A stretch of 64,000 nucleotides of DNA from Candidatus Methanomethylophilaceae archaeon (GCA_944320495.1 CALUHR010000005.1:192001-256000); one strand, 5' to 3'; positions 1 through 64,000 are shown, counted from the stretch's first letter. A program made the numbers and translations. Notes: generated from the sequence alone by a model not told the origin.

Positions 1-155
1 CCACGTACAACTCCCAGGGTGCGGACGTCACCACCTTCACCGTCGAGGTGCCAGAGGCACCCGGCGGGGAGGGCGACGGCGATCTCTTGCTCTGGGTCGC
101 CATCGGGCTGTTGGTTTTACTGATAGTCGTCGTGGTGCTAGCGAGGATTCTATGA
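1..155 (+). CDS. 3' end (partial) of a membrane-anchored surface protein, Ig/PKD-like strand followed by a C-terminal TM helix
   Basis: Frame from base 3 reads TYNSQGADVTTFTVEVPEAPGGEGDGDLLLWVAIGLLVLLIVVVVLARIL-TGA(153-155). Same anchor style as other surface proteins in the window. Confidence 0.8.
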   Translation, partial: TYNSQGADVTTFTVEVPEAPGGEGDGDLLLWVAIGLLVLLIVVVVLARIL

Positions 156-159
156 GAAC

Positions 160-189
160 CCCGGGGGCGGGCGGATGCCCGCCCCCGGG
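160..189 (+). terminator. GC-rich hairpin after the upstream gene
   Basis: cccgggggcgggc-ggat-gcccgcccccggg, a perfect 13-bp stem 5 nt after the TGA. Confidence 0.6.
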
Positions 190-214
190 AAACCCTTTGA
201 CCGTTCGTTCTCGG

Positions 215-255
215 ATGTTAACATTTGTTGATATGATGTATACAAATGTTAACAT
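215..255. repeat. Perfect 14-bp AT-rich inverted repeat with 13-bp spacer
   Basis: ATGTTAACATTTGT-tgatatgatgtat-ACAAATGTTAACAT; each arm contains the palindrome ATGTTAACAT. Confidence 0.85.
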
Positions 256-421
256 TGGAACGGGACGAGAGATCATGTGCCAGCGCCCTGACGGGCGCCG
301 GCATGGGAACATGGTTGTTGATCCCTTCGTTCCAACCGCCGGACCGCGTCCGGCGGAGGATCGACCGCCCGGCCCCTCGGGCATGAAGCCCGGGGCCGGA
401 CGGCGTCAGCCGTCCCGCCCC

Positions 422-1306
422 TCGCTCGGACGGATCATAGTACTTGGAAGTTCTGCGAAGTCTCGTCATATACTCATACGCCAGATCGGATTCGGGATTC
501 GATGGAATCTTATCAATCAAGTCCTGATTAATCTGGTCTGAACTTCTGGCCATAAGATATTCCAAGGCATAGTGGGTAGCTATACAATTGATCGCAATTG
601 GATTCATCAGACCCGCGGTTTGACAGAACTCTCTTTGGAAGATCTCTGCGTCTTCCAGATTGAATATTGTGAATAATCCCCTCGGGGACAGTGGAAAGAT
701 GTAGCCGTCCAAACACATGCCGCGCTCCCGATACTCCTTGCAATGTTTGTGAATGTCGAACAGGTTGCATGGCATCACGGGGAAATCGCAGGTTATTAGC
801 GCATCATGTTCCCACGATACGAACGAACACCCGTAGCTCTCCATCGGTTTCCCCGCGAGTTCCTTCTCAGAGCTGTCTATGGCCATCTGTCTCAGACGGC
901 GGTTTGTCTCACAGATCCTGCTCTCATATTCCGGCCCGAACCTGTCGTCGTAGAATATGTCGGTGGCGGGGGATCTCGCAATCATTAGACTCGCGTATCT
1001 CAGAACCTTGCGCCATTGCTCCCAGTCCGTGATGGTTCCCTAAAGCATACCATCTATCATCGGTTCGCATTCACGCTCTATCCTCGCGATGTCTTTCTCG
1101 GTGAAGTTGATTGGACGATCCTTGGATTCATAGAGTTTCTCTATGAACAACACATTGTTCGGCGACGTGAGGAATCCTCTCCTTCTGCGTGTGTTGTAGA
1201 AGTAGACCTTTCCCTTCGCAGATCCGTCCTAGCTGGCGAATCTCTCCATGTACGCCTGAGGGATGAAGTGGGATCTCCGTGTGGGATTCTGGGCGTTCGT
1301 AGGCAT
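422..1306 (-). CDS. DUF4238-like protein (~294 aa) with two in-frame TAG codons and a proposed CGA stop
   Basis: The N-terminus RRSHFIPQAYMERF resembles the DUF4238 HYVPQxYLxxF motif. TAGs at 1229-1231 and 1040-1042 are in frame with ORF 218..985. First in-frame CGA is at 422-424, where lower-GC coding sequence ends, followed by hairpin ggacggc-gtca-gccgtcc (398-415). TTTATA box ~27 nt upstream of the ATG. Confidence 0.7.
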
Positions 1307-1411
1307 ATCCTCATCCACCGGGGGTCGCAGGTATAAAGGAATCGACCGACTGGTTCTGGCAGCATATTCCGAGAATCCGTTCGAACGAAGTTCAACGGAG
1401 CAATTGTCTCT

Positions 1412-4400
1412 ATGATATCTTCGAATATGAACAAAAATGGGGAGAAAACCAAGCTCCTCGCAGCGGTCGCCGTGCTCGCCATGATCATGTGCGTGTTCGC
1501 GGTCGCCGCCATCCCGTCGTCCGATGCGGTCACAGGAGACGAATTCCTGGACGGTGCCGATGCAAACGGCGTTATCACCCTCGACGCGGATGTCACCGTA
1601 AGTTCCGTTATCACCGTGACCGGAGCACTTACCATCAACGGTAACGGACACACCATCTCCGCCGCCAAGGACTTTAGCACCTCTGGCCAGGGAGACAAGA
1701 ACCTCATAAGCATCGAATACAACGAGGACAAAGTCGTTCTCAACGATGTCACCTTCGCCGGTGCCTACGGAGTCAACGTCTACGATGCCGATGACGTCAC
1801 CCTGAACAACGTCACCGTCAAGGACAGCACCGGTGCCGGACTGACCGTCGGAACCAACTCCGTCGCCACCGTCAACGAGTCCTTCTTCAGCAACAACGGC
1901 TGGGGAGACATCAACGTCGACAAAGCTTCCACCCTGAACATCGACGACGCCACCGAGCTGACCAGCAACTTCCAGATCTGGTCCGAGGACGTCACCGCCG
2001 AAGAGAACCCCAGCGTCATCAACGCCGACTCCTACGTCGGCTACAGGTGGGACAAGACCGGCAACGATGCCGTCACCGACGGACGCGCCTACTTCAAGAA
2101 CGGCAACGTCCCTGCTGACATCACCCTCACCAGCCAGACCCTGACCGTCGCGGAGGGCCAGGCCCTCTTCATCGTCGGAGGCTCCACCGGAGTGATCCCC
2201 ACCGGAATCACCAACAACGGAATCGTCTACACCATCCCTGAGGGAACCACCGGTACCGTCAGCGGCAACACCGTCAGCATCTCCGGCACTGCAGCTATCG
2301 CGGACCTCGATGCCACCGGAGCCGACTGGAACGGCCTCTTCGACGGTGTCACCTCCAGCTGGTCCATCGTCGGAATCGCCGTCACCCTGAGCGACTACGA
2401 GTCCGTCGACCAGACCAACCCCGCGATGAACGACGCCTACCCCAAGGAGGACGGCACCGAGTCTTTCCCCAACGACAAGAAGACCACGACCCTCACCGGT
2501 AACGAGACCGGAAGCTACTGGTTCCTCATCCCCACCGACGGATCCCCTGTCAGTGTCACCTTCAACGGAAAGGACACCAACGCGGACCTCGCTCTGACCT
2601 TCAACTTCGACGTCGAGAACAAGGCCACCGCCACCGATGCCGCCTCCGCTAACGATGCTCTGAAAGACGAGAACATCAGCGAGGTCTCCATCGACGGATC
2701 CAAACTGACCAGCAGCACCACCCCCATTGTGGTCCCTGCCGACAAGACCCTCGTCATCGAGAACTCCACCGCTGACAGCGAGTTCGCCATCAACACCGTC
2801 GACGGCGACAAGACCCAGAGCGCCAAATTCGATGGAGTCACTGGAACCATCATCATCACCAAGGGATCCGTCGTGATGTACAGCCCTGACATGGTCAAGG
2901 ACGGAGTCGTCACCGTCGGAGCCGGCACCACTCTCAGGATCGCCGACGGAACCTCCATCGACGGAGTCAAGTTCGTCGGAACCGACGACAAATCCATCGT
3001 CGAGGTCCCCAGGAGCGCGACCGTCACCTTCGCCAACACCGTCACCTTCGACGACGTCGCCGTCAACCTGAAGGGAACCGTCAACGGCGGAACCATCCAG
3101 GTCGAGGAGGGCGCCACCGTCACCATCGACGGAACCGTCACCAGCGCCTTCGTCAACAATGGCGGAAAGATCGTCAACAACGCCCCGTCCCTCGGAGACA
3201 TCGAGCTCAAGGATGGAACCACCGTCATCGACCAGACCTCCATCAACGGAGCCCTCGGCCAGGACATCACCGTCACCGGCGAGGTCACCGTCGCCAAGGG
3301 AGGACACATCATCTCCAACGGAACCCTGACCATCGCCGAGGGTGCCAAGCTCATCCTCGAGGAGGGATCCTACCTCGCCATCGGAGCCACCGGAATGGTC
3401 GTCAACAACGGAACCATCGAGGTCCAGGCCGGAACCGAGGGCAACGAGACCTTCCGCTACGGCGGAAGCAGCATGGACGTCAGCACCACTGGAGCCATCG
3501 ACTTCCAGGGCGCCAACTCCTTCGCCAACGCCTTTAACGGCAGCACCGGAACCGACATCTCCGTCGCCGGAACCGTCACCGTCGGTGAGGAGGCCGCCGC
3601 CAACATCACCGGTATGACCGTCGCCGCCGGAGGCAACCTGTACGTCTACGGCAACGCCACCGGAGCCATCGTCAACAACGGAACCGTCACCGTCGACACC
3701 GAGGTCGGTTGCGACCTCGATGTCAACATGGGCAACGGGGCCGTTCTGAACCTCGTCAATGCCGTCGGAACCGTCGACGTCGCCGATGACAAGATGTCCT
3801 TCAAGTACCAGAACGCCGACAAGCCCATCAAGAACCCCGCCGAGGTCACCTTCCAGGACGTCTCCGGAATCACCGTCACCGACTCCCTGACCACCAAGGT
3901 CGAGAAGGACACCGCCACCGCGGATCCCGATGATACCACCAGGAACGGATACGGCAAGCTCTGCATCTCCGGAGCCGCCGGCATCGCCTCCAACGTCGAT
4001 GACACTCTCGATAAGGCCACCATCACCGTCGTCAGAGGAACCGTCAACGTCGCCGAGGACGCCACCCTCTCCTTCGTGAAGGGCTACACCCTCGCCGTCA
4101 ACGGAACCCTGGCCGTCGCCGGATCCGTCGACGCCACCGCCGAGGAGACTTCCATCAACGGCACCGGAACCGTGGACGTCACCGGAAAGATTACCTCCGA
4201 CGATACCATCGCCACCACCACCGTCAACGCCGCCTGGTACACCAGCGGAACCGGAAAGGACGCCGTCAACGTCTACACCTCCCTGGCCACCGCCATCGCC
4301 GACGGAGCCGACGACATCGATCTCCTGGGCAACTACAAGATCGCCGAGAACATCACCATCCCCGCCAACGTGAAGGTCAACGCCAACAGCGCCATCACCG

Positions 4401-6394
4401 TCACCGTCGACAAGGATGTCACCGTGACCGTCGCCTTCGACGCCGCCACCAACGCCAGCGGAAAGCTGATCAACAGCTCGAAGGTCATCACCGTCAACGG
4501 AACCCTGATCGCCCAGAACTACGACAAGAGCGGAGTCGTCCAGAACAACGTCGTCTGCGACGTCATCGTCGACAACGAGCCCGAGAAGAAGTTCACCAGC
4601 ATCTACGTCGCCCTCGACGAGGCCGTGGCCGGAGATGTCATCAACATCACCAAGACCGGAACCCTGACCATCACCGAGGACATCGTCATCCCCGAGGACG
4701 TCAAGCTCGTCGTCCCCAGCGACTGCGACGTGGTCGTCGACGACGGTGTCACCGTGACCGTCAATGGAACCTACGAGGGAGAGGGTGCCTACGACATGAC
4801 CAACCCCGAGGATGAGAAGGACCCCGCCCAGACCATCGTCAACGGCATGTTCAAGGTGTCCAACACCTGGACCGACGAGATGAGGCAGTACGTCTCCGGA
4901 GCCTACTACTCCTACGACGGCTTCTACGTCATCTCCCCGCTGTCCGTCCTCTCCACCGTCATGGCCGACGTCGAGAGCGAGGACGCCAAGATCTACGGAA
5001 CCGTCACCGAGGGAGCCGTCACCCTGGCCTCCGAGGACGATTTCGCCGTCGTCATGACCGCGAACGCCAACCTCACCGTGACCGACCTCACCCTCGACGG
5101 TGTCAAGTTCGACTTCGCCGCCGACAAGTCCAGGGTCAACGGAACCGTCACCACCGCCGACGGAAGCTTCGCCCTGACCAACGTCATGGGAGGAGTCATC
5201 ACCGCCGAGACCGCCATCGACGGGGACAACGAGACCGTCACCGCCACCCTCACCGGCAACGTCGTGAAGACCAACCTCACCGTCGGAAACGAGAAGGTTG
5301 ATGACATCAAGGCCTCCGTGACCGTCTCCGGCACCGCCGACATCGCCGACGCCACCGCCTTCGGAGTTCCCATGACCGTCTCCAAGGACGCCGTCGTTGG
5401 AGTCGACTCCGTCAAGTTCGACGAGACCGTCACCGTCGAGGGAACCCTCAACGTCAAGAGCACCGCGGTCGAGTTCACCACCATGAACGTCACCGGAACC
5501 GTCGCAGTCGCCGACAAGGCCGCCGCCTCCGTCGACACCCTGTACCTCGGCGTCTCCAAGAACGCCACCACCAACGTCATCACCGACCTCGGTGCCGGAA
5601 CCATCTCCAACGTGACCGTCGACAGGGTCGCCTACGTCGGACCCTCCGCCTCCTTCACCGCGATCGATGCCCAGGCCGAGGACGGAACCAACGCCCTCAA
5701 GGTCACCGCCTACTACGCCGAGGACGCCCTCGTCGTGACCGCCTACGCCAACGGCACTGCGGCCACCCCTGTCAAGATCTCCGAGATCACCGCCTCCGTC
5801 CCCAACGCCTACCTCTACGGATGGGCCGACGAGGAGGGCAAGGTCATCGGCGAGAAGTACGACAACGTCGAGTACGATCCCGTCGTCGGAGCCGAGGACT
5901 GCGCCAGGGTCGATGCGAAGGTCAACTACGACATCTACGTCATCAACCTCAGGGCCGACCAGAACGCCATCAGCAGCATCTCCGTCGATGGAAACCTGAT
6001 GGAGTTCGGAATGATCCAGGGCGGAGTAGCCACCGATGGAAACGCTGGATGGTACTACGGCTACACCATCACCGTCGCCGCTGGCAGCCACACCATCCAG
6101 TACCAGCTGGCCAACGGTTACTCCGGAGAGGGTGTCCTGACCGTCAACGGAACCCAGCAGAGCGGACTGACCTTCACCACCGAGGGCAACCCGACTGGCA
6201 CCGACAAGACTGTCACCTACAACCTCCAGCTCACCGGCTTCGAGAAGTCCGGCTATGTGCCCGACTCCCCCGACACCGGAGACAGCGACTCCGGCGAGAC
6301 CGGAATGACGATCACCGACTACCTGCTGATCGTCCTCGTCGTCCTCATCATCGTCATGGCCATCATCGTGGCCATGAGGCTCATGAGGAGCTGA
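1412..6394 (+). CDS. Giant adhesin/S-layer-like protein 1 (1660 aa, subfamily A)
   Basis: Signal peptide after MISSNMNK, T/V/D/G-rich beta-rich body, C-terminal TM MTITDYLLIVLVVLIIVMAIIVAMRLMRS, strong NNC codon bias. Confidence 0.9.
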   Translation: MISSNMNKNGEKTKLLAAVAVLAMIMCVFAVAAIPSSDAVTGDEFLDGADANGVITLDADVTVSSVITVTGALTINGNGHTISAAKDFSTSGQGDKNLISIEYNEDKVVLNDVTFAGAYGVNVYDADDVTLNNVTVKDSTGAGLTVGTNSVATVNESFFSNNGWGDINVDKASTLNIDDATELTSNFQIWSEDVTAEENPSVINADSYVGYRWDKTGNDAVTDGRAYFKNGNVPADITLTSQTLTVAEGQALFIVGGSTGVIPTGITNNGIVYTIPEGTTGTVSGNTVSISGTAAIADLDATGADWNGLFDGVTSSWSIVGIAVTLSDYESVDQTNPAMNDAYPKEDGTESFPNDKKTTTLTGNETGSYWFLIPTDGSPVSVTFNGKDTNADLALTFNFDVENKATATDAASANDALKDENISEVSIDGSKLTSSTTPIVVPADKTLVIENSTADSEFAINTVDGDKTQSAKFDGVTGTIIITKGSVVMYSPDMVKDGVVTVGAGTTLRIADGTSIDGVKFVGTDDKSIVEVPRSATVTFANTVTFDDVAVNLKGTVNGGTIQVEEGATVTIDGTVTSAFVNNGGKIVNNAPSLGDIELKDGTTVIDQTSINGALGQDITVTGEVTVAKGGHIISNGTLTIAEGAKLILEEGSYLAIGATGMVVNNGTIEVQAGTEGNETFRYGGSSMDVSTTGAIDFQGANSFANAFNGSTGTDISVAGTVTVGEEAAANITGMTVAAGGNLYVYGNATGAIVNNGTVTVDTEVGCDLDVNMGNGAVLNLVNAVGTVDVADDKMSFKYQNADKPIKNPAEVTFQDVSGITVTDSLTTKVEKDTATADPDDTTRNGYGKLCISGAAGIASNVDDTLDKATITVVRGTVNVAEDATLSFVKGYTLAVNGTLAVAGSVDATAEETSINGTGTVDVTGKITSDDTIATTTVNAAWYTSGTGKDAVNVYTSLATAIADGADDIDLLGNYKIAENITIPANVKVNANSAITVTVDKDVTVTVAFDAATNASGKLINSSKVITVNGTLIAQNYDKSGVVQNNVVCDVIVDNEPEKKFTSIYVALDEAVAGDVINITKTGTLTITEDIVIPEDVKLVVPSDCDVVVDDGVTVTVNGTYEGEGAYDMTNPEDEKDPAQTIVNGMFKVSNTWTDEMRQYVSGAYYSYDGFYVISPLSVLSTVMADVESEDAKIYGTVTEGAVTLASEDDFAVVMTANANLTVTDLTLDGVKFDFAADKSRVNGTVTTADGSFALTNVMGGVITAETAIDGDNETVTATLTGNVVKTNLTVGNEKVDDIKASVTVSGTADIADATAFGVPMTVSKDAVVGVDSVKFDETVTVEGTLNVKSTAVEFTTMNVTGTVAVADKAAASVDTLYLGVSKNATTNVITDLGAGTISNVTVDRVAYVGPSASFTAIDAQAEDGTNALKVTAYYAEDALVVTAYANGTAATPVKISEITASVPNAYLYGWADEEGKVIGEKYDNVEYDPVVGAEDCARVDAKVNYDIYVINLRADQNAISSISVDGNLMEFGMIQGGVATDGNAGWYYGYTITVAAGSHTIQYQLANGYSGEGVLTVNGTQQSGLTFTTEGNPTGTDKTVTYNLQLTGFEKSGYVPDSPDTGDSDSGETGMTITDYLLIVLVVLIIVMAIIVAMRLMRS

Positions 6395-6808
6395 AGGTAA
6401 GATTCCGTCCCTCAACCTGAAAAGCAAACCCCGAGGGGTCCGTAAGGACCTCTCCCAAGGGATGGGTCGAAGGCAGACGAATCATCTAGTAACCTGAACA
6501 GGAAACCCCGACGGCCAGGTAGGGCCGTCCCGCCGATCCGGTGCCGCCAAAGGCGGCACCCGGTCGGCACAGCATTCTCCAGATCCGTCGGATCGGACTT
6601 ATCATCGTTCTCCCGAACAATCCGTTCGGATCTCTCATTGAGGAAGAATGATCCCTCCGCTCTCGGAGGGTCGGCAGTCCTTTCGGGACCGCCTGTGTTT
6701 GCTCTTCAGGTGATTGGTTACTTTCTCTTGCTATTGCTCCCCATCCCTTTGGAGGGGTCCTCACGGACCCCTCGGGGTTTCCTCTTCAGGTTGTTGGATG
6801 GTTCGCGA
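6395..6808. repeat. Structured convergent spacer (copy 1), an array of stem-loops
   Basis: Closely similar to 20182-20588. Contains the aacctgaaNagSaaacccc motif and GNRA-capped hairpins on both strands. Confidence 0.85.
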
Positions 6809-9800
6809 TCAGCTCCTCATCAGGCGCATGGCCACGATGATGGCCATGACGATGATGAGGACGACGAGGACGATCAGCAGGTAGTCGGTGATCGTCATTC
6901 CGGTCTCGCCGGAGTCGCTGTCTCCGGTGTCGGGGGAGTCGGGCACGTAGCCGGACTTCTCGAAGCCGGAGAGCTGGAGGTTGTAGACCTTGACAGGGGA
7001 GTCGTATCCGGAAACGGTGGACAGCTCGCCCTCGGCGGTGAATGTCAGTCCGGACTGCTGGACTCCGTCGACGCTCAGGACGCCCTGTCCGGAGTATCCG
7101 TTGGCCAGCTGGTAGCTGATGGTGTGAGCTCCGGCCTCGACGACTGCGGTGTAGCCGTAGAAGAAGCTGCCCTTTCCATCGCTGATCATTCCGAACTGCA
7201 TGATGTTGTTGTCGATGCTGATGCTGGAGATGGCGTTCTGGTCGGCCCTGAGGTTGATGACGTAGACGTCATACTTGACCTGGGCATAGACCGCGGCCAC
7301 CTGTCCGACGCTCTTCTCGTTGGCGGAGACTCCGTCGGCATCGAGCCAGGTTCCGTTGAACCAGGCGTTCTCGACGGGGACGGCGGCCTTGATGGTGTTC
7401 TCGAGGGTGTCTCCATCGATACCGAGAGCGGGCTCGCTGGTGTAGGCGGTGATCCAGAGGGCATCCTCGACGTAGTACTCGGTGCTGTTGTCGAACACAT
7501 CCTCGTCGACGGCCACAGTGGTTCCGGCGGCGGCGTAGATGGTGTCGCATCCGACGGTTCCGTTGACGGCGGCGGAGGTGCTGGTGACGGCGAACTCGTC
7601 GTCGAGACCGACGTACATGATTCCGTTGACGATTCTCAGGTTTCCGTTGGAGTTGGTTCCATCGGCAGCGGCGACGGTGACGGTTCCGGCGACGAAGAGG
7701 TCGTCGACGGTCAGGGTCTGTCCACCGGCGACGGTGACGGTTCCGGCGACGAACAGCTTTCCGTCGATGGTGCCGTAGGTGGCGGAGACGGAGGTGCTGG
7801 TCGCGGGGACGGTCAGAGTGGCATCCGCATCGACGGTGACGTCGCCTGTGACGGCGGCGGTAGCGGCGTTGGCGCTGCTGACGATGACGGTTCCGGCGGT
7901 GACGTTGAGGGTGGCCAGGTTCTTCTTGGGAGTGTTCTTGTCGTTCGGGTCGGGGTAGTTGACGTTGGCTCCGGTGATGACGAGTCCGTTCTCGGAGTCG
8001 ACGTCGAGTCCCTTGACCTTGACGGCCTCGATGCTGGCGTCGCCGACGGTGACGGTTCCGCTGAAGACACCGGCAGCGTCGGAGTCCAGCTGGGCCCCGT
8101 TGGCGAGGACCAGGGAGGTCAGGGTGACCTCGGCCTTGGCACCGATCTTGATGACGGCGCAGTCGTCGGTGGCGGTGAAGGTGGTGTCTCCCTCGGAGAC
8201 GGTTCCGTAGATGACGATCTCGTCGAGGACGGTCGGGAGGACCGCGGCGGAGACAGCGGTGGCGACGGTGGTGACGTAGTTGTAGTCGCCGTCGGTGAAG
8301 TAGGCTCCGGAGATGTAGGATCCGTCGTCCAGGGTGTTCTTGGTGGTGTTGGACGCCTCGTAGACGACGTCCTCCATGACCTTCAGGGTGCCGGTGACGA
8401 CGATGGCGGAGGCCTCCTTGTCCTTCTCGGTGGTGGCCTTGGTGGCGAACTGCTTCTCGGCGACAATGCCCTCGTTGGGCCTGTCGGACTGGAGGGTTCC
8501 GGCGACGGTCAGGGTGACTCCGTTGTTGATGACGATCTGGGAGTCGAACGGGATGACCAGGGTGACGCCCTCCTTGACGGTGAAGTCCTTGTCGAGGGTG
8601 ACCTTGGTGGCGTCGAAGACGTTGATGACGTCTCCGGCGGTGGCCTCGGTCATGGCGGTGTAGATGTTGGTGTACTTTGCCCATCCGTTCTTGGTGAGCT
8701 TTCCGTCGGCGTCGACCTGCTTGGAGACGACGTCGGCCTTGATGGTGGTCTCGGCGGCCTTCAGGTCGGTCCTGTCGTTGAAGTACAGGGTTCCGAGGAC
8801 GTTGGTGGTTCCGACCCTGCCGTAGGTGGCACCGGCGGCGATGTCCAGCCTGACGTCCCTGTTGTCCTCGTCTCCGATGTTCAGGACGGTCTTGTCGTCC
8901 TTGAAGGTGAAGTCGATGGCGGGGACGGTGGCGGAGGTCAGGACGGTGTTGGTTCCGTAGAGGGTGATCTCGTCGATGGTGCTGTCCGCGTTGGCGGCTG
9001 CGATGGCCTCGTCGACGGTGACGTAGTTGCTGTAGTCGTCGGCGTTGACCTTGGTGACGTAGTGCGCGGCGTTGACGGTTCCGCCGATCTCGAACTCGGG
9101 CATGTAGATGTGTCCGGCGTCGGCGAGGGTGATGGTTCCGGTGCTGACGATTCCGTTGTTCAGAGCCTTGTCGGAGACAGGGACGTATCCGGAGACGGTC
9201 AGCTTGGCGGTGCTGCTGATGGTGAGCTTGGTGTTCTCCCCGATGGAGAGGGCGGCGGCATCGTTCTCGGCAGCGGAGACGGTGAAGTTGCCCTGTCCGA
9301 GCTCAACGACGGCAGCAGGGTTTCCATTGTCATTGCCATTGTAGTCGGCGGCGATGCTTCCGGAGATGTCCATGACGTTGGTGATCTTGTCGACGCCGTC
9401 CACCTTCTTGACGCTGAAGTTCTCGACGACCGTCAGGCCGGAGATGGTGGAGTTGGTTCCGGAGGAGCTGAATCCGAGACCGTTGGCGGTGACGCCGGCG
9501 GTGGATCCGATGGTCTGTTCGTCCTTCACGATGAGGCTGGCATCGGTGATGTAGAGGTATCCCCCGGTTGCCATGGCGAGTTTCTGAACCTCGACGGAGG
9601 CTCCGTCGGCCATCATGTTGATGTTGATGTTCACCTGGCAGGGGAGAAGGTTGCTGTCGATGTCGGTGGGCTCGGAGTCGATGATGATGGCTCCGCTGTT
9701 GTCGAAGGTGACCTTGTCCTTGAACTGGCCCTCGAGGGTCAGGGTGACGTCCTGGGCGACGACGATCTTGGCTCCGTCAACCTGGTAGAGGCTGGAGGAG

Positions 9801-11659
9801 TCGGAGAGGGTCGTGTTGCTGTTGACGTTGACGGTGGCCTTGGTGTTCTTGACAATCTCGGAGTCGGCACGGATGGCACCATTCTCGTCGAAGAATCCGG
9901 CGGCCATGGTGGTGTCCGCGTTGTCCTTGAGTCCGTATCCGACCATGACGGTACCGTCGATGTTGGCGGTGCCCTCGATGTTGAGGGTTCCGTAGGCGAC
10001 GGACAGGACGGCTCCCTCCTCGACGGTCAGGGTGCCCTCGACGTTGGCGGTTCCGAATCCGATCCTGGTCTTGTCGGTTCCGCACTCGGATCCTCCGATG
10101 ATGAGGACTCCGCCCTCCTCGATGACGAGGTTTCCGAGGACGTTCAGGGTTCCGGGGACGACGATGACGTTGCCATTGGTGATGGTCCAGGTCTGTCCCT
10201 CAGGTACGGTGAGATTCTGCTTGGCAGGGTACCAGTTGGTATCGATGCTGTCTCCGTACACGATCTGCTCGGAGGTGTTGTTGTTGACGTATCCGGGGGC
10301 CTCGACGGCGACTCCCATGTTACCGGAGGTGTCGTTGGTGACGGATCCGGATCCGGTGATGGCGGTGGTTCCGGTGACGTCGGCGCTGTTGGTGAACCTG
10401 CCCTCGACGTTCAGTCCCTTTCCGTATCCGGTGTCGACGGTTCCCCTGTTCCTCAGGTTGTCGGCGACGGTGATTCCGTCCGCTCCGGCAGAGAGGGTGA
10501 CTTTCTCGCTGACGGTGTTGGTTCCGGTGAGGGTGGTTCCGTTCAGCTCGTAATCGGCGGCATTCTTGGCGGCGCCGGCCCCGGTGGAGGCGAGGAAGGT
10601 GGCTCCGTCGATGGTACCTCCGGTGACGGTAGGCATGGCAGCGTCAGTGGTATCCTCTTTGATGTCTCCGTTCCAGTCCTCTGCGACCTTGACGGTGTCG
10701 GCGGAAATCTTGGAGTCATCGTCCATGGTGACTGCGGAACCGGTGTAGAGGATGACACCAGCCCTGCTGGCGTTGTTGTCCTTGTTGGCGTCGTTGACTT
10801 CGAAGGTGGAGTTGTCGGTGGTGACTTTTCCCTTGAAGGCGAGTCCCTGGACGTTGGCACCGTTGACGGTGTAGGCCAGGTTGGCGATGTTGGAGCCGTC
10901 GGCGGCGACGAGTCCGACCTCGACATCGTTCATGACGATGGTGTTGGCGGTGCCGGTGGTGGTGATGACGGTGTCCATGAAAGCGGCGGTGCCGTTGCAA
11001 ACGAGGTCGGCGTTCTCCAGCTTGAGGTTGGAGACTTTGCCCTCGCCGGTGGCGGCGATCCAGGTGGATCCGGATCCGCCGGAGACGACGGAGCCGGACT
11101 GGGACAGGGTCAGGTCGGCGTTCTTGACGCTGACGGTGGCGGTGTATCCGCCGGTGGTACCGTACTGGCTGTTGAAGATGGAGTCGGTACGGTTGTTGTC
11201 GGTGGCGTTGTCGAGGTAGACGCTGGCGTTCTCGACGTTGAAGGAGAGGTTGTCGGCATTGAAGTAGACAACCGTGGAGTAGTTGTTGGTTCCGCTGGTG
11301 ACCGTGGTTCCATCGGTGGTGATGAAGAGGTTGTAGTTCTTTCCCTCAGCGGATTTAATTGTAAGGTTTCCTGCAAGGACGAATGCAACATTCGCGGCAT
11401 CGGCATCAGAGCCGATGTCGTTAGTGAGGGTGATGGTTGCACCCGCAGCAGGCACCTCGATGATGCCGTTGGTGGCCAGAGCCTCGAGCTCGGCAACACT
11501 GCCGACCTCTTTCTCTCCGCTGAGCTCTTTGCCCGCGACGGGGTCGTAAGCATCGGCGGAGGGGGCCGCGACAACTGCCACGGCGCACACGACCATCAGC
11601 ATGGCGATGACGGCGGCGAGCAGTTTGCCGTTGTTTTTGTTCATATTCGAAGATATCAT
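6809..11659 (-). CDS. Giant adhesin/S-layer-like protein 2 (1616 aa, subfamily B)
   Basis: True start MISSNMNKNNGKLL at 11659 (the ORF track extends it upstream). Same C-terminal domain and TM anchor as the paralogs. Confidence 0.9.
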   Translation of the reverse strand: MISSNMNKNNGKLLAAVIAMLMVVCAVAVVAAPSADAYDPVAGKELSGEKEVGSVAELEALATNGIIEVPAAGATITLTNDIGSDADAANVAFVLAGNLTIKSAEGKNYNLFITTDGTTVTSGTNNYSTVVYFNADNLSFNVENASVYLDNATDNNRTDSIFNSQYGTTGGYTATVSVKNADLTLSQSGSVVSGGSGSTWIAATGEGKVSNLKLENADLVCNGTAAFMDTVITTTGTANTIVMNDVEVGLVAADGSNIANLAYTVNGANVQGLAFKGKVTTDNSTFEVNDANKDNNASRAGVILYTGSAVTMDDDSKISADTVKVAEDWNGDIKEDTTDAAMPTVTGGTIDGATFLASTGAGAAKNAADYELNGTTLTGTNTVSEKVTLSAGADGITVADNLRNRGTVDTGYGKGLNVEGRFTNSADVTGTTAITGSGSVTNDTSGNMGVAVEAPGYVNNNTSEQIVYGDSIDTNWYPAKQNLTVPEGQTWTITNGNVIVVPGTLNVLGNLVIEEGGVLIIGGSECGTDKTRIGFGTANVEGTLTVEEGAVLSVAYGTLNIEGTANIDGTVMVGYGLKDNADTTMAAGFFDENGAIRADSEIVKNTKATVNVNSNTTLSDSSSLYQVDGAKIVVAQDVTLTLEGQFKDKVTFDNSGAIIIDSEPTDIDSNLLPCQVNININMMADGASVEVQKLAMATGGYLYITDASLIVKDEQTIGSTAGVTANGLGFSSSGTNSTISGLTVVENFSVKKVDGVDKITNVMDISGSIAADYNGNDNGNPAAVVELGQGNFTVSAAENDAAALSIGENTKLTISSTAKLTVSGYVPVSDKALNNGIVSTGTITLADAGHIYMPEFEIGGTVNAAHYVTKVNADDYSNYVTVDEAIAAANADSTIDEITLYGTNTVLTSATVPAIDFTFKDDKTVLNIGDEDNRDVRLDIAAGATYGRVGTTNVLGTLYFNDRTDLKAAETTIKADVVSKQVDADGKLTKNGWAKYTNIYTAMTEATAGDVINVFDATKVTLDKDFTVKEGVTLVIPFDSQIVINNGVTLTVAGTLQSDRPNEGIVAEKQFATKATTEKDKEASAIVVTGTLKVMEDVVYEASNTTKNTLDDGSYISGAYFTDGDYNYVTTVATAVSAAVLPTVLDEIVIYGTVSEGDTTFTATDDCAVIKIGAKAEVTLTSLVLANGAQLDSDAAGVFSGTVTVGDASIEAVKVKGLDVDSENGLVITGANVNYPDPNDKNTPKKNLATLNVTAGTVIVSSANAATAAVTGDVTVDADATLTVPATSTSVSATYGTIDGKLFVAGTVTVAGGQTLTVDDLFVAGTVTVAAADGTNSNGNLRIVNGIMYVGLDDEFAVTSTSAAVNGTVGCDTIYAAAGTTVAVDEDVFDNSTEYYVEDALWITAYTSEPALGIDGDTLENTIKAAVPVENAWFNGTWLDADGVSANEKSVGQVAAVYAQVKYDVYVINLRADQNAISSISIDNNIMQFGMISDGKGSFFYGYTAVVEAGAHTISYQLANGYSGQGVLSVDGVQQSGLTFTAEGELSTVSGYDSPVKVYNLQLSGFEKSGYVPDSPDTGDSDSGETGMTITDYLLIVLVVLIIVMAIIVAMRLMRS

Positions 11660-12095
11660 AGATACATTTGGTTCCCCGCCGAAAGAAAGAAGAACAGATG
11701 TGCCAGCACCATTCGGAAACCATCGGATGAGGACCCCAAGATACCAATTCCAACCCCTTCCAGGACCGTGTCGGCAGGGACCAGCATCCATTCAGGAACA
11801 GAACACGGGCCCGATACGTGTCAGACCCATTGGATGTCCGAATGCACGGGCCCCCGTCGGACGAACGGGGGCGATGATGAGGAAGTCTCGGATCAATCCC
11901 TCTTCGATCCGAGGAAGGCATGGGGTTTGCGATACTCGTCAAACGCGGGCTCGGGGATTTCCTGGAATTGAATTCCAGTTTTCTCCCGAGAGGGGCATGC
12001 CGACACATCCCCCTCGCATGTCTGCCATTCACTGGGCGTAGTGTCCTGGGACGGCGGATCAGCGACCTGGAAGGCACCCCGGCATACGTTTCGGA

Positions 12096-13304
12096 TTATT
12101 CCCCGCCGTCGTCCAGTAGCCAGTCCACGATGTTCCTGTGCCTTATCCCGCCCTCTATGGGCACCAGGAACGAATCCAGGGAGAGTACGGTCTTGGGGTA
12201 GCTGTCGCCCACGTCCCTCAGGGACCTGACCTCCCTCTCGTAGACGTCCTCGGGCAGCATCGTCTGCGTGACCTGGAAGTATTCCACCCCGCCGTTCCTC
12301 ACGGCCGTGAAGTCGACCTCCCTGTCCCTGTAGCTCCCGACCATCACCCTGTACCCCCTTCTGATGAGTTCCAGGTACACCAGATTCTCCAGCTGCCTGC
12401 TTATGTCGTTGCCGGCGGCCAGGCCCAGGGCGGTGTTCCTTATTCCCGTGTCCGACACGTAGTACTTCTCGCGGGTCTTCAGGAGCTTCTTCCCGCGTAT
12501 GTCGTACCTAGGGACCTTGTAGATCAGGAAGGCGTCCTCCAGCGCCCTCAGATAGCGACCGATCGTGTTGGGGGATGCCTTGACGGTATCGGCGATGTTC
12601 TTGCGGCTGGTGAGGTTCCCGATGTTGGACATCACGAACCTCACGATGTTCTCGAAGCGCACCTGGTCCCTAACGCCGATATGGGTCTGGATGTCCTTCC
12701 TCACCACGGTGTTGTAGATCCCAAGGAGGAGGTCGGAGGTGTACTGCTCGTCCCTGTCCAGCTCGACCGCTGGGAGGGAGCCGGTCCAGATGTACTGCTG
12801 GAGCCTCCTGTTCCTGTCCTCCTTCGGTGTTGGAGGATTGAGCTCGAGGAACTCCGAGAAGGAGAGCGGCAGCATCCTGATCTCCACATAGCGGCCGGAG
12901 ATGTAGGTGGCAAGGTCCGAGGACAGGAGGTACGCGTTCGAGCCCGTCACATATATGTCAGCGTCATAGTCCACCTGGAGGGAGTTGATGGTCCTCTCCC
13001 ATCCCTTCACCCTCTGGACCTCGTCCAGGAAGACGTAGGTCCTGTCCGTCGGCATCCTGTCGGCGAGCCATGAGTTGAGGGCCTTGGAGTCCGTTATGTC
13101 CTCGAACTGCTTCGACTCCAGGTTGGCGTAGACTATATGATCCTCCGCGACGCCCTCGGACCTGAGACGGTCCATGTACTGCATCATCAGCGTGGACTTG
13201 CCGCAGCGGCGCATGCCGGTGACCACCTTCACGACGTCGGTGTCGTCCCTGCCTTCCTCCAGCCTCTCCAGGTAGCGGCGGCGGAGGACCATCTTTCCTT
13301 TCAT
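12096..13304 (-). CDS. AAA+ superfamily ATPase (AAA_14 + DUF4143 type)
   Basis: Walker A GMRRCGKS, Walker B VFLDEVQ, VTGSNAYLLSS, KYYVSDTGIRN, LENLVYLEL and EVDF motifs. Confidence 0.9.
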   Translation of the reverse strand: MKGKMVLRRRYLERLEEGRDDTDVVKVVTGMRRCGKSTLMMQYMDRLRSEGVAEDHIVYANLESKQFEDITDSKALNSWLADRMPTDRTYVFLDEVQRVKGWERTINSLQVDYDADIYVTGSNAYLLSSDLATYISGRYVEIRMLPLSFSEFLELNPPTPKEDRNRRLQQYIWTGSLPAVELDRDEQYTSDLLLGIYNTVVRKDIQTHIGVRDQVRFENIVRFVMSNIGNLTSRKNIADTVKASPNTIGRYLRALEDAFLIYKVPRYDIRGKKLLKTREKYYVSDTGIRNTALGLAAGNDISRQLENLVYLELIRRGYRVMVGSYRDREVDFTAVRNGGVEYFQVTQTMLPEDVYEREVRSLRDVGDSYPKTVLSLDSFLVPIEGGIRHRNIVDWLLDDGGE

Positions 13305-13597
13305 GATACTGAAAGGAACCGCTGAAGTTTATATTTGTTTCAGTCAACTGAAAACTTATCAGAGATTTGATAGTTGTTTCAGTTGAATGAAATAAAATGT
13401 TTGGGAATCGGACATGATGCATGATATCCCGTCCCTGATTCCATGGGCGGATCCGTTCGGGACGGTCGATGCCCGTATGTGCGGATCCCGACTCACCAGA
13501 GGATGCATTCCTCGGTGGGCCAGGTGAAATTGGGATTCGCGGCCTCGATATTGAATTGAGCAGCCTCACGCGCGATACCGCTCAACTCAAATCATAA

Positions 13598-14812
13598 TCA
13601 ATAATCTGACCACTTGAAATTCGGATTATTCTTTTTGATCAAGTCAGAATAGTGTGCAGCATCGCATATTGCATATACATAAGAGATGACAAAGGTCAGT
13701 TCTGTCACAACATAGAGATTCGTCAGATACTTGTCAGGGTTTATCTTCCTCTGCCCGATTTGATATATATCAGTATTCCACCATTCGTGCGCTAACCTAT
13801 CACGGATGTCGTCAGGAAAATCATCCGTCTTGTTTTTTGAGTCCTCATCTGTTCTGGAGTCCCGACTCATATCTGTCTTGGATTCTGCACTCTTATCGAG
13901 CAAGAAGTGTTCGTTGAGCCATCCTAATATTACATTACTATTGGTCAAGCGTTTGATTACTTCCCTGGTTCTCGGCCATCTGGATTCAACTTGATTGATG
14001 ATAGTTACTCTGAGAGCCATGTCATACGTTGCATTATTGATCCCGACTTGTCCGGACAGAACCGGTTCGACATCTCTAATCAATTTTTCCAAATAATGGC
14101 TGACATCGTCTGGGAAATCAAGAATGTGAATCTTTTGGGCGACTCTCAAAGCTATTTCTTGTATCGCCTCAGTGCTGACTGTCATACGAAAATCTACTTC
14201 TTCGTTTCCGCCGTGTCTGTTTTCGAAACATATCACATTCTCGCCTATCTTTACGTTATTATGCATGACTGCATGTCTGATATCGACCAGGATCGGATTC
14301 GGGCTGTCGTGATTGAAGAGCGGGAAGCACTCATCAAACGGCCTCAATGATTCTTTGCATTTTCCGTTTTTGCGATAAGCAATCATTCCGACAGAACTGA
14401 GAAACAGAATAGAAACCAAAGCTGGGTCACCCTCGTATCTAAAATCAACACTGGATCCCATGAATCCCAAAAGTCTGTTCATGAAGCTGGTGTTGTCAAT
14501 CACAGGGACTGGGAGTTTTACCTTGCGTCCATGTTTAGGTACATATTGAGCCCATAAGTTGTTGTTCAGATAACTGACTATCCAATTCATGCCGAAGCGG
14601 GAAGTAAGGCACTCGTCTAATGGTATCAGAAGAGTCTCAGCAGGCACATCCTTGACCAATCCTCTTTTATAGTAACTGAAGATAACGTCGAGTTCCACTA
14701 AACCCTTCCAACACCCGATGCTGGACATGAATTCCATGACAGTCTTGATGGCAGGACCTAAATTAGGTTCCAGGCCCTTGTTCATCAGTTCTATCGATCT
14801 GTCGTTTGACAT
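13598..14812 (-). CDS. Low-GC hypothetical protein with two RxxxxH (HEPN-like) motifs
   Basis: 404 aa; RHAVMH (14261-14278) and RDRLAH (13787-13804); visibly AT-richer than the flanks; TTTAAG box upstream. Confidence 0.65.
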   Translation of the reverse strand: MSNDRSIELMNKGLEPNLGPAIKTVMEFMSSIGCWKGLVELDVIFSYYKRGLVKDVPAETLLIPLDECLTSRFGMNWIVSYLNNNLWAQYVPKHGRKVKLPVPVIDNTSFMNRLLGFMGSSVDFRYEGDPALVSILFLSSVGMIAYRKNGKCKESLRPFDECFPLFNHDSPNPILVDIRHAVMHNNVKIGENVICFENRHGGNEEVDFRMTVSTEAIQEIALRVAQKIHILDFPDDVSHYLEKLIRDVEPVLSGQVGINNATYDMALRVTIINQVESRWPRTREVIKRLTNSNVILGWLNEHFLLDKSAESKTDMSRDSRTDEDSKNKTDDFPDDIRDRLAHEWWNTDIYQIGQRKINPDKYLTNLYVVTELTFVISYVYAICDAAHYSDLIKKNNPNFKWSDY

Positions 14813-15123
14813 GATATTTCCTCTCTGCCATCTGGTTGAGGATGTGCTTGCGCATCATTCTCTGATGGATAGGAATGTACATACATCCTTAGTTCTTAAA
14901 GTATTGCATATTTGAATACGATAGATACTACTGTAGTAGTATGTATTGTATAGGCACACAGGTGGTCACAGATTGCATACAGCACGGTATGACAGCTAAA
15001 GGCCATCTGAAATCATCTTCTCGACTTTGACCGCTTTATGATTGGATGATAATCCAACTGAACAGTTTCCATATGCACGTACTGGAACTGGACACAATTC
15101 GAAGTAACGAACCAAATGTCTCT

Positions 15124-18100
15124 ATGATATCTTCGAATATGAACAAAAATGCGGGAAAATATCTCGCTGCGGCCATCGCCATGCTCATGATTGTGTGCGC
15201 TGTGGCCGTCGTGGCGATGCCGTCCGAGGCTGACGCCGCAACCGTCCCCGAGCTGGAGACCCCCAGCTTCGCCGACGATGCCAAGGCCACCTCTCTCGAC
15301 GGACTCACCACTGCTCTCGAGAAATACGATGCCGTCGCCGTCACTGGCCCCATCACCATTTCTGGAGGGCAGCCTTTCGAGCTCAAAGAGGGCAAATCCC
15401 TCTACATCATCGACAGTGGAAAGGTCACCGTCAACGGTGGAAACCTCACCATCGACGGAACCGTCTACAACCAGGTCGGAACCAGCGATGCCAATTCCGG
15501 TATTGCATACCAGAGCGGAACCATCACCGTCAACGGAATCATCTACAGCGTGAGCGCTGTCAATACCACGGGGATTCTCACCCAGAGCCCCGTCATCAAC
15601 GCCTACTTCACCAGCATCGACGACGCCGTCGAGGGAGCCACCGGCTACCAGCACATCTACGGCGGAGACCTCGCCACCGTCGCTGGCTATGCCGTCGACA
15701 ACGAGTACACCAGCGGCCTGAGCGGCAAGTACGTCATGGCCTACGGTACCCAGGAGATCACCGGAACCGTCAACATGGCCGGTGTCGGACTGGTCGTCGG
15801 ATCAACTGGACTCAACAGCACGCTGACTATCGCCGAGGACGCCGTCGTCATCGCCAGCTCCTTCACCGCCCAGAGCGGAAGCACCATCACCTACAACGGA
15901 CTGGCCTTCGACCTCCCCGAGGGAGCCTCGGCCAGCTACGCCAACAACACCATGACTATCTCCGGAACCCTGGTCGCCGCCGCTGCCGACGACGACTGCG
16001 AGGATGGAAAGTTCTCCGGAATCTTCACCGACAGGGCCGCCGGATACGCGTTCATCCAGATCAACGGTCTCCAGAACGTGATCGGAGAGAACACCGTCAC
16101 CATCAAACAGACCAACAACGCCCTGGAGGAGGTCTACACCGGAAACCATCAGGACAACATCCATGAGGTTGTTGACGGCACTTGGTACAAGTTCGACTCG
16201 TACACCGCCGATGAGGTCGATCAGGGATACGCCTTCCTCGTCCCCAAGTCCGGCAACGTGACCGTCGAGGTCGGAGAGACCACCTACACCTTCAACTTCT
16301 CCGGCGTCACCAACGCCGCCGAGTTCGATGCTCCCGCCGCGACCGAAGTCGCCGACGCATTCAGGGCCGGCAACACCCTCGTCACCCTCAACGGTGTGGC
16401 TAACAATGCGATCTACGACGTCCCCGCCAACGCGACCCTCGTCATCAACAACGTCACTGCGAATCAGACCTTCAGCATCTCCACCACCGTGGTCGGAGAG
16501 ACTGCACCCCAGTCCGTTGAGATCAGCGGAGCCAACATCAGCTCCATGACCGTCAACCAGGGATCCGTCACCCTCAAGGACGTCGTCATCGACTACGACA
16601 TCAACGCTTCTCAGAAACCGGTGATTACCGTCGATGCCAACACCAACCTGAAGTTCACCGGCAAGATCTCCGTCACCGGAGACCTCACCATCGACGCCAC
16701 CGCCTCCAACGCCGTCGTCGACGTCCTGAGGAGCGCCGAGATCACCCTCGTCGAGTACAAGAACGCCGCAGGTGCGACCGTCCAGTCCACCATCACCTTC
16801 GTCGGCGGAGAGGTCAACATCAAGGGATCCATCCTCGGCGGAGAGATCATCGCCGGAAACGGATCCACCGTCACCATCGACGGAACCGTCACTTCCGACA
16901 TCAGCAACACCGGTGGAACCATCATCAACAACTCCGCTACCGCCGGAACCATCACCCTGTCCGACGGATCCATCGTCGACAACAGGACCTCCGTCAACGG
17001 TTCCATCTCCCAGGAGATCATCGTCTCCGGAGAGGTCACCGTCGTCGCCGGCGGTCACATCACCGTCAACGGACTCCTGACCATCCAGGAGGGAGCCACC
17101 CTCGTCCTCGAGCAGGGAGCCACCCTCGAGATCAACGCCTCCGGTAACGTCGTCAACAACGGAACCATCAGCGTCGAGGCCGAGGCTGACAACGATGACA
17201 TGATCTTCACCTACGCCGGAAGCAGCATGGCGATCAACGGAACCCTCAACCTCGAGGGTAAGAACGCCTTCAAATCCACTGGAAAGGGAATCACCGTCTC
17301 CGGAGACATGAACGTCGGAGACGACGCCACCGCCGACATCGACGGACTCGTCGTCGCCGCGGGCGGAGAGCTCAACGTCAACGGAGAGATCGCCGGCGAG
17401 TTCACCAACAACGGAACCGTCACCATCGACTCCGAGGTCGCTCCCAAGACCACCCTCACCGACGGAAAGAACGTCAAGATCTTCATGCGCGACGGAGCCG
17501 TCCTGAACCTCGTCAACGCCGATGGTGAATACACCGTCACCGACGCTGGAATGAAGTTCAGAAACTCCGACGGAAAGGACGTCTCCATCGCCGACGACAA
17601 GGATGCATCCGTCACCTTCACCGATGTCTCCGGAGTCACCGTCACCGAGTCCCTCATCGTCAAGATGGAGCCCGCTGGCTCTACCAACGCCACCAGGGTC
17701 GGATACGGCAACATGGCCATCAGCGGAGCCGCCGATGTCGCCAGCACCCTCGCGACCACCGCCAACACCGGTGCCACCATCGCCATCACCGATGGAACCG
17801 TCAACGTCGCCGCCGAGACCGAGCTGACCCTCGCCGAGAACGTTAACATGACCATCGCCGGAACCCTGGCCGTCGCCGGATCCGTCGACGCCACCGACGA
17901 TAAGGCCGGCATCACCGGTGCCAACCTCACCGTCACCGGGACCGTCACCTCCGACGTGGAGCTCGACCAGATCACCAACATCCTGGCCGCCGTCTACGAG
18001 AGCGGAACCGGAAGCTCCAAGGTCTTCACCTACACCACCCTGGCCGCCGCCATCGCCGCGGGAGCCGACGACATCGAGCTCCTCGGGGCCTACGTCATCG

Positions 18101-20181
18101 ACGAGGACATCACCATCCCCGCCGGGGTCGAGGTCGACGCCAACACCGCCGACGAGAGGGTCCTGATCAAGGAGGACGTCACCGTCACCGTCGCCTTCGA
18201 CGCCGCCGCCAACAGCAGCGGTAAGTTCACCAACGGCACCGTCGTCATCGACGTCGACGGAACCCTCATCACCGAGCACCTCAAGAAGAGCAACGTGAAG
18301 GAGAACGCCGTCGAGAGCGATGTCACCACCAAGAACGGCGACTACGCCAAGTTCACCAGCATCTACAACGCCCTCGCCGAGGCCCAGCCCGGCGACGTCG
18401 TCACCGTCACCACCACCGAGAAGATCACCATCAAGAAGGACATCACCATCCCCGCCGGAGTCACCCTCTCCGTCCCCTACGCCGACATCGATGTCGACAA
18501 GGGAGTCACCGTCACCGTCGACGGAACCTATGAGGGAGACACCAAGTACACGATGCTCCCCGGAGCCGAGGACGACCCGACCCAGACCATCGTCAACGGA
18601 ATGTTCAAGCTCCTCGGAAGCACCAGCCAGTACACGACCACCGCCAACAACGTCAACCTCATCGCGGGAGCCTACTACTCCTACGACGGCTACTATGTCA
18701 TCTCCCCGCTGTCCGTCCTCGCCACCGTCATGGCCGACGTCGACGGAGAGAGCGCCATGGTCTACGGAACCGTCACCGAGGGAGACGTCGCCCTGACCTC
18801 CGAGGACTTCACCCTCTACGTCATGGACAAGGCCGTCCTGACCCTCAGCAGCCTGGCCCTCGACGGAGTCGACTTCGACTTCCAGAACGGAAGGACCAGC
18901 GCCACCGTGACAGTCGCCGACGGAACCTTCGTCCTCGACAAGGTCAAGGGAGGAATCATCACCACCGTCTCCGAGACCAAGAACGACGTCACCACCGTGA
19001 CCGCCGTCCTCCGTGGAACCCTCACCGATGCGCCCGCCATCACCACCACCGAGAAGGTCGACGGATCCGTCACCGTCTCCGGCACCGCCCAGATCGGACT
19101 GACCGGCGTCGCCGCCACGAACGTCGCCGTCGAGACCGAGATCGCCGCCGAGGCCTCTGTCGCAGCCGTCAACGCCGGATTCGCCGGAAAGGTCACCGTC
19201 ACCGGGACCCTCACCGTCGAGAGCGCCAACGTGACCTTCGGAACCATCGAGGTCTCCGGAATCGTCAGCGTCGCCAAGGATTGCAGCGCCACTGCCGACA
19301 AGATGTACGTCGGAGTCACCCAGGTCGACAGCACCGGTGCCGACGACGGAATCGTCACCGACCTCGGATCCGGAGCCGTCTCCGGAGTCGAGCTTGACGC
19401 GGTTGCATCCCCTTCTGTCGACACCAACGTCGTCTACGTCAGCCCCAACGCCACCTTCACCCCCGTGGAGGACCAGGCTGCCGACGGAACCGATGCCCTC
19501 GTCTCCACCGAGTACTACATCGAGGACGCCCTGTTCGTCACCGCCTACGCCAACAACGGCAACGAGGTCAGGATCGACGATGTCAAGGCCACCATCACCA
19601 ACGCCTACTTCGCCGGATGGGCCAACGAGGACAACCAGTTCGCGTTCGTCGACAATGGAAACAAGGCAGACACCATCCGCCACGTCGGAGAGGACAACTT
19701 CGAGCAGGTCTACGCCGACATCGAGTACGACATCTACGTCATCAACCTCAGGGCCGACCAGAACGCCGTCTCCAGCATCAGCATCGATGGCAACATCATG
19801 CAGTTCGGAATGATCTGGGACACCACCGTTGCCGATGGATACTACTACGGCTACACCGCCGTTGTCGCCGCCGGCAGCCACACCATCAGCTACCAGCTGG
19901 CCAACGGATACTCCGGAAACGGAGTCCTCACCGTCAACGGCACCCAGCAGAGCGGACTGACCTTCACGACCGAGGGAACCCCCGAGGTCGGCAAGCAGAC
20001 CATCAGCTACAACCTCCAGCTGACCGGCTTCGAGAAGTCCGGCTACGTGCCCGACTCCCCCGACACCGGAAGCGACTCCGGCGACTCCGGAATGACGATC
20101 ACCGACTACCTCCTGATCGTCCTCGTCGTCCTCATCATCGTCATGGCCATCATCGTGGCCATGAGGCTCATGAGGAGCTGA
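15124..20181 (+). CDS. Giant adhesin/S-layer-like protein 3 (1685 aa, subfamily A)
   Basis: Start MISSNMNKNAGK at 15124. Central region is homologous to protein 1 and the C-terminus is conserved. Confidence 0.9.
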   Translation: MISSNMNKNAGKYLAAAIAMLMIVCAVAVVAMPSEADAATVPELETPSFADDAKATSLDGLTTALEKYDAVAVTGPITISGGQPFELKEGKSLYIIDSGKVTVNGGNLTIDGTVYNQVGTSDANSGIAYQSGTITVNGIIYSVSAVNTTGILTQSPVINAYFTSIDDAVEGATGYQHIYGGDLATVAGYAVDNEYTSGLSGKYVMAYGTQEITGTVNMAGVGLVVGSTGLNSTLTIAEDAVVIASSFTAQSGSTITYNGLAFDLPEGASASYANNTMTISGTLVAAAADDDCEDGKFSGIFTDRAAGYAFIQINGLQNVIGENTVTIKQTNNALEEVYTGNHQDNIHEVVDGTWYKFDSYTADEVDQGYAFLVPKSGNVTVEVGETTYTFNFSGVTNAAEFDAPAATEVADAFRAGNTLVTLNGVANNAIYDVPANATLVINNVTANQTFSISTTVVGETAPQSVEISGANISSMTVNQGSVTLKDVVIDYDINASQKPVITVDANTNLKFTGKISVTGDLTIDATASNAVVDVLRSAEITLVEYKNAAGATVQSTITFVGGEVNIKGSILGGEIIAGNGSTVTIDGTVTSDISNTGGTIINNSATAGTITLSDGSIVDNRTSVNGSISQEIIVSGEVTVVAGGHITVNGLLTIQEGATLVLEQGATLEINASGNVVNNGTISVEAEADNDDMIFTYAGSSMAINGTLNLEGKNAFKSTGKGITVSGDMNVGDDATADIDGLVVAAGGELNVNGEIAGEFTNNGTVTIDSEVAPKTTLTDGKNVKIFMRDGAVLNLVNADGEYTVTDAGMKFRNSDGKDVSIADDKDASVTFTDVSGVTVTESLIVKMEPAGSTNATRVGYGNMAISGAADVASTLATTANTGATIAITDGTVNVAAETELTLAENVNMTIAGTLAVAGSVDATDDKAGITGANLTVTGTVTSDVELDQITNILAAVYESGTGSSKVFTYTTLAAAIAAGADDIELLGAYVIDEDITIPAGVEVDANTADERVLIKEDVTVTVAFDAAANSSGKFTNGTVVIDVDGTLITEHLKKSNVKENAVESDVTTKNGDYAKFTSIYNALAEAQPGDVVTVTTTEKITIKKDITIPAGVTLSVPYADIDVDKGVTVTVDGTYEGDTKYTMLPGAEDDPTQTIVNGMFKLLGSTSQYTTTANNVNLIAGAYYSYDGYYVISPLSVLATVMADVDGESAMVYGTVTEGDVALTSEDFTLYVMDKAVLTLSSLALDGVDFDFQNGRTSATVTVADGTFVLDKVKGGIITTVSETKNDVTTVTAVLRGTLTDAPAITTTEKVDGSVTVSGTAQIGLTGVAATNVAVETEIAAEASVAAVNAGFAGKVTVTGTLTVESANVTFGTIEVSGIVSVAKDCSATADKMYVGVTQVDSTGADDGIVTDLGSGAVSGVELDAVASPSVDTNVVYVSPNATFTPVEDQAADGTDALVSTEYYIEDALFVTAYANNGNEVRIDDVKATITNAYFAGWANEDNQFAFVDNGNKADTIRHVGEDNFEQVYADIEYDIYVINLRADQNAVSSISIDGNIMQFGMIWDTTVADGYYYGYTAVVAAGSHTISYQLANGYSGNGVLTVNGTQQSGLTFTTEGTPEVGKQTISYNLQLTGFEKSGYVPDSPDTGSDSGDSGMTITDYLLIVLVVLIIVMAIIVAMRLMRS

Positions 20182-20588
20182 TCGCGAACCATCCAACAAC
20201 CTGAAGAGGAAACCCCGAGGGGTCCGCAAGGACCTCTCCCAAGGGATGGGCTGAAAGCAGACGAATCATCCCGTAACCTGAACAGGAAACCCCGACGGCC
20301 GGAACATGGCCGTCCCGCCGATCCGGTGCCGCCGAGAGCGGCACCCGGTCGGCACAGCATTCTCCCGATCCGTCGGATCGGACTTGCCATCGTTCTCCCG
20401 AACCGTCCATTCGGTTCAGTCATTGAGGAAGAAGGACCCCTCCGCTCTCGGAGGGTCGGCCCCCTTCGGGACCCGTGTTTGCTCTTCAGGCGATTGGTTG
20501 CTTTCTCTTGCGACTGCGCCCCATCCCTTTGGAGGGGTCCTTGCGGACCCCTCGGGGTTTCCTCTTCAGGTTGTTGGATGGTTCGCGA
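20182..20588. repeat. Structured convergent spacer (copy 2)
   Basis: Homologous to 6395-6808. Its two ends plus the adjoining coding 3' ends form a long near-perfect inverted repeat. Confidence 0.85.
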
Positions 20589-23500
20589 TCAGCTCCTCAT
20601 GAGCCTCATGGCCACGATGATGGCCATGACGATGATGAGGACGACGAGGACGATCAGCAGGTAGTCGGTGATGCCCATTCCGCTGTCGCCGGAGTCGCTG
20701 CCGGTGTCGGGGGAGTCGGGCACGTAGCCGGACTTCTCGAAGCCGGTGAGCTGGAGCTCGTAGATGACGGTGGATCCGGTGGTGGGCTCGCCCTCGGTGG
20801 TGAAGGTGAGGCCGGACTGCTGGGTGCCGTTGACGGTCAGGACACCGTTGCCGGAGTATCCGTTGGCCAGCTGGTACTGGACGGTGTGGCTACCAGCGGC
20901 GATGGTGAGGGTGTATCCGTAGTAGTATCCCTCGACACCCATGTTGGGGTGGGCGGGGTCCTTGTACTCGGCGATCATTCCGAACTGCATGAGGTTACCG
21001 TCGATGCTGATGCTGCTGATGGCGTTCTGGTCAGCCCTGAGGTTGATGACGTAGATGTCGTAGGTGACCTCGGCGGTGACGACGTTGAAGTTGTCGGTTC
21101 CGACCTTGGCGGTGGTGTTGCCGACGGCGACCTTGGTGGTTCCGTCCTCGGCGACCCAGGTTCCGTTGAAGTACGCGTTCTCGACGGGGACGGACTTGAT
21201 CTGCTCGGAGGTCAGGGCGACATCGACGGGTCCGCTGGCGTAGGCGGTGATCCAGGTCGCTCCCTCGACGACGTACTCGGTGGACTTCTTCTCGGCGTTG
21301 GTTCCGACTCCGAGGGTCTCGTCGGAGACGGTGGCTCCGGCGACAGCGTAGACGGTGGTGCATCCGACGAGTCCGTTGACGACACCGGTTCCGGTGGTCT
21401 CGAGCTTGTCGTTGAGTCCGACGTACATGATGTTACCGGTGACGTTCAGGGTTCCGGCGGTGGCGGTGGAGGTGGCGACTGCGACGTCGACGGTTCCGTT
21501 GACGAACAGGGTTCCGACGCTCATGCTCTGGTTGCTGCCCAGGGTGACGGTTCCGTCGACGATGAGCTTGCCGGAGACGGATCCGGAGGTTGCTCCGGCG
21601 GTGGCGGCGGGGACGGTCAGGGTTGCGCCCTCGGCGACGGTCATGTCGCCAGTGACCGCATTGTTCCCGATAATGACGGTTCCGGCGGTGGCGGCGAGGA
21701 TCGCATCGACCTTGTCGTCGTCATTCTCGTGGGTGACGTTGGCACCGGTCACGGTAAGTCCGTTCTCGGACTCGACGGTCAGGTCCATGACATTGGTGGC
21801 CTGGATGCTGGCGTCTCCGACGGTGACGGTTCCGGTGAAGAGTCCGTAGTTGGTGGTGCTCCCGTAGAGAACATCGAGGACGGCGTTGTTGGACAGGGCC
21901 AGGGAGGTCAGGGTGACCTTGGCTCCGTTGTCGACGATGATCTGCTCGCATCCGTTGTCGGTGGCGGCGAAGACGATGTCTCCCTCGGCGACGGTTCCCT
22001 TGAGGGTGATCTTGCTCTCGATGTTCGGGAGGACGTTCGCGGAGACGGCGACGGCCAGCGGGGTGACGTACCTGTACTCTCCGTCGGTGTAGTAGGCACC
22101 GCTGATGTAGGATCCGGTGAGGTCGGCGACGGCGTTGGCCTGCTTGTAGTCGACGGTCTCCATGACCTTCAGGGTTCCGGTGACCACGATGGCAGACGCG
22201 TAGTCCTTCTTGACCTGGTCGTTGACGGCCTTGTCTGCGAAGGCGGTCTGGGCGATGATTCCCTGGGAGGCCCTCTCGGACTGGAGGGTTCCGGCGACGG
22301 TCAGGGTGACGCCGTTCATGACCTTGATCTGTCCGTTCTCGGGGACGATGAGGGTGACTCCCTCCTTGACGGTGAAGTCGCTGTCGAGCTCGACGACGGC
22401 GTTCTCGAAGACCTCGATGACGTCGCCGGCGACGGCCTCGTTCATGGCGGTGTAGACGTTGGTGTACCTGGCCCAGCCGTTCTTGACGAGCTTGCCCTCG
22501 GCGTCGACCTGCTTGGAGACGACGTCGGCCTGGATGGTCTCCTCGCCCATCCTGAGGTCGGTCCTGTCGGTGAAGTACAGGGTTCCCTCGACGACGGTGG
22601 TTCCGGTTCCGTTGTAGTCGGCTCCGGCGGCGATGGTCAGGACGACGGTCCTGTCCTTCTCGGTTCCGATCTTCAGGGTAGCATCGCTGAAGGTGAAGTC
22701 GATGGCCGGCACGGTCGCGGAGACGGTGACGGTGTTCTCTCCGTAGAGGACGATCTCGTCGATGGTGCTGTCAGCGTTGGCGGCGGCGATGGCTGCGTCG
22801 ACGGTGACGTAGTTGCTGTAATCGTCGGTGTCGACGGTGGTAAGGTAGTGGGCGGCGTTGACGGTTCCCTTAATCTCGAACTCGGGCATGTAGACATGTC
22901 CGGCCCCAGCCATGGTGAGGGTTCCATCACTGTTGTAGATGTTGGCGGATTTGTTCACGGGGACGTATCCGCTGACGGTCAGGGTCGCCTTGTTGTCAAG
23001 GGCGACCTTCTCACCAAGGGACAGGGCAGCGGTGTTCTCGCCGGCGTCGGAGACGGTGAACTTTCCGCTAACGAGCTTGAGGTAGGCGGAGTAGTTCCTG
23101 GTGTCGGCGGTGGAGGAGTTCGCAAGGGCGGACAGCTCTCCGCTGACGTTTCCGGCGATGTCCATAACGTTGGTCAGCTTGTCCTTGGTGCTGTTGTAGG
23201 TGACGTCCTCGACGACGGTGAGTCCGGAAATGACGGAGTTGTTGTCGGAGGAGTTGGTCACGTAGAACTGAAGGCTGGTAGCGATGGTTCCCGCAGTGAC
23301 TCCGATCTTCTTGTCCTTGGCATACTCAAGTCCCGCGTCGGAGACGGTCACTCCGCCACCGGTGGTGACGGCCATGTTCCTGACCTCGACGGAGGCTCCG
23401 TCGGCGGCCATGTAGACGGTGACCATGTCGTCTGCGTAGATGATGTTGCCCGCGTCGTTGGTGGGCTCGGAGTCGATGACGACAGCTCCGCTGTTGTAGA

Positions 23501-25430
23501 TGGAAACGGCCTCCATGAACTGGCCCTCGAGGGTCAGGGAGACGTCCTGGGCGACGACGACCTTGGTTCCGTCGTTCTGGTAGATCGCGGAGGTGTCGGA
23601 CAGGGTGGTGTCGCTGTTGATGTTGAGGGAGGCGTTGGCGTTCTTGGTCTCGGGGTTGGGACCCATGTTGCTGATTGCGTTGAATCCGTATCCGACCTTG
23701 ACGGTACCGTCGATGTCGGCGGTGCCCTCGACGTTGATCTGTCCGGCAGCGACGGCCAGGGTGGCACCCTGCTCGACGGTCAGGGTTCCCTCGATGTTGG
23801 CGGTTCCGGGTCCGATGCGGGTGTTGTCACCGGTGCACTGGGAGGCTCCGATGACGAGGACTCCTCCATCCTCGATGACGAGGTTACCGAGGACGTTCAG
23901 GGTTCCGGGGATGACGATGACGTTTCCGGAGATGATGTTCCAGGTCTGTCCCTCGGGGACGGTGATGTTCTGGTTGGAGGTGTACCACTGGGTTCCGGTG
24001 CTGTCTCCGTAGACGGACAGGTCGGAGGTGTTGTTGTTGGTGTACTTCTCGACCAGGACGGGGGCGCTCATGGTTCCGTCGTTGGTGACGGATCCGGATC
24101 CCTCGACGGGTTTGGAACCGTCGACGGTTCCGGAGTTGGTGAACCTTCCCTCGACGGTCAGGCCAGCGGTGTTGAGGTCGACGGTTCCCCTGTTCCTCAG
24201 GCTGCTGTTCTCGGTGACGGTGATTCCGGTTCCGGCAGAGGCGAGAGTGACGTTCTCGTCGACGGCGTTGGTTCCGGTGAGGGTGGTTCCGCTCAGGGTG
24301 TACTTGGCAGGAAGGATGTCACCGGTTCCGGTGGAGGCCTTGAAGGTGGCTCCGTCGATGGTACCGCCGATGATCTTGGGCATGACAAGGTTCTTGTCCT
24401 TCTCGGCGTCGAGATCGCCCTTCCAGTTGCTTCCGGCGACCTTCATGGTGTCGGCGAAGATCTTGGAGTCGTCGTCCATGGTGATCTCGGATCCGCCATA
24501 GAGCATGACACCGGCCCTGCTGGTGTTGTTGTTCTGGTTGGCGTCGTTGATGTCGAAGGTGGTGTTGTCAACGTCGACGGCTCCCTTGAAGGCGAGTCCC
24601 TGGACGTTGGCACCGTTGACGGTGTAGGTCAGGTTGACCAGTTTGGAACCGCCGGCGGCGACGAGTCCGACCTCGACATCGGTCATGTTGATGGCGTTCT
24701 GCTCACCGGCGGTGGTGATGACAGCGTCCTGGAAGGCGGCGGTTCCTATGCAGTTGAGGGTGGAGCCCGTCATCTTGAGGTTGGTCTTGTCTCCGTCGGT
24801 GGCTCCGATCCAGGTGCTTCCGGACACGGTCGCGGAGCCGGTCTGCTTGATGGTGACGACGGAGTTCTTCATCTCGAAGGTCGCGTTGACACCGGTCTTC
24901 GTAGCGTCGCTGACATTGGGCTCGGCGTACTGGCTGTTGAAGATGGAGTTGGTGCAGTTGCCCTTGGAGGCGTTGTCGAGGGTGAGGTTCACGTTCTCGA
25001 CGATGATGGACTTGTTGTCGACCGCGAAATAGAAGACGGAGGAGTAGTTGTTGGAACCACTCGTCACGGTGGTCTTGGTGGTTTTGATGTAGAGGTCGTA
25101 GACCTCGGTGGCCTCATCATCGGATTTGATGGTGAGGTTTCCGTTCAGGATGAATGCAACATCCGCAGCGTCGGTGGAGTCACCGACGTCGTCGGTCAGG
25201 ATGATGGTTGCACCCGAGGCAGGCACCTCGATGATGCCGTTGGTGGCCAGTGCCTCAAGCTCCTCAACGGAGCCGACACTGTTCTCCACTTCGAGCTCTT
25301 TACCCTCGACGGGGTCGTAAGCATCGGCGGAGGGGGCCGCGACAACTGCCACAGCGCACACGACCATCAGCATGGCGATGACGGCGGCGAGCAGTTTGCC
25401 GTTGTTTTTGTTCATATTCGAAGATATCAT
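20589..25430 (-). CDS. Giant adhesin/S-layer-like protein 4 (1613 aa, subfamily B)
   Basis: Start MISSNMNKNNGKLL at 25430 preceded by AAAGGAG. N-terminus nearly identical to protein 2. Confidence 0.9.
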   Translation of the reverse strand: MISSNMNKNNGKLLAAVIAMLMVVCAVAVVAAPSADAYDPVEGKELEVENSVGSVEELEALATNGIIEVPASGATIILTDDVGDSTDAADVAFILNGNLTIKSDDEATEVYDLYIKTTKTTVTSGSNNYSSVFYFAVDNKSIIVENVNLTLDNASKGNCTNSIFNSQYAEPNVSDATKTGVNATFEMKNSVVTIKQTGSATVSGSTWIGATDGDKTNLKMTGSTLNCIGTAAFQDAVITTAGEQNAINMTDVEVGLVAAGGSKLVNLTYTVNGANVQGLAFKGAVDVDNTTFDINDANQNNNTSRAGVMLYGGSEITMDDDSKIFADTMKVAGSNWKGDLDAEKDKNLVMPKIIGGTIDGATFKASTGTGDILPAKYTLSGTTLTGTNAVDENVTLASAGTGITVTENSSLRNRGTVDLNTAGLTVEGRFTNSGTVDGSKPVEGSGSVTNDGTMSAPVLVEKYTNNNTSDLSVYGDSTGTQWYTSNQNITVPEGQTWNIISGNVIVIPGTLNVLGNLVIEDGGVLVIGASQCTGDNTRIGPGTANIEGTLTVEQGATLAVAAGQINVEGTADIDGTVKVGYGFNAISNMGPNPETKNANASLNINSDTTLSDTSAIYQNDGTKVVVAQDVSLTLEGQFMEAVSIYNSGAVVIDSEPTNDAGNIIYADDMVTVYMAADGASVEVRNMAVTTGGGVTVSDAGLEYAKDKKIGVTAGTIATSLQFYVTNSSDNNSVISGLTVVEDVTYNSTKDKLTNVMDIAGNVSGELSALANSSTADTRNYSAYLKLVSGKFTVSDAGENTAALSLGEKVALDNKATLTVSGYVPVNKSANIYNSDGTLTMAGAGHVYMPEFEIKGTVNAAHYLTTVDTDDYSNYVTVDAAIAAANADSTIDEIVLYGENTVTVSATVPAIDFTFSDATLKIGTEKDRTVVLTIAAGADYNGTGTTVVEGTLYFTDRTDLRMGEETIQADVVSKQVDAEGKLVKNGWARYTNVYTAMNEAVAGDVIEVFENAVVELDSDFTVKEGVTLIVPENGQIKVMNGVTLTVAGTLQSERASQGIIAQTAFADKAVNDQVKKDYASAIVVTGTLKVMETVDYKQANAVADLTGSYISGAYYTDGEYRYVTPLAVAVSANVLPNIESKITLKGTVAEGDIVFAATDNGCEQIIVDNGAKVTLTSLALSNNAVLDVLYGSTTNYGLFTGTVTVGDASIQATNVMDLTVESENGLTVTGANVTHENDDDKVDAILAATAGTVIIGNNAVTGDMTVAEGATLTVPAATAGATSGSVSGKLIVDGTVTLGSNQSMSVGTLFVNGTVDVAVATSTATAGTLNVTGNIMYVGLNDKLETTGTGVVNGLVGCTTVYAVAGATVSDETLGVGTNAEKKSTEYVVEGATWITAYASGPVDVALTSEQIKSVPVENAYFNGTWVAEDGTTKVAVGNTTAKVGTDNFNVVTAEVTYDIYVINLRADQNAISSISIDGNLMQFGMIAEYKDPAHPNMGVEGYYYGYTLTIAAGSHTVQYQLANGYSGNGVLTVNGTQQSGLTFTTEGEPTTGSTVIYELQLTGFEKSGYVPDSPDTGSDSGDSGMGITDYLLIVLVVLIIVMAIIVAMRLMRS

Positions 25431-25626
25431 AGAGACATTTGCTCCTTTGTTGGGCATTCTGCACGGTTCCCCCTCACCGGCCACGCTTCCACGCGACCTC
25501 AGGGGGACCATGCAGACGAGCTGCGTCCCGGACGCCCGGGGGCGCCCGATACACGGCTTGTCTCCCGAGTGGGTTCTTCCACCCGGTAAAATACGAGACT
25601 CTTCGTTTCGGATATTAAAGCGTTCC
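25431..25626 (-). promoter_or_regulatory. BRE/TATA promoter and long structured 5' UTR of adhesin 4
   Basis: Minus strand gaacgc-TTTAATAT (TATA at plus 25612-25619), then ~160 nt containing nested stems (tgcatggtcccct / agggggaaccgtgca, with an inner GGAA-capped stem). Confidence 0.65.
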
Positions 25627-25911
25627 CCCGAGGCTCGGAGTCGGTACACGAAAACGGGGTGTTTTTCACGGTCGCGAGAGGACGGGGATCGGGCGGACGG
25701 TGCGGACGCCGTCCGCGCGTCCCGATTCCCCTCCCCGGGGCCGGGAGGCCCCTCGGAGGGCCGATCCCCGGCGGCGGGGGCCGCCGATCCGCCGCGTTCC
25801 CCGATCTCCCGCATTAAGATTGGATAATAGATCGCCGTCCGTTTTATCTCCGGGGACCGCATCCGAATCCCCGTCATAGGGGTCGTCTCCCGAAAGGGAG
25901 CAGTTGTCTCT

Positions 25912-28900
25912 ATGGTTACTAACTATGCGAACAAAAACACCAGCAAACTGCTGGTTGCGGTCCTCGCGATGCTCATGATCGTCGCGGGAGCCGCAGTCGT
26001 CCTCGGTGACACCGTCTCGGCAGCTGATCCCGAGACGGATGACACATCCGTCGCGAATGTGTCCACCGCGGAGGAGCTGGCCACCGCCCTCTCCAGTGAG
26101 GACGTCACCACCATCAATCTGACCAAAGACATCGACCTTAGACAGATTGATGACAAGAATGGATATGTCATCGGCAAAGCCGTCACCATCAACGGAGACA
26201 ACCACACCATCTCTGGAAATCTCTACAACGATCCTTCCGCCAAGCTGATCGTCGTCCAGAACGTCAACACCAATAATGCCAAGGTCGTCTTCAACGACGT
26301 CAAGCTCGCCGGTGCCCTCAACGTCTACAAGTCCAATGTTGACCTGAACAATGTCGCCATTACCGTCAACGGTCTCTCCGGACTCATCGTCGGGGACACC
26401 GCCATCGTCAAAGCCGAGAACCTCTCCATCACCGGCAACTACGGTGTCTGGGGCGGATTCGTCAACGTCGACAAGGGCGGAGACTTCACCGTCGACACCA
26501 TCTCCGGAGTCGGTTCCATCTACTCCGAGACCCTCGGAACCTCTGCGATCACCGTCGAGGACGCCCCCGTCTACGTCCAGGGCACCGGAACCTGGGCCGG
26601 ATACTATGCCGACATCGACGACGCCCTCAAGGCCGTGAAGGGAACCTCTTCCACTGAGGCCACCGTCACCGTCAACGGATCCACCACCCTCGACGGAGAC
26701 TACACGGGAGTCAATAAATTCACCACCCTCAACATCACCGTCACCGAGAACGGTAACCTGAGGAACAACGGAAAAATCGCCTTCACCGACTTCACCGTCG
26801 ACGGAAGGTTCACCAACAACTCCGACGGAGTCGTCGACGGTGCCAACGCCATCGACGGAACCGGAAAGATCGTCAACGACGGTACCATGAACGCCGCCGT
26901 TCTCGTCGAGAACTACACCAATAACAACACCTCCGAAATCAAGCTGTCCGGAGACAGCACCGGAACCAACTGGTACCCCGCCAAGCAGACCATCACCGTC
27001 CCCGCCGGCGAGACCTGGACCATCATCAAGGACAACATCATCGTCATCCCCGGGACCCTGAACGTCCTCGGAAACCTCGTCGTCGAGGAGGGCGGAGTTC
27101 TCGTCATCGGAGCCGCCCAGTGCACCGGAGACAACACCAGGGTCGGAGCCGGAACCGCCAACGTCGAGGGAACCCTGACCGTCGAGGAGGGCGCAGTCCT
27201 CTCCGTCGCCATGGGACAGCTCAACATCGAGGGGACCGCCAACATCGACGGTACCGTCAAGGTCGGATACGGATTCGATACCATCGCCAACATGAGCGAT
27301 GACCCCACCGTCGAGAACGCCAACGCCAAGATTAACGTCAACAGCAACACCACCCTGTCCGAGACCTCTGAGATTAGCCAGGTCGACGGAACCAAGGTCG
27401 TCGTCGCCCAGGACGTCACCATGACCCTTGAGGGAGTCTTCGCCACCGCCGTCACCTTCGACAACAGCGGCGCCGTCATCATCGACTCCCAGCCCACCGA
27501 CGCCAGCAAGAACAACGCGCCCGTGGCCTGCGGTGTCGCCATCAACGTCAACATGATGGCCGACGGAGCCTCCGTCGAGATCCAGAACCTCGCCGTCAAC
27601 AAGGACGGAAAGGTCATCGTAGACGATGCCAACCTCGTCGTCAACAACAGGACCGGCGTCACCATCGGAGACTACAAGGCCGATGCATCCGACTCCAAGG
27701 TTTACAACAACAGGATGAAATTCGATTCCAACGGAACCGACGCTGTCATCTCCGGACTGACCATCGTCGAGAACTACGACGGGCTCAAGGCCGTCGCCGG
27801 CGACGCAACCAAGAAGGTCCCCCAGAACACCATGGACCTCTCCGGCAGCATCTCCGTCAGCGATCTCAACAGGGATCAGGATGCCGATGGAAAGGTCCGC
27901 ATCTATCTGAACAACGGAAACTTCACTATCACTGATGCCGGAGACGCCACCGCTCTCGCCATCGGTGCCGGAGCGACCCTCGCCGTCATGAACCAGGCCG
28001 AGCTGACCGTCTCCGGATACGTTCCCGTCAGCGCCGACAGCACCGCTCCTGGCGACATCACCAACGCCGGAGAGATCACCCTCGCCGGAAACGGACACAT
28101 CTACATCAAGGACTCCAACGACAAGATCACCACCGACAACGTCAACGCCTCGATGTACGAGACCCTCGTCAACGCCGACAGGTACAACAACTACGTCACC
28201 GTCGACGCCGCCATCGCCGCAGCCAACGCGGACAGCACCATCGACGAGATCACCCTCTACGGGGAGAACACCGTCACCGCCTCCGCCACCGTGCCCGCCA
28301 TCGACTTCAGCTTCGACAAGGCCGTGCTCTACATCGGAAGCGAGGACGACAGGACCGTCACCCTGACCATCGCCGCCGGAGCCAACTACAACGGAACCGT
28401 CGGATCCGCCGACGGAGTCGATGCCGGAAAGGCCACCGTCGTCTACGGTACCCTGTACTTCACCGACAAGACCGACCGCGCCATGTCCGAGGACACCATC
28501 GACGCCGACGTCAGGTCCTACCAGGTCGACGCCGAGGGCAAGGATGTCAAGAACGGCTGGGCCAGGTACACCAACGTCTACACCGCCATGGACGCCGCCG
28601 TCGCCGGCGACGTCATCGAGGTCTTCGACGGAGCCAAGGTCGAGCTCGACAGGGACTTCACCGTCAAGGAGGGAGTCACCCTCATCGTCCCCGAGAACGG
28701 ACAGATCAAGGTCATGAACGGCGTCACCCTGACCGTCGCCGGAACCCTCCAGTCCGAGAACCCCACCGCGGGAATCGTCGCCGAGAACGAGTTCGCCGAC
28801 ATTGCCGAGAACAACACCGCCACCGCGGACGGAAAGAAGACCTCCGCCATCGTGGTCACCGGCACCCTGAAGGTCATGGAGGACAGGGCATACAAGGCCG

Positions 28901-30483
28901 CCACTGTCACCGAAGCCAACAAGGGAACCCTCCAGAACTCCTGGATCGACGGAGCCTACTACACCGACGGAGAGTACAACTACGTCTCCCCGATTGCCGT
29001 CGCCGTCTCCGCGACCGTCCTGCCCACCATCGAGAACGACATCACCGTCTACGGAACCGTCGCCGAGGGTGACATCGCGTTCGCCCCCAACGACAACGAC
29101 TGCAACCAGATCATCATCGCCGACGGAGCCAAGGTCACCCTGAGCTCCCTGACCCTGAGCGACAGGGCCATCCTCGACGTCTCCTTCACCAGCGAGACCG
29201 TCTACGGACTCTTCACCGGAACCGTCACCGTCGGAGACGCCAGCATCCAGGCCGTCAACGTCAGGGACCTGACCGTCAACTCCGCCAGCGGACTGACCGT
29301 CACCGATGCCGATGTCAAATACGACGACAAGAAGGCCGAGACCAAGGTCGACGCCTCCCTCTCCGCCACCGCCGGAACCGTCATCGTCGCCAACGTCGAC
29401 GGAGACATGACCGTCGCCGAGGGCGCCACCCTGACCGTCGCGACCCCTGCCTCCGCCAACCAGACCACCGACGGAACCGTCACCGGCAAGCTTACCGTCA
29501 ACGGAACCGTCACCCTGGCCAGCGGACAGAACCTCCTCGTCAACGGAACCCTGTTCGTCAACGGAACCGTCGACGTCGCAGCCGCCACTGACACCGCCGT
29601 CGCCGGCAGCCTGAACGTCGACAACAACGCTGTTACTACCGACGGCTACAACGGAATCGTCTATGTCGGACTCAGCGATAAGTTCAAGACCACCGGAACC
29701 GGAGCCGTCAACGGACTCGTCGGATGCGCCACCATCTACGCCGTCGCCGGAGCCACCGTCTCCGACGCCACCATCGGTGTCGGAACCGCCAACGAGAAGG
29801 ACTCCACCGAGTACTACATCGAGGACACTCTCTGGATGACCGCCTACGGTGCCGGCAACATCGTCGCCGACAACATGGAGAACGCCCCCGTCGAGAACGC
29901 GTACTTCAACAACGTCTGGCAGAACGAGGCCGGCGATGCCACCTACGACAACGTCGAGTCCACAGTGAGCGCTACCAACCCCGCCATCGGATCCGTCGAT
30001 GCCGTCTACGCCGTCATCGAGTACGACATCTACGTCATCAACCTCAGGGCCGACCAGAACGCCATCTCCAGCATCAGCATCGATGGCAACATCATGCAGT
30101 TCGGAATGATCCAGGATACCACTGCTGGATCCACTGGCTACTACTACGGCTACACCGCCGTCGTCGCCGCCGGCAGCCACACCATCAGCTACCAGCTGGC
30201 CAACGGATACTCCGGCAACGGAGTCCTGACCGTCAACGGAACCCAGATGTCCGATCTGACCTTCACCACCGAGGGTAACCCCGCCGATGGAAAGCAGACC
30301 GTCACCTACAACCTCCAGCTCACCGGCTTCGAGAAGTCCGGCTACGTGCCCGACTCCCCCGACACCGGCGACTCCGGATCCTCCGACTCCGGAATGACGA
30401 TCACCGACTACCTGCTGATCGTCCTCGTCGTCCTCATCATCGTCATGGCCATCATCGTCGCCATGCGCCTGATGAGGAGCTGA
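25912..30483 (+). CDS. Giant adhesin/S-layer-like protein 5 (1523 aa, subfamily B body, distinct N-terminus)
   Basis: MVTNYANKNTSKLL start. Central blocks are shared with proteins 2 and 4, and the C-terminal anchor is conserved. Confidence 0.9.
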   Translation: MVTNYANKNTSKLLVAVLAMLMIVAGAAVVLGDTVSAADPETDDTSVANVSTAEELATALSSEDVTTINLTKDIDLRQIDDKNGYVIGKAVTINGDNHTISGNLYNDPSAKLIVVQNVNTNNAKVVFNDVKLAGALNVYKSNVDLNNVAITVNGLSGLIVGDTAIVKAENLSITGNYGVWGGFVNVDKGGDFTVDTISGVGSIYSETLGTSAITVEDAPVYVQGTGTWAGYYADIDDALKAVKGTSSTEATVTVNGSTTLDGDYTGVNKFTTLNITVTENGNLRNNGKIAFTDFTVDGRFTNNSDGVVDGANAIDGTGKIVNDGTMNAAVLVENYTNNNTSEIKLSGDSTGTNWYPAKQTITVPAGETWTIIKDNIIVIPGTLNVLGNLVVEEGGVLVIGAAQCTGDNTRVGAGTANVEGTLTVEEGAVLSVAMGQLNIEGTANIDGTVKVGYGFDTIANMSDDPTVENANAKINVNSNTTLSETSEISQVDGTKVVVAQDVTMTLEGVFATAVTFDNSGAVIIDSQPTDASKNNAPVACGVAINVNMMADGASVEIQNLAVNKDGKVIVDDANLVVNNRTGVTIGDYKADASDSKVYNNRMKFDSNGTDAVISGLTIVENYDGLKAVAGDATKKVPQNTMDLSGSISVSDLNRDQDADGKVRIYLNNGNFTITDAGDATALAIGAGATLAVMNQAELTVSGYVPVSADSTAPGDITNAGEITLAGNGHIYIKDSNDKITTDNVNASMYETLVNADRYNNYVTVDAAIAAANADSTIDEITLYGENTVTASATVPAIDFSFDKAVLYIGSEDDRTVTLTIAAGANYNGTVGSADGVDAGKATVVYGTLYFTDKTDRAMSEDTIDADVRSYQVDAEGKDVKNGWARYTNVYTAMDAAVAGDVIEVFDGAKVELDRDFTVKEGVTLIVPENGQIKVMNGVTLTVAGTLQSENPTAGIVAENEFADIAENNTATADGKKTSAIVVTGTLKVMEDRAYKAATVTEANKGTLQNSWIDGAYYTDGEYNYVSPIAVAVSATVLPTIENDITVYGTVAEGDIAFAPNDNDCNQIIIADGAKVTLSSLTLSDRAILDVSFTSETVYGLFTGTVTVGDASIQAVNVRDLTVNSASGLTVTDADVKYDDKKAETKVDASLSATAGTVIVANVDGDMTVAEGATLTVATPASANQTTDGTVTGKLTVNGTVTLASGQNLLVNGTLFVNGTVDVAAATDTAVAGSLNVDNNAVTTDGYNGIVYVGLSDKFKTTGTGAVNGLVGCATIYAVAGATVSDATIGVGTANEKDSTEYYIEDTLWMTAYGAGNIVADNMENAPVENAYFNNVWQNEAGDATYDNVESTVSATNPAIGSVDAVYAVIEYDIYVINLRADQNAISSISIDGNIMQFGMIQDTTAGSTGYYYGYTAVVAAGSHTISYQLANGYSGNGVLTVNGTQMSDLTFTTEGNPADGKQTVTYNLQLTGFEKSGYVPDSPDTGDSGSSDSGMTITDYLLIVLVVLIIVMAIIVAMRLMRS

Positions 30484-30630
30484 TTGCGAACCATCCCACG
30501 AACCTGAACAGCAAACCCCGAGGGTCCGCGAGGACCCTCCCAAGGGATGGGAAACCCGGTAACCTGAACAGCAAACCCCGCGGTGAGAACCGCCCGCCCC
30601 GTCCGGACGCGAGAGGCGTCCGGCCGGGGC
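30484..30630 (+). repeat. Shorter copy of the adhesin 3' structured tail
   Basis: Two aacctgaacagcaaacccc motifs; hairpins gagggtcc-GCGA-ggaccctc and gcggt-GAGA-accgc. Confidence 0.75.
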
Positions 30631-30785
30631 ATCCTTCTGTTTGATTGTCATTGCCCGCCGCCGAAGGCGGCGGATCGGAGTGGTTGGCGGGGGACACCCG
30701 CACCCCGCCCGGCCATACGGCCGCGGGGTGCGGAGACAGGTCCGCTCCGCGGACCTTGATATTCCCCCGATCCGTTCCATCACCG

Positions 30786-31235
30786 ATGTCCCCTCCCTAC
30801 GACGCCACCGACATCGCACGCTTCATCGTCCAGAGTTCCAGAGGGATGGGCAACCCCGTGACGAACGCCAAGCTCCAGAAGCTGCTCTACTACGCATGGG
30901 TCGGATACTACGGGAGGACGCACACATACCTCTTCTCCGACGAAATCTGCGCCTGGAGGTTCGGCCCCGTCATCCCGTCCGTCCACCGCGAGTACAGGAT
31001 CTGGGCCGGCGTCCCGATCCTCCTCGCCGAGCCGCCGTCGGAGATCGACGGCGACACCAAGCGGTTCCTCCTCGATTTCATCCGGGACAACAGCGACTTC
31101 ACCGCCAGCCGTCTCGTCAACCTCCCGAACCGGGAGGACTTCCCCTGGGGGTCCGTCTATGACGGAAATCGGAAGTTCACCCCGATCCCCTTCGAGAGGA
31201 TCGCCGCCATCGAGCGTCTCGGGGATTCGGCCCGA
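30786..31235 (+). CDS. Panacea/SocA (DUF4065/GepA-like) antitoxin-family protein, 149 aa, proposed CGA stop
   Basis: YDATDIARFIV...VTNAKLQKLLYYAW...LFSDEICAWRFGPVIPSVH motifs. First in-frame CGA at 31233-31235, directly followed by a recurrent intergenic motif. Confidence 0.8.
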
Positions 31236-31308
31236 TTCATAAACGCTTCCCGACCCATTCGCCCGTCGGCTTCGCGGCAGGCTTCATCACGGAACCGCAC
31301 GCGGTTCC

Positions 31309-31755
31309 GTGTTCAGCGTCCCCCCGTTCATCATCAGATATGTCATCGCCCCGCTGGCCCTCAGCGGTTTCGGGATCGCGTTCGGGATCCTCTCCGCCGT
31401 CGGGTACGATGACCCCTTTCCCGTCGCCGTTGCCACCATCATGCTCGGCGCATACGTCTGGACGGTCCTCGTCTTCCGCATGACGGGTCTCCGCTACCTC
31501 ACCGTGGACCGGACGCACCCCTTCGGCCCCGATGCCCCCGCGTCCGCCCTCGAGCGCCCCTTCTGGGGACTCGCCCGCCGTTGGTCCGTCATCATGGAGT
31601 GCGGCCTCGGGGGTTGGATGGTCAGATTCCACGGATGGCTGTGCAGGGGCTCCCTGCTGTTTCTGGCATTCGGGTGCTGCGCGGTGGGACTCCTCGCCCA
31701 GATCATGGGATTCCCGGGATTGACGATATTCTTCCTGTCGAGCGTCCCCTGCTAG
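31309..31755 (+). CDS. Small multi-pass membrane protein (ends at TAG, or reads through to CGA at 31816-31818)
   Basis: Four hydrophobic segments. Hydrophobic residues continue past the TAG (SSVPC*LGYIAIS). Start codon uncertain. Confidence 0.55.
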   Translation: MFSVPPFIIRYVIAPLALSGFGIAFGILSAVGYDDPFPVAVATIMLGAYVWTVLVFRMTGLRYLTVDRTHPFGPDAPASALERPFWGLARRWSVIMECGLGGWMVRFHGWLCRGSLLFLAFGCCAVGLLAQIMGFPGLTIFFLSSVPC

Positions 31756-31765
31756 CTGGGTTACA

Positions 31766-32299
31766 TCGCCATCTCCGACGACCGGGCTGAAAGGCGGGAC
31801 GATTCTGCCACCTCTCGAACTCGGGATCGACGATTATGTCCCCGTTCTCGTCCCGTTTCGGCTGATAGGTCCCCCGATTCTCGAACCATTGCAGGACGAA
31901 CGCCATCGGATAGGTCAGAACGACTATACCGAATAACGCCAGAGGGACCATCCAGAGGTTCGGCGCGACATACGCGTCCACGAACGCCCCGACTTCGCCG
32001 TGATAGATGAACAGACATGATAGCAAGAAGGTCGCGACGCCGATGAGCGGAGCCATCGGAGTCGCGCCCCTCAGATGGGACGCGACGAAGATCGATGCGG
32101 CCGCGACCCCCAGGATGGTCACCGGCACCCCCAGATCATCGTGGAAACAGAACAGCGGCACGAGGATGCCTATGGGCGTCTTCAGGAATTCGATGACGAG
32201 AACGGCCCTCAGACCGAGTTTGAACACCCCCAGCGCGGAACAGATTACCCACACCGATGTCAGAATCAACTCGAACTGATCGCCCGTCAGCCGCCCCAC
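31766..32299 (-). CDS. Multi-pass membrane protein, proposed CGA stop
   Basis: Several TM helices. First CGA after the TM region is at 31766-31768 (...FQPGRRRW*), 10 bp from the convergent gene's TAG. The GTG start at 32299 is tentative. Confidence 0.55.
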
Positions 32300-32479
32300 C
32301 AGGGCGGCGGTATGCGGGCATCCTCTAAAGACCCAGCGACCCCGCGCATTCCATCGCATCCCGTTCATAAACGCTTCCCATCCCATTGCCCCCTTCCCTT
32401 TTCCCCGATACACCCCCGACATCCGAACTCCGATTCGGACCCGGCCCCGGCCATCGGGCCGGGCCGAACGCGTGATATC

Positions 32480-34075
32480 ATGCTAGCAACCGCAAGGAAA
32501 CAGACGATCGCCTGCGCGGCCGTCGTCGCGCTCCTGGCGCTCTGCGCCGGAGCCTACGTCCTCATGGACGGCGACGCCGATGAGCGGGTGGAGTTCGCAT
32601 CCGAACCGGGCGGATACGGACTGGCGTTCGAGCCCGTCTACGGCTCGAACGTCTCATACTCGGAATACGACCAGTCGTACGAGATCCACATGAGGGTCGG
32701 CGACACCTTCACCTACACCCCCGAGACCAACTTCCCCGAGGCCGTCATATCCTACTATGGGAACACCGACGGCCTCTCCTGGAACGACGACACCACACTC
32801 GCCGGCTCCTTCTCCGAGTCCGGCGACTTCTCCGGAGTTCTCACAGCCACCGTCACCCACGGCGACGGCGAGGACCCCCTCACCCAGCACGCCTACCAGA
32901 GGATCACCTTCCACGTCTACGACAGGATCGAGTTCGCCGGTGCCAGCGGCCCCGGCGACGTCTCCTACGACTACGCCTTCGCCCCCGGGGACCTCTCCGA
33001 TGGAAGGGCAGTTCACCGCGTGGCCCTGGCCAGCGGCCTGACCACCCCCAACGTATCCTATGCGTTCGAGGTAGTGGAGGGCAAGACGGGAGTGTTCTCC
33101 TGGGACGAGTCCACGAAGACCATCGTCGCCGACAAGGTCCTCGAGGCCGCCGACGAGGGAGACTACGTCCTCAGGGTCACCGCATCCTACGCCTACGAGG
33201 GCGGGCAGGACTCCGCCTCCGTCACGGTCAACGTGACCGTGAAGGAGGGCGTCGCGATCACCTCCCCGTCCGTCTTCGACGTCACCCTCGGCGACGCCGA
33301 TGCGAGGTACCAGATCACCACCAACAAGGACTCCGACATCGAGCTCGACTACTCCCTGAACGTCACCTCCGGCTACGAGGGCATCCTCATCCTCTCCGAC
33401 GGAACCATCACCGTCGACATGGAGAAGGCGGAGCAGACCATGGGGGACTCCGAGAGCTTCACCTTCACCGCCCACATCACCGTGAAGGAGGTCGGGGACG
33501 ACTCCAACACCGACACCAGGGACGTCACCGTCACGATCTACGAGAAGCCCTGGACCGCCGCCCCCGTCATCGACGCGGACTCCGTCCTCGTCGAGCCGAT
33601 CGACGGCGACACCACCAACGTCAGGGTCACCGTAACCATCGAGCACGCCGACTCCGTCGTGTTCGCCTGGGGCGACAACTCCACCGACGACGTGAACGGC
33701 GTAGCGGACGTCTACACGATGGACCACGCCTACGCCTCCGGCGTGAAGAACCCCGTCGTCATCGCCGTCTCCGCCGAGAACGCCCACGGCGACGTCATCG
33801 GGTACATCATGTACGACCTGACCTCGGGAGAGGCCACCTGGTCCGACGAGAGGCCCGACGTGCCGTCCACAGATGACGATGCCAAGGAGAACACTGGGTT
33901 CCTCGCGGAGCACGGCATCCTCTGGATCATGTTCGCCATCGCCGCGATCGTCCTGGCACTGGTGTTCCTGTTCGGGGTGCAGAACCAGTACATCCTGATC
34001 GGCGTGGTCATCCTCGCCCTGCTCGCGGTGGCCGCGTTCGTCACGAACGACTTCGGCCTCGAGCTGATGAAGTGA
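32480..34075 (+). CDS. Secreted/membrane-anchored protein with Ig-like and PKD-like domains
   Basis: N-terminal signal/TM, VVFAWGDNS...DHAY PKD-like motif, C-terminal two-helix TM hairpin. Confidence 0.8.
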   Translation: MLATARKQTIACAAVVALLALCAGAYVLMDGDADERVEFASEPGGYGLAFEPVYGSNVSYSEYDQSYEIHMRVGDTFTYTPETNFPEAVISYYGNTDGLSWNDDTTLAGSFSESGDFSGVLTATVTHGDGEDPLTQHAYQRITFHVYDRIEFAGASGPGDVSYDYAFAPGDLSDGRAVHRVALASGLTTPNVSYAFEVVEGKTGVFSWDESTKTIVADKVLEAADEGDYVLRVTASYAYEGGQDSASVTVNVTVKEGVAITSPSVFDVTLGDADARYQITTNKDSDIELDYSLNVTSGYEGILILSDGTITVDMEKAEQTMGDSESFTFTAHITVKEVGDDSNTDTRDVTVTIYEKPWTAAPVIDADSVLVEPIDGDTTNVRVTVTIEHADSVVFAWGDNSTDDVNGVADVYTMDHAYASGVKNPVVIAVSAENAHGDVIGYIMYDLTSGEATWSDERPDVPSTDDDAKENTGFLAEHGILWIMFAIAAIVLALVFLFGVQNQYILIGVVILALLAVAAFVTNDFGLELMK

Positions 34076-34436
34076 GCATACCCCGGGCCGTCCGTCCCGG
34101 ACGGCCCGAAACCCCTTCCCCCATCATCCCCAGCCCCCGCGCGTGTGTCCATTATTTCGGGGGCCGGGGTCCTCCGGACCCCTCCTTGTGATTGTCATTC
34201 CTTAGAACGTTTGTTAAATCGCCGACCCCCTCAACCCCTTTCATAAACGCTTCCCATCCCATTCGCCCATCGACCGTCCCCCGCCTTTATCCGCTCCGCC
34301 CGAGGGGACCCCGTCCATATACATGGACGCGGACGGGGTCCGCCGCTCCGATCCACTCCAAGATGGCGGCGGAGGCCCGTTTTGGAGTGATACACATGAA
34401 TGAGAAAGCAAGACGCATCCCGTGCGGGGGATGGGC

Positions 34437-37400
34437 ATGAGGCACGAGAGGCATCTCGTCATCGCGCTCCTCGCCGTGGCCCTCGTGGCGGTGTCGTGCT
34501 GTCTGGCGCTGACGTACGCGTCGGAGGATTCCAACGCCGAGATGGTGGCGGATCCGACGTACACGCTGACGCTACACGACGACAGCGGGACGAACAAGGA
34601 CATCCCGTACACCGTGTCCAGTGCCGTGAAGGTCCGTCTCCCGATCTACGAGTTCGAGAGGGACGGGTACTACCTTGAGTACTGGACGGACGGAACCAAT
34701 AACTATCGTCCCGGGAGCGAGATTCCCCAGTTGACGAAGGATACGACCTACACCACCGTTTGGAAGCAGGGACATGGGAACCAGCTTCCGGATGTTGTCG
34801 GTTCACCTGGCGAGGAATTGCGCATCGAGACGTTGAAGATGGTGAGCACCAGCTCTGTCGATTCGTTCTCCTGCACCGCATACCCCGAGGAATGGCTGAC
34901 GAACATGGGATACGCTTCTGGGGTCTTTGAAGGAAGCACCACGGAAGCGGGAATTTACTATCTCTGTTTCGACATCTCAATCTACCACATCAACCCGACC
35001 TACTACTGGTTCAGGATAATCATCGAACCCGAAGAATACACCCTCGACGATAAGTTCACTGTCGAATTCGACACCAACGGCGGAACCGTCGACAACGCCC
35101 AGGAGCTGAACAGCAAATCGGCACCAGTGGGAACGATCATCACCCTTCCTTCCCCCGATTCCTGTCACAATAACAACAACACGCTTCTCGGATGGACGGT
35201 CATGGTCAACGGCGTGCCGATGACCGCGATGGGGGTGTGCGGACAGTACACCATCGACCCCGATGCTGCGGACGTGTCCGAAGGCGAGCCGATAACCATC
35301 GAGGCAAGTTGGTATGCAGAGCAGTACGGACTGATCTTCAACGCCTTCGGATCGCCCGGTGTCACCGGTGCCGTGGCGAGGGAGGGTGACAACTACAAGA
35401 TGGTGGCCACCACCGAAACCCAGATTGGATACACCTTCGGCGGATGGACCGAATGGGACTCCACGGACACCGTCATCCCCATCGATTCCCTCTACACCGT
35501 CGAGAAGGGGATGCAGTTCTTCGGCTACTGGATCGAGAACGGGGCATCGACGTACCACGTCACCCTCGATGCCAACGGCGGGAGCGGTACCCTGAACGTC
35601 GACGTCAGGCAGGGCGACAAGGTCCAGCTGCCGAAGGCCATGCCTGACCGCGCCGGATACACCTTCGTCGGTTGGGCTGACGAGAGCGGGAAGCTGATCG
35701 AGACCGAGACTTTCACACCCTCGAAGGCGACAACGACTCTCAAGGCCCAGTGGACCCAGAACGTCAACCCCGTAGATAGCATCACATTCTCTGGATCGTC
35801 CGCAGTGAGCAAAGGCTCCAGGATCAGCATCCAAGCCACCGCATACCTCCAGTTCGACGACGACAGCCTCCCTGGCGACCGTCGCGTCTACTTCAAGGTC
35901 GCCGAAGGAGACGAGGACATCATCGAAATCACCTCCCAAAGCACCAACTCCACCGGAGGCACCTGCAGGGTCCTCGGACTCAGCATCGGCAAGGCCACGC
36001 TGATTGCCTACTCCGCCGACGGCAACTGCACCGTGGAGAAGACCATCACCGTAACCGCCAAGACGTACGTCCACACCCTGACCTACGACGCCAACGGCGG
36101 AGTGAATGCCCCGTACCAGGCACCCGTCGATACCGGAACGGCATCGTCCTACACGTTCACCATCTCCGAGCAGGAGCCCTCCTATGAGGGATACGATTTC
36201 CTCGGATGGGCGACCACCAAGGATGGGGAACCCGAGTACGGATGGGGCGAGAACCAGAAGCGCACCATAACCGTCTCCGGCTCTCAGACGCTCTATGCCA
36301 GATGGCAGGAGAAGGAGACTCTGACCCATCAGATCGTCTACGACGCCAACGGCGGCATCTGGTCCGACGGCGAGACGCAGGATGTCATCGGCACGATAAC
36401 CACCGACGAGTCCTACGAGTTCGCCATCAGGCAGGATCTGCCGACGAGATTGGGGTATCAGTTCGTCGGATGGTCGGAGGACAAGAACGCGGACCCCGAT
36501 TCCGAGGATCTCCTTCAGGCGAAGGATCCACTGGTTGTTTCTGGAACCAAGACACTATATGCGATTTGGGATGACAACCGCACAACATTCACACTGAAAT
36601 ACGACGCCAACCACGGAGATGCCGATTCCGTACCAGAACCTTGGACGGACAAGACCCCCAGCATCTCCTACACGACGGATGTTGACTTCTCCGTCATACC
36701 CACTAGGGATGGATACACGTTCTTGGGATGGTCTAAGTCGCCCAGTGCAAGTTATCCGGAGTTCACCGCCGACGGTGAAACCACGATCACTCTGCGCGCC
36801 GCCGCATCTGGTGCTCCGACTGAGGTGACACTTTATGCTGTGTGGAAGTTGGCATCCAACATCCATGTGCTGACGTTCGATGCCAACGGCGGTACGGGTG
36901 CCCCCGAGGCACTGAAGTCCGAGCCGACCCAGGAACCGTCATACCCCTTCGAGATTCCGAAGGAGGTGCCCACGAGGGAGTTCTATACCTTCCTGGGATG
37001 GTCGAGCGATCCCAACGCTAAGAGTCCGACGTACACCGTCTCCCCTCCCGACAATGAGGTGATCGTCAAGAAGGAGCTCATACTCTATGCGATATGGGCC
37101 CCGAGCGAGGACTTCTACTCTTACCAGCTCATCTACGATCTCAACGGTGGTGTGGGGGACGGATTCGATTCCATCGTCGAACCGAGCCAGGATAAGTCCT
37201 ACACCTTTGATGTGACCACACTCGAACCTGCCAGGGATGATGGAGCTAGATTCCTTGGCTGGACACTGGATGAGGATGACTCCTCTCCCGACTACGGACA
37301 CAAGACCGGCCAGAAGGACACGGTCGAGGCCACCTCGGAACAGCCAATCATCGTCCTTCACGCTGTATGGAAGGAGATTCCGGCAGGTTCCATCATCGTC

Positions 37401-37754
37401 CAGTTCAACACCAATGGCGGTTGCACTGTGGAATCCCAGGTGATTGCCAGCGGTGACAAGGCTACCGAGCCCAAGGATCCCGTTCGTGACGGGTACGAAT
37501 TCCTCGGTTGGTTCACGGCCTCTGGCGAAAGATGGGACTTCAACACCTCCATAACCGCGGATCTGACGCTCTTCGCCCTTTGGGAGAAGACAGATTCACC
37601 CACCGGCCCCGATGACGATTCCACCGTATGGATTGTCATGATTGTTGTAGGCGCACTCTTGGTCGCGATCGGATTCGCCACCAGAGTAGAATTCGCTGCC
37701 TACGTTGGAATCATCTGTACCGTCATGGGAGTCGCTTTCTTCCTGATATTCTGA
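34437..37754 (+). CDS. Cell-surface protein with multiple Listeria-Bacteroides (Flg_new/InlB-B-like) repeats
   Basis: Repeated Y/F-DANGG...P...GY.F.GW....G...LYA.W units; signal peptide; C-terminal TM hairpin. Confidence 0.88.
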   Translation: MRHERHLVIALLAVALVAVSCCLALTYASEDSNAEMVADPTYTLTLHDDSGTNKDIPYTVSSAVKVRLPIYEFERDGYYLEYWTDGTNNYRPGSEIPQLTKDTTYTTVWKQGHGNQLPDVVGSPGEELRIETLKMVSTSSVDSFSCTAYPEEWLTNMGYASGVFEGSTTEAGIYYLCFDISIYHINPTYYWFRIIIEPEEYTLDDKFTVEFDTNGGTVDNAQELNSKSAPVGTIITLPSPDSCHNNNNTLLGWTVMVNGVPMTAMGVCGQYTIDPDAADVSEGEPITIEASWYAEQYGLIFNAFGSPGVTGAVAREGDNYKMVATTETQIGYTFGGWTEWDSTDTVIPIDSLYTVEKGMQFFGYWIENGASTYHVTLDANGGSGTLNVDVRQGDKVQLPKAMPDRAGYTFVGWADESGKLIETETFTPSKATTTLKAQWTQNVNPVDSITFSGSSAVSKGSRISIQATAYLQFDDDSLPGDRRVYFKVAEGDEDIIEITSQSTNSTGGTCRVLGLSIGKATLIAYSADGNCTVEKTITVTAKTYVHTLTYDANGGVNAPYQAPVDTGTASSYTFTISEQEPSYEGYDFLGWATTKDGEPEYGWGENQKRTITVSGSQTLYARWQEKETLTHQIVYDANGGIWSDGETQDVIGTITTDESYEFAIRQDLPTRLGYQFVGWSEDKNADPDSEDLLQAKDPLVVSGTKTLYAIWDDNRTTFTLKYDANHGDADSVPEPWTDKTPSISYTTDVDFSVIPTRDGYTFLGWSKSPSASYPEFTADGETTITLRAAASGAPTEVTLYAVWKLASNIHVLTFDANGGTGAPEALKSEPTQEPSYPFEIPKEVPTREFYTFLGWSSDPNAKSPTYTVSPPDNEVIVKKELILYAIWAPSEDFYSYQLIYDLNGGVGDGFDSIVEPSQDKSYTFDVTTLEPARDDGARFLGWTLDEDDSSPDYGHKTGQKDTVEATSEQPIIVLHAVWKEIPAGSIIVQFNTNGGCTVESQVIASGDKATEPKDPVRDGYEFLGWFTASGERWDFNTSITADLTLFALWEKTDSPTGPDDDSTVWIVMIVVGALLVAIGFATRVEFAAYVGIICTVMGVAFFLIF

Positions 37755-37764
37755 GTTGATTGAA

Positions 37765-39915
37765 ATGAAAGATAGAACGATGCTGATGATGTCCGTGATT
37801 GTGCTGATCGCATCCGTGTTCTGCACAGCGGCCATCACATATGATCAGGACGTCGAGGGGGCAACCTCTCCGTCCAGTCTCTGCAGCGTGTCGTTCGTCC
37901 CCAATCTAAGCGGTGACGGACATGACACCAGCCAGGCCCACACATACGATGTCCTCAAAGGCAACACCATCGAACTCCCAACCAAGGAATTCACGAACAC
38001 CAACCACGTACTCATCGGATGGACGGTCGGATCCGTCGACGGGACGGAATTGTTGACAGGTGCCGAATATACGGTGAATGAGAACACAACGTTCTACGCC
38101 AAATGGGTGGAGACGAACGTCGCCGCAACCCATCAGTCCGACTGGGATTCGAACCTGACCGTCGGTGGAGAGTTCGATAAGACCTACTCGTTCGATTCGT
38201 TCTGGAGTGTATCCGATCCCCGCATCATCAGTGGACCCGACTGGCTTCATGCGGAGGTGAATGGAGACGGCGATGCCCATTTCTACGGTAACGCGGAATC
38301 CTCCGGAAGCTGGTATGTCGAGGTACTCTTCACCCACAATATCGACACTTACAGGCTCTGGTGGCAGATCACTGTGCCTTCTGCCATGGACAAGGAGATA
38401 ACTTACACCTATGATGGCAACGAAGGATCGAACATCACCCTTTCCTCGTTCACCCTTCGTGCGGGAACCACACACATTCTGGCCGACGCTTCCGTCACAT
38501 CCAGGGCTGGATATGACCTCTGGGGATGGACCATCCGTGACGGTGCGGGCAATCAGCCGACCTACGCTCTCGGATCTGCATACACGGCCAGCGAGGAGCT
38601 GTATGACAGATATGGTGCGAACCAGACAATCTCCGCACACTGGGAACCGATGGCCAACATCCTCATCCTGAACGCATCTGGTGCGGATGGAATATCCGCT
38701 CAGGTTGTCAGGGAGGGGGACATCCTGACATTCCCTGCCACCACGGACTACAAGATGCCAGGATACGTCCTGAAGGGATGGTTCTTGGACAGCGATGAGA
38801 ACGCTATTTACGCCCCCGGATACCAGTACAAGGTTGGGTCCGCCGCAAAGGGGGCCATCTATGCTTGTGCATACTGGGTAGCCGAAGGGACAGAGACCTA
38901 CAAGGTGACCTACAACGTCAATGGAGGGGAGGACTACTCCCTGAGCCAGGAGGTTGAGGAAGGAAAGTCCGTGGTCCTGCCCACAGAGGGTTTCACCAAG
39001 AAGGGTTTCACACTCGTCGGATGGTCCGAGAAGACTGAGGATGACGAGCCTTCCCTGGCCGGACAGGCATACACCCCCACGAAGAGCGTAACCTTGTATG
39101 CAATCTATCGCGAAAGTTCCTCTGGATCGGGAGAGACATATTCCGTGACCTTCAATGTCAACGGCGGAACCGGTGTGTTCCAAGCCCAGGAGGTGGAGGA
39201 GGGCGGATACGCCACAAAACCCTCGACCGATCCCGTCAAAGAACGGCACATCTTTATGGGCTGGTTCCAGACAGGTTCCGCTACCGCATGGGATTTCGCC
39301 AGCAAACCAGTCACACAGAATATCAGTCTGGTTGCCAACTGGAGGGAGCATTTCACGGTCACGACTGATGGTAATATCGTCACTCTGAACGTGGATTCGT
39401 ACTTCAGCAGACTCGGCATATCGACTGTCGACTGGGGAGACGGCAAGATCCAGGAGAATGTCAGCACCAAGGTCACCCACACATACGATGATGATGCCTC
39501 TGGAACCATCACGGTGACGACGAAGCAGACTGGGGCATCCACGACGTACGTCTCGTCCTACAAGTTCTCCATCGGAGAGGGCGGAGGCACCCCACTGAAG
39601 GCGGTGGGCAAGATTACCGACAACGGGGACGGCACATGGACCCTCAGTGCTGAAGGTTCCACAGGCATGGACTCCTACGCATGGTACGTCAACGATGAGT
39701 TCGTCGGCGATAAGGCAACCGTAACTCTCGAGAATCTCGAGGATGGCAGGTATGACGTGAAGCTGGTGGTTGATGCCGATGGTGCAGAAAAGCCGTCCGA
39801 ATGGAAAGGCTCCTTCACAGTTGGAGATACTTTCGACTACACACTGATTATCTATGCCGTGGTCATCGTCGTGGTTATCATCGCACTGATAATGGTAGCG
39901 AGGAACTTCCTATGA
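37765..39915 (+). CDS. Cell-surface protein with Listeria-Bacteroides repeats and a PKD-like domain
   Basis: NGG...GF.L.GW..LYA.W repeats, VDWGDG motif, C-terminal TM. Confidence 0.85.
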   Translation: MKDRTMLMMSVIVLIASVFCTAAITYDQDVEGATSPSSLCSVSFVPNLSGDGHDTSQAHTYDVLKGNTIELPTKEFTNTNHVLIGWTVGSVDGTELLTGAEYTVNENTTFYAKWVETNVAATHQSDWDSNLTVGGEFDKTYSFDSFWSVSDPRIISGPDWLHAEVNGDGDAHFYGNAESSGSWYVEVLFTHNIDTYRLWWQITVPSAMDKEITYTYDGNEGSNITLSSFTLRAGTTHILADASVTSRAGYDLWGWTIRDGAGNQPTYALGSAYTASEELYDRYGANQTISAHWEPMANILILNASGADGISAQVVREGDILTFPATTDYKMPGYVLKGWFLDSDENAIYAPGYQYKVGSAAKGAIYACAYWVAEGTETYKVTYNVNGGEDYSLSQEVEEGKSVVLPTEGFTKKGFTLVGWSEKTEDDEPSLAGQAYTPTKSVTLYAIYRESSSGSGETYSVTFNVNGGTGVFQAQEVEEGGYATKPSTDPVKERHIFMGWFQTGSATAWDFASKPVTQNISLVANWREHFTVTTDGNIVTLNVDSYFSRLGISTVDWGDGKIQENVSTKVTHTYDDDASGTITVTTKQTGASTTYVSSYKFSIGEGGGTPLKAVGKITDNGDGTWTLSAEGSTGMDSYAWYVNDEFVGDKATVTLENLEDGRYDVKLVVDADGAEKPSEWKGSFTVGDTFDYTLIIYAVVIVVVIIALIMVARNFL

Positions 39916-41816
39916 CTGAGACGCTGAATACCAGCCGTAAGCGCATCTTCGCCATCGGTGCCGTATTCATGCTACTCTTCGCCGGATTGGCAGTTACGGC
40001 GACGGATGACGAGAACGAGTCTCAGGCCCTGATCATCGACAATTCCACGGCTTTCGCCATCGGTGTTTCGGTGGGTCTCGGCATCGCCGCCGTAACCATC
40101 ACAGTCCTGGATCTCGTACTCGACAGGACGGAGGAGGAATTCGAGGAGGCCAACCGTTCGGCTGAAGCGGGCATAGTCGCCAGTGCGCTCATTTCCACAG
40201 TAGCCCAGTATGAGAACTCCCTGTCTCAGGTTGCCAACATCTGGCCCTTGACCAATGACCACTGGGTGAGACAGGCCGAGATGACCGCCGCATCGATGTG
40301 GTCCTTTGGCGAGGAGCTGGATTTCGACGAGCTCCTGGTTCAATCGGACATCTTCAACAACATCGGCCAGAATCTCGATAACCTGTCGTCCCAGTTCAAC
40401 GACACTTGGGACACGATAGGGGAACGTGTGAAGGAGTGGAATACCACCGAATTCGCCGAAGTATATGGGACTGGAATGATGTCGATCAGCGTCGACTACG
40501 GCAGCAACCATCTGACCGCCGATTCCGGAGAGGACTTTGACATAGGCGTTGGAATCGTCCTTCGCGACGTCGTCAAGGGACAAGACCAGGCATGGCTTTC
40601 CGGCGGAGCTCTGTATGCCTCCGAGGAATGCACAATCACGGACGGAGAACACGTCGTCAATCTCGGAAAGGGCTGGAACACACTGCCCGAACCCGACGAA
40701 TTCTACGGAGGAATCTGGACATTCCCCGCTGGCGTGACATTCTGCGGGAATATAGTACCGATCGTCGGATCTGGCGGTGCCGAAGGCGTTGCCGGACTAG
40801 TGGCCGACATAAACGGCGAGACGAAGGTCTTCACGGCCGCCAACTACGAGGAAACGTCCGAGCTCTACAAACCGACTTGCGATGCGTACGATGGTGACAG
40901 CTACTATGACGAAGTCTCGGTCTCCATCACACCGAAGGAATCCGAGAATGCCCAGTCCCTGGACATCACGGACGTCCTTGCCAGATACCAGATGATTCTC
41001 CAGACTCTGGAGGCCACACTGCCCGTCTGCGTGGATGCGGCCTCCACGGTATGGGAGATCTACAACATGTCTGGCGAGGCCAACCTATACCTGACAACCC
41101 TCATGGTCCCAGAGGAATACGAGAACGTCCGTCTCACCGATGACCAGCGTACCATGATTACCATCTTCGCGATGGATCAGCTCACGCAGTACTGGGAAGA
41201 CAACGGCGACGAGGTTAGAAAGACATCCTACACCATGACCAAGGAATCGATGTCGCTGTATTGCCGTGGCAACGTCGTCGTCACGGACTACAGTGTTGAC
41301 GGCACCTCTAAGGCCGTGGTGTACGAGGACGTTATCTTCACGCCCCTGTTCAGCGAGGATTACAACCTCAAAACGGGAATGAACGAGATTACGGATGCGG
41401 GATCCGTCATGATCTGGGGCAAGGGACAGTCCCTCTCCACTTTTGACGTGACCGATCCGGAGATGGCGGTCCTGATTCCCGTGGCCAAGGGAGTGAAACT
41501 CGAGGTTGCGGCCATCATGTACAGCGGAGAGTACGTCGACTCTCTCCAGCTCAATGCGGTCAACGTGGATAACGTGGAATCTGACACACCCATAATCCCC
41601 GACCCTCCGAAGCCTCAGCCCAACAACGATCTGGATGAACTCATCCGTCTCATTATGGTCGTCGCTGGGCTGCTTATTCTGCTGTGGGGGTTGAGGACCA
41701 TGGACGTACGGTTTATCATCATCGGAATCGCAGTGATGGTTGCCGGAATCATCTTCGCTGAGAAGATCGAGAATCTGCTCCAGAGCGCCTTCGGCTGGGA
41801 ATTCCGCTGGCCCTGA
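39912..41816 (+). CDS. Membrane-anchored ectodomain protein, possibly pleolipovirus spike/fusogen-like
   Basis: ATGA overlap with the upstream gene; signal peptide, second hydrophobic segment, helical region with WVRQAEMTAA, beta-rich region, Pro linker, C-terminal TM hairpin. The family call is inference. Confidence 0.75.
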   Translation: MTETLNTSRKRIFAIGAVFMLLFAGLAVTATDDENESQALIIDNSTAFAIGVSVGLGIAAVTITVLDLVLDRTEEEFEEANRSAEAGIVASALISTVAQYENSLSQVANIWPLTNDHWVRQAEMTAASMWSFGEELDFDELLVQSDIFNNIGQNLDNLSSQFNDTWDTIGERVKEWNTTEFAEVYGTGMMSISVDYGSNHLTADSGEDFDIGVGIVLRDVVKGQDQAWLSGGALYASEECTITDGEHVVNLGKGWNTLPEPDEFYGGIWTFPAGVTFCGNIVPIVGSGGAEGVAGLVADINGETKVFTAANYEETSELYKPTCDAYDGDSYYDEVSVSITPKESENAQSLDITDVLARYQMILQTLEATLPVCVDAASTVWEIYNMSGEANLYLTTLMVPEEYENVRLTDDQRTMITIFAMDQLTQYWEDNGDEVRKTSYTMTKESMSLYCRGNVVVTDYSVDGTSKAVVYEDVIFTPLFSEDYNLKTGMNEITDAGSVMIWGKGQSLSTFDVTDPEMAVLIPVAKGVKLEVAAIMYSGEYVDSLQLNAVNVDNVESDTPIIPDPPKPQPNNDLDELIRLIMVVAGLLILLWGLRTMDVRFIIIGIAVMVAGIIFAEKIENLLQSAFGWEFRWP

Positions 41817-41928
41817 GTCCTGAACCATTAACCAAATGGGCCTAACGGCCCAAAATCCCCTTCCAATCCCATTATTCGAACAGAAGAGTCAGGAAGCGCA
41901 TTTATCCTGACCACCTCATCACGACACC

Positions 41929-42564
41929 ATGAACCACAAGACGGCTGCCGTGGTCGTCATCGCGGTCGTCATCCTGGCCGGTGCCGGACTCATTCTTTAC
42001 AACGAGGATCGCAAGGCCCACGCGGATGACCCCGCATACATCCTCCACGGCAATGGCGGAGTCCTGACGGACGGATCGGAGACCTACGAGAACAGATGGA
42101 CCCTTGAAGGCTGTCGTTTCTCCAATGCGGACCGCACATTCGTCGGATGGAACTCGGAACCCGACGGCAAGGGCGAGTGGCATCAGATCGGCGAACGCAG
42201 CGATGACCGGAACATCGACCTGTACGCACAGTGGGGATTCGGATTGAAGATTACCGTCATCGACGGGACTTCCGATGGGATACTGGACGGATACAACGGA
42301 TTCCTCACCTACGGGAACAAGGAATGGCGTCTCCTGGCGGACATGGTGATTCCGTCCGCCGGGGCCGAACTGACCCTGGACACGCACATGGAGTGGGAAT
42401 TCGACGGACTCCGCTTCACCGATTCGCAGAACCTCTACACGATTGAGATCGACATCGAGGGCGGCGTAGTGACATCCAGCTCCGCCAGCGGTGGCGACGT
42501 CGTCCTCTACCTGGACCCCATCACCGATACCGAACTCACCGTGACCGTCACCGACATCGACTGA
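41929..42564 (+). CDS. Small surface protein with one Listeria-Bacteroides repeat
   Basis: YILHGNGG...RTFVGWNSEPDGKG...DLYAQW after an N-terminal TM. Confidence 0.8.
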   Translation: MNHKTAAVVVIAVVILAGAGLILYNEDRKAHADDPAYILHGNGGVLTDGSETYENRWTLEGCRFSNADRTFVGWNSEPDGKGEWHQIGERSDDRNIDLYAQWGFGLKITVIDGTSDGILDGYNGFLTYGNKEWRLLADMVIPSAGAELTLDTHMEWEFDGLRFTDSQNLYTIEIDIEGGVVTSSSASGGDVVLYLDPITDTELTVTVTDID

Positions 42565-42630
42565 TGCCGGTTTCGAATCGGTCCAAACCCCTTCCCACCC
42601 CTATTATACCCGCCCTCCCATCCACACCCC

Positions 42631-43200
42631 ATGTCCAGCATCCGCGTCGTCCGTCAGAGGATCCAACCCTGGAAGGGGCGCGACTGCACCGCCGAGAGGT
42701 ACTACGTGAACGACTGGGTCGACCGCATCCAGCACAACCTCCTCCTCTACGCCTCCCGGAATCCCGGCACCCCGTCGCTGTCCCTTCTCCGCAAGGTCGG
42801 GAAGGTGTGGTACGACTCCAACGCGGGATGCCACGTCGACGGGATCTTCGACAGCTATCTGGCCCGGTTCATCGCCCGCACCATGGAGGACACCCAGTTC
42901 CTCGAATCCGAGTACAACGTACCCTACGGAACTACCGAGATCGTGGACTGGACGTCGCTCGTCGACGCCGTTCCCATGGAGGAGCGCAACGGGATATGCG
43001 TCTTCAGCCACGGCGGACGCGAGTACCTCGTGGAGCGCGGATACTACGAACACGCCCGCCGCACGATCCAAGCCTACCGTCTGTTCGACGGCACGGTGGA
43101 CTTCGAGACGGAGTCCGCCGACCTGATGGAGCTCGTCCGCAGGCTGATCGGAGACGACGGGCATGAGGGGATCGTGCCGCTGTCGTCGATGTTCTCGCGA
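42631..43200 (+). CDS. Hypothetical protein (189 aa), proposed CGA stop
   Basis: Coding-like codon bias to about 43200; first in-frame CGA at 43198-43200; TATTATA box ~25 nt upstream. Confidence 0.7.
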
Positions 43201-43203
43201 CCT

Positions 43204-45501
43204 TCGCACCTTCCCGCCGTAGCTGGCGATCGTCGACTCCCTGCACTCCTTCTCAGCCAGCCTCATGCGGTTGCCCATGTAGCGCCAGTCAGGCACCCCG
43301 TCCCCGGCTGGCAGCGTCAGCCTCAGGTTCAGGAGATCGGAGGCGTTGTCGATGAGGATGTCCTCCCCTCCGATCAGTTTCTTCGCCATGGCGCAGACGA
43401 TGTACTGCTGGACGCTCCTCGGCATCTTCCTCCTGGTGCGGAGGACGATCACCTGCCCGGACGTCTTGAACGGCACCGGCTGGTATGTGACGGCCACGAC
43501 GCGGCGGCCCCTCAGGGAGACGGCGATGCACTCGCCCTTGTGGACATCCCCGTCCGCCGGTGCGAACTTGCCCCACCCGTTGTTGCCCTTCTTCGCGATG
43601 ACCGTCGGGACGGTTCCGGAGACCTTCGGCGGCTTGGCGGAATCCTCCTCGAGGAACCCGTTCGCCTTGTAGTTCGCCGTCTTTATCGTCCTGACCTTGA
43701 ACGACTTCGCCGGTTCGGCGGGGCCGTCGTTGACGACCTCCATTCCGTTGCGTCTCTGTTCGGCGACGAAGTCCAGCCAATCTCTCATGTAAGCCGTTAT
43801 GTCGTCGCCATTCACCCTCGCCCCTTTCTCCGATGGGTTCACCCACCATTCGTCGGGGGCGACATCGACTACCCTGAACAGATTGGATGGCCTATTGTCG
43901 CGAAGTATGTCGATGATGTCGAAAACATCATCAGTCCCCGACGGCGATGCAATCCTGGTAGCGGTCTTGTCGTGCGGTTTCCCCGCCGAGAGATAGACGA
44001 TGCAATGGCGGTCGTCCAGGCGGATCGTGCTCACGAGCCTGTTGTGATCGAGGATGCTGGAGCGGAGTACCCTGCAGCCCTTGGCGTCACCGGACACGGC
44101 CTTCATGGGCACTATTGCGAACACCGTCCCCTCGATGCGTACGGTGTTCAGCATACTGTTGAGCAGAGAAAGAACATCTGAGGGGGACAGATCGCGTTCC
44201 GAGATGTCCGTGACGATATGGTCGGGCCTCTTGTTCCCCGTCGGGAGTTTGTCATCGGGAAATCTGCGGGGGACCACATTGATCCTCCTGGCACCCGATA
44301 GGATGACGTTGAAGATCGCCGTGGTGTACCTCCACGGATCGGACTCCATCCCGTAGATTCCTTTGTTGACCATCTTGTCGGAGCCGCTCCTGCTCTCCGC
44401 CTTGGCACCCACCCTGTAGGAGACCGCCTTGATGAACGCCCCGTCACCGCAGAACGGATCCAGGATGACCTGCCCCGTCACCGGGTTCAGGGTGGACACC
44501 ATCGCCTGCCCGTAGAGTCCCAGGTCGGGTTTCTGACGCTTCTGATCCAGATTGTGTTCCTGGCACTCGGTGAACACGGAATACAGCTGCCCCATCTGCT
44601 CCATGTCCATCTTGTGGATGTACCTGCGCGTCTCTATCGCCAGTCTTCTTATGGGACTTTGGCCGTCTTCGCCCCTTTTGTTCAACCGACCCTCCTTGGT
44701 GAGGGTGTCCAGGATGTCATAGAACACATCCTCCGCTGACCCATCGGTTCCGGGGAAGACTATGCCGAGCTTCCGCAGTGTCGCCTCGGTGTGATCCTTG
44801 AGAATCTTACAGTCGGTGTTGTACGGATCGCCCTTGAGATCGAACTCGCTGTAGGTCTTGTCCAACTTGGCCAGCAGCATCAGGCCCATGAGGACATTCC
44901 GTTCCTCTCTGGACCGCGTCACCTTGTCGAACTTTGTGCGAAGGTCCCTGCAGATCTTGGCAAGTTCCTTGGGATTGTCACTCAGCCCCCTGTATTTCAA
45001 CCCCAGACCGACCGAGATGTAGTCTCTGGCATCGGATTCCGAGAACGCCGTGAAATCCCTGACGGTCCTCTGGGGATCATAGAGGCACGTGTACCCGTCA
45101 GTGTCCAGCTGGCAGATGTACGGCTGGATGTTGAGGACACCTTTCTTCGCGGTGCAGCCGACGGCGATCGCTTGCTTGAACCGCCCGTGTCTCATCACCT
45201 CGCCCGCATAGAAGACGGCCCCGTTGTCCGCATACTTGGCGATTGTCTCGAAATCCATACGGAGATGGTCCGTCTCGTCGACGGAGCGTTGGTAACGCGG
45301 ATCGGCCTTCACCTCCACGATTATCGGAATCCCGTCCGACATGACGACGATGTCTGGGATGCCCTGATGCCCCGACCCCCTCTTGGAGGCCTTCGATAAC
45401 GCCTGGGCGATGCGCTTGTCCTTCGTACCTTCGAACTCCGGCTTCAATCCCGCCTTCTTCATGAGTTCGCCGATCTTGTATGTGACATCGCGCTCGCTCA
45501 A
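43204..45501 (-). CDS. BcgI-like restriction-modification fusion (PD-ExK nuclease + N6-MTase-like + specificity domain), 765 aa, proposed CGA stop
   Basis: GIPDIVV...IIVEVKA nuclease motif; ILDPFCGDGAFI SAM-binding motif; C-terminal TRD-like region ending PDWRYM; first in-frame CGA at 43204-43206. Confidence 0.75.
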
Positions 45502-45787
45502 GGACCACCACGGACCCGATTGATTAGGAGTGCGCGCTTAATTGTTTCGACCTTTTCAAGGCCAGCATCGGCTCGGGTCGGACTCGTACCCCTTCTCCAG
45601 GACGGAGCCTCTCCCGATCTATCTGGCGGAGGGCAGACACAAATTCCACGTCTTCATGAACGGGAAGGAGATCGCCTACACAGACACGGAGATCTACGGC
45701 GACAATGAACTGGTCGTCTGGCAGGAGGGCATCACCGCTCAGACGAGATGCAAATTCTATGAAGGCGGATGGTGAGGGGCAACCCCC

Positions 45788-46168
45788 TCATCCCTCAACC
45801 AGGGTGATAAGGTCGTAATCCCTCTCGCCGCCGTTCTCCCAATCCGCCCTTTCGTAGTCCCTCATGACACTGCGGGAGAATGTCTTGTAGAGATTCAGCT
45901 CGTCTCCCGGCGTCCCCACCCTCATGCCCAGTTCGTCACAGCGGAGCCATATCATCGCACCCGTGGAATCGTACTCGGCCTGAACGGTGATGGGTCTCGA
46001 AAGCCTGATCGTCCTCGCGCCGTATCTGAGGGTGTCGATCTCGAACGGCTGTCCCGTGTATGCGGAGTTGCGTATGGCCCTCTCGATCCTTTTCAGTTCG
46101 GTTCCGCGGGACATGGGCTTGGTCGGACGGTTGGAGTACCTGGGCTTGGGACTCTTGCGGCGCATCAT
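45788..46168 (-). CDS. HicB-like fold protein
   Basis: LSRPITV...LRCDELGMRV pattern; paralog of 47117..47500. Confidence 0.55.
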   Translation of the reverse strand: MMRRKSPKPRYSNRPTKPMSRGTELKRIERAIRNSAYTGQPFEIDTLRYGARTIRLSRPITVQAEYDSTGAMIWLRCDELGMRVGTPGDELNLYKTFSRSVMRDYERADWENGGERDYDLITLVEG

Positions 46169-46393
46169 AACCGTGAATCGCTCTGGGGGTTCTTACGGTC
46201 TTGCGTTTTAATGGATCGAGGGCATCCGAAGATTGTGACCCGACATGTAGGGGCATTCATCATCTGTAGGTACGGGGCGAGAATATGGCTCTGTTGGGGC
46301 TGGATTCGGATGGAGACGTCTCGGAAGTGATCCAATGTCCTCCCGTATGACATGGTTTGTCCGAAGATTCCAGAAAAACCATCAGAGACCGAC

Positions 46394-46567
46394 TCAGCTG
46401 TCAAAGGACCAGCTCGTCTTGTGCTTGTCTTTGAGATATAGATGGGCGCGATCGGGATACAACAGGGGATAGGTGCAGCGGTCGCATCTCCCATCCGGAC
46501 ATGGGTATTCCACTATCGCGCATTCGCCGTTCCGCTAATTCCTGAATGCGTCTCTGACATCCGTCAT
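46394..46567 (-). CDS. Possible small Cys-rich protein (57 aa) with an in-frame TAG
   Basis: MTDVRDAFRN*RNGECAIVEYPCPDGRCDRCTYP...; TAG at 46535-46537; gaaggattaag promoter-like box upstream. Confidence 0.3.
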
Positions 46568-46790
46568 GGTATCGTTCCGTATGAATTCAAAGACTTAATC
46601 CTTCAATGAAGAGTCTCAGAGGGACGGGCTGGGGTCACCCTCAACGGGCAGCCCCGGGAGGCACTCGGTCGAGCTCTTCATGAACGGCAAATCCGTTGAT
46701 AGGAGCATAAGCAATCTGAAGGAGGATGTCGCACTTGTCGTGAGCTCGGGGCTCACGGGCAAGGTGGACTGCGACATCGTTTCTCTGGAT

Positions 46791-47120
46791 TCACTGTGAA
46801 CGCCTTCTGCGGGAGCGGATGCTGAGCAATCCCCGCTCCCTCAGACTGTCGCGGTACTGCTCCTCCGAATAGGTGCAGTCGAGATAGTCGTTGAATTTGC
46901 GCTTATCCTCGAATTTCATCTGTTTTTTCATTTTGCCGAGATTGTCGTCCGAGATCTCTTTGCCGTGACCCCCGTTGCTGTAGAAGGTGCGGATCGGCTG
47001 TTTGCCGAGAGGTACTCCGGTGAGTTCGAACCATGTGTGGCCACGTTTCACACCCTTCTCTTTGTACCCCTTCTTGAGAAGGGCATCCCTCACATCATCG
47101 CTCTTCCTGGGCATGATCAT
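46791..47120 (-). CDS. HicA-like toxin
   Basis: VRDALLKKGY...RGHTWF...SNGGHGKEISDDNLGKMKKQM pattern; ATGA overlap with the upstream HicB-like gene. Confidence 0.65.
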   Translation of the reverse strand: MIMPRKSDDVRDALLKKGYKEKGVKRGHTWFELTGVPLGKQPIRTFYSNGGHGKEISDDNLGKMKKQMKFEDKRKFNDYLDCTYSEEQYRDSLRERGLLSIRSRRRRSQ

Positions 47121-47500
47121 CCCTCCACATGGAGTCTGATGGCCCTGGCCTGACGATCGTTCTCCTGTCCGAACAGTTCGTAGGCACCGATGAAGGCACC
47201 GGAGAAGTCCTTGTACGCCTCCCTCATGTTCGGTCCGAACCCCCAGATCTCGAGCTCGTCGCTGCCGATTCCGCACCCCTCCTCGGATAACGATGTCGTT
47301 ACGGTGATCGGCACCTTGAGTGCCATCTTCTTCAAACCGTAACGCAGGGTGTGGAGTTCGAAATCGCCGCCCCCGTTGAGTTCTATGAGACGGCTCTCAC
47401 GCTCGATGCGCTCGATCTCATCGCGGTAGGACAGGTATTTCTTGGCCCTTGCTGGTTTCCTCACATAGATATTGGAGGGACTGTTGCTTCTGATGGCCAT
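47117..47500 (-). CDS. HicB-like antitoxin
   Basis: LKVPITV...SDELEIWGFGPNMREAYKDF motif; translationally coupled to the HicA-like gene. Confidence 0.65.
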   Translation of the reverse strand: MAIRSNSPSNIYVRKPARAKKYLSYRDEIERIERESRLIELNGGGDFELHTLRYGLKKMALKVPITVTTSLSEEGCGIGSDELEIWGFGPNMREAYKDFSGAFIGAYELFGQENDRQARAIRLHVEG

Positions 47501-47934
47501 GTATTGTACTGTCCCCGATCCGTATTTATGGTCTTTGCAAACCTGCTCACCGATTGTGACCGGATAATGCGGTCCCGACAGAGGGACGGGCAGGGGATAC
47601 CCTTCACGGACAGCCCCGGGATGGAAGACGGAGATGCCCGTCCCGAACCCGCATCCCGTTCCCGCGTATTTCTCGGATTCGACCCGCGCGGTCGGCTCCC
47701 TTATAATCCCATGGGAGGATTCGTACATGACCCCCACCGTCCGGGACCCGGCGTGGGGGGGGGGGGGATTCGAATAAAGTGTCTCAGGGAATGTCTGGCC
47801 GTCGCGGTGGCCGTCCTCGTGTGGTTCGATAGGCGCTGAGAAACACATCAAGCGGGGCGGGCCCAGTACTCGGATGCAATGAGACCGGTTCAAGGGGTTT
47901 ACCCGCCCCGCATCTTCCATTCTTGATCCGTATT

Positions 47935-48225
47935 TCAATCCGACGACCCTTCGGCGCAGGTGTCCGCGATCAGCCCGAACAGCGTCGCGGCCCTCTCGCC
48001 CTTGGGCGTCAGATACAGGTACATCGTGTTGTGCTGGCGGGACGCATCATCCACGCGGATGAACCCCTCGTCTATCAGCTTCCCCAGGAGTATGAACTTC
48101 GTCCTGACGCTCCCTGCGTCGTGGTTCGTCACGTCGCTCTTCGACATGCCCGGGTTCTCCTTCAGGAGCATCAGCACGTAGGGGGCGAACTTCGATGTCA
48201 GCACTTCCGGGATGTCCTTGGCCAT
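47935..48225 (-). CDS. Winged-helix transcription regulator
   Basis: VLMLLKENPGMSKSD...LGKLIDEGFI...YLYLTPKGERAA wHTH pattern. Confidence 0.75.
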   Translation of the reverse strand: MAKDIPEVLTSKFAPYVLMLLKENPGMSKSDVTNHDAGSVRTKFILLGKLIDEGFIRVDDASRQHNTMYLYLTPKGERAATLFGLIADTCAEGSSD

Positions 48226-48303
48226 CTCTCTGAATCTCCTTTGCAGTTTGTATCCAAACTGCCATTCTGATTATTTAGATGTTGGCACCGAGAACGAAAT
48301 GAG

Positions 48304-48376
48304 CGCCCTGGCTGGGATTTGAACCCAAGTCGGAGCCTCGACAGGGCTCCATGATAGGCCGCTACACTACCAGGGC
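48304..48376 (-). tRNA. tRNA-Asp(GTC)
   Basis: GCCCTGG...CCAGGGC acceptor stem, GAGCC-CTGTCGA-GGCTC anticodon arm, GGTTCAAATCC T-arm, no encoded CCA, CTTATAT box upstream. Confidence 0.97.
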
Positions 48377-48412
48377 AGTGTAACCGCCTATCATGGCCCG
48401 ATATAAGAGGTT

Positions 48413-48946
48413 TCAGCCGTCGATGTGTTCCGCGAGGATCGAACCGCCCTTCTCCCCGCGGTAGTACGCGGCGATGGCCTTCCCGGAGAAGTCCCTGAGG
48501 GCCTCCTCGGGCGTCTCCCCCGTACCGCGGATGCTCATGTCCAGGCTCCTGATGAGACGCCCGCCGTTCGAGATCACCACGCGGATCGGCCTGTCCAGCT
48601 TCAGCGTGGCCCTCCCGTCCGACAGCTCGGAGATCTCCATCCCGACGCCGTCCCTCTCCGGATCGAGCGTGAGGAACCTCTCGGCCATCCTCATCGCAAG
48701 GTCGGCTATGTCCTCGCCCTTGGGCGTGAGGGAGATCACCTTTGCGTTGTTCGTCCCCGTCTCCCTGTAGTCGATCAGCCCCGTCTCGATGGCGTCCTGG
48801 ATCCTCATGAACTTGGTCTTCTCGTTGCCCTCGTCCAGCGTCATGAGCTCCGTCTTGGTCATCTCGCCGTGCAGCCTGAGGGCCACCAGGACGTACATCG
48901 CGTACTTCCTCTCGAAATACTCGGGAACCTTCGTCATGTCCACCAT
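48413..48946 (-). CDS. wHTH regulator fused to a C-terminal HicB-like domain
   Basis: N-half is paralogous to 47935..48225 (SLTPKGEDIA); C-half LDRPIRV...SIRGTGETPEEALRDF. Confidence 0.7.
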   Translation of the reverse strand: MVDMTKVPEYFERKYAMYVLVALRLHGEMTKTELMTLDEGNEKTKFMRIQDAIETGLIDYRETGTNNAKVISLTPKGEDIADLAMRMAERFLTLDPERDGVGMEISELSDGRATLKLDRPIRVVISNGGRLIRSLDMSIRGTGETPEEALRDFSGKAIAAYYRGEKGGSILAEHIDG

Positions 48947-49149
48947 TGTATCACCATTCCGTTTGGTCTTGTAGTGTTTACAAGACCATGCGCGACCGGG
49001 TATTTGATACGTCCGATGGCGGCCCTGTCATGCGATCCGACACCCATTGTTGAACGATTATCCTAGAGACTTCGGACGCACTGGCACATTGCGGACACCC
49101 TTTCCGAACAGTGAGCCGATTGCTAAAGCTTAAGACCTTAATCGTACAT

Positions 49150-49560
49150 CATGAGAATCCCGGGGTACGGGAACTCGAAAACCTTAGCCCCCGGGAGGAG
49201 GTGGGAATCTGCACCTCTGCGAGGTGCACAGCGATTTCGTCGTGCACATCGAGATCTCCGAGGACGGGGATGTCGATGTGTATGTCCTCCCGTCATAAGG
49301 AGGGACGAAGGCCAGACACCTCTCTGGAAAGGGAAATGCCTGGCAGATATATAAGGTCGAAGAACGGAAGGAACAAGTGAGGTGACAGGACGGTGAAACC
49401 GTCCACAAACGACGCCCGATACGTGCACGGGCGTCATTGAAAGGTCTGCCGCGGGGAAATATGGGCATCCTCAGGTCAGGGAATCCGCGGCAGGAGGTGA
49501 GTAACCAAGATGCGGGCGGTGTAACTGCAAGGGACCCGCGTCACGGCACGATTCTCAGAA
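49150..49560 (+). other. Hairpin-dense region with three strong SD motifs and mini-ORFs (candidate ncRNA or leader)
   Basis: Stems tgcacctc/gaggtgca, ggacggt/accgtcc, gacgcccg/cgggcgtc and ctgccgcgg/ccgcggcag; GAGGTG motifs near 49197, 49379 and 49494. Confidence 0.35.
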
Positions 49561-49770
49561 CGGCATCCCGTTATTTCTAGGTCGGCACTTCGTATGTGCC
49601 AGCATCCCGATTCATTCTTAAACGGTTCCCATCACATTGTTCCAGCCCCCGTAACCCGTTGAAGACTGCCCTTCCGAGATTCGAACGTCCGCATGCGCGG
49701 GCACTGCCCCGGGAGGCGGGAAGTGCGCGAACCTCCGAATCCCCCTTCCGGGGCTTTCGGAGATGAAAGC

Positions 49771-52700
49771 ATGAAAGATACAGCAAGATTGGCCGTGATG
49801 GCGCTCGTTATAGTATGCGCCATGGCGGCGGCGACCGTGTCCTTCCAGGGCGCTGACGCCGACACCGCGGCCGATACGGGATCGACGGGTGCCGAGGACT
49901 TTCTGGCACTCGCCGACGGGGGCAGTATCGTTCTGGACAAGGATTACGTCCTGACCACTGCCCTCGTCATAACCGGGGAGATCGAGATCGATATCGCCGG
50001 ACATCAGATTTCCAACGGCACATCCGCACACACGATTGAGGTCGCCGAGGGAGGCAACCTCACCGTAACCGACTCCGTCGGGGGCGGATCCGTCACCAAC
50101 ACCTCCAACGCCAAGGCCGCCGTCTACAACGCCGGGACCGCTGTCCTGAATGGCGGAACCTTCACCCGTGCCTCCGGCACCGAGTACTACGTCATCCAGA
50201 ACGAGGGGACGATGACCATCGGCGACGGCGTCTCCGTCGTCAGAGACACCGAGACCCAGACATCCTCCCTCGTGGCCAACGCCGCGAAGGGACCCGCCAC
50301 CATGACGATCACCGGAGGAACCTTCACCTGCGGACCCTTCATCGCCGTCATCAACCACGGCGACGGTATCCTGAGCATCAGCGGAGGAACCTTCAGTCCG
50401 TCCGATGCCAAGCAGAGCTCCGTCCAGAACTGGGGCAGGGCCACGATCTCCGGCGGTACCTTCACCGCGGGAGTCTACAGCCTGTCCGACGATGAGAACG
50501 CCTCCGAACTCACCATCACCGACGGAACCTTCTCCAACAACGTCCGGGCGCAGAACTACGTCGAGAACTACATGTCTGGCGACGAGCCCGCGTCCAATGT
50601 CGCCAAGGTCACCATCACCGGCGGTACCTTCAACTGCATCAAGGGCTACGTCGGTTCGTACATCGGCGGCGGGAAGACGAGTCCCATGGGAACCACCGAC
50701 CCGTCCGTCGCCATCCTCTCGATCTCCGGCGGGGACTTCAAGGCCAACGTGTCCCAGTTCCTCGCCGACGACGCCACCATGCTGTACACCAACAGCCGCT
50801 ACGTCGTCACCGAGGACGTTTCCTCCGCCGTCGCCAAGGCCGGCGGACTGTACTTCCTCACCCTGAGCGACGCCCTCACCAAGGCCGAGGCGGGATCGGA
50901 CATCGTCCTCCTGGCCGACTGCGAGGTCTCCTCCTCGATCACTGTGAAGGCCCACATGGACATCGACCTCGCCGGCCACGCCGTCGTCGGAGAGCTGTCC
51001 ACCAGGCTCATCAACACGTTCAACAAGACCGTGACCGTCACCGATTCCGTCGGCGGCGGTTGCATCCTCAACTACGGCACCGGGGCGTCCATCGAGTCCA
51101 CTGATGACGAGCCCGCCCTCACCATCGAGGCGGGGATCTACTCCTCCGATGTCAGCACCTACGTCGCCGAAGGCAAGGACGCCTACGAGTACGGAGGATT
51201 CTACGTCGTCTCCATCGCCGACGCTTCCGACGCTGAGATCGTCATCAACGGGGTGCCCTTCGCCACCATCGAAGACTCTCTCGACCTCATCAACGCCGGG
51301 GCCGAGAGCGCCACCTTCAACGGCACCACCCTCACCCTCCTCAGGGACTTCGACGATTCCGCGTACAGCATCACCCTGAACACGGACATTGTCATCGACG
51401 GAAAGGGCCACACCCTCAAGGGAATCATCACTCTCGATGCCGACGGCGACGGCGGAGTCTACTCCGTGACCGTCCGCGACCTCGTGATGGACGGCGACGG
51501 CACCCTCTCCTGGGCCTTCGTCGGGCAGAACCAGGGCGACGGCGTCCGCCCCGTGGAGCTCACCCTCGAGGACGTCTCCATATCCAACTACGTGAAGAAG
51601 GGCGTCTACCTCACCAACGTCGTAAGGCTGGACGTCTCCGGATGCTCCTTCAACGACAACGCCACCGCCGAGCAGACCTCCACCGTCGGCGACTACGCCT
51701 TCGATCTGAACCTCTGCGGCGTCACCGACGTCGAGATCAGCATCGTCGGGACCTACTTCGGCGGCGAGTCCGGCGGCAACGGACCCATCAAGATCACCCA
51801 GCGCGGGGGAGTCGGCCTCACCGACGACACCGCGTCCGACATCACATCCACCAAGTCTGCCACCATCCGCACCGTCACCATCGAGGACTGCGTCTTCGAC
51901 GTCACCGGCTCCAAGGTCGGCGACATCATCGTCGGATCCTCCCCGAACGCCGACGGCACCTGCAGGACCTACTGCCAGTCCTACGACCTCTACATCGAGG
52001 GGACCGCCGCAACCGTCGCCTACCGCGGAGCCGTCGTCGACGGCGACGAGCAGTACCTCAGGATCGTCCTCGATTCCACCGACGCCTTCGACGCCGACGG
52101 TGTCGACGGCGGAATCTCCATGCTCGTCAAGGGCGACGTCGAGATGTACGGCACCATCAGGACGTCCGTCGAGGTCGTCTCCCTCTATTCCGTCACCATC
52201 CCCGAATCCGAGAGCCTCACCGGCACCGTCATGTTCGGCTCCGACGCCGCCAACGGCGCGAACCTGAACGCCGTCACCGGCGGACAGGGCGGACTCGTCA
52301 TGTCCCTCGGATCCGTCGTCCTCTCCGGCAACGCCGAGAGCGGTTCGATCTCCATCGTCGGACACGGCCTGGCCGTCGGCAGGATGGAGCTCGGCTCCGC
52401 ATCCCTCAGCATCCCCGAGGGATCCTCCTTCTCCGTCGGAAGGGACGCCGCCCTCTACGGCTCCGGCAGCGTCGCCGTGGCCGGCGAGATGAATGTCTAC
52501 GGCGTCGTGGACATGTACGCGGTCACCAACACCGGCTCCATCGTCCTCTACGAGGACGGCGACATCGTCCCCGACGTCGTCGGCGAGGAGCCCGTCAAGG
52601 GCGACGCCGCCAAGCTGATCATCTACCAGATCTCCACCCTCCACGCCGACGTCGGCGAGATATTCCGCGTCGCCGTGGCCGTCTCCGACCCCGACGCGAA

Positions 52701-52956
52701 GGTCACCGCCACCGGCGCGGACTGGCTCCAGTCCGTGGACGGCAGGGTGATCTCCGGGACCCCCGACAAGGTGGGCACCTACACCATAACCGTGACGGCC
52801 GAGTCCGAGGGCATCACCACCCAGATGTCCTTCGACGTCGTCGTCGGCGAACCCGCCGACGAGGACGACGGCGACGGATTCGACTGGCGCATCGTCGTGC
52901 TCGTGATCATCGGCATCATCGCCGTCATCCTCATCCTGAGGGCCATCCTGGGGTGA
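49771..52956 (+). CDS. Adhesin-like protein (beta-helix-like repeats, C-terminal Ig-like domain, TM anchor), 1061 aa
   Basis: Signal peptide; repeated MTITGGTF/LSISGGTF strands; ISGTPDKVGTYTITVTA Ig motif; C-terminal TM. Confidence 0.88.
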   Translation: MKDTARLAVMALVIVCAMAAATVSFQGADADTAADTGSTGAEDFLALADGGSIVLDKDYVLTTALVITGEIEIDIAGHQISNGTSAHTIEVAEGGNLTVTDSVGGGSVTNTSNAKAAVYNAGTAVLNGGTFTRASGTEYYVIQNEGTMTIGDGVSVVRDTETQTSSLVANAAKGPATMTITGGTFTCGPFIAVINHGDGILSISGGTFSPSDAKQSSVQNWGRATISGGTFTAGVYSLSDDENASELTITDGTFSNNVRAQNYVENYMSGDEPASNVAKVTITGGTFNCIKGYVGSYIGGGKTSPMGTTDPSVAILSISGGDFKANVSQFLADDATMLYTNSRYVVTEDVSSAVAKAGGLYFLTLSDALTKAEAGSDIVLLADCEVSSSITVKAHMDIDLAGHAVVGELSTRLINTFNKTVTVTDSVGGGCILNYGTGASIESTDDEPALTIEAGIYSSDVSTYVAEGKDAYEYGGFYVVSIADASDAEIVINGVPFATIEDSLDLINAGAESATFNGTTLTLLRDFDDSAYSITLNTDIVIDGKGHTLKGIITLDADGDGGVYSVTVRDLVMDGDGTLSWAFVGQNQGDGVRPVELTLEDVSISNYVKKGVYLTNVVRLDVSGCSFNDNATAEQTSTVGDYAFDLNLCGVTDVEISIVGTYFGGESGGNGPIKITQRGGVGLTDDTASDITSTKSATIRTVTIEDCVFDVTGSKVGDIIVGSSPNADGTCRTYCQSYDLYIEGTAATVAYRGAVVDGDEQYLRIVLDSTDAFDADGVDGGISMLVKGDVEMYGTIRTSVEVVSLYSVTIPESESLTGTVMFGSDAANGANLNAVTGGQGGLVMSLGSVVLSGNAESGSISIVGHGLAVGRMELGSASLSIPEGSSFSVGRDAALYGSGSVAVAGEMNVYGVVDMYAVTNTGSIVLYEDGDIVPDVVGEEPVKGDAAKLIIYQISTLHADVGEIFRVAVAVSDPDAKVTATGADWLQSVDGRVISGTPDKVGTYTITVTAESEGITTQMSFDVVVGEPADEDDGDGFDWRIVVLVIIGIIAVILILRAILG

Positions 52957-52990
52957 GACGACGGGCATCGCCGCCGCATCGCTGGCCCTG

Positions 52991-53278
52991 GTGATCCTCC
53001 TCATGCTCAGCTACGTGGGGGCGTGGAACCACCACGTCCCCATGCTCCTGGCATGCCTCATCGGTGCGATCGCCGTCTCGGTCTTCTGCGACACCGCCCT
53101 GACCCCGCTCTTCGAGCGCTCCGGGGCCGTGGGCATGGAGCGCTTCCTCGAGGTGGGCCCCGCGTTCATCCTCGGGGCGTCCGTGGTCGTGTGCTACTGG
53201 TACGCCTGGAAGCGGATGATCCTGCACGTCATGGTGTGCGTCCTGCTCGCGGCGGCGACGATAGTCCTCGGATGGTGA
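52991..53278 (+). CDS. Small membrane protein
   Basis: Several hydrophobic helices; start uncertain. Confidence 0.6.
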   Translation: MILLMLSYVGAWNHHVPMLLACLIGAIAVSVFCDTALTPLFERSGAVGMERFLEVGPAFILGASVVVCYWYAWKRMILHVMVCVLLAAATIVLGW

Positions 53279-53282
53279 ACCG

Positions 53283-53630
53283 ATGGGAAAGGCACTGCTG
53301 ATCGGCGTCGTCATACTGGCCGTGGCCGTGGCGGGCGTGATAATCTACGATCACGAGTCCCGCGTGGAATACTCGATAGAACCCGCCCTGGACACGGCGG
53401 TGTTGGACACCGTGACGTTCACGGTGTCGGCGCATCTGGACGATGCGGCCACCGTGGTCCTGAAGGTCGACGGCAAGCAGCTCTCCTCCCTCGGGGCGTC
53501 CGAATGGACGGCCCCCAAGGGAGACTGGGAGAAGCTGTTCGTCGTGACGATACCGGACGGGCTGACCTTCGACGGCTTCTTCGATCGCCTTGTCATCGAG
53601 TTCGACGGCAGGGCGGGGAGGCTCGTCTGA
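53283..53630 (+). CDS. Small exported/membrane-tethered protein
   Basis: N-terminal TM followed by a beta-rich domain; terminator-like UUCG hairpin at about 53639-53660. Confidence 0.7.
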   Translation: MGKALLIGVVILAVAVAGVIIYDHESRVEYSIEPALDTAVLDTVTFTVSAHLDDAATVVLKVDGKQLSSLGASEWTAPKGDWEKLFVVTIPDGLTFDGFFDRLVIEFDGRAGRLV

Positions 53631-53717
53631 TAACGACTGCCCCTCCCTTCGGGGAGGGGCGAAAACCCCAACCCGCGAGGTTTCTGATATGTTCGATGTT
53701 CTCGGGAGGTCCCGCCG

Positions 53718-54020
53718 ATGCTGGACCTCGTACTGGCGATCGGCGCGGTGAGCGTGTTCCTGCTCATCATCCCGCTGATCCTGATGCTCGTGTTCATAAT
53801 GCAGGGCCGTATCGTTCCCGCAGTCGTCTGCGGTGCGATCCTGCTGTTCCTGCTGAGCCCCACGCTGGCACTCATCCTTCTCCTGGTTGGTGCCATCGCC
53901 AGCCTGCTGATAGGCCGGCCCGATCTGTCGAAGGCTTGCGCCCTGACATTCATCGGCATACTCCTGGTGTATGTCGTCCTGATGGTCGTCGGCGTCGTGA
54001 CCATCGTCGCCATCTCGTGA
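53718..54020 (+). CDS. Small highly hydrophobic membrane protein
   Basis: 100 aa, almost entirely TM helices. Confidence 0.7.
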   Translation: MLDLVLAIGAVSVFLLIIPLILMLVFIMQGRIVPAVVCGAILLFLLSPTLALILLLVGAIASLLIGRPDLSKACALTFIGILLVYVVLMVVGVVTIVAIS

Positions 54021-54915
54021 CGGCGACGGCCCCTCCGATCCGAGGGGCAAACTCCTTCCTTCCGACCTACCAATTTCTTGTTAGTGCCACTTTTTTCCTC
54101 GATTAACGTCCGGAATTGAAAACAGTGAGACGCTTTTCCCGAGTTAGTGGGGATTTTTTCTGCGATTAAGGGGAAACACGGATGTCCGTCAAAGGAGCGG
54201 TCGCACAGGAAACCCGGACATCCGTTTCGCAGGCGCATTGGTAATCGACCACTGATTATAAAAGGGATGGGCGGACGAAGAGGAATCGGAACGTCCGCCC
54301 TCGGATCCGCTGGATTCTTTGGGAGCACCCGGAGCGGATCCCGGCCACAAAGGCTCTACAGAGTGACCGTATGTCCAGATGCGACCGGGTATTTATTCCG
54401 CCCGATGGAACCCCCAGAGAGGGGGCGGGTGCGTCAAGAAGGAGGACCGCACCCGCCCGCCGCCATCGGGATGATTGAATGGGATGCACGCTCCGACGAC
54501 AATAGGTCAAGAAGCATTTCCCGATGTCGGATGGATAATGGATAGTGACCGAACTATAAATTCCGTTCGATGGGAAGCCGGGGTGTCCCATCCTTGTCCA
54601 GTACCTTCCATCCGGACACCCCGGCACCGGTGCGTGTCTCTCCCCCAGAGGTAACAACATGGGGCACCGGGTCGCTGCTCTTCCAGAATGCGACGTCCCT
54701 CGAATTGCGTCGCCGTATAAAGATTGAGCGGTCACAACCGATGGTGACCGAACCAACACTCGCATTTCCGCACATCCCATTCATAAACGCTTCCCATCAC
54801 ATCGTTCCAGCGGCCGTCCCCCGTTGAAAACCGGCACCCCCGAATCGCAAACATCTTCCGCGAAGCGGAAGGAGCGTGATACGATCGAACAGCACACCCT
54901 CCCGAAGGTGATGTG

Positions 54916-55866
54916 ATGGATCTCTTGGGACTGTATCCTTTCATCGCCATCGGATGCGCCATATTCGGACTATTCGTGGGCAGCTGGTGCAAACGCCGCA
55001 CCCAGGTGATAGTCCCCTTCAACGATCCCCTCTCGTGGACGTTGCTCCTGATGGTGTTCGTCATCCTGCTGATGCCGGACCTCAAGCCCGAATGGGCGTT
55101 CATCGACCCCTACGACCTCAACCACGACGCCTGCCTGATCGGCTTCTTCGTCATGTACATCTACGGATACTGCAAGGAGGAGCTCCTGATGGAGTTCGTC
55201 TCCGCCCATGACATCTTCAAGCTCAAGCAGGAGATCAAGCCCATCGCCTACTACTTCAACGACGAGGCCCAGCTCTGCTGGCAGCCGCAGTCCATGAGGT
55301 ACGTCCTCAAGAGGCTGATCTTCAACGTCGACAATCCCCTGGACTACGACTTCAGCAACATCAACCGCCGCCGCTTCGTCGAGTTCCAGGGTAAGTTCCT
55401 GAAGATGTCCGCCTATGTGGTGGACACCGCCAAGATGACCGAGAAGGTGGAGTACGTCTACAAGTGGCGTCTCAAGTTCAAGGTCATCAAGCTCCACTTC
55501 GATCCCTCTCCGGTGAACTCCTTCGACATGTACGACTTCTACGTCGAGGGGAAGATCGCCAACGAGTACGTCCAGAACTACCAGCGTCTCAAGGTCCAGA
55601 ACGCCAACTCCTCGGCGGACATGAGGATGGCCAGGATCCTCGGGGTCGTGGACCTCATGGAGGGACTCACTAGCATGACACCCGACGCCGTCGTCATGGA
55701 CCGCCTCATATCCGACATGGACGCCAGGAACGGCGTCACCACCGAGGGCGACGTCCGCCGCGCGGACAGGTCCGGCAAGCAGAGCGCGAAGGCCAGGAAT
55801 CGCGTCCAGCGCATGGCCAGGGAGATGCAGTCCGAGGAGGTGAACGACGATGCCTCTGATGAGCGA
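54916..55866 (+). CDS. Membrane protein with N-terminal TMs and charged helical C-terminus (316 aa), proposed CGA stop
   Basis: GAAGGTGA SD; codon bias collapses after EEVNDDASDE; first in-frame CGA at 55864-55866, overlapping the next gene's start. Confidence 0.75.
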
Positions 55867-57121
55867 CGACCCCTACATGATGGGCCCGCCCCGCTCCCAC
55901 GTCATCACAGAGCAGCCGGACCTCAACACCACCGAGATCACATCCTACGGATCGGCGTACATGGACGTCAAGGCCGCCCTGTACCTCCTGGACCAGATGA
56001 TCGAGGAGGCCGACGAGCGGTACACCCGCGCCCTGGCCTCCATGTACGGCCAGAGATACGAGGAAACGAGGGAGATCCTCACCCGCAAGTCCATGTTCCT
56101 CGCATCCCCCAAGCCGAAGGTCCAGAGCTACGAGGAGATGCAGGCCGTCAAGGTGGCCAAGGAGATCTACCGCAAGGCGTCCACCCTCAGGGACCTCAAA
56201 CAGCTCCGCAAGGAGGTGGAGGCCTACGGCACGATGGTGGGCACCCAGGAGTACGGCGAGAGGATGCTCGAGAACGGGCTGTCCAACGACGTCTCCCGCA
56301 CCGTCTTCAAGAAGAGGGCGGCCAAGGGACTCACGAACAACTACGAGTCCATCAAGGCCATGAGGGAGGGCCGTCTGAACGACGGACTCGACGAGCAGCA
56401 GCGTAGGATGGAGAGGATGGCCAGACTCATCCTCATGGCGAACGAGTTCGACGACGCGGAGAGAGGCTACCCCGAGGAACCCGACGTCGGAAGGCTCAGA
56501 CGCGCCAGCGGTGCCCCGGCGACGGTACCCGTCGCCAATCCCGAACCCATAAGGGCCGTGGCCAACGACGACTACGAGGAACCCGACGAGGGCATCGACA
56601 TGGGCATCCTTGACCTCATCACCACCTACTCGGACGGATTCGAGGAGGAGGAAGAGGAGGAATCTGAGGAGACTCCCGCCGACGTCCCCGAGGGACCCGA
56701 GCCGGAGGAACCGCTCCGCATAGCCCCGGTCGCCAGCTCGATGGAGGATGTCCTTAACTCGATCCCGAAGGAGACGCCCAAGGAGTACATCGCACCCGCA
56801 GCCAGCTCGATGGAGGACGTTCTGAAATCCATCCCGAGGACCGAGCCCGAGAGGGAGATGATCGGCCCGATCTCCGAGGCCGACCGCACCCGCATCGACG
56901 CCCTCCGCGGACAGCGTGTCGAGCGTCTTCCCCCGGTCAGCAGCAGCATCGAGGACATCCTGGACGTCATGGATAGGATAGACGCCCTGGACCGCTCCGA
57001 CGCCGAGGACGACTACATCAAGTGGATGCTCAGGCAGAACCTCGAGAAGGGCCGCACCGAGCAGATCGACAGCGAGGAGGACGGCGGCGTCGTCATCATA
57101 AGGCAGGAGGGATCCGAATGA
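55850..57121 (+). CDS. Acidic helical hypothetical protein (423 aa) with internal repeats
   Basis: GAGGTGA SD; IAPxASSMEDVLxSIP repeated twice plus a degenerate third copy; ATGA overlap with the next gene. Confidence 0.8.
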   Translation: MPLMSDDPYMMGPPRSHVITEQPDLNTTEITSYGSAYMDVKAALYLLDQMIEEADERYTRALASMYGQRYEETREILTRKSMFLASPKPKVQSYEEMQAVKVAKEIYRKASTLRDLKQLRKEVEAYGTMVGTQEYGERMLENGLSNDVSRTVFKKRAAKGLTNNYESIKAMREGRLNDGLDEQQRRMERMARLILMANEFDDAERGYPEEPDVGRLRRASGAPATVPVANPEPIRAVANDDYEEPDEGIDMGILDLITTYSDGFEEEEEEESEETPADVPEGPEPEEPLRIAPVASSMEDVLNSIPKETPKEYIAPAASSMEDVLKSIPRTEPEREMIGPISEADRTRIDALRGQRVERLPPVSSSIEDILDVMDRIDALDRSDAEDDYIKWMLRQNLEKGRTEQIDSEEDGGVVIIRQEGSE

Positions 57122-57486
57122 GCAACCTGTTCATCCAGGTCACCCCGGACGCCCTCAACGCCTACAACGACCTGAGGTACTACTACTCCGTCGGCGACTA
57201 CAACGCCACCTACCTCCGCGTCTTCGAGACCTATCTCAGCCCCCTGTTCAAGGAGGACTTCCTCGTGAAGGACAAGCTCTACGAGGAGGTCTCCCGCCTC
57301 TATCCCCTGCCGGACGAGGACGACGACTGCCAGTACATCTCCGCCAGGGCCTACCTGCTCTACATGAGGGCGTACGAGAAGATCATGCGCCAGAAGGGCA
57401 TCATCGGCGGATGGGACGACGGCGAGGCCGTGGCCGAGCAGACCGACATGAGGGTCATCGACCCGATGGTGGAGTACAGGAGGCGA
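57118..57486 (+). CDS. Hypothetical protein (122 aa), proposed CGA stop overlapping the next ATG
   Basis: First in-frame CGA at 57484-57486 in CGATG. Confidence 0.75.
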
Positions 57487-57782
57487 TGCCGATGGACTAC
57501 CACACCAACATGGTCGGATACGTCGGCAGGCTCCGCATCGTCAGCCCCATAAGGCTCGACATGTCCGTCGACGGCAACGGCCTCTGCCGTGTCCTCGAAC
57601 CCGACATGCGCCTTGACGGCATCGGCACCTGCCCGGACGAGGCCCTCAACGAGTTCATGGGCGAGGTCCTCTTCGCCTGGGACGCCTTCGTTAAGGATGA
57701 TATCGGCAAGTTGGATGACTCTGCCAAAGAACTCCGCTCGTGGCTTCTCTCCCACTTCGAGGAGATCGGGGGTGAGAGCCGA
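57486..57782 (+). CDS. HicB-like fold protein (98 aa), proposed CGA stop overlapping the next ATG
   Basis: VSPIRLDM...LDGIGTCPDEALNEFMGEVLFAWDAF; first in-frame CGA at 57780-57782 in CGATG. Confidence 0.7.
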
Positions 57783-59488
57783 TGGAGGACGTGGAGGCGT
57801 GGGAATGGCACGAGCAGCACCGTCTCGGAAGGAAGATCATCGGCGACATCTACGTCGAGGACGCCTTCGATCCCGATTCCGATGGGCCGGAGGACGACGA
57901 CATCGACTTCGAGGATGACGTCCTCGGATTCGATCCCGAAACAGCCGAGCAGCAGCAGGACGAGGTACCTGTCCCCGAGTGGATCAACTCCGCCATCGAC
58001 GTGGACAAGCTCATGTCGGACATCTTCCGCCCCGGCACCAACCACGTCACCGACGGGATGAGGGGCGGAGGCAAGACCCATCAGGCCGTCGCCTACACCG
58101 AATACATGGTGGAGGGCCGCTTCAAGGGGATGCCACGCGTCATCATGCTCACCAACATCATCTTCGTCAAGAGGGTGAGCTTCGAGGGCGACCTCGAGGA
58201 TCAGTTCGTCATGGAGGACCCGCCCGGCGTCCACCACGTCACCAGCATGGAGCAGATGTTCCGCATACAGACGAAGATGATGAGGCGCTACGGCAGGGAG
58301 GGCGTGATGTTCATGCTCGTGCTCGACGAGGCGCAGAACTTCCTGTTGGCGGACGAGTACCAGCAGGACACCTCCATCGCCTTCATCAAGTTCTACGGGA
58401 CCACCAGGAAGTTCAACACCTGCATCTGGCTCCTGACCCCTTCGATCAACAACCTCCCTCCCAGGGCCAGGAACTTCCTCGATGCGGACCCCGCCGGCTA
58501 CGTCTCCTGCCAGTGGAGGAAGAACAAGCAGCTCGCCGCCCAGTACATCGCGGCCAACCACATAGAGAACGCCGATGTCCGCGAGTTCACCACCATGAAG
58601 ATGGGTGCCAACATGGCCCCCGTCTGGTTCAGGATAACCACGACACCGTGGACGCGCCCCCTTGAGGAGTTGGGAATAGGCGAGTACGGCTACGACCATC
58701 TCGCCAACGCCGACTTCAAGGTCAGCATCGACGACAACAACCCCTTCGACTTCAAGGCGTTCATGGAGGCGACCTCGGACATGCCCTCCTACCGCATGGC
58801 GACGGTCATGCAGGAGTTCTTCGACAGGATGGACGGCAAGTCCGCCGACCCGGACGCGCCCCCCGAGGACGACCCCAAGGCCGAGAGGACGGCAGAGATC
58901 CTCAGGATGAGGGAAATCGGCCTGACCTTCGATCAGATAGAGTTCGTCACGGGGGTGGCGGCATCGACCTGCCGCTATTGGATCAACAGATACGGCTCCG
59001 CAAATCCGGCCGCACAAGCGGCCGACAGTCCCAAGGGGGCGGGGGGCGGAGACCCCGCCCAACCCAAGCGCGGGAACCGCTCTAGGAATACTCCTAGAGT
59101 GGGTTCCCGCGCGGGTAAGAAGGGGCTGAAAACACCTCCGAAAAGGCTGAAGAGGGACTCTGCTCTAGAAAAGCTAGAGTTGCTGAAAAATGACACAGCC
59201 AGATCTTTGAGCAGCAGCAACGCAACCACCCCGTTTTCGCGCCCTTATATGTATAATCCTAGAGAGGGGGAGGAGGACGGGGGGTCTCGCGGAAAGTTGC
59301 CGATTGACCCCCAACCGGTTGGCGGACGGTTGGCAGCCGAGACACCCCTAGAGGGGGAGGATTCGGCTGACCTAAACCATGATGAGGATGAATCGTTCGA
59401 CGACGGGGTATGGGGCTACGGCGAAGATGGGGGATCCGATGACGGGGAACCCTACGACGTCGGGGAGGAATACGAAGAGGCGGAGCGA
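57782..59488 (+). CDS. P-loop NTPase (Zot/virus-extrusion-like) with a downstream HTH and a disordered tail
   Basis: Walker A GMRGGGKT, Walker B LVLDEAQ, RKF...WLLTP, HTH-like IGLTFDQIEFVTGVAASTCRYW. The only in-frame CGA (59486-59488) lies 6 codons before the TGA at 59506. Confidence 0.8.
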
Positions 59489-59509
59489 TCTCCGCGGGAA
59501 GAGTGAAAC

Positions 59510-60610
59510 ATGAGGGATGGGAAGATGAGCAACAGCAAACGGAAGGATGACGACCCGCTCTCCTACGGGAGCGTGATGGCCGTGTGGATGGGGAAGTCCT
59601 ACCGCATCCCCGTCGATGCGGACGGATACGTGCCCATGGAGGCCCTGGTCATGCGCTATCAGCAGATGGGGAACAACGGAAGGGACAAGGGAAGGGACTC
59701 GGACATAGTGTTCCCCTCCCATGTCAGGCCGAAGGAGATCGTCAGATGGTGGGCGGACCCGTCCTCGTGCGACATCGAGGGCATCGACACCCGCGACTCC
59801 AAGGTGTACGACGTCTCCGGCCTGAAGGGAAGGCGCATGAAGGCCGCCCAGAGGAAGATCGGGATAGTCACCCCTTCCGCCGACGAACAGAGACGCATAC
59901 GCAGGATCCTCTCGGAGGCGTTCACCGCCGCCGAGCTGGACGCCATGACGAGGGAGGGGTCCTTCGTCATCCGCACCCGCCCGAACTGCGGGAGCGTGAT
60001 GGGATACTACCTCAGGAAGGCCGACGGCCAGGAGATCCCCCTCATAACCTTGGAGGAGGGCGTGTCCCCGGACACCGTCGTCCACGAGACCGTCCACCAC
60101 GCAAGGACGTGCAGGAGGTCGGGCAAGTACACCAGGACGGCGTTCCCCATGAAGGGCGGAAGGCTGGACGAGGCGTACTACGGACTGAGCCAGCAGCAGC
60201 GCGACATGATCAACGACGCCGAGGAGACGGAGACGACAGCCGAGGCGACAGCGAGGACCAAGAGGGACCCCTGCCCCACCGGGTATTGGGACAATGTCGG
60301 CGGAAGGGAGGCGTACATCCGCGACAAGACCGCCCTCGCAAGGTCGTGCGGCGGAGGGGACTGCACCCTGAAGGGGGCCAAGGCCGTCAGGACCGTGGAG
60401 AAGCAGTACGACAAGCTGGACATCGCGATGGCGTCTATCATGGCTGACGTCCCCGCGAAGGAGTCCGCCGCGAGGATCGCCAAGGGTTCCGCGTCCGGTA
60501 GGCCGAAGACGAAGACGGCAGCAACAGCGAAATCCAAGAGCCAGACTCCGAAGAAGACCACGAAGGCAAAGAGCCAGACATCCAAAACCAAGGGGAAAGG
60601 GACGAGGCGA
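59510..60610 (+). CDS. Zincin-like metallopeptidase (HExxH) with a Lys/Thr/Ser-rich tail, proposed CGA stop
   Basis: TVVHETVHH motif; the only in-frame CGA (60608-60610) is followed by a pyrimidine tract; TGA at 60658. Confidence 0.7.
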
Positions 60611-60959
60611 CCCCTCTCCCTTTCCAAGGTTCCGTTCCTTAAACCGCTTGGCCCCTGAAGCGACCTTATACTCCCGATCCGATGTTCTTCCGCCTACGAC
60701 GTCGCTCACCTCGGACGTCTCCCCGCGGGCACCATCGGTCTGTCATTCCTCTTATGGTCTCCTTGCCCCGCGGGGCGGGCTTTCTGACGATTCTTCGGAC
60801 ATCCCACGCGGTTCCTCCCATTCGGTTCATAAACGGTTCGCATCCCATCGTCCCGTTGCACCTCACCCCCGATAACATCCCCTTCCGATGTCAGCACATG
60901 TCTCACCTCGGACCGACTGCCAGGCTCACCGTTTCTTTGACCACCCCGGAGGCCGGCGC

Positions 60960-61640
60960 ATGAGATCCATGAGGGTGACACTCCCCCAGGCGCTCCGCAG
61001 GCAGCGCCCCTGGGGTTTCTCCGATCCCTCCGTGGTCATGGTGGACCTCACCGGCCACGTGTCCCTCGAATCCCCCGTCGGCTCCCCCTACGGGGTCGGC
61101 GACGAGCTCTCCGACGGGAGGTTCGACTGCGGGATGTTCTCCAAGATGGGTTCCCTCCACGAGAGGGTCGCCTACCTCCACGGCTGTGGGTACTCCGCCG
61201 TCCCCGCGGGCGACGGGTTCGCCGTCCGCTTCGAGGACGACGCCCCGTCCGTCGATTCCGAGGATGAAGTCCGCACCGTAGTCTACGAGTGGGAGACCCG
61301 CAGGCAGAGGCTGCCCACGGAGTCGATCTCCGGATGCCCGTTCAAACTCTGCCCAGATGCCAGGGTCGCCTACGCCATCGTGGAGTACGAGGGGGACCAT
61401 CCGCACATGTCCCTGGCCGCAGAGTACGTCGCGTCGATGGACGCGGTGGACGGGAGGAACTCCTACTCCCCGTCCGAGATGTCCGACGCGATAGATTCCG
61501 TCAGGGCGGTGTCCGATGCCGACTCCCATTTCATGGCCACCGCCGCGATGGACGTGGCCGACGCGTCCGAGAGGATCCTCGACGAGACCAAGGGCGACTA
61601 CCTCGCGAAGCTCTCCGAGAAGATGCGCAGATTCGTGTGA
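60960..61640 (+). CDS. Hypothetical protein (226 aa)
   Basis: Strong coding codon bias; TGA stop. Confidence 0.7.
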   Translation: MRSMRVTLPQALRRQRPWGFSDPSVVMVDLTGHVSLESPVGSPYGVGDELSDGRFDCGMFSKMGSLHERVAYLHGCGYSAVPAGDGFAVRFEDDAPSVDSEDEVRTVVYEWETRRQRLPTESISGCPFKLCPDARVAYAIVEYEGDHPHMSLAAEYVASMDAVDGRNSYSPSEMSDAIDSVRAVSDADSHFMATAAMDVADASERILDETKGDYLAKLSEKMRRFV

Positions 61641-62007
61641 GTCTGGCACATCGCCCTTCCCAAAACCTCTTGACCTTCTCCAAACGCTTGAACGGTTATC
61701 CCGCCCCCGTATCCCGAACTTCTCTAGAAGGCATGCCTCCTGCCCTTCGGCGATTGCGGATCAGTTGACCGAACACGTTAAAGACCCGTTCGGAGGCAGA
61801 TGCGGCGATCTCCGGATCGGAACTCTCCGAACCTGAGATCGGAGTGATAGAATGCTCGGATGGAGAGGTAAGAGAAAGCCCACCCCGGAAAACGGAAGGA
61901 CAGACGCCCAATCAAACAACATACGTCCACCCTTCCCCAAAGCATCCAGGGACGGCAGATTCTCGAAAGCCGCATGGGGACTTAATGATTCCGTTCACAG
62001 GTTTATC

Positions 62008-62313
62008 ATGGGGTCTTCGCTTAGTGACGTAATCCAGAATGATGACGTCCTATGCAAGGAGCTGGAAAACATGATCTATGGGTGGAGAACTCTTGATGAA
62101 CTGGTCATCCAGCTCATTTTCTTCCTCAGAGGGCTGGGACCCAGCAACATGTGTCGCGATGTCACATTGAACGCACTCCGCATCATGGCCGATCAGAGTT
62201 TTATCGAATTGGACGAGAGTGGATTGTATGAAACCCTCACCCAACTGGACCATCATCTCATAACCGAATCGGAGGCCTTGGATCTCATCCCGAGGTTCAT
62301 CAGGATCCTCTGA
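62008..62313 (+). CDS. Hypothetical protein (101 aa)
   Basis: Protein-like helical sequence; start chosen at MGSSLSD. Confidence 0.6.
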   Translation: MGSSLSDVIQNDDVLCKELENMIYGWRTLDELVIQLIFFLRGLGPSNMCRDVTLNALRIMADQSFIELDESGLYETLTQLDHHLITESEALDLIPRFIRIL

Positions 62314-62357
62314 AACACTTGACGACGGGACGACCCCACCCGTCCCGTCACCAGAGT

Positions 62358-62711
62358 TCAGAGTTCGTTCCCGTGAAGAACCCAATCTACATGTCTGCGG
62401 ATTTCGTCGATGCGTGCGAACACGCGATGTCTCTCGCGGAACCGTCTCTGGCGTTCCACCCTTCTGGAATACTCTATCCAGTCACACGGACTGAAAGGGC
62501 TGTAACTGCGTCTGCCCTCTTCGAAGTCGCGGATTTCGTACTGGTACACCGCCGCCTCCCTGGCCGAATCCCTGTACCATTTCGGGACTTCCCAGACATA
62601 GGGGGTCCACATCATGTACCCACGTTTCTGGTAGAATCTCATCCTCGGACAGGAACAGCGATGGCTGCATAGCCTATGCAGTATCGCCCCGATGGAATTG
62701 CCATCCTCCAT
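62358..62711 (-). CDS. Hypothetical Arg/Trp-rich protein (117 aa)
   Basis: ORF downstream of the minus-strand promoter-like motif at about 62851; about 20 Arg codons, none of them CGA. Confidence 0.5.
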   Translation of the reverse strand: MEDGNSIGAILHRLCSHRCSCPRMRFYQKRGYMMWTPYVWEVPKWYRDSAREAAVYQYEIRDFEEGRRSYSPFSPCDWIEYSRRVERQRRFRERHRVFARIDEIRRHVDWVLHGNEL

Positions 62712-63160
62712 GATTGAATCAGCCGACGGCATCCTATATAACGGTCCGCCGCGGCCGGCGGACACCTCCGATCTTCGACGTCTGGCTATGTCTCCCGGAG
62801 CGGCCTTCGGGACCCCTATCGGACGGGTTCCGACGCCCTTTCGGGGACGGTTCATAAACGGTTCCCATGACATCATGTACGCAGGCCCCGCCCCCGTCTT
62901 CAATGGGTCCGCCGCTCCGCCGCTTCCGGATCGGCGGTTCGGCGGGATCCCGCGGGAATCCAGCGCGTACGCCGTATAAGAAGGTCTTCGGAAGACGGCA
63001 GAAGCGGGACGGCGAGCAAATGTATCGAAATCTCTCCGCCCCGATGCGATGATAGGACGTCCGGTTATAAGGATTGGGACATCCCAAGTTCCAGAGTTGA
63101 CGCATCTCGCCATGACCCAAGAGTTGTTTTAGGACGTTGTCAATCCAACTCGGGGATTGG

Positions 63161-63640
63161 ATGCGCAGAATATCGTTGATTCGCAGAAGGAAGGCGGTGT
63201 CGGAATCCAGACGCTATGATGCCACCACGAGGAGCTGCGTGAACAGGATCATCAGGGACAACATGGTCATCAACGGGTTCCCAGAGGGTGACCCGGAGGT
63301 GGACGGCCCGAGATTCGTTCGCTACGAGGGTGCCATACAGGGGCTGTGCGATGCCCTGATGATGGACTCCGATCCGGTGGCCAGGGCGGCGGTATGCCTG
63401 GATTACATCCTGAACATGCATCCGTTCGTCGATGGGAACAAGCGCACCGGGCTGGCAGTCGCCTCCAGATTCATAACGTCGGCGCACCGCAGACTTCCGC
63501 TCGATGATGAGGACACCTATCTCTTCGTCAGGCGGATAGCGGCCGAAGGGCTGACGAGATACGAGATCGAGGCTTGGCTGCGCGAGAACACGGTCGGCAA
63601 TCCTTCAGCTTCGAGAAGACGTACTGGAAATGGTCCATGA
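63161..63640 (+). CDS. Fic/Doc family protein
   Basis: HPFVDGNKRTG Fic/Doc catalytic motif. Confidence 0.88.
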   Translation: MRRISLIRRRKAVSESRRYDATTRSCVNRIIRDNMVINGFPEGDPEVDGPRFVRYEGAIQGLCDALMMDSDPVARAAVCLDYILNMHPFVDGNKRTGLAVASRFITSAHRRLPLDDEDTYLFVRRIAAEGLTRYEIEAWLRENTVGNPSASRRRTGNGP

Positions 63641-64000
63641 TCTCATAGAGCCTTCCGTCTCCCCCTTCGAGGAGAGGGTCCAGTCTGGAAGCGTCCACCG
63701 ACATGTCCCTTCTGCGGATGCTGCGACTCTCTCCGTTCATCGCATTTCGATAGACGGGATCCGTATTTCTCTTTGACGGGACCGCACCGCTTGTGCGGTC
63801 CCAATCCAAAACACTAGAGCGAGCGGAATAAATACCATGACCTCCCAATTACCACCGAGGCCCTCGGCGGCACCGGGACCCGACTAAACGCCCCCCACCT
63901 ACCGGATACGTGGAGAGGGGTGCGGGTCTGCCATCGGACCGGAGATCAAAACCGGAGCATCCGGATGAACAGCAACGACCAGCAGCCGTGTATGACGCTG

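Follow-up and report, generated by a model that had tools for sequence, protein, structure and literature searches.

Genome sequence analysis confirms CGA, an arginine codon elsewhere, as the apparent end of about one quarter of the genes in this chicken-gut methanogen, a Pyl-encoding member of the Methanomethylophilaceae from the genus of Ca. Methanoprimaticola. TAG appears to be a sense codon in the same genome, presumably specifying pyrrolysine. We consider it likely that these are two separate, nested changes of the code, with TGA, CGA and rarely TAA as terminators, TAG as sense, and competition between the release factor aRF1 and a tRNA at CGA. No published description of CGA as a stop codon in this lineage was found in the literature.

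Stop codons in the 64-kb window

Genes in the window (the whole analysed stretch of 64,000 nucleotides) and in the genome were called with a self-trained, home-made gene caller that counted CGA as a stop; with GC3 in the genome near 0.85 (about 0.85), its reading frames are readily distinguished. The raw output for the window comprised 34 genes, ending in 23 TGA, 9 CGA, one TAA (12096-12098, minus strand) and one TAG (31753-31755). A DUF4238-like gene, missed by the caller because of its foreign codon usage, was added and the TAG was re-read, which gave a final tally of 23 TGA, 11 CGA (including 31766-31768, which closes a weakly scoring gene), one TAA and no TAG. This recount agrees with the preliminary description, which had listed more than 20 TGA, 10 CGA, one TAA and at most one TAG. 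In-frame CGA is absent from the 17,714 codons of the window, in which CGG occurs 32, CGT 52 and AGA 62 times. The features are as follows.

422..1306, minus strand: DUF4238-like gene of 294 codons; coding 1306..425, CGA stop as codon 295 (424-422)
1427..30483, no strand specified: five giant paralogous genes (1,523-1,680 codons apiece), all TGA-ended, with no in-frame CGA
12096..13304, minus strand: AAA_14/DUF4143 ATPase gene; TAA stop at 12096..12098, the sole TAA in the window according to the gene calls
30786..31235, plus strand: SocA/Panacea-domain gene; CGA stop at 31233..31235, next standard stop 58 codons on
31309..31818, plus strand: gene with CGA stop at 31816..31818 (verified codon), its true end beyond an in-frame TAG
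31753..31755, plus strand: in-frame TAG of the preceding entry, read through; homologue P0005 (67% identity) has M there
31766..32227, minus strand: uncertain gene, weak call (0.19 score per codon) with CGA at 31766..31768; 53-base convergent overlap with the preceding gene
42631..43200, plus strand: gene with CGA stop at 43198..43200; next standard stop 326 codons on, within the convergent gene
43204..45501, minus strand: gene of 765 aa with a weak N6-methylase match; CGA stop at 43204..43206, marked by a drop in coding score
54916..55866, plus strand: gene with CGA stop at 55864..55866; 8-base overlap with the next gene's ATG (55859)
57118..57486, plus strand: gene with CGA stop at 57484..57486; CGATG stop-start overlap with the gene at 57486-57782
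57486..57782, plus strand: gene with CGA stop at 57780..57782; CGATG overlap with the gene at 57782-59488
57782..59488, plus strand: Zot-like ATPase gene; CGA stop at 59486..59488
59510..60610, plus strand: gene with CGA stop at 60608..60610

The TAG at 31753-31755 was rejected as a terminator, as the homology to P0005 runs 18 residues past it, to the CGA at 31816-31818. For the gene at 43204-45501, the coding score is 0.38 upstream of the CGA and -0.19 across the 199-codon downstream tail. The gene at 57118-57486 has the highest codon bias among the CGA-ended genes of the genome.

CGA as a terminator genome-wide

Counting CGA as a stop raised the coding density of the genome from 0.824 to 0.869, with 412 of 1,680 genes ending in CGA; the stop tabulation, proposed earlier as a check, gives 71% TGA, 24.5% CGA, 3% TAA and about 1% TAG (most TAGs being read through). 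When ORFs are instead called genome-wide under table 11, 333 of the 486 in-frame CGAs fall in the last decile of the ORF; in each of deciles 2-7 there are 1-15 CGA versus 74-91 CGG, and the sequence downstream of such ORF-end CGAs is non-coding. In 242 genes GC3 drops from 0.81-0.91 to 0.48-0.62 precisely at the first CGA, and the step in GC3 and codon score is the same as that at TGA (1,153 genes). Together with the absence of in-frame CGA from the window, these trends far exceed what chance would give. CGG still aligns with arginine in this genome.

The ends of orthologous genes agree with this pattern. Of 56 same-genus pairs for CGA-ended genes, 51 have the orthologue's standard stop at most two codons away, and in 29 of these the two ends align exactly; in the TGA control, 357 of 382 lie within two codons. 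CGA and TGA replace one another in both directions between species, and the second MtmB copy has its CGA end two residues past the end of the Pfam profile. This DNA-level pattern, the orthologous stop positions, and, as described below, the occurrence of TAG within conserved domains and the states of the tRNA and aRF1 genes make up the observed part of the case.

We attach practically no weight to the explanation that base-calling or assembly errors, frameshifts or pseudogenes yield apparent CGA ends. The genome is a 14-contig metagenome bin, and any frameshift in it would soon meet a CGA because off-frame sequence is CGA-rich; but the coding signal stops precisely at the first CGA and not codons earlier, orthologues stop at the same residue, and CGA ends recur in the assemblies of other species, complete genomes included. 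Moreover, two further chicken-gut samples have identical contigs over CGA stops, e.g. over the one at 55864..55866, which together with the other assemblies argues against an assembly error.

Editing of mRNA from C to U, which would turn CGA into UGA under a standard code, is very improbable. CGA is indeed a single C-to-U change from UGA, and the present data are from DNA; however, CGA avoidance is frame-specific, with 34 CGA per 1,000 codons in the five other frames of long genes versus about 0.1 in frame, and an editing enzyme would therefore have to sense the reading frame. The in-frame CGA of the aRF1 gene, which aligns with a conserved arginine, is also at odds with editing, and we know of no C-to-U editing of this kind in archaea.

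TAG as a sense codon

The claim that TAG no longer serves as a terminator held up in the window, where no gene ends in it, and in the genome, where it ends 19 of 1,680 genes. At least 12 of these 19 run on into strongly coding sequence, which argues against TAG as a common true terminator, and the remaining ones have a TGA or CGA 0-20 codons downstream. Under table 11 there are 69 apparent TAG stops, reduced to 19 when CGA counts as a stop. TAG falls within full-length matches to the Pfam domains of MtmB (two copies), MtbB, TatD and an SF1 helicase, and in an aldo-keto reductase (AKR-ferredoxin) gene the ferredoxin domain sits downstream of the TAG. The genome encodes PylS (260.8 bits, above the curated cut-off; C9:67854-68522), a pylT with a CUA anticodon loop about 200 bases upstream of pylS, and an ATP-grasp, PylC-like ORF downstream of pylS.

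Both features had been reported to coincide in the DUF4238-like gene, and the codons were verified here: TAG is in frame at codon 26 (1231-1229) and codon 89 (1042-1040), and the gene ends in CGA. Its PF14022 match (64 bits) spans the two TAGs. In the homologue P0002 (294 aa, 89% identity) these sites are occupied by Q and K, and the protein ends with the same final residue.

In Pyl-encoding methanogens TAG has been described as ambiguous, i.e. read as stop or Pyl, with experiments performed in Methanosarcina acetivorans (2025 PNAS paper, PMC12626013).

Distribution of the two traits in the family

Relatives were sampled at 20-200 kb each and placed on a tree from one gene. TAG ends are rare in every sampled genome and genus of the Methanomethylophilaceae, and CGA is near-absent within genes in five sampled genera, among them that of G053; avoidance of the codon extends over most of the family. 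Clear CGA stops were found only in the Ca. Methanoprimaticola genus, at 1-31% of genes per species; of 13 other assemblies of the genus sampled, three of them complete, all but one have CGA gene ends. At aligned codons CGA occurs at 0-0.3 per 1,000 in 13 sampled genomes of the genus versus 1.4-3.6 in other families. In Methanomethylophilus (G071, G073) CGA occurs just a few codons ahead of a standard stop, which leaves its status there ambiguous. Since few genes end in TAG in any sampled genome of the family, its loss as a stop is probably older than the CGA stops, and the two traits appear to have arisen at different depths of the tree, nested rather than simultaneously.

This distribution bears on the proposal of the preliminary description that the traits may be linked through an altered aRF1, taken here as one linked swap in which a change in aRF1 would have ended UAG recognition and created CGA recognition, the loss of one stop causing the gain of the other. 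Sense TAG and stop CGA do occur together in this genome, and 58 of the 62 genomes of the genus carry PylS, among them those of all CGA-rich species sampled; none of these species lacked it. Green-algal mitochondria, which combine sense UAG with stop UCA and a mutated release factor, offer a precedent (PMC6821328). However, TAG is depleted in all sampled genera of the family, whereas clear CGA stops occur in one; in the sampled sequence of Methanoplasma-type (g14) and g19 genomes no gene ends in TAG, yet CGA serves there as a sense codon at about 1 per 1,000 codons; and G053 (99% complete) has no internal CGA, although no PylS was found in it.

The release factor aRF1

The genome has a single aRF1 gene, whose NIKS and YxCxxxF motifs are identical to those of relatives that read CGA as arginine; the GTx motif is altered (GRSTEL) solely in this genome and its nearest relative. 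The family has its own N-domain substitutions (M65 right after NIKS, T81, V91, I92, C94 and R99), which might be cited in favor of a linked swap, but no N-domain residue specific to the CGA-rich clade was found in the comparison of aRF1 across the sampled genomes. The suggestion that CGA is read by an altered aRF1 is not borne out at the known codon-reading motifs, though determinants of another, as yet unrecognized kind may play a part. To our knowledge, no eRF1-type factor has been described that reads C in the first codon position.

The aRF1 gene itself keeps a single in-frame CGA, which all 32 genomes of the genus examined (32 of 32) have as codon 78. It is embedded in 12 different synonymous contexts with variable flanking synonymous sites, is always followed by C, and aligns with a conserved arginine. 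In other genera the aRF1 gene has a single CGA at codon 11, 25, 50 or 326, and in most of those with one aRF1 CGA the codon occurs at no more than 0.4 per 1,000. Codon 78 must be decoded as arginine and a UCG tRNA is encoded; therefore CGA would not be a pure stop. The conserved in-frame CGA points to self-regulation and implies an interaction of aRF1 with CGA, which favors the earlier idea that aRF1 may read this codon and counts in favor of a linked swap. A comparable arrangement is known from bacterial prfB (release factor 2), which is autoregulated through an in-frame UGA. Both have, in the factor's own gene, a conserved in-frame codon at which the factor terminates or would terminate; in prfB, however, a +1 frameshift passes the stop, whereas here plain arginine decoding would do so.

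Taken with the tRNA change reported below, the nesting and the unchanged NIKS and YxCxxxF motifs of aRF1 make a linked swap unlikely: its two halves, the vacated TAG and the CGA stop, stand, and the causal link between them is not supported.

tRNA-Arg(UCG) and the context of CGA stops

tRNA-Arg(UCG) is retained in this genome and in every genome of the genus where it was sought. In 11 genomes of the genus its anticodon arm shows a 31-39 mismatch, and three have C33 in place of U33, while six other genera and Methanomethylophilus G071 have the canonical form. As judged from the gene sequences, the change that tracks the genus is damage to the anticodon arm of tRNA-Arg(UCG), not a change in aRF1.

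A weak tRNA might also leave CGA unassigned, so that the ribosome stalls at an unread codon and the peptide is released through a rescue pathway instead of specific recognition by aRF1. The damaged anticodon arm in each genome of the genus examined, the unchanged NIKS and YxCxxxF motifs, and the avoidance of CGA in strongly biased, probably highly expressed genes (36% of stops in the lowest codon-bias quartile, 9% in the highest) are in line with this. On the other hand, about one quarter of genes rely on a CGA end without any enrichment of back-up stops close by, the next standard stop lying a median of 24.5 codons after CGA versus 28 after TGA; CGATG coupling junctions serve like TGATG; there is a specific preference for U at +4 (T in 56% of cases versus a 23% background); and the conserved CGA of the aRF1 gene would be difficult to account for unless aRF1 acts there. 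We know of no archaeal rescue factor that releases peptidyl-tRNA at sense-codon stalls, and we regard this explanation as decidedly improbable.

Proposed course and mechanism

In the course that we favor, that of two separate and nested changes, TAG would have been vacated early; its rarity as a stop family-wide is consistent with code 34. CGA would then have almost dropped out of the reading frames of most genera (codon disappearance), and in this genus it may have returned at gene ends via T-to-C changes of TGA stops, more commonly in GC-richer species and weakly expressed genes. The share of CGA among stops does climb with GC content (rho 0.75 in 14 genomes of the genus, which are related and so not independent).

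With CGA in the A site, aRF1 would compete with a tRNA-Arg(UCG) that has been kept but weakened, by a broken 31-39 pair or C33; release would therefore prevail at CGA, above all with a following U. Codon 78 of aRF1 could act as a feedback sensor, at which plentiful aRF1 would terminate its own synthesis, while under scarce aRF1 the tRNA would read arginine. We infer CGA recognition by aRF1 itself, lowered decoding by the tRNA, and the feedback loop.

Comparison with known codes

Arginine codons at gene ends are also known from vertebrate mitochondria (NCBI table 2), where AGA and AGG concern only two human genes, in an organelle with a dedicated release-factor paralogue; here hundreds of genes and a single aRF1 gene are involved. 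As in the sense-to-stop reassignments of tables 2, 22 and 23, the codon is absent from conserved internal positions and found at the stops of orthologues; unlike in them, the cognate tRNA is not lost and the known codon-reading residues lack a clade-specific change.

Code 34, in which all TAG is pyrrolysine, has been predicted for eight genera including Methanomethylophilus, with proteomics for Methanomethylophilus alvi and Methanococcoides burtonii (Kivenson et al., 2024, bioRxiv 10.1101/2024.09.30.615893). The present genome resembles these in pylT and pylS, near-zero TAG terminators, TAG within conserved domains of genes that have no part in methylamine use, and membership in the family of M. 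alvi, but a fourth codon, CGA, takes one quarter of its stops; CGA has zero occurrences in that paper, which took TGA and TAA only as stops.

The mitochondria of Scenedesmus/Tetradesmus and other Sphaeropleales (NCBI table 22) read UAG as sense and UCA as stop (Zihala and Elias, 2019, PMC6821328). There, too, a stop-to-sense change of UAG is joined with a sense-to-stop change of another codon, which vanished ahead of its reassignment (codon capture). That system belongs to an organelle of a few dozen genes, with a bacterial-type mtRF1a mutated at codon-reading residues and no cognate tRNA, whereas the present one belongs to a free-living archaeon of about 1,700 genes, with an eRF1-type aRF1 and a cognate tRNA that is retained but altered; its new stop, CGA, differs from UGA at the first base.

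Two archaeal assemblies from hydrothermal vents, in which CGG encodes Trp, also lack CGA in conserved domains; the possibility of CGA as a stop was raised for them with no test of stop use (Melnykov, 2026, bioRxiv 10.64898/2026.04.02.715157). They differ in lineage and habitat, have about 50% GC, and have CGG reassigned and no tRNA(UCG) found, whereas here CGG aligns with arginine and the CGA stops are backed by orthologous gene ends.

Stop codon usage in G000

Genes of G000, the Methanomethylophilaceae genome that contains the window at C5:192001-256000 (1.77 Mb in 14 contigs, 61% GC, 90.6% complete), were called with a self-trained caller, which was run with the stop codons of the standard prokaryotic code (table 11), and then with CGA added as a stop. 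GC3 is ~0.85 within the true reading frames of this genome, and the frames are thus readily told apart; the sequencing runs that contain the window sequence originate from chicken-gut and bird metagenomes. The table 11 run produced 1,518 genes, terminated by TGA (1,330), TAA (119), and TAG (69). With CGA counted as a stop, 1,680 genes were called, ending in TGA (1,195), CGA (412), TAA (54), and TAG (19), and coding density increased from 0.824 to 0.869. The window genes of the second run end in 23 TGA, 9 CGA, one TAA (12096), and one TAG (31753-31755), and together with a DUF4238-like gene they reproduce the window tally of the preliminary description. The CGA gene ends and the near-absence of TAG terminators noted there were also confirmed by the genome-wide tallies. 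Among the 17,714 called codons of the window, there was no in-frame CGA, compared to 32 CGG, 52 CGT, and 62 AGA codons.

Position of CGA and the coding signal around it

In the table 11 ORFs of G000, 333 of the 486 in-frame CGAs fall within the last tenth of the ORF, and deciles 2-7 contain only 1-15 CGAs each, versus 74-91 CGG and 145-161 CGT codons. The codon score was +0.24 upstream of CGA and -0.22 downstream. When 242 genes were aligned on their first in-frame CGA, GC3 dropped in a one-codon step (0.81-0.91 before, 0.48-0.62 after) that could not be distinguished from the one seen at TGA (1,153 genes). Frameshifts or random read-on as the origin of the CGA ends were rejected, as either would shift the step to a point tens of codons upstream of the first CGA. 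The frequency of the codon is ~0.1 per 1,000 in frame but 34 per 1,000 across the five remaining frames, and this frame-specific avoidance counts against mRNA editing. A reassignment of CGG, as in vent archaea, was ruled out because CGG aligns mainly with Arg and Lys.

About 13 in-frame CGAs have a coding signal on both sides, including those in C1:21187-23502, C9:51496-54099, and C13:459658-461139 of G000. These may represent neighboring genes in the same frame or programmed read-through giving two protein forms.

To compare gene ends between species, 26 other genomes of the order were sampled at 20-200 kb each and aligned to the G000 proteins. In 56 comparisons of CGA-ended G000 genes with orthologs from the same genus (the one that includes Ca. 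Methanoprimaticola), the ortholog carries a standard stop at exactly the same position 29 times and no more than two codons away 51 times; the corresponding values for the TGA control are 293 and 357 of 382. Exchange between CGA and TGA was seen in both directions between species, and CGA stops overlap the next start codon as CGATG, in parallel to TGATG. The pattern of CGA ends is common to assemblies of different species, some of them complete. In addition, the CGA stops of the window are identical in contigs of two further samples (one study).

Properties of the CGA stops

The base following a CGA stop is T in 56% of cases (background 23%, after TGA 29%) and A in only 7%. CGA accounts for 36% of stops in the quartile of genes with the lowest codon bias and for 9% in the quartile with the highest, and among 14 genomes of the genus, which are not independent of one another, its share climbs with GC content (rho 0.75). 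Back-up stops are no closer after CGA than after TGA. Taken together, these properties are consistent with CGA being a somewhat weaker stop that depends on its context and spreads through T-to-C drift. As a separate observation, TCG follows 14% of the G000 CGA stops, forming the palindrome CGATCG, which may stem from convergent stops that abut, from a termination context, or from a methylation motif.

Window genes with both internal TAG and a CGA end

The DUF4238-like gene was described earlier as carrying both internal TAGs and a CGA end:

1306..425, minus strand: DUF4238-like ORF in which codons 26 and 89 are TAG and codon 295 is CGA

Its PF14022 match (641-1273, minus strand) contains both TAGs. 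In a metagenomic homolog of 294 residues (89% identity), Q and K occupy the two TAG positions, and the protein stops exactly at the residue preceding the G000 CGA, supporting the earlier description. Under table 11, the G000 protein is reduced to a 255-residue fragment carrying a G/R/P-rich tail of 68 residues. The TAG at 31753-31755, previously considered ambiguous, is not a stop: a homolog with 67% identity has Met at this position and is still alignable 18 residues past it, up to the CGA at 31816-31818.

TAG as a sense codon

The pylS match in G000 exceeds the curated cut-off, and directly upstream there is a tRNA with a CUA anticodon. This pylT was found by motif and by reading of the sequence; the Rfam search gave no pylT match. 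A reading of pylS as a CGA-ended gene joined in frame to its downstream neighbor was rejected, the ORF being an off-frame reading of pylS into a PylC-like gene. The full-length matches to MtmB (two copies), MtbB, TatD, and an SF1 helicase all span TAG, and in an aldo-keto reductase TAG precedes the ferredoxin domain. In one MtmB copy, a TAG at the pyrrolysine position is combined with a CGA stop two residues past the end of the Pfam profile. TAG is not common as a terminator in G000: only 19 of the 1,680 genes end in it, and at least 12 of these run on into strongly coding sequence, the others reaching TGA or CGA within 0-20 codons.

Code 34, in which all TAGs are read as pyrrolysine, has been predicted for eight genera including Methanomethylophilus, with proteomic tests in Methanomethylophilus alvi and Methanococcoides burtonii (10.1101/2024.09.30.615893). 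The use of TAG in G000, within domains and at few gene ends, fits this code. Ambiguous decoding of TAG in methanogens encoding pyrrolysine is emphasized by another study, which experimented on Methanosarcina acetivorans and reported a median of 4.1% TAG stops for pyrrolysine-positive Methanomethylophilaceae (PMC12626013). In G000, most such TAG stops are artifacts of ignoring CGA.

Release factor and tRNA-Arg(UCG)

G000 has a single aRF1 gene, in which the NIKS and YxCxxxF motifs are unchanged. The GTx loop reads GRSTEL in G000 and its nearest relative only, and GRGTEL in other CGA-rich species. No residue of the aRF1 N-domain is specific to the CGA-rich clade, and only C142 is specific to the genus; nine residues of this domain are specific to the family (A10, M18, M46, M65, T81, V91, I92, C94, and R99).

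The only tRNA found with an anticodon pairing to CGA, tRNA-Arg(UCG), is altered in every examined genome of the genus. Eleven genomes have a mismatch in place of the 31-39 pair (C.A, U.C or A.A), three carry C33 instead of the near-universal U33, and the G000 tRNA also has U32 and C38. A canonical anticodon arm was found in six other genera and in the Methanomethylophilus genome G071. The diverged copies in three relatives (G119, G125, and G130) were missed by BLAST and found with covariance model R2.

The aRF1 genes themselves contain in-frame CGA:

C2:85933-87165 of G000: aRF1 gene with a single in-frame CGA
L016-L045 and L112-L131 of relatives: aRF1 genes with a single in-frame CGA

Within the genus, a CGA at codon 78, a conserved Arg, is kept in 32 of 32 genes and is always followed by C, while the neighboring synonymous sites vary. 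The other genera have one aRF1 CGA at codon 11, 25, 50 or 326, although most of them use the codon very rarely, and one species also has CGA at the end of its aRF1 gene. The recurrence of a single CGA in the aRF1 genes of most genera suggests that aRF1 interacts with CGA throughout the family, including genera where CGA stops are not demonstrated.

Distribution across the family

Internal CGA occurs at 0-0.3 per 1,000 aligned codons in 13 sampled genomes of the genus, at 0-0.4 in Methanomethylophilus, Methanogranum, and two further genera, at ~1 in Methanoplasma and one other genus, and at 1.4-3.6 in two other families. The share of genes ending in CGA is 11-31% in the clade around G000 and 1-14% in the remainder of the genus, a graded rather than uniform usage. 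The few CGA ends of Methanomethylophilus lie mostly 0-11 codons ahead of a standard stop, which leaves the status of CGA there ambiguous; they show no +4 U bias. TAG ends are rare in all family genomes sampled (0-13% of table 11 calls) and account for 10-26% in the other families. The distribution of these three characters therefore gives the order TAG loss, CGA disappearance, and gain of CGA stops. A long-tail classifier applied to 40-60 kb samples was too noisy for ranking the species.

Of the 62 genomes of the genus, 58 have PylS, as do most of the relatives sampled. PylS was not found in G053, a 99% complete genome of another genus, though this genome has no internal CGA, nor in G130 and G177 of the genus of G000, both of which nevertheless lack TAG stops and have a few CGA ends. 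Thus, pyrrolysine is present but is not tightly coupled to the disappearance of CGA and the gain of CGA stops.

The preliminary description had proposed a swap, with TAG vacated to pyrrolysine and CGA recruited as a stop through an altered aRF1. The results support this proposal in part: both code changes are real. They are, however, nested, no mechanistic link between them emerged, and the lesion specific to the lineage affects the tRNA and not the recognizable aRF1 motifs.

Other features of the window

1427-30483: five giant paralogous genes (29 kb), mostly in alternating orientation
30786-31818: SocA/Panacea-domain gene (possible antitoxin), then a small membrane-like protein with a read-through TAG
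34431-47737: lower-GC island (0.56-0.59) with weak codon bias
48303-61640: tRNA-Asp (48304-48376), then tightly coupled small genes without a Pfam match and a Zot-like ATPase

The giant genes (1,523-1,680 codons) all end in TGA, are shadowed by long antisense ORFs, and include one weak right-handed beta-helix match; they probably encode surface or adhesin-like proteins. A 99-nt 'tRNA-Met' called by ARAGORN at 3669-3767 lies inside a giant gene, has no Rfam support, and is probably a false positive. The gene pair at 30786-31818 may be a toxin-antitoxin system. The island, likely acquired DNA, encodes three Listeria-Bacteroides (Flg_new) repeat proteins, a 634-aa protein without a Pfam match, and a 765-aa protein with a weak N6-DNA-methylase match. 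The last element looks like an integrated virus or plasmid adjoining the tRNA, and a variant at ~94% identity is present in an independent metagenome study. Five of its ~12 genes end in CGA, indicating that the element shares the code of its host.

Proposed mechanism and significance

We give an even chance to a joint reading in which aRF1 reads CGA as well as UGA, a tunable contest between aRF1 and the tRNA decides the outcome, and the family forms a living codon-capture series. Under this proposal, the aRF1 of Methanomethylophilaceae would recognize CGA besides UGA, and the meaning of CGA would be set by a deliberately weakened tRNA-Arg(UCG) together with a preference for U after the codon. 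The CGA inside the aRF1 gene would act as a sensor that keeps factor levels steady. Living members of the family would represent every stage of codon capture, with CGA passing from sense to avoided, to a rare stop, and to a quarter of all stops, and the change would have taken place on a background of TAG already ceded to pyrrolysine.

To our knowledge, no sense-to-stop change has been established outside organelles, and this one, if true, would be the first in a cellular genome. With ~400 CGA-terminated genes, graded living intermediates, and the sequenced, strain-named Ca. Methanoprimaticola sp. MG2, codon capture would become directly testable, and the first-base specificity of eRF1-type release factors would also be put to the test. 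Public table 11 annotations are wrong here: they add false C-terminal tails to about a quarter of proteins, mask downstream genes (coding density 0.82 vs 0.87), and inflate TAG stops (69 vs 19). The PylRS/tRNA-Pyl pairs of Methanomethylophilaceae are tools for genetic-code expansion, which gives applied interest to a host that reads TAG as sense and has a fourth stop codon.

Comparison with known systems

Full-text literature searches returned no description of CGA stops in this lineage. The nearest statement concerns two vent archaea with CGG read as Trp, for which a CGA stop was raised as a mere possibility (10.64898/2026.04.02.715157). The closest analog of a swap is the sphaeroplealean mitochondrial code, in which UAG became sense and UCA became a stop (PMC6821328). 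These mitochondria have a mutated release factor and lack the tRNA (PMC6821328), whereas in G000 the NIKS and YxCxxxF motifs of the release factor are unchanged and the tRNA is present in altered form.

What the first reader, a model, noticed from the sequence alone, without database searches (positions are those of the whole stretch)
422..60610. CGA appears to be a stop codon: candidate new genetic code in this archaeon
Seen in sequence (manual codon reading): about 40 confidently assigned genes use CGC, CGT, CGG, AGG and AGA for Arg but never CGA internally. These include the 765-aa RM gene, the ATPases and a low-GC foreign gene. In 10 genes the first in-frame CGA sits at or just before the expected gene end: 422-424(-), 31233-31235(+), 31766-31768(-), 43198-43200(+), 43204-43206(-), 55864-55866(+), 57484-57486(+), 57780-57782(+), 59486-59488(+), 60608-60610(+). 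Eight of these otherwise run on into nonsense sequence overlapping neighbouring genes or intergenic DNA; the other two have a TGA 6 and 16 codons later. Cutting at CGA gives family-typical lengths (Panacea 149 aa, DUF4238 ~294 aa). It also places hairpins, pyrimidine tracts or promoter motifs right after the stop. The 10 CGAs share no flanking motif, which argues against a motif-specific sequencing error. Established: standard translation tables have no CGA stop; known CGA/CGG changes are sense reassignments or unassigned codons. Inference: aRF1 reads CGA, or the codon is unassigned and released by rescue, or CGA is C-to-U edited to UGA. Caveat: two CGAs lie near uncertain N-termini (about 32356 and 45548-45550).
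Basis: partly seen in the sequence, partly recalled or inferred. Interest (0 to 1): 0.97.

Follow-up and report, generated by a model that had tools for sequence, protein, structure and literature searches.

The report
CGA used as a stop codon
In this chicken-gut methanogen the arginine codon CGA has almost vanished from inside genes and instead ends about a fifth to a quarter of them, which would be the first sense-to-stop change of the genetic code in a free-living cell.

Summary
All ten CGAs are in frame at the stated coordinates. Eight are recovered by independent gene calling with CGA as a fourth stop.

Genome-wide, coding signal falls at in-frame CGA as sharply as at TGA. About 17-24% of genes end this way. 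Where relatives' alignments reach the C-terminus, they mostly have TGA, TAA or CGA at exactly the homologous codon. Outside the genus, CGA codes for Arg.

Only five CGAs in 1.77 Mb have coding signal on both sides. One is a conserved Arg of the release factor aRF1. Every genus-level aRF1 gene examined (40/40) carries exactly one CGA.

tRNA-Arg(UCG) is present, but all 39 genus copies have a damaged anticodon arm, while 19/19 from sister genera are canonical.

Frame-blind C-to-U editing and T-to-C assembly error are rejected.

Best reading: aRF1 outcompetes a weakened tRNA at CGA. Residual read-through is used at aRF1 itself (RF2-like feedback) and at a gmhA-gmhB junction.

There is no protein or RNA evidence yet.

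This scan reported the CGA stop before on other pieces of this genome. I found no paper on it for this clade.

The parts
30786..31235 (+). SocA/Panacea-domain gene, 149 aa, ending at CGA 31233-31235
   Evidence: Pfam PF13274. Four-stop gene call. Log-odds +0.16 upstream and -0.91 downstream; next standard stop 58 codons on.
42631..43200 (+). Gene of no known family, 189 aa, ending at CGA 43198-43200
   Evidence: The read-through tail would be 326 codons, antisense to the methylase gene.
43204..45501 (-). N6-DNA-methylase-like (RM) gene, 765 aa, ending at CGA 43204-43206
   Evidence: Pfam PF02384. Log-odds +0.36 upstream and -0.27 downstream; 199-codon tail. The public protein record is the 965-aa read-through form.
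54913..55866 (+). Gene, 317 aa, ending at CGA 55864-55866; the next gene starts at 55850
   Evidence: Log-odds +0.43 upstream and -0.86 downstream; 179-codon tail. Gene calls.
57118..57486 (+). Gene, 122 aa, ending at CGA 57484-57486; CGATG overlap with the next start codon at 57486
   Evidence: Log-odds +0.64 upstream and -0.76 downstream. Sequence read; gene calls.
57486..57782 (+). Gene, 98 aa, ending at CGA 57780-57782; CGATG overlap with the next start codon at 57782
57782..59488 (+). Zot-like P-loop ATPase gene, 568 aa, ending at CGA 59486-59488; TGA follows 6 codons later
   Evidence: Pfam PF05707.
59510..60610 (+). Gene, 366 aa, ending at CGA 60608-60610; TGA follows 16 codons later
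422..985 (-). Low-GC DUF4238-like gene with in-frame CGA at 422-424, the candidate end
   Evidence: CGA confirmed in frame. Weak Pfam match below the cut-off. Codon usage is foreign, so my coding score cannot place the end.
31766..32422 (-). ORF of no known family with in-frame CGA at 31766-31768, the candidate end
   Evidence: CGA confirmed in frame; log-odds -0.18 upstream and -0.64 downstream. Not called as a confident gene.

Best explanation
In this methanogen (family Methanomethylophilaceae; the genus includes 'Ca. Methanoprimaticola sp. MG2'), CGA acts as a fourth termination codon alongside TGA, TAA and TAG.

Shown by comparison:
- CGA has been purged from inside genes.
- It sits exactly where orthologues have TGA or TAA.
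- It ends roughly 17-24% of this genome's genes, eight to ten of them in this window.

Inferred mechanism:
- The single release factor aRF1 terminates at CGA because the cognate tRNA-Arg(UCG) has been weakened throughout the genus. The weakening is a 31-39 mismatch at the base of the anticodon stem in one subclade, and C33 in place of the universal U33 in the other.
- The weak tRNA is kept because a few CGAs must still be read as Arg. The clearest case is the one CGA that every aRF1 gene of the genus carries at a conserved Arg (equivalent to human eRF1 R81).
- That site would make aRF1 synthesis depend on the balance between termination and decoding at CGA. This is a feedback like the in-frame UGA of bacterial RF2, but by read-through rather than frameshift.
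- TGA-to-CGA changes at gene ends then accumulated to different degrees in different species: about 2% to 27% of genes.

I put about 0.9 on CGA being a functional end-of-translation signal. I put about 0.6 on the full mechanism as stated.
For: Coding signal:
- The log-odds profile falls from +0.3 to -1.0 exactly at CGA. It has the same shape as at TGA, and no other frame takes over afterwards.

Orthologues:
- Cdc48 ends ...VPFYG followed by TGA in 11 genus genomes and by CGA in 4. Outside the genus, CGA is Arg in the same protein.
- For this genome's CGA-ended genes, orthologues whose alignment reaches the end have a terminator at the identical codon in 57 comparisons: TGA 43, TAA 2, CGA 12. 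In most of the remainder a terminator lies within 3 codons. Three comparisons had no terminator within 8 codons, and 34 alignments stopped short of the end.

Genus-wide pattern:
- In 7 genus genomes central CGA is 0.05-0.54 per 1000 codons. ORFs ending at CGA with a non-coding tail range from 1.7% to 27%.
- In a sister genus, CGA is followed by normal coding.

Gene calling:
- With four stops the genome gives 1589 genes: TGA 1133, CGA 387, TAA 51, TAG 18. CGATG junctions mimic the classical TGATG overlaps.

Internal CGAs:
- Only 5 CGAs in the genome have coding signal on both sides.
- aRF1 has CGA at Arg88 in 22 of 23 genus genomes, with synonymous change all around it. Fifteen genomes of other families use other Arg codons there.
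- In a second sample, 40 of 40 genus-level aRF1 genes have exactly one CGA. The two that lack it at residue 88 carry it at 21 or 35.

tRNA-Arg(UCG):
- 0 of 39 genus copies are canonical. The anticodon UCG and the rest of the cloverleaf are kept, with compensatory stem changes.
- 19 of 19 copies from other genera of the family are canonical at 31-39 and U33.

Signs of leakiness:
- The gmhA-gmhB junction codon is CGA in 11 genus genomes, TAG in one, AGA in two and Lys in a true fusion elsewhere.
- Backup standard stops are enriched after CGA: median 12.5 codons against 28 after TGA, p about 1e-10. For genes of 300 codons or more the figures are 18 against 28, p 0.002.
Against: - There is no protein, ribosome-profiling or usable RNA evidence. 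The RNA contigs laid could not be read at the CGA sites.
- aRF1 shows no genus-specific change in its codon-reading motifs. The only genus-specific changes are A27D and S152C. The distinctive residues around NIKS and YxCxxxF are shared with sister genera where CGA is still a sense codon.
- The cognate tRNA gene is retained. Its reduced activity is inferred from sequence alone.
- Two genus genomes have only about 2% CGA-ended genes, so termination at CGA may differ between species.
- One flavodoxin-like gene has a CGA inside its domain.
- Window genes have almost no orthologues, so most of the ten sites rest on codon statistics plus the genome-wide pattern.
Confidence: 0.6

Rival explanations
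1. CGA is an unassigned or very slowly decoded codon. No factor reads it. Ribosomes stall there and are released by a rescue route (Pelota/ABCE1 splitting, or peptidyl-tRNA drop-off and hydrolysis), so genes effectively end at CGA without aRF1.
For: The tRNA-Arg(UCG) anticodon arm is aberrant in all 39 genus copies. aRF1 has no genus-specific change in its decoding motifs. A pelota-like gene is present.
Against: About a fifth to a quarter of all genes would depend on a costly rescue path. The strict retention of exactly one CGA in every aRF1 gene, moved to another codon when lost at residue 88, makes regulatory sense only if aRF1 itself acts on CGA. CGATG stop-start overlaps and a marked preference for T after CGA look like a true termination signal.
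Confidence: 0.15
2. CGA is converted to UGA in the mRNA by site-specific C-to-U editing, and the standard code then applies.
For: CGA and TGA differ by one transition and interchange at stop positions within the genus. TGA is by far the main stop. No RNA data here could exclude editing.
Against: Editing of every CGA regardless of frame is rejected. Ser, Pro, Thr and Ala codons NCG followed by A are as conserved as those not followed by A (for example Pro 0.80 against 0.77), with no shift to Leu, Met or Val. No shared motif could direct a frame-aware enzyme. Editing would also turn the aRF1 Arg88 and gmhA-gmhB junction codons into UGA, with no tRNA to read them, yet a tRNA with anticodon UCG is conserved across the genus.
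Confidence: 0.07
3. The standard code applies. CGA is simply a very rare Arg codon, and the affected proteins carry C-terminal extensions up to the next standard stop.
For: A tRNA-Arg(UCG) gene exists. Many tails are short: the median is 12-15 codons, and standard stops are enriched just downstream.
Against: Tails have non-coding composition, -0.5 to -1.0 per codon. They reach hundreds of codons and run across neighbouring genes, for example Cdc48 +270 and the methylase +199. Most orthologues stop at exactly the CGA position. A codon this rare inside genes would not sit at the ends of 17-24% of genes by chance.
Confidence: 0.03
4. Assembly or base-calling artefact: true TGA stops miscalled as CGA.
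For: The genome is a metagenome-assembled genome. I could not read individual sites in the laid contigs.
Against: The same CGAs occur in an independent bin of the same species, G018. The pattern recurs in many species assembled by different groups. T-to-C miscalls in other frames would turn Leu, Met and Val into Pro, Ser, Thr and Ala before A, and no such excess is seen. Contigs from four DNA studies hold the tested stretch.
Confidence: 0.01

Closest known systems
Sense-to-stop reassignments in mitochondria (AGA/AGG in vertebrates, UCA in Scenedesmus, UUA in thraustochytrids, further cases in green algae; PMC6821328, PMC6551751)
   Same: A former sense codon disappears from inside genes and appears at gene ends in place of standard stops.
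   Different: Those cases are tiny organellar genomes with a handful of genes. Here it is a cellular archaeal genome with about 1600 genes. The cognate tRNA gene is retained in altered form, and the codon still seems to be read as Arg at a few sites.
Possible CGA stop in two hydrothermal-vent archaeal assemblies with CGG-to-Trp (bioRxiv 10.64898/2026.04.02.715157)
   Same: CGA is absent from recognisable protein domains in an archaeon. The author raises the possibility that it is a stop.
   Different: That preprint gives no test of stop use and says its method cannot infer stops. Those assemblies lack tRNA(UCG) and have reassigned CGG. Here CGG stays Arg, the tRNA is present, the lineage is a gut methanogen, and homologous-stop evidence is given.
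Bacterial prfB (RF2) autoregulation by an in-frame UGA
   Same: The gene for the factor that reads a stop codon carries that codon in frame near its start, so factor abundance can control its own synthesis.
   Different: RF2 needs a +1 frameshift at CUU UGA C with an upstream Shine-Dalgarno-like element. Here the frame is unchanged and the codon must be read through as Arg. No experiment exists.
Ambiguous UAG in pyrrolysine-using methanogens (PMC12626013)
   Same: One codon is both a stop and a sense codon, decided by competition between aRF1 and a dedicated tRNA, giving short and long protein forms. In one genus member the gmhA-gmhB junction codon is TAG instead of CGA.
   Different: UAG is a standard stop that gained a sense meaning. 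CGA is a standard sense codon that gained a stop meaning.
Unassigned or reassigned arginine codons in bacteria (CGG in Mycoplasma capricolum; CGA/CGG to Trp in Absconditabacteria; PMC8629427)
   Same: An arginine CGN codon is driven to very low use, with change in its tRNA.
   Different: Those codons are unassigned or recoded to another amino acid in low-GC genomes. None is used systematically as a gene terminator. This genome is 61% GC, and CGA trinucleotides are abundant out of frame.

Membership tests
Sense-to-stop codon reassignment | The codon is absent from conserved internal positions of genes | tested here: met
   Central CGA is 0.16-0.43 per 1000 codons against 27.6 per 1000 over all frames. 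Only 5 CGAs genome-wide have coding signal on both sides.
Sense-to-stop codon reassignment | The codon occupies positions homologous to standard stops in relatives | tested here: met
   Cdc48. 57 orthologue comparisons with a terminator at the identical codon.
Sense-to-stop codon reassignment | The cognate tRNA is lost or disabled | tested here: inconclusive
   The gene is present in this genome and in all 39 genus loci examined, 6 of them found only with a subclade-specific query. All copies have a 31-39 mismatch, or C33 with a 27-43 mismatch, against 19 of 19 canonical at 31-39 and U33 in sister genera. Activity was not measured.
Sense-to-stop codon reassignment | The release factor is adapted to the new codon | tested here: inconclusive
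   No genus-specific change in NIKS, GTS or YxCxxxF. Family-level changes flank these motifs at human-equivalent positions 49, 56, 59, 68 and 122.
Sense-to-stop codon reassignment | Proteins end at the codon (peptides, ribosome footprints) | not testable with these tools
   No proteomic or ribosome-profiling data. The RNA contigs were uninformative at the sites.
RF2-type autoregulatory recoding of a release-factor gene | A conserved in-frame codon, read by the factor itself, lies early in its own gene | tested here: met
   CGA at Arg88 in 22 of 23 and 38 of 40 genus genes. Exactly one CGA in 40 of 40. That aRF1 reads CGA is inferred, not shown.
RF2-type autoregulatory recoding of a release-factor gene | A programmed +1 frameshift site with a slippery codon and stimulatory element | tested here: not met
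   The frame is continuous across the CGA and the residue aligns with a conserved Arg. This works like RF2 feedback but is not a member of that mechanism.
C-to-U mRNA editing creating stop codons | The genomic C is read as U at the affected trinucleotide | tested here: not met
   Frame-blind editing is rejected by conservation of NCG|A codons. Site-specific editing was not testable.

The most novel reading that the evidence does not exclude
CGA is a dual-meaning codon in this lineage. By default it is a stop read by aRF1. At a few programmed sites it is Arg, read by a deliberately weakened tRNA-Arg(UCG). The release factor senses its own activity through the single CGA that every aRF1 gene keeps. 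Because all 80 aRF1 genes sampled across the family Methanomethylophilaceae keep at least one CGA in the N-terminal domain, while CGA was 0.2-0.9 per 1000 codons in the four sister-genus genomes I measured, aRF1 may have begun to read CGA in the family ancestor. The genus would then show the completed capture of a sense codon as a stop in a cellular genome.
Probability: 0.4. Interest if true: 0.97.

Novelty: new variant of a known kind. Interest (0 to 1): 0.93.

Why it matters
- No sense-to-stop change of the genetic code is established in any cellular (non-organellar) genome. This would be the first. It occurs in a large genus of gut methanogens found in chickens, ruminants and humans, with at least one strain that carries a culture-style name.
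- It catches a codon capture in progress. Species of one genus range from about 2% to 27% CGA-ended genes. That makes the long-standing codon-capture versus ambiguous-intermediate debate directly testable.
- It suggests a route in which weakening a tRNA, rather than changing the release factor, flips a codon's meaning. It also suggests a release-factor feedback loop of a kind not described in archaea.
- In practice, public protein sets for this genus are wrong at many C-termini. The methylase in this window is deposited as 965 aa instead of 765. Adjacent genes in the same frame are also merged.

Tried and rejected
- **Sequencing runs.** The tested 10-kb core stretch is held by chicken and bird gut DNA runs of four studies and, in small shares, by metatranscriptomes of three. 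All are kept as contigs. The table of differences was cut (198 rows hidden) and none of the listed rows falls on the five CGA sites. This gives no verdict on editing or on read-level support.
- **Homologues of the window's methylase gene.** The search found only the genome's own 965-aa read-through record.
- **tblastn of the ten window proteins.** Searched against fetched relatives, it found only one partial Zot-like match.
- **The 54.9-60.7 kb block.** It is not found in G018, G013 or G010, so the window sites could not be checked by orthology.
- **A genus-specific aRF1 adaptation.** My first impression was that residues next to NIKS are genus-specific. This was wrong: they are shared with sister genera.
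- **tRNA-Arg(UCG) in one subclade.** A first BLAST and a pattern search seemed to show that it lacks the tRNA. A query from that subclade found it, with C33.
- **The flavodoxin-like gene with an internal CGA.** It had no orthologue in the fetched pieces.
- **Two of the five 'internal' CGAs.** The CfbC/CfbD-like and ankyrin cases are better read as two genes in one frame, with a start codon shortly after the CGA.
Full report
**What the window is.** The window is G000:C5:192001-256000 of a 1.77-Mb, 14-contig, 61% GC genome. The genome encodes McrA. Its aRF1 places it in the family Methanomethylophilaceae, order Methanomassiliicoccales. Close genus members include a record named 'Ca. Methanoprimaticola sp. 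MG2'. The tested core stretch occurs in chicken and bird gut metagenomes of several studies.

**The observation in the window.** All ten listed coordinates carry an in-frame CGA on the stated strand. I trained a codon model on the central parts of long ORFs of the whole genome and called genes with CGA as a fourth stop.
- The window yields 29 confident genes.
- The 21 genes with standard stops keep their full standard-code length, so none contains an internal CGA.
- Two junctions, 57484-57488 and 57780-57784, read CGATG. The A of CGA is the A of the next ATG. This is the exact analogue of the common TGATG stop-start overlap.
- The sites at 422(-) and 31766(-) lie in genes of atypical composition that my model cannot score.

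**Genome-wide statistics.**
- CGA is as common as CGG over all frames (27.6 per 1000 trinucleotides) but 0.16-0.43 per 1000 in the central 40% of confident ORFs.
- Along standard-code ORFs its counts per decile are [381 159 38 33 7 9 19 41 92 314]. CGC and AGG are flat.
- I aligned 233 ORFs on the first CGA of their second half. Mean codon log-odds stays at about +0.3 up to the codon before CGA and is about -1.0 from the codon after it. The profile at 914 TGA stops is the same, and neither alternative frame becomes coding afterwards. This rules out frameshifts and the idea that CGA merely marks already non-coding tails.
- Four-stop calling gives 1589 genes: TGA 1133, CGA 387 (24%), TAA 51, TAG 18. 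The more conservative ORF-based count is 16.5-19%.

**Relatives.**
- The Cdc48 orthologue ends ...VPFYG followed by TGA in 11 genus genomes. It is followed by CGA in four: this genome, the same-species bin G018, G010 and G002. In other families of the order, CGA stands for a conserved Arg in the same C-terminal segment.
- I compared the C-termini of all of this genome's CGA-ended genes with fetched pieces of eight relatives. Where alignments reach the end, a terminator sits at the identical codon in 57 comparisons (TGA 43, TAA 2, CGA 12). In most of the rest one lies within three codons. Three comparisons had none within 8 codons, and 34 alignments stopped short. TGA-ended control genes behave the same way. 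Some of them correspond to CGA in G010 and G013.
- All seven genus genomes sampled are depleted of central CGA (0.05-0.54 per 1000). The share of ORFs ending at CGA with a non-coding tail varies: 27% (G010), 16.5% (this genome), about 10% (G013, G002), 5% (G004), about 2% (G108, G008).
- In sister genera (G042, G069, G117, G047) CGA is rare, 0.2-0.9 per 1000, but followed by normal coding. One high-GC sister genome uses it freely.

**Artefact and editing.**
- The same CGAs occur in an independent bin of the same species and across many assemblies from different projects.
- If C in CGA were read as U in any frame, or if T were miscalled as C before GA, then codons TCG, CCG, ACG and GCG followed by A would align with Leu, Leu, Met and Val in outgroups. 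They do not. Identity to the outgroup residue is the same whether or not A follows (for example Pro 0.80 against 0.77), and the edited meaning appears in 1-5% of cases in both classes.
- Site-specific editing of terminal CGAs alone is not excluded. It would lack any shared motif.

**The tRNA.**
- Across 39 genus loci none is canonical. Thirty-three have a mismatch at 31-39, the pair that closes the anticodon loop (C.A 26, A.A 5, U.C 2). The other four stem pairs are kept through compensatory changes.
- Six loci, from a subclade including two complete genomes, have the loop CCUCGAC, with C33 in place of the universal U33, plus a 27-43 mismatch.
- Nineteen of 19 tRNA-Arg(UCG) genes from other genera of the family have a paired 31-39 and U33.
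- The anticodon, the A20 identity position and the cloverleaf are conserved. The gene is therefore under selection but probably a poor decoder. That last point is inferred.

**The few internal CGAs.** Only five CGAs in the genome have positive coding scores on both sides. Two are better read as two genes in one frame with a start just downstream: CfbC/CfbD-like and an ankyrin protein. Three are truly internal.
- *aRF1.* One is in aRF1 at the Arg of SIAA-R-LKTY, aligned to human eRF1 R81. This codon is CGA in 22 of 23 genus genomes while every neighbouring codon varies synonymously. Fifteen genomes of other families use CGC, CGT, CGG, AGA or AGG there. In an independent sample of 40 genus-level aRF1 genes, every one has exactly one CGA. 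Thirty-eight have it at this Arg; the two exceptions have it at residue 21 or 35. The base after it is always C. Terminal CGAs prefer T (53%).
- *gmhA-gmhB.* The second is the junction of a SIS (GmhA-like) and a HAD (GmhB-like) domain. This is a true fusion with Lys at the junction in another family. In the genus the junction codon is CGA in 11 genomes, TAG in one and AGA in two. In four genomes the pair is split into two genes by TAA. In this genome no start codon follows the CGA.
- *Flavodoxin-like gene.* The third lies inside a flavodoxin-like domain and is unexplained.

**Leakiness.** After CGA terminators the next in-frame standard stop comes sooner than after TGA. It is the very next codon in 9.8% against 2.8% of cases. 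The median distance is 12.5 against 28 codons (p about 1e-10). For genes of 300 codons or more the medians are 18 and 28 (p 0.002). This fits imperfect termination at CGA with selection for backup stops.

**The release factor.** There is one aRF1 with NIKS and YxCxxxF intact.
- My first impression of genus-specific changes beside NIKS was wrong. The only genus-specific fixed changes are A27D and S152C.
- The residues that differ from other families (human-equivalent positions 49, 56, 59, 68 and 122) are shared by most of the family.
- All 40 aRF1 genes sampled from other genera of the family also keep at least one CGA in the N-domain, at genus-typical positions: 35 in 26 genes, then 88, 37, 133, 21 and 60. 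In the four sister-genus genomes measured, CGA was only 0.2-0.9 per 1000 codons.
- This suggests, but does not show, that the link between aRF1 and CGA predates the genus. The genus-level switch would then be the weakening of the tRNA.

**Mechanism.**
- Shown: CGA marks gene ends at homologous stop positions and is nearly absent elsewhere. The trait is genus-wide. The tRNA is altered genus-wide. aRF1 always keeps one CGA.
- Inferred: aRF1 releases at CGA because the weakened tRNA competes poorly. The retained tRNA supports read-through at programmed sites. The aRF1 CGA gives negative feedback, so abundant aRF1 truncates its own product after about 76 residues.
- Rivals are rescue of stalled ribosomes at an unassigned codon, site-specific editing, plain read-through and artefact. 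I rate them at 0.15, 0.07, 0.03 and 0.01.

**Literature.** Searches found sense-to-stop changes only in mitochondria. A 2026 preprint speculates about CGA as a stop in two unrelated vent archaea without testing it. Nothing was found on this clade.

**Earlier notes of this scan.** Earlier notes on other pieces of the same genome reached the same reading, and one noted the aRF1 CGA. I treated them as leads and tested both claims myself.

Noticed in passing
window:1412-30483: Five paralogous genes of about 1520-1690 aa lie in alternating orientation. They have strong GC and AT skew, and the antisense frames are almost fully open as well. One has a weak right-handed beta-helix match, so they are probably surface or adhesin proteins. 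ARAGORN's 99-nt 'tRNA-Met' at 3669-3767(-) lies inside one of them and is probably a false call.
   Followed up: partly
L298-L319 and L377-L419 (aRF1 genes of other Methanomethylophilaceae genera): Every aRF1 gene sampled in the family keeps at least one in-frame CGA in its N-terminal domain, at genus-typical positions (35, 21, 60, 88, 133). CGA was only 0.2-0.9 per 1000 codons in the four sister-genus genomes measured. A link between aRF1 and CGA may predate the genus.
   Followed up: partly
L108:8872-9951 (G000:C13:193621-194700, minus strand): GmhA-like SIS and GmhB-like HAD domains are joined by an in-frame CGA with no start codon after it. In relatives the junction codon is CGA, TAG, AGA or Lys, or the two are separate genes. 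This is a candidate programmed read-through giving short and long products.
   Followed up: yes
window:54900-60700: A block with a Zot-like ATPase and tightly packed small genes is not found in the same-species bin G018 or in G013 and G010. It is probably a strain-specific integrated element, yet it follows the host's CGA-stop usage, including CGATG junctions.
   Followed up: partly
window:43204-45501 (minus strand): The public protein record for the methylase-like gene is 965 aa, read through the CGA. C-termini of deposited proteins for this genus are likely wrong in about a fifth of genes.
   Followed up: partly
L263:332-838 (G000:C8:55331-55837): A flavodoxin-like gene has a CGA inside its domain at codon 119. 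No orthologue was found in the fetched relatives. It may be a pseudogene, a read-through site or a recent mutation.
   Followed up: partly
genome-wide terminal CGAs: The base after a terminal CGA is T in 53% of cases against 29% after TGA, and CGATCG is frequent. At the aRF1 and gmhA-gmhB read-through sites the next base is C or G. This may be a four-base termination signal.
   Followed up: no
L002:601-1893 (G000:C1:20932-22224): A pelota-like gene (eRF1_1 and eRF1_3 domains) itself ends at CGA. Another open stretch of 424 codons follows in the same frame.
   Followed up: no

Follow-up and report, generated by a model that had tools for sequence, protein, structure and literature searches.

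The DNA stretch analyzed here (the window; 64,000 nucleotides) corresponds to positions 192001–256000 of contig C5 in the genome under study (G000), which belongs to a Candidatus Methanomethylophilaceae archaeon. This genome has a size of 1.77 Mb, a GC content of 61%, and an archaeal set of tRNAs. Its release factor aRF1 shares 91% identity with that of Candidatus Methanoprimaticola sp. MG2, and the relatives of this protein belong to Methanomassiliicoccales/Candidatus Methanomethylophilaceae. The organism is therefore assigned to the Methanomethylophilaceae genus of Candidatus Methanoprimaticola, which according to one paper is the same as UBA71 in GTDB.

Two convergent genes, with starts at 42631 on the + strand and 45501 on the − strand, meet in this window near position 43200. 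Under the standard code (table 11), the + ORF spans 42631–44181 (516 aa) and is located wholly within the − ORF, which spans 45501–42604 (965 aa). A preliminary description of this DNA had pointed out that neither gene has a TAA, TAG, or TGA at the junction, that the two ORFs overlap by about 1.6 kb, and that their first in-frame CGAs are separated by 3 bp. All of these points were confirmed, including the letters at 43190–43215 (...ttc tcg CGA cct TCG cac...), and the overlap measured from stop to stop is 1578 bp. When CGA is taken as a stop, the + gene consists of 189 codons (P0001; 42631–43197) followed by CGA at 43198–43200, and the − gene consists of 765 codons (P0002; 43207–45501) followed by CGA at 43204–43206 (TCG on the + strand). 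The sequence and the geometry of the pair then leave a spacer of only 3 bp (CCT; 43201–43203), which is too short for a terminator. The predicted products are a 189-aa protein with the C-terminus ...SSMFS and a 765-aa protein with the C-terminus ...SYGGKV, and the longer read-through ORFs (516 and 965 aa) are inferred to be artefacts of the standard code. In the + frame, the next CGA follows at 43234–43236. The − frame has three extra CGAs within 43183–43197 (43195–43197, 43186–43188, and 43183–43185), which could be back-up stops. The bases following the two junction CGAs are atypical (C for the + gene; A, the rarest +4 base, for the − gene), as T is found after 54% of CGA stops genome-wide.

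For the + gene product P0001, no Pfam, NCBIfam, or PHROG family match was found. Members of its family are present in several species of the genus, with two copies in some of them. The − gene had been labeled as an RM gene, and this label is only partly supported. On the one hand, residues 333–405 of P0002 match the Pfam family N6_Mtase, the AdoMet-binding motif I (...LDPFCGDG...) aligns to motif I of N6_Mtase-bearing relatives, and residues 620–757 resemble many proteins of ~340 aa that contain two TRDs. Among these TRD relatives, P0030 and P0038 have Methylase_S scores of 1e-30 to 1e-35, and the distant relatives P0007 and P0008 contain N6_Mtase plus Methylase_S. On the other hand, the catalytic NPPY is missing from the methyltransferase. 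At the motif IV position, P0002, P0005, and P0006 have TDIS, SDLT, and TDIG, respectively, together with a 6-residue deletion, whereas P0007, P0008, and P0013 have NPPYS. The N-terminal region reads ...IPDIVV...IIVEVKAD..., which is PD-(D/E)xK-like by eye and is not backed by a family model or a structure. The overall layout of P0002 is thus a nuclease-like N-terminus (PD...EVK), followed by an N6-methyltransferase-like domain that lacks NPPY and by a single HsdS-type TRD. Motif I and the HsdS-type TRD are shared with fused R-M enzymes of the Type IIG/BcgI-like kind, which combine a nuclease, a gamma-class N6-adenine methyltransferase, and a TRD, but the NPPY/F motif IV is not, and P0002, as judged from these motifs, is not a standard R-M enzyme. 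The region that contains both genes is variable, and neither gene was found in G120, a 79% complete genome of the same species. For the tRNA-Asp gene at 48303–48376, no attachment-site repeats were found in contig C5 except for the other tRNA-Asp gene, and the presence of an integrated mobile element at this locus was not shown.

Conserved homologous sequence extending beyond the proposed stops would refute them, and none was found past the CGA of either protein; homology to relatives stops nine residues short of each CGA. The closest homolog of the + gene product is P0004, which is encoded on a metagenome contig with 45% GC and is 74% identical to P0001 over residues 1–180. This homolog terminates with TAA at 195 aa, six residues later than the CGA end of P0001 at 189 aa. 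Among the P0001 relatives from the same genus, conservation extends only to about residue 175–180, and some of these relatives have an added C-terminal domain of ~130 aa that is unlike the window sequence past the CGA. For P0002, an exhaustive search of representatives identified the full-length relatives P0005 and P0006, whereas a word-index search returned only P0003, a protein in the public collection that is the 965-aa read-through form of the − gene itself. Homology with both P0005 and P0006 stops at residue 756 of 765. P0006, from a contig with 63% GC, has its own first in-frame CGA five codons past the end of homology, followed by junk-like sequence. P0005 has 874 codons without CGA, including a genuine extra C-terminal domain that is unrelated to the post-CGA tail in the window. 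No orthologs of either gene were found outside of the genus, and the strongest test, a comparison of the CGA end with the standard stop of a standard-code relative, is available only through P0004.

The coding signal changes at the same place. Based on a codon log-likelihood score (LLR) that was trained on G000 and excludes CGA from the averages, the + frame has values of +0.5 to +0.9 over 42631 to ~43170 and is negative from there to 44181. The − frame is positive from 45501 down to ~43250, and is about zero or negative afterward, such that both frames change sign at ~43200. The two gene bodies (189 + 765 = 954 codons) use all of the 64 codons except CGA, TAA, TAG, and TGA, and they contain 79 other Arg codons. 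In comparison, the read-through tails contain seven (+) and six (−) in-frame CGAs, corresponding to a density of 21–30 per 1000 codons, and the five remaining frames of this DNA have 32–42 per 1000. The probability of finding no CGA in 954 codons at the tail rate is ~4e-11. The tail-to-tail arrangement had been presented as independent geometric support for CGA as a stop. It does agree with this reading, but the 3-bp spacing by itself carries only moderate weight, since non-coding frames contain 21–42 CGAs per 1000 codons and a nearby CGA is likely at any gene end. The local geometry alone is therefore weaker than initially implied, and the weight of the argument lies on the absence of the codon, the ends of the homologs, and the genome-wide comparison.

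At the genome scale, CGA is missing from gene bodies and closes about a quarter of the G000 genes. A simple gene caller that treats CGA as a stop yielded 1722 genes, of which 1210 end with TGA, 428 with CGA, 58 with TAA, and 26 with TAG, and the CGA-free coding-like ORFs span ~1.6 Mb of the 1.77-Mb genome. At the CGA ends, the LLR drops from +0.60 upstream to −0.40 downstream, and the CGA density downstream climbs to the out-of-frame level. Only 16 sites were found where two coding-like ORFs in the same frame are split by a CGA, and the aRF1 gene is among these candidates for internal CGAs. Evidence independent of the LLR was obtained by aligning the G000 proteins to 200-kb blocks of four other genera and searching for a standard stop within five codons of the aligned end. 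With the four genera pooled, orthologs of genes that end with CGA terminate with TGA or TAA within this distance in 89 of the 104 cases (27/34, 25/27, 8/10, and 29/33 per genus), and the corresponding counts for TGA-ended control genes are 120/126, 86/93, 50/51, and 103/112. A tblastn search in the opposite direction, from all outgroup ORFs to G000, was also aimed at internal sense CGAs, but hits to conserved shadow frames overwhelmed it and its results were set aside; the 16 split-ORF sites answer that question instead.

Convergent gene pairs provide a further comparison. Of the 256 convergent pairs in G000, overlaps of more than 100 bp are present in 63 under the standard code but disappear altogether when CGA is taken as a stop, and they are not found in any of the 112 pairs with two standard stops. 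The 32 pairs in which both genes end with CGA have a median spacer of 0 bp (versus 507 bp of overlap with the standard code), and spacers between −4 and +7 bp are typical. The 3-bp junction examined here is a typical member of this set. Taken together, the homolog ends, the drop in coding signal, the ortholog stops, and the reduction of overlapping convergent pairs from 63 to zero support the initial reading of CGA as a stop, and the junction is best interpreted as a clean local example of a change from sense to stop that extends across the genome.

For the distribution of this trait, CGA occurs inside conserved genes of other genera at 0 to 1.1 per 1000 codons; at conserved aligned positions it still corresponds to Arg, and no use as a stop was observed. 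In genomes of the same genus, only 0–4 CGAs were found per 1–42 thousand aligned codons. The share of CGA among orthologous gene ends is 17–22% in four of these genomes (G083, G108, G131, and G100) and 3/4 in G129, as compared with 0–4% in five others (G084, G079, G121, G112, and G114). Heavy use of CGA as a stop is thus limited to a subclade of the genus rather than being a feature of the whole genus. Within the high-usage group, orthologous stops interchange between TGA and CGA, as expected of synonymous stops.

G000 still encodes tRNA-Arg(UCG), and its anticodon is intact. This observation counts against a simple reading, as CGA is not merely a codon without a decoder. The closing pair of the anticodon stem (31:39) is mismatched (A-A or C-A) in all 14 copies examined from the genus, whereas all eight outgroup copies have a C-G, U-A, or U-G pair. 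No sampled lineage of the genus has regained this pair, although a C31-to-U transition would suffice; therefore, a weak tRNA-Arg(UCG) appears to be tolerated or even favored, with the caveat that tRNA activity is inferred. With regard to the distribution of mismatch types, every tRNA checked in the high-usage group has the A-A mismatch and the C-A mismatch was found in G084 and G121 of the low-usage group. G112 (48% GC) is an exception, with an A-A mismatch yet only 1.9% CGA ends. The link between mismatch type and CGA usage is only suggestive given that few, related lineages are involved. In G079, G085, and G089, tRNA(UCG) was not found by two BLAST queries and one pattern, a search that an intron-split gene would escape. 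When G114 was included, the pattern and the second BLAST query identified only tRNA-Thr, tRNA-Pro, tRNA-Glu, and tRNA-Arg(GCG) in these four genomes.

The gene for aRF1 itself contains an in-frame CGA, at an Arg (codon 78) that is conserved from haloarchaea to humans. This CGA is present in G000 and eight of the 10 other sampled genomes of the genus (9/11 in total), and an in-frame CGA in the release-factor gene was found in 38 of the 40 sampled genomes of the family. Between the genus and the outgroup, the fixed differences in aRF1 are only at positions 164, 250, 270, and 310, and no genus-specific change was found in the codon-reading motifs NIKS and YxCxxxF; therefore, the release-factor side of the mechanism has no sequence signature. 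The x of YxC is Arg across the whole family. In yeast, UGA-favoring eRF1 variants at this position of YxCxxxF (F, R, and Y) boost termination at CGA, and L123R, which is the same substitution, is UGA-biased and favors termination at CGA (PMC7379694, PMC4482090). However, this residue is merely a lead because the Aeropyrum aRF1 has Arg as well.

Several explanations other than termination by aRF1 may be considered. One is that CGA is an unassigned stalling codon, at which a poor tRNA halts ribosomes that are then resolved by aPelota/ABCE1-type rescue without being read by aRF1. The apparent weakening of the cognate tRNA, the failure to find tRNA(UCG) in G079, G085, and G089, and the unchanged codon-reading motifs of aRF1 are all compatible with this scenario. 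So is the enrichment of back-up stops, as any of the four stops is found within five codons downstream of 38.6% of the CGA stops but only 23.3% of the TGA stops. Nevertheless, a quarter of the genes, including housekeeping genes, depend on CGA without a standard stop close by (the extension past CGA to a standard stop has a median of 27 codons and reaches hundreds), and rescue at such a scale would be costly. Pelota-type rescue alone does not hydrolyze peptidyl-tRNA. Moreover, about 22% of the CGA stops form CGATG stop/start overlaps that resemble normal termination-reinitiation coupling, and activity of eRF1-type factors at CGA is on record (PMC7379694). We consider stalling without termination improbable, yet it remains the best of the alternatives.

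Another possibility is that both genes are in decay within a variable island, each having lost its stop, and that the CGAs are incidental. Their location in a variable region, the failure to find them in the incomplete G120 assembly, the loss of NPPY, and the extra C-terminal domain in some P0001 relatives could all be read in this way. However, both frames are intact and coding-like throughout their 189 and 765 codons, the loss of NPPY is common to the intact homologs P0005 and P0006, and P0004 demonstrates that the short form of P0001 exists with a standard stop. The same loss of stop would also have to be invoked for 428 genes, conserved ones included, and we give very little credence to this explanation.

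Even harder to sustain is the idea that the CGAs are in fact TGAs, altered by systematic sequencing or assembly miscalls or restored by C-to-U RNA editing. A single transition separates the two codons, and orthologous positions do have TGA. Yet TGA itself is abundant in G000, the same pattern is found in independent assemblies of several species as well as in unrelated metagenome contigs, and the tRNA gene has matching changes. As for editing or miscalling that ignores the reading frame, it was rejected based on 2148 sites with NCG followed by A, which align to the encoded rather than the edited amino acid. Frame-specific editing is not excluded, and we know of no such mechanism in archaea. 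Finally, the standard code does leave both long ORFs open, and the 965-aa form is present in a public protein collection (P0003), but genuine 965-aa (−) and 516-aa (+) proteins with an antisense overlap of ~1.6 kb are scarcely credible given tails that are non-coding in composition, rich in CGA, and without a match to any homolog or family, in a genome whose convergent genes never overlap by >100 bp when both have standard stops.

Termination at CGA by aRF1 thus remains as the preferred reading. We find it very probable, from sequence alone and in the absence of protein or RNA data, that translation of both genes ends at CGA. The mechanism, in which aRF1 would outcompete a weakened tRNA-Arg(UCG), and a stepwise history leading to this state are inferred. 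CGA differs from UGA only in its first base, and aRF1, the sole release factor in archaea, would win the competition against the tRNA for CGA in the ribosomal A site; its recognition of CGA is inferred. The only tRNA able to read CGA is tRNA-Arg(UCG), which would be kept in a form weakened by the 31:39 mismatch. Its retention is probably explained by the need to read the CGA at the universally conserved Arg, codon 78, of the aRF1 gene. A feedback may be inferred from this arrangement, in which scarcity of aRF1 would increase read-through at codon 78 and thereby raise aRF1 levels. Historically, CGA may have become nearly extinct across the family; the 31:39 pair of the tRNA stem would then have been lost in the genus, with CGA disappearing from genes, and TGA stops would have drifted to CGA in one subclade. 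There is also a broader proposition, toward which we lean only slightly: that a free-living archaeal lineage uses CGA as a fourth stop codon, context-sensitive and somewhat leaky, and arrived there stepwise. An old aRF1/CGA feedback would be suggested by the one in-frame CGA that the release-factor gene retained in nearly all genera while the codon was vanishing across the family, and the final drift from TGA would have continued in one subclade up to a fifth to a quarter of gene ends.

To our knowledge, a change from sense to stop is accepted only in a few mitochondria. Organelle codes of this kind (NCBI tables 2, 22, and 23) use AGA/AGG in vertebrate mitochondria, TCA in Scenedesmus mitochondria, and TTA in Thraustochytrium mitochondria. 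As in G000, a sense codon is no longer present within the genes of these systems and instead occupies gene ends, where it replaces a standard stop. However, they involve tiny genomes with a handful of genes, whereas G000 is a 1.77-Mb cellular genome with ~428 CGA-ended genes that has kept the cognate tRNA gene and one sense CGA in the release-factor gene. The latter feature has a parallel in bacterial RF2 (prfB), which is autoregulated through an in-frame UGA that is escaped by a +1 frameshift. In both cases, the release-factor gene contains an in-frame codon at which its own factor terminates, which would give negative feedback. For aRF1, this feedback is inferred, and tRNA-Arg(UCG) would provide the escape by decoding CGA in the ordinary way rather than through a frameshift.

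In the literature, no description of CGA as a stop was found for this group, nor for any free-living organism. The nearest report is a preprint on two hydrothermal-vent archaeal assemblies, in which CGG encodes Trp and CGA is a possible stop (Melnykov, 2026, bioRxiv 10.64898/2026.04.02.715157). According to that preprint, the method used there cannot infer stops; the question was left open, and only the possibility is raised, in an unrelated lineage. Similar to G000, the vent archaea lack CGA in recognizable protein domains and a stop role was suggested. In addition to lineage and habitat, they differ from G000 in that tRNA(UCG) is absent and CGG is reassigned, whereas G000 has tRNA(UCG) and still uses CGG for Arg, and its gene ends were compared with those of orthologs. 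On the mechanistic side, misdecoding of CGA as a stop is known for yeast eRF1/eRF3, which competes with tRNA-Arg for this codon (Wada and Ito, 2018, PMC7379694). As in our proposal, an eRF1-family factor competes against a poorly decoding tRNA-Arg, and a single terminal CGA is detectably a stop (PMC7379694). In yeast, this misreading is a minor side activity seen with reporter genes, whereas in G000 it would be the normal end for a quarter of the genes. Reassignments of Arg codons in bacteria, namely CGG to Gln or Trp, CGA/CGG to Trp, and AGG to Met (Shulgina and Eddy, 2021, PMC8629427), also involve rare Arg codons that changed meaning after nearly vanishing. However, these are sense-to-sense changes in low-GC bacteria, and G000 represents a sense-to-stop change in an archaeon with 61% GC. 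The 31:39 tRNA mismatch, the limitation of CGA stops to a subclade, and the presence of CGA in the release-factor gene of nearly all sampled genomes of the family are new here.

If this interpretation is correct, the set of stop codons in a cellular genome can grow, and these lineages would be naturally caught intermediates of a sense-to-stop change that are relevant to the models of codon capture and of an ambiguous intermediate. As experimental handles, they offer the weakened tRNA as well as the in-frame CGA of the release-factor gene. For annotation, public gene calls of these gut methanogens would be wrong for about one gene in four. At the junction examined here, standard-code annotation produces the 965-aa read-through protein (P0003) and a spurious 516-aa ORF, in an impossible-looking antisense overlap of 1.6 kb.

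Among the 256 convergent gene pairs in the genome of Candidatus Methanomethylophilaceae archaeon (GCA_944320495.1; G000), the spacer is exactly 0 bp long in 30, while each of the neighboring spacer lengths (1–8 bp) is represented by only zero to six pairs. The 0-bp junctions form a palindrome, YGA/TCR, with GATC as its core (CGATCG in 13 cases, CGATCA in eight, TGATCG in seven, and TGATCA in two); examples are found at positions 30888 and 61755 of contig C5 and at position 75633 of contig C13. At these palindromic GATC-core junctions, CGA accounts for approximately 68% of the stops, compared with 26% genome-wide. In three further convergent pairs, the two genes share a TCGA.

The sequence context of CGA stops in G000 also differs from that of TGA stops. 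The base directly after the stop is T in 54% of CGA stops, compared with 29% of TGA stops, and is A in just 8% of CGA stops. The second base after a CGA stop is G or C in 84% of cases, and approximately 22% of CGA stops form a CGATG stop/start overlap. Judging from these sequence patterns alone, the distinct context could reflect a requirement for termination at CGA. At the junction studied here (window 43190–43215), where two convergent genes end at CGAs that are 3 bp apart, the bases that follow the two CGAs (C and A) are atypical of the genome-wide context. CGA stops are followed within five codons by another in-frame stop (any of the four) in 38.6% of cases, compared with 23.3% for TGA stops. 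These more frequent follow-on stops are consistent with CGA being leakier, although this comparison may be confounded by downstream DNA composition.

For the single archaeal release factor (aRF1), 40 genomes of the family were sampled (loci L025–L044 and L105–L124). In-frame CGA is present in 38 of these aRF1 genes, representing at least 16 genera, and usually occurs exactly once. The arginine positions encoded by CGA vary by genus (9, 11, 25, 27, 50, 78, 123, and 327). For other conserved genes, the four outgroup genomes measured, from four other genera of the family, have just 0–1.1 CGA per 1000 codons. Any link between aRF1 and CGA may predate the stop reassignment, as far as can be inferred from these gene sequences. 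Within the genus to which G000 belongs, two BLAST queries and one pattern search detected no tRNA bearing the anticodon UCG in the complete or nearly complete genomes G079, G085, and G089, although an intron-split gene was not excluded. Codon 78 of aRF1 is still CGA in these three genomes.

The product of the minus-strand gene at the studied junction (P0002; window 43207–45501) retains motif I (DPFCGDG) in its methyltransferase-like domain. However, the catalytic NPPY is replaced by TDIS, with a six-residue deletion, at residues ~420–435. Because this loss is shared by the full-length homologs P0005 and P0006, the three proteins represent a conserved subfamily rather than products of decay, and the motif loss implies that this subfamily is methylation-dead.

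Elsewhere in the window, a second tRNA-Asp(GTC) gene (48303–48376, minus strand) is surrounded by small unknown genes and lacks flanking direct repeats of the kind that would mark an integrated element. The other copy in G000 is located at C5:105505. Upstream of the plus-strand gene at the junction (42631–43197; product P0001) are four co-oriented genes (34422–42564, plus strand). Three of these (34422–37751, 37765–39912, and 41929–42561) encode adhesin-like proteins with Listeria-Bacteroides repeat (Flg_new) domains according to Pfam, and the product of the remaining gene (39912–41813) has no Pfam family match. Several species of the genus have members of the P0001 family (loci L010, L011, and L012/L018), and some species have two copies; the copies are adjacent in G128, and G106 has two matches on different contigs. 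The family includes short forms of ~190 aa and long forms of ~330–360 aa with an additional C-terminal domain, and one of the long copies itself appears to end at CGA.

What the first reader, a model, noticed from the sequence alone, without database searches (positions are those of the whole stretch)
57484..57784. CGATG stop/start overlaps replacing the usual TGATG coupling
Two consecutive operon junctions read AGG-CGA-TG (57484-57488) and AGC-CGA-TG (57780-57784). In both, the in-frame CGA shares its A with the next ATG, with SD-like GGAGG or GGGGGTGA just upstream. This is the 1-nt stop/start overlap typical of translational coupling, with CGA in place of TGA. A third junction (ATGAGCGA, 55859-55866) gives an 8-nt overlap.
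Basis: seen in the sequence. Interest (0 to 1): 0.8.

Follow-up and report, generated by a model that had tools for sequence, protein, structure and literature searches.

The report
CGA stop codons at gene junctions
The two CGATG junctions are real stop/start overlaps in which the arginine codon CGA ends the upstream gene, one local sign that this gut methanogen and its genus use CGA as a fourth, probably leaky, stop codon, which has not been described for any free-living organism.

Summary
Observation confirmed. CGA 57484-57486 is in frame with gene 57118.. and CGA 57780-57782 with gene 57486..; each shares its A with the next ATG.

Read with CGA as stop, six + strand genes (54913-60610) tile without long overlaps, and five of them end in CGA. 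Homologues of three genes end there: p2 and p5 have TGA at the aligned codon, and p3's relatives stop 1-4 residues past the aligned region. The ATG at 57782 is confirmed by a conserved N-terminus.

Genome-wide:
- CGA is about 0.19 per 1000 codons inside genes.
- It ends 407 of 1658 called genes.
- Coding score falls across CGA as sharply as across TGA.
- 55 CGATG junctions lead in frame into the next gene, against 47 TGATG.
- Only 6 CGAs have coding sequence on both sides. One is a conserved Arg in the release-factor gene aRF1, kept in 17 of 20 genus members and 0 of 16 genomes from other genera.

New here:
- tRNA-Arg(UCG) is present, but its 31-39 stem pair is mismatched in 25 of 26 genus genomes and paired in 13 of 15 from other genera.
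- The junctions lie in a mobile-element-like module with a Zot-like ATPase, and the module follows the host code.

Earlier agents of this scan reported CGA=stop on other pieces of this genome. I found no publication for this lineage. How termination works is unknown.

The parts
54913..55866 (+). Gene pA (317 aa, no family match). It ends at CGA 55864-55866, followed by a second CGA at 55867-55869, and overlaps the start of p1 (ATG 55850 or 55859).
   Evidence: coding score 0.64 up to the CGA. The table-11 continuation (180 codons) holds 15 CGAs and reads as out-of-frame junk over gene p1.
55850..57121 (+). Gene p1 (423 aa, no in-frame CGA). Ordinary TGA stop in an ATGA overlap with p2. SD-like GGAGGTGA at 55836-55843.
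   Evidence: Homologues lie upstream of p2 and p4 in related elements.
57118..57486 (+). Gene p2 (122 aa). It ends at CGA 57484-57486, which shares its A with ATG 57486. A second in-frame CGA lies at 57490-57492.
   Evidence: Homologues end at the same place: the G128 copy ends ..EYRK+TGA where this one reads ..EYRR+CGA, two others stop 2-3 residues later with TGA, and the G116 copy also ends at CGA.
57478..57488 (+). First junction: AGGAGG-CGATG (SD-like hexamer, CGA stop, ATG).
57486..57782 (+). Gene p3 (98 aa; start ATG 57486 or 57492), a small accessory gene absent from the closest related modules. It ends at CGA 57780-57782, which shares its A with ATG 57782.
   Evidence: Remote homologues were found in 19 of 174 family genomes (counting this genome). 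In 9 of the 10 other genomes where tblastn recovered a match, the frame ends 1-4 residues past the aligned region. The G078 homologue has CGA where the G130 homologue has TGA. Atlas look-alikes are 96-103 aa.
57768..57784 (+). Second junction: GGGGGTGA, 4 nt, CGATG (6 nt between the SD-like motif and ATG).
57782..59488 (+). Gene p4 (568 aa), a Zot-like P-loop ATPase. The start at ATG 57782 is fixed by a conserved N-terminus. It ends at CGA 59486-59488, 6 codons before the next standard stop.
   Evidence: Pfam Zot E 1.8e-4 and PHROG Zot-like. Homologues in 46 of 174 family genomes. Alignment starts at residue 4-5, and ATG 57782 is the first start codon of its open frame.
59510..60610 (+). Gene p5 (366 aa). 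It ends at CGA 60608-60610.
   Evidence: The G115 homologue aligns to the last residue and is followed at once by TGA.

Best explanation
In this archaeon (uncultured Methanomassiliicoccales, family Methanomethylophilaceae, the genus that holds Candidatus Methanoprimaticola) CGA acts as a translation-termination signal. The two CGATG motifs are therefore the CGA version of the TGATG stop/start overlap. The ribosome ends gene p2 (or p3) at CGA and the next gene starts at the ATG that shares its A, behind an SD-like motif. The genes belong to a mobile-element-like module (p1-p2-p4-p5 with a Zot-like ATPase, plus an inserted small gene p3) that has adopted the host's code.

Shown: coding ends at CGA here and in about a quarter of all genes, and homologues stop at or within a few codons of the same place.

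Inferred:
- Termination is leaky and depends on context. T is favoured after terminator CGAs. None of the six CGAs with coding sequence on both sides is followed by T.
- tRNA-Arg(UCG), kept but with a broken 31-39 stem pair, decodes CGA only weakly.
- The conserved in-frame CGA in the aRF1 gene couples release-factor synthesis to termination efficiency at CGA.
- The overlaps serve translational coupling.

Not known: whether aRF1 itself releases the peptide at CGA.
For: Local:
- With CGA=* the operon tiles as 54913-55866, 55850-57121, 57118-57486, 57486-57782, 57782-59488 and 59510-60610.
- These genes have no in-frame CGA before their terminator CGA.
- p2's CGA aligns with TGA in G128, and the G116 copy also ends at CGA.
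- p3 homologues end 1-4 aa past the aligned region, and G078 has CGA where G130 has TGA.
- p5's CGA aligns with TGA in G115.
- The p4 N-terminus is conserved from residue 4-5, so ATG 57782 is the start and a table-11 p3 would overlap it by 280 nt.

Genome:
- Interior CGA is 34 in about 176,000 codons, while CGG, CGT and AGA are roughly 7-15 times commoner there.
- In 141 of 836 good ORFs the first CGA of the second half is followed by a tail of mostly negative coding score.
- A four-stop gene call gives TGA 1174, CGA 407, TAA 53, TAG 24.
- Mean score per codon goes from 0.40 to -0.34 across CGA and from 0.50 to -0.35 across TGA.
- There are 55 CGATG junctions into the next gene, against 47 TGATG.
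- Pelota ends ..ILRYRL+CGA and would be fused in frame to an unrelated synthase gene under table 11.
- Around aRF1, genes ending in CGA here have TGA or TAA mostly at offset 0-3 in 36 relatives. Other genus members (for example G086) have CGA where this genome has TGA.

Machinery:
- The aRF1 CGA at conserved Arg78 is present in 17 of 20 genus genomes and 0 of 16 from other genera.
- The tRNA-Arg(UCG) 31-39 pair is mismatched (A.A, C.A, U.C) in 25 of 26 genus genomes and paired in 13 of 15 from other genera.
Against: - A cognate tRNA-Arg(UCG) gene is present and scores as a normal tRNA, so CGA can in principle be read as Arg.
- The aRF1 codon-recognition motifs NIKS and YxCxxxF are unchanged. 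Only a few genus-specific substitutions were seen, for example D/E to N ten residues before NIKS. No obvious way for the factor to accept C in the first codon position is visible.
- At least one CGA (aRF1 Arg78) must be read through.
- There is no protein-level or RNA-level evidence.
- Gene calls came from my own simple caller, so the counts (407, 55) are approximate.
- For p4 the C-terminus is not conserved, and CGA lies only 6 codons before a standard stop, so that case is not informative on its own.
Confidence: 0.85

Rival explanations
1. CGA is not recognised by a release factor. It is an effectively unassigned 'hungry' codon. Ribosomes stall there because tRNA-Arg(UCG) is crippled or scarce, and are resolved by rescue (Pelota/ABCE1 splitting, peptidyl-tRNA hydrolysis). 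The genomic footprint would be the same as for a stop codon.
For: The aRF1 recognition motifs are unchanged. tRNA-Arg(UCG) has a disrupted 31-39 pair throughout the genus. Extra in-frame stops follow CGA about 1.7 times more often than they follow TGA, as expected behind an inefficient end signal.
Against: A quarter of all genes, including housekeeping genes such as Pelota, would depend on a slow rescue route. The preference for T after terminator CGAs (221 of 407 against 336 of 1174 after TGA) looks like a termination context. Pelota lacks a peptide-release motif (my own knowledge).
Confidence: 0.12
2. The mRNA is edited C-to-U at these sites, so the ribosome sees an ordinary UGA. CGA in DNA is a 'stop to be made'.
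For: CGA and TGA differ by one transition and alternate at the same codon among relatives. The strong T bias after terminator CGAs could be an editing context.
Against: No mRNA C-to-U editing system is known in archaea (my own knowledge). Editing does not explain the genus-wide tRNA-Arg(UCG) 31-39 mismatch. It also does not explain why a CGA is kept at an essential Arg of aRF1.
Confidence: 0.04
3. Standard code: CGA is just a very rare arginine codon, the genes really extend to the next standard stop, and they overlap their neighbours by 67 and 280 nt. The CGATG motifs are chance.
For: tRNA-Arg(UCG) exists. CGA is rare in the whole family, also in genera with no CGA terminators. CGATG is a common pentamer out of frame.
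Against: Coding score collapses at CGA exactly as at TGA. Homologues stop there. The tails are R/S/T/P-rich junk over other genes. There are 55 CGATG junctions with the downstream gene in frame, and only 6 CGAs genome-wide have coding sequence on both sides.
Confidence: 0.02
4. Assembly or base-calling artefact turning TGA into CGA.
For: None beyond the single-base difference.
Against: TGAT is common in the same sequence, for example at 55857-55860. CGA is depleted inside genes, which an artefact would not cause. The same pattern is seen in independent assemblies of other genus members from different studies.
Confidence: 0.01

Closest known systems
Sense-to-stop reassignments in organelles (NCBI tables 2, 22, 23: AGA/AGG in vertebrate mitochondria, TCA in Scenedesmus mitochondria, TTA in Thraustochytrium mitochondria; green-algal cases in PMC6821328 and PMC6551751)
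   Same: A sense codon disappears from gene interiors and marks gene ends. An arginine codon is involved, as in vertebrate mitochondria.
   Different: Here it happens in a free-living (gut) archaeon with about 1,650 genes. The cognate tRNA gene is retained, the codon still seems to be read as Arg at a few sites, and it is used alongside TGA, TAA and TAG. The release factor shows no obvious change.
TGATG / ATGA stop-start overlaps (translational coupling by termination-reinitiation in prokaryotic operons)
   Same: A 1-nt overlap of terminator and ATG, an SD-like motif a few nt upstream, and tightly packed genes on one strand. This genome has 47 TGATG and 259 ATGA junctions of the classical kind.
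   Different: The terminator is CGA. CGA cannot form an ATGA-type overlap, so CGATG is its only overlap form. Coupling was not tested.
Speculated CGA=stop in two hydrothermal-vent archaeal assemblies with CGG-to-Trp (bioRxiv 10.64898/2026.04.02.715157)
   Same: CGA is absent from recognisable domains of an archaeon, and the author raises the possibility that it is a stop.
   Different: Those assemblies lack tRNA(UCG) and also reassign CGG, and the paper shows no evidence of termination at CGA. The lineage and habitat differ. Here CGG stays in use and tRNA(UCG) is kept in altered form.
Autoregulated release-factor genes (bacterial prfB with its in-frame UGA and +1 frameshift; my own knowledge)
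   Same: The gene for the factor that ends translation carries, early in its own reading frame, the codon whose termination efficiency it would sense.
   Different: Here plain read-through of CGA as Arg would be needed, not a frameshift. The regulation is inferred only from conservation (17 of 20 genus genomes).
tRNAs with shortened (4-bp) anticodon stems that change stop-codon reading (trypanosomatid and ciliate tRNA-Trp; bacterial survey in PMC13092985)
   Same: A change in the number of paired positions of the anticodon stem goes with a change in codon meaning.
   Different: There the shortened stem increases reading of UGA by tRNA-Trp. Here a mismatch at the loop-proximal 31-39 pair of tRNA-Arg(UCG) goes with loss of reading of its own cognate codon. 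The direction and the effect are untested.

Membership tests
Stop/start overlap for translational coupling (NGATG) | The terminator of the upstream gene shares its last base with the ATG of the downstream gene | tested here: met
   CGA 57484-57486 / ATG 57486-57488 and CGA 57780-57782 / ATG 57782-57784, with frames checked.
Stop/start overlap for translational coupling (NGATG) | The downstream ATG is the true start | tested here: met
   For 57782: p4 homologues align from residue 4-5, and it is the first start codon of the frame. For 57486 this is inconclusive, because ATG 57492 has the better SD spacing.
Stop/start overlap for translational coupling (NGATG) | Downstream translation depends on upstream termination | not testable with these tools
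   Needs reporter or ribosome-profiling experiments.
Sense-to-stop codon reassignment | The codon is absent from conserved interior positions of genes | tested here: met
   0.19/1000 in the central 60% of 559 good ORFs. Only 6 CGAs have coding sequence on both sides. There are 0 CGAs (one more falls at an alignment gap) in about 8,400 aligned codons of the element's genus homologues.
Sense-to-stop codon reassignment | The codon sits where homologues have a standard stop | tested here: met
   p2, p3 and p5. Genes around aRF1 mostly at offset 0-3 in 36 relatives, and the reverse case in G086, G100 and G101.
Sense-to-stop codon reassignment | The coding signal ends at the codon | tested here: met
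   The score drop across CGA equals that across TGA. Pelota and the next gene are separated in frame only by CGA.
Sense-to-stop codon reassignment | The cognate tRNA is lost or disabled | tested here: inconclusive
   tRNA-Arg(UCG) is present, but its 31-39 pair is mismatched in 25 of 26 genus genomes and paired in 13 of 15 from other genera. The functional effect is unknown.
Sense-to-stop codon reassignment | The release factor is adapted to the new stop | tested here: inconclusive
   NIKS and YxCxxxF are unchanged and there are a few genus-specific substitutions. Only one aRF1 and one Pelota were found.
Sense-to-stop codon reassignment | Proteins end at the codon | not testable with these tools
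   Needs proteomics.
Zot-like ATPase (Pfam PF05707) of a mobile element | Match to the family profile over the P-loop domain | tested here: met
   PF05707 at 21.4 bits (cut-off 20.3), residues 91-233. PHROG 197 Zot-like, E 5e-4. This is a weak, borderline match.
Virus or provirus | Capsid, portal, terminase or integrase genes, or a match to known viruses | tested here: not met
   No Pfam or PHROG hits for neighbours. No match in phage records or IMG/VR. The region is absent from the closest genome, G120, which is 79% complete. I call it 'mobile-element-like' only.

The most novel reading that the evidence does not exclude
CGA is a context-dependent, leaky fourth stop codon in a whole genus of gut methanogens. 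It is kept in force by a deliberately weakened tRNA-Arg(UCG) (31-39 mismatch maintained through three different base combinations). Release-factor synthesis is tuned through the factor gene's own in-frame CGA. Resident mobile elements are locked to this code: their genes end in CGA and contain none inside, so they would be mistranslated in hosts with the standard code, and incoming elements with CGA codons would be truncated here.
Probability: 0.4. Interest if true: 0.95.

Novelty: new variant of a known kind. Interest (0 to 1): 0.85.

Why it matters
- A sense codon turned into a stop has been established only in organelles. In a free-living archaeal genus it would widen what is thought possible for genetic-code evolution.
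- It offers a natural system with an apparent intermediate state: the tRNA is kept but altered, the codon seems to be read two ways, and the release-factor gene carries the codon.
- In practice, table-11 gene calls for these genomes would be wrong for about a quarter of the genes (extended tails, false long overlaps, fused genes such as Pelota with its neighbour).
- For this window in particular, a mobile-element module follows the host's code. That bears on code changes as barriers to gene flow and to viruses.
- The genus includes Candidatus Methanoprimaticola sp. MG2, whose record title carries no MAG label. If a culture or enrichment exists, the question is directly testable by proteomics.

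Tried and rejected
- Programmed frameshift or p3-p4 fusion: no slippery site at GAG-AGC-CGA-TGG. In relatives p4 starts at its own ATG directly after p2. Rejected.
- p3 as a non-gene: rejected. Coding score is 0.43, remote homologues occur in 19 of 174 genomes, and their ends match.
- Function of p3 and its neighbours: Pfam and PHROG gave nothing except the Zot-like ATPase. Atlas look-alikes of p3 are 96-103-aa hypothetical proteins, some viral, with a weak lead (0.89) to a PHD-like antitoxin. Left open.
- Provirus identification: no hit in phage records or IMG/VR. Element borders were not found: the closest genome lacks the whole 44-64 kb stretch but is only 79% complete.
- CGA terminators outside the genus: none at about 130 conserved gene ends in 16 genomes of 12 other genera. 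CGA is nevertheless very rare there too, so rarity seems to predate the reassignment.
- Back-up stops: in-frame stops in the six codons after CGA are about 1.7 times as frequent as after TGA. This is suggestive but may be a composition effect (CGATCG-type motifs).
- ARAGORN in batch mode failed to re-find the tRNA in L042, although it was found alone and by Rfam. I treated this as a tool quirk.

Full report
**1. The observation**

The sequence shows AGGAGG-CGA-TG at 57478-57488 and GGGGGTGA-GAGC-CGA-TG at 57768-57784. CGA 57484 is in frame with the gene that starts at ATG 57118. That start is itself in an ATGA overlap with the TGA of the preceding gene. CGA 57780 is in frame with ATG 57486.

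Under table 11 the two upstream frames continue for 22 and 93 codons, to 57552 and 58061. Their translations are R/S/T/P-rich, typical of a wrong frame in GC-rich DNA.

The third junction (ATG 55859, CGA 55864-55866) is also there, with a second CGA right behind it. The SD-like GGAGGTGA at 55836-55843 fits ATG 55850 better, so that overlap is probably 17 nt rather than 8.

ATG 57492 is part of a second CGATG whose CGA is again in frame with p2. It has a better spacing to AGGAGG than ATG 57486 has, so p3 may start there.

**2. The local genes**

With CGA read as stop, the + strand genes tile as follows:
- 54913-55866 (pA)
- 55850-57121 (p1, TGA stop)
- 57118-57486 (p2)
- 57486-57782 (p3)
- 57782-59488 (p4)
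- 59510-60610 (p5)

None of these genes has an in-frame CGA before its terminator.

p4 is a weak but consistent match to Zot-like P-loop ATPases. Nothing else has a family. p4 has homologues in 46 of 174 genomes of the family, usually with p1, p2 and p5 beside it. This is a recurrent mobile-element-like module.

No capsid, integrase or known-virus match was found. The closest genome lacks the 44-64 kb stretch. I do not call it a provirus.

**3. Do the proteins end at CGA?**

- **p2.** This genome reads ..VEYRR+CGA. The G128 copy ends ..EEYRK+TGA at the aligned codon. G119 and G115 stop 2-3 residues later with TGA. The G116 copy again has CGA directly after ..DYLK.
- **p3.** It is absent from the closest modules, where p2 is followed directly by p4, but it has remote homologues elsewhere. 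In 9 of the 10 other genomes where tblastn recovered a match, the frame ends 1-4 residues past the aligned region. p3 with CGA as stop ends 4-5 residues past it. The G078 homologue has ..NVKKCD+CGA where the G130 homologue has ..NVKKRD+TGA.
- **p5.** The G115 homologue aligns to the last residue before the CGA and is followed at once by TGA.
- **p4.** Its N-terminus is conserved from residue 4-5, and ATG 57782 is the first start codon of its frame. A table-11 p3 would therefore overlap p4 by 280 nt with a junk-like tail.

**4. The genome**

The window is C5:192001-256000 of a 1.77-Mb, 61.5% GC assembly.

- In the central 60% of 559 high-scoring standard-code ORFs, CGA occurs 34 times in about 176,000 codons. 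CGG, CGT and AGA are roughly 7-15 times commoner there. CGA piles up in the last tenth of the ORFs.
- In 141 of 836 good ORFs the first CGA of the second half is followed by a tail with mostly negative coding score.
- A simple gene call with four stops gives 1658 genes: TGA 1174, CGA 407, TAA 53, TAG 24.
- The mean log-likelihood score per codon falls from 0.40 to -0.34 across CGA and from 0.50 to -0.35 across TGA.
- Only six CGAs have coding sequence on both sides, and none of them is followed by T.
- T follows 54% of terminator CGAs, against 29% of TGAs.
- Pelota ends ..ILRYRL+CGA. Under table 11 it would be fused in frame with the following isopropylmalate/homocitrate-synthase-like gene into an 859-codon ORF.

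**5.

CGATG junctions in which CGA is the upstream terminator and the ATG is in frame with the next called gene number 55. Of these, 50 have an SD-like motif and 46 use the first start codon of that gene's frame. The TGATG count is 47. The raw counts are 89 and 87.

TGA stops mostly overlap as ATGA (259 cases), a geometry closed to CGA. CGATG is therefore the CGA form of an overlap junction, not a special preference.

In-frame CGATG occurs only at called gene ends. Out of frame it is a common pentamer, and in-frame GGATG occurs 888 times inside genes.

**6. Relatives**

Titles of the closest aRF1 loci place the organism among uncultured gut and rumen Methanomassiliicoccales / Methanomethylophilaceae. 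Candidatus Methanoprimaticola sp. MG2 has 91% aRF1 identity.

I compared 20-kb stretches around aRF1 from 20 genus members and 16 genomes of 12 other genera.
- Genes that end in CGA here end in TGA or TAA, mostly at offset 0-3, in the relatives.
- Control genes that end in TGA here show offset 0 or -1.
- Some genus members (G086, G100, G101, G121, G134) have CGA where this genome has TGA.
- No CGA terminator was seen at conserved gene ends outside the genus.
- CGA is very rare in aligned codons across the whole family, so rarity seems older than the stop function.
- The element's genus homologues have no CGA in about 8,400 aligned codons (one more falls at an alignment gap). Copies from other genera have two, both opposite Arg.

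**7. Machinery**

Two eRF1-domain genes exist, Pelota and aRF1.

aRF1 carries one in-frame CGA at the conserved Arg of ..AARLKTY.., followed by C. This CGA is present in 17 of 20 genus genomes and in none of 16 from other genera. The G086 copy has no CGA at this site, and its first CGA lies at the end of the aRF1 frame. NIKS and YxCxxxF are unchanged. A D/E-to-N change ten residues before NIKS is genus-specific.

tRNA-Arg(UCG) is present and scores as a normal tRNA. Its 31-39 pair is a mismatch (A.A, C.A or U.C) in 25 of 26 sampled genus genomes. It is Watson-Crick or G.U in 13 of 15 genomes of other genera; the other two have a mismatch at 27-43 instead. Three different base combinations keep the pair broken, which argues for selection rather than a single inherited accident. 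The sampled genomes are kin, however, and the functional effect is untested.

**8. Reading**

Shown:
- Coding ends at CGA in these junctions and in about a quarter of the genes.
- The ATG at 57782 is a true start.

Inferred:
- CGA is a leaky stop that depends on context.
- The altered tRNA reads it weakly.
- aRF1 senses it through its own CGA.
- The overlaps couple translation.

Open:
- Who releases the peptide. The rivals are ribosome rescue at an unassigned codon, mRNA editing to UGA, ordinary overlapping genes, and artefact. The last two are contradicted by the tests above.

**9. Novelty**

Full-text searches found nothing on CGA in Methanomethylophilaceae. The only related item is a speculation about two vent archaea in a 2026 preprint. 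Sense-to-stop papers concern organelles.

Earlier agents of this scan reported CGA=stop on other pieces of this genome. I re-derived it independently from this window. What I add:
- the junction statistics;
- the homologue ends for the element's genes;
- the tRNA 31-39 mismatch;
- the finding that a mobile-element-like module follows the code.

Noticed in passing
window 1412-30483: Five very similar ORFs of about 1,520-1,690 aa in alternating orientation, each ending ..AGGAGC-TGA, four of them followed by TCGCGA or TTGCGA. They have strong GC/AT skew and very high coding score, and no in-frame CGA apart from two near the 5' end of one frame. They look like a family of giant surface proteins.
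   Followed up: no
window 3669-3767 (-): ARAGORN calls a 99-nt 'tRNA-Met' inside one of the giant ORFs. It is probably a false positive or would need an intron.
   Followed up: no
window 34422-42564 (+): Four genes at lower GC (about 0.55), three of them with Listeria-Bacteroides (Flg_new) repeats. These are adhesin-like proteins typical of gut Methanomassiliicoccales. All four end in TGA.
   Followed up: partly
window 43204-45501 (-): A 765-aa protein with a weak N-6 DNA methylase match. It ends at CGA and has a 200-codon table-11 tail that overlaps the neighbouring gene 42631-43200, which itself ends in CGA with a 327-codon tail.
   Followed up: partly
window 48303-48376 (-): tRNA-Asp(GTC), a second copy in the contig (the other is at C5:105505), at the left edge of the unidirectional block of family-less genes that runs from about 49.7 kb to about 84 kb (beyond the window). 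It is a possible integration site. No integrase was found.
   Followed up: partly
G000 C1:20926-23502 (outside the window): Pelota ends in CGA (C1:22225-22227) and is in frame with the next gene, an isopropylmalate/homocitrate-synthase-like gene. Table 11 gives one 859-codon ORF.
   Followed up: yes
G000 C2:86932-86934 (outside the window): In-frame CGA at the conserved Arg78 of aRF1, followed by C. It is shared by 17 of 20 genus genomes and absent in 16 genomes of other genera.
   Followed up: yes
G000 C13:413317-413390 (outside the window): tRNA-Arg(UCG) with an A31.A39 mismatch. In this genome the loop is also unusual (U32 and C38, where the other genus genomes have C32 and A38).
   Followed up: yes
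genome-wide: TAG ends only 24 of 1658 called genes. This fits a pyrrolysine-using lineage. I did not look for pyl genes.
   Followed up: no
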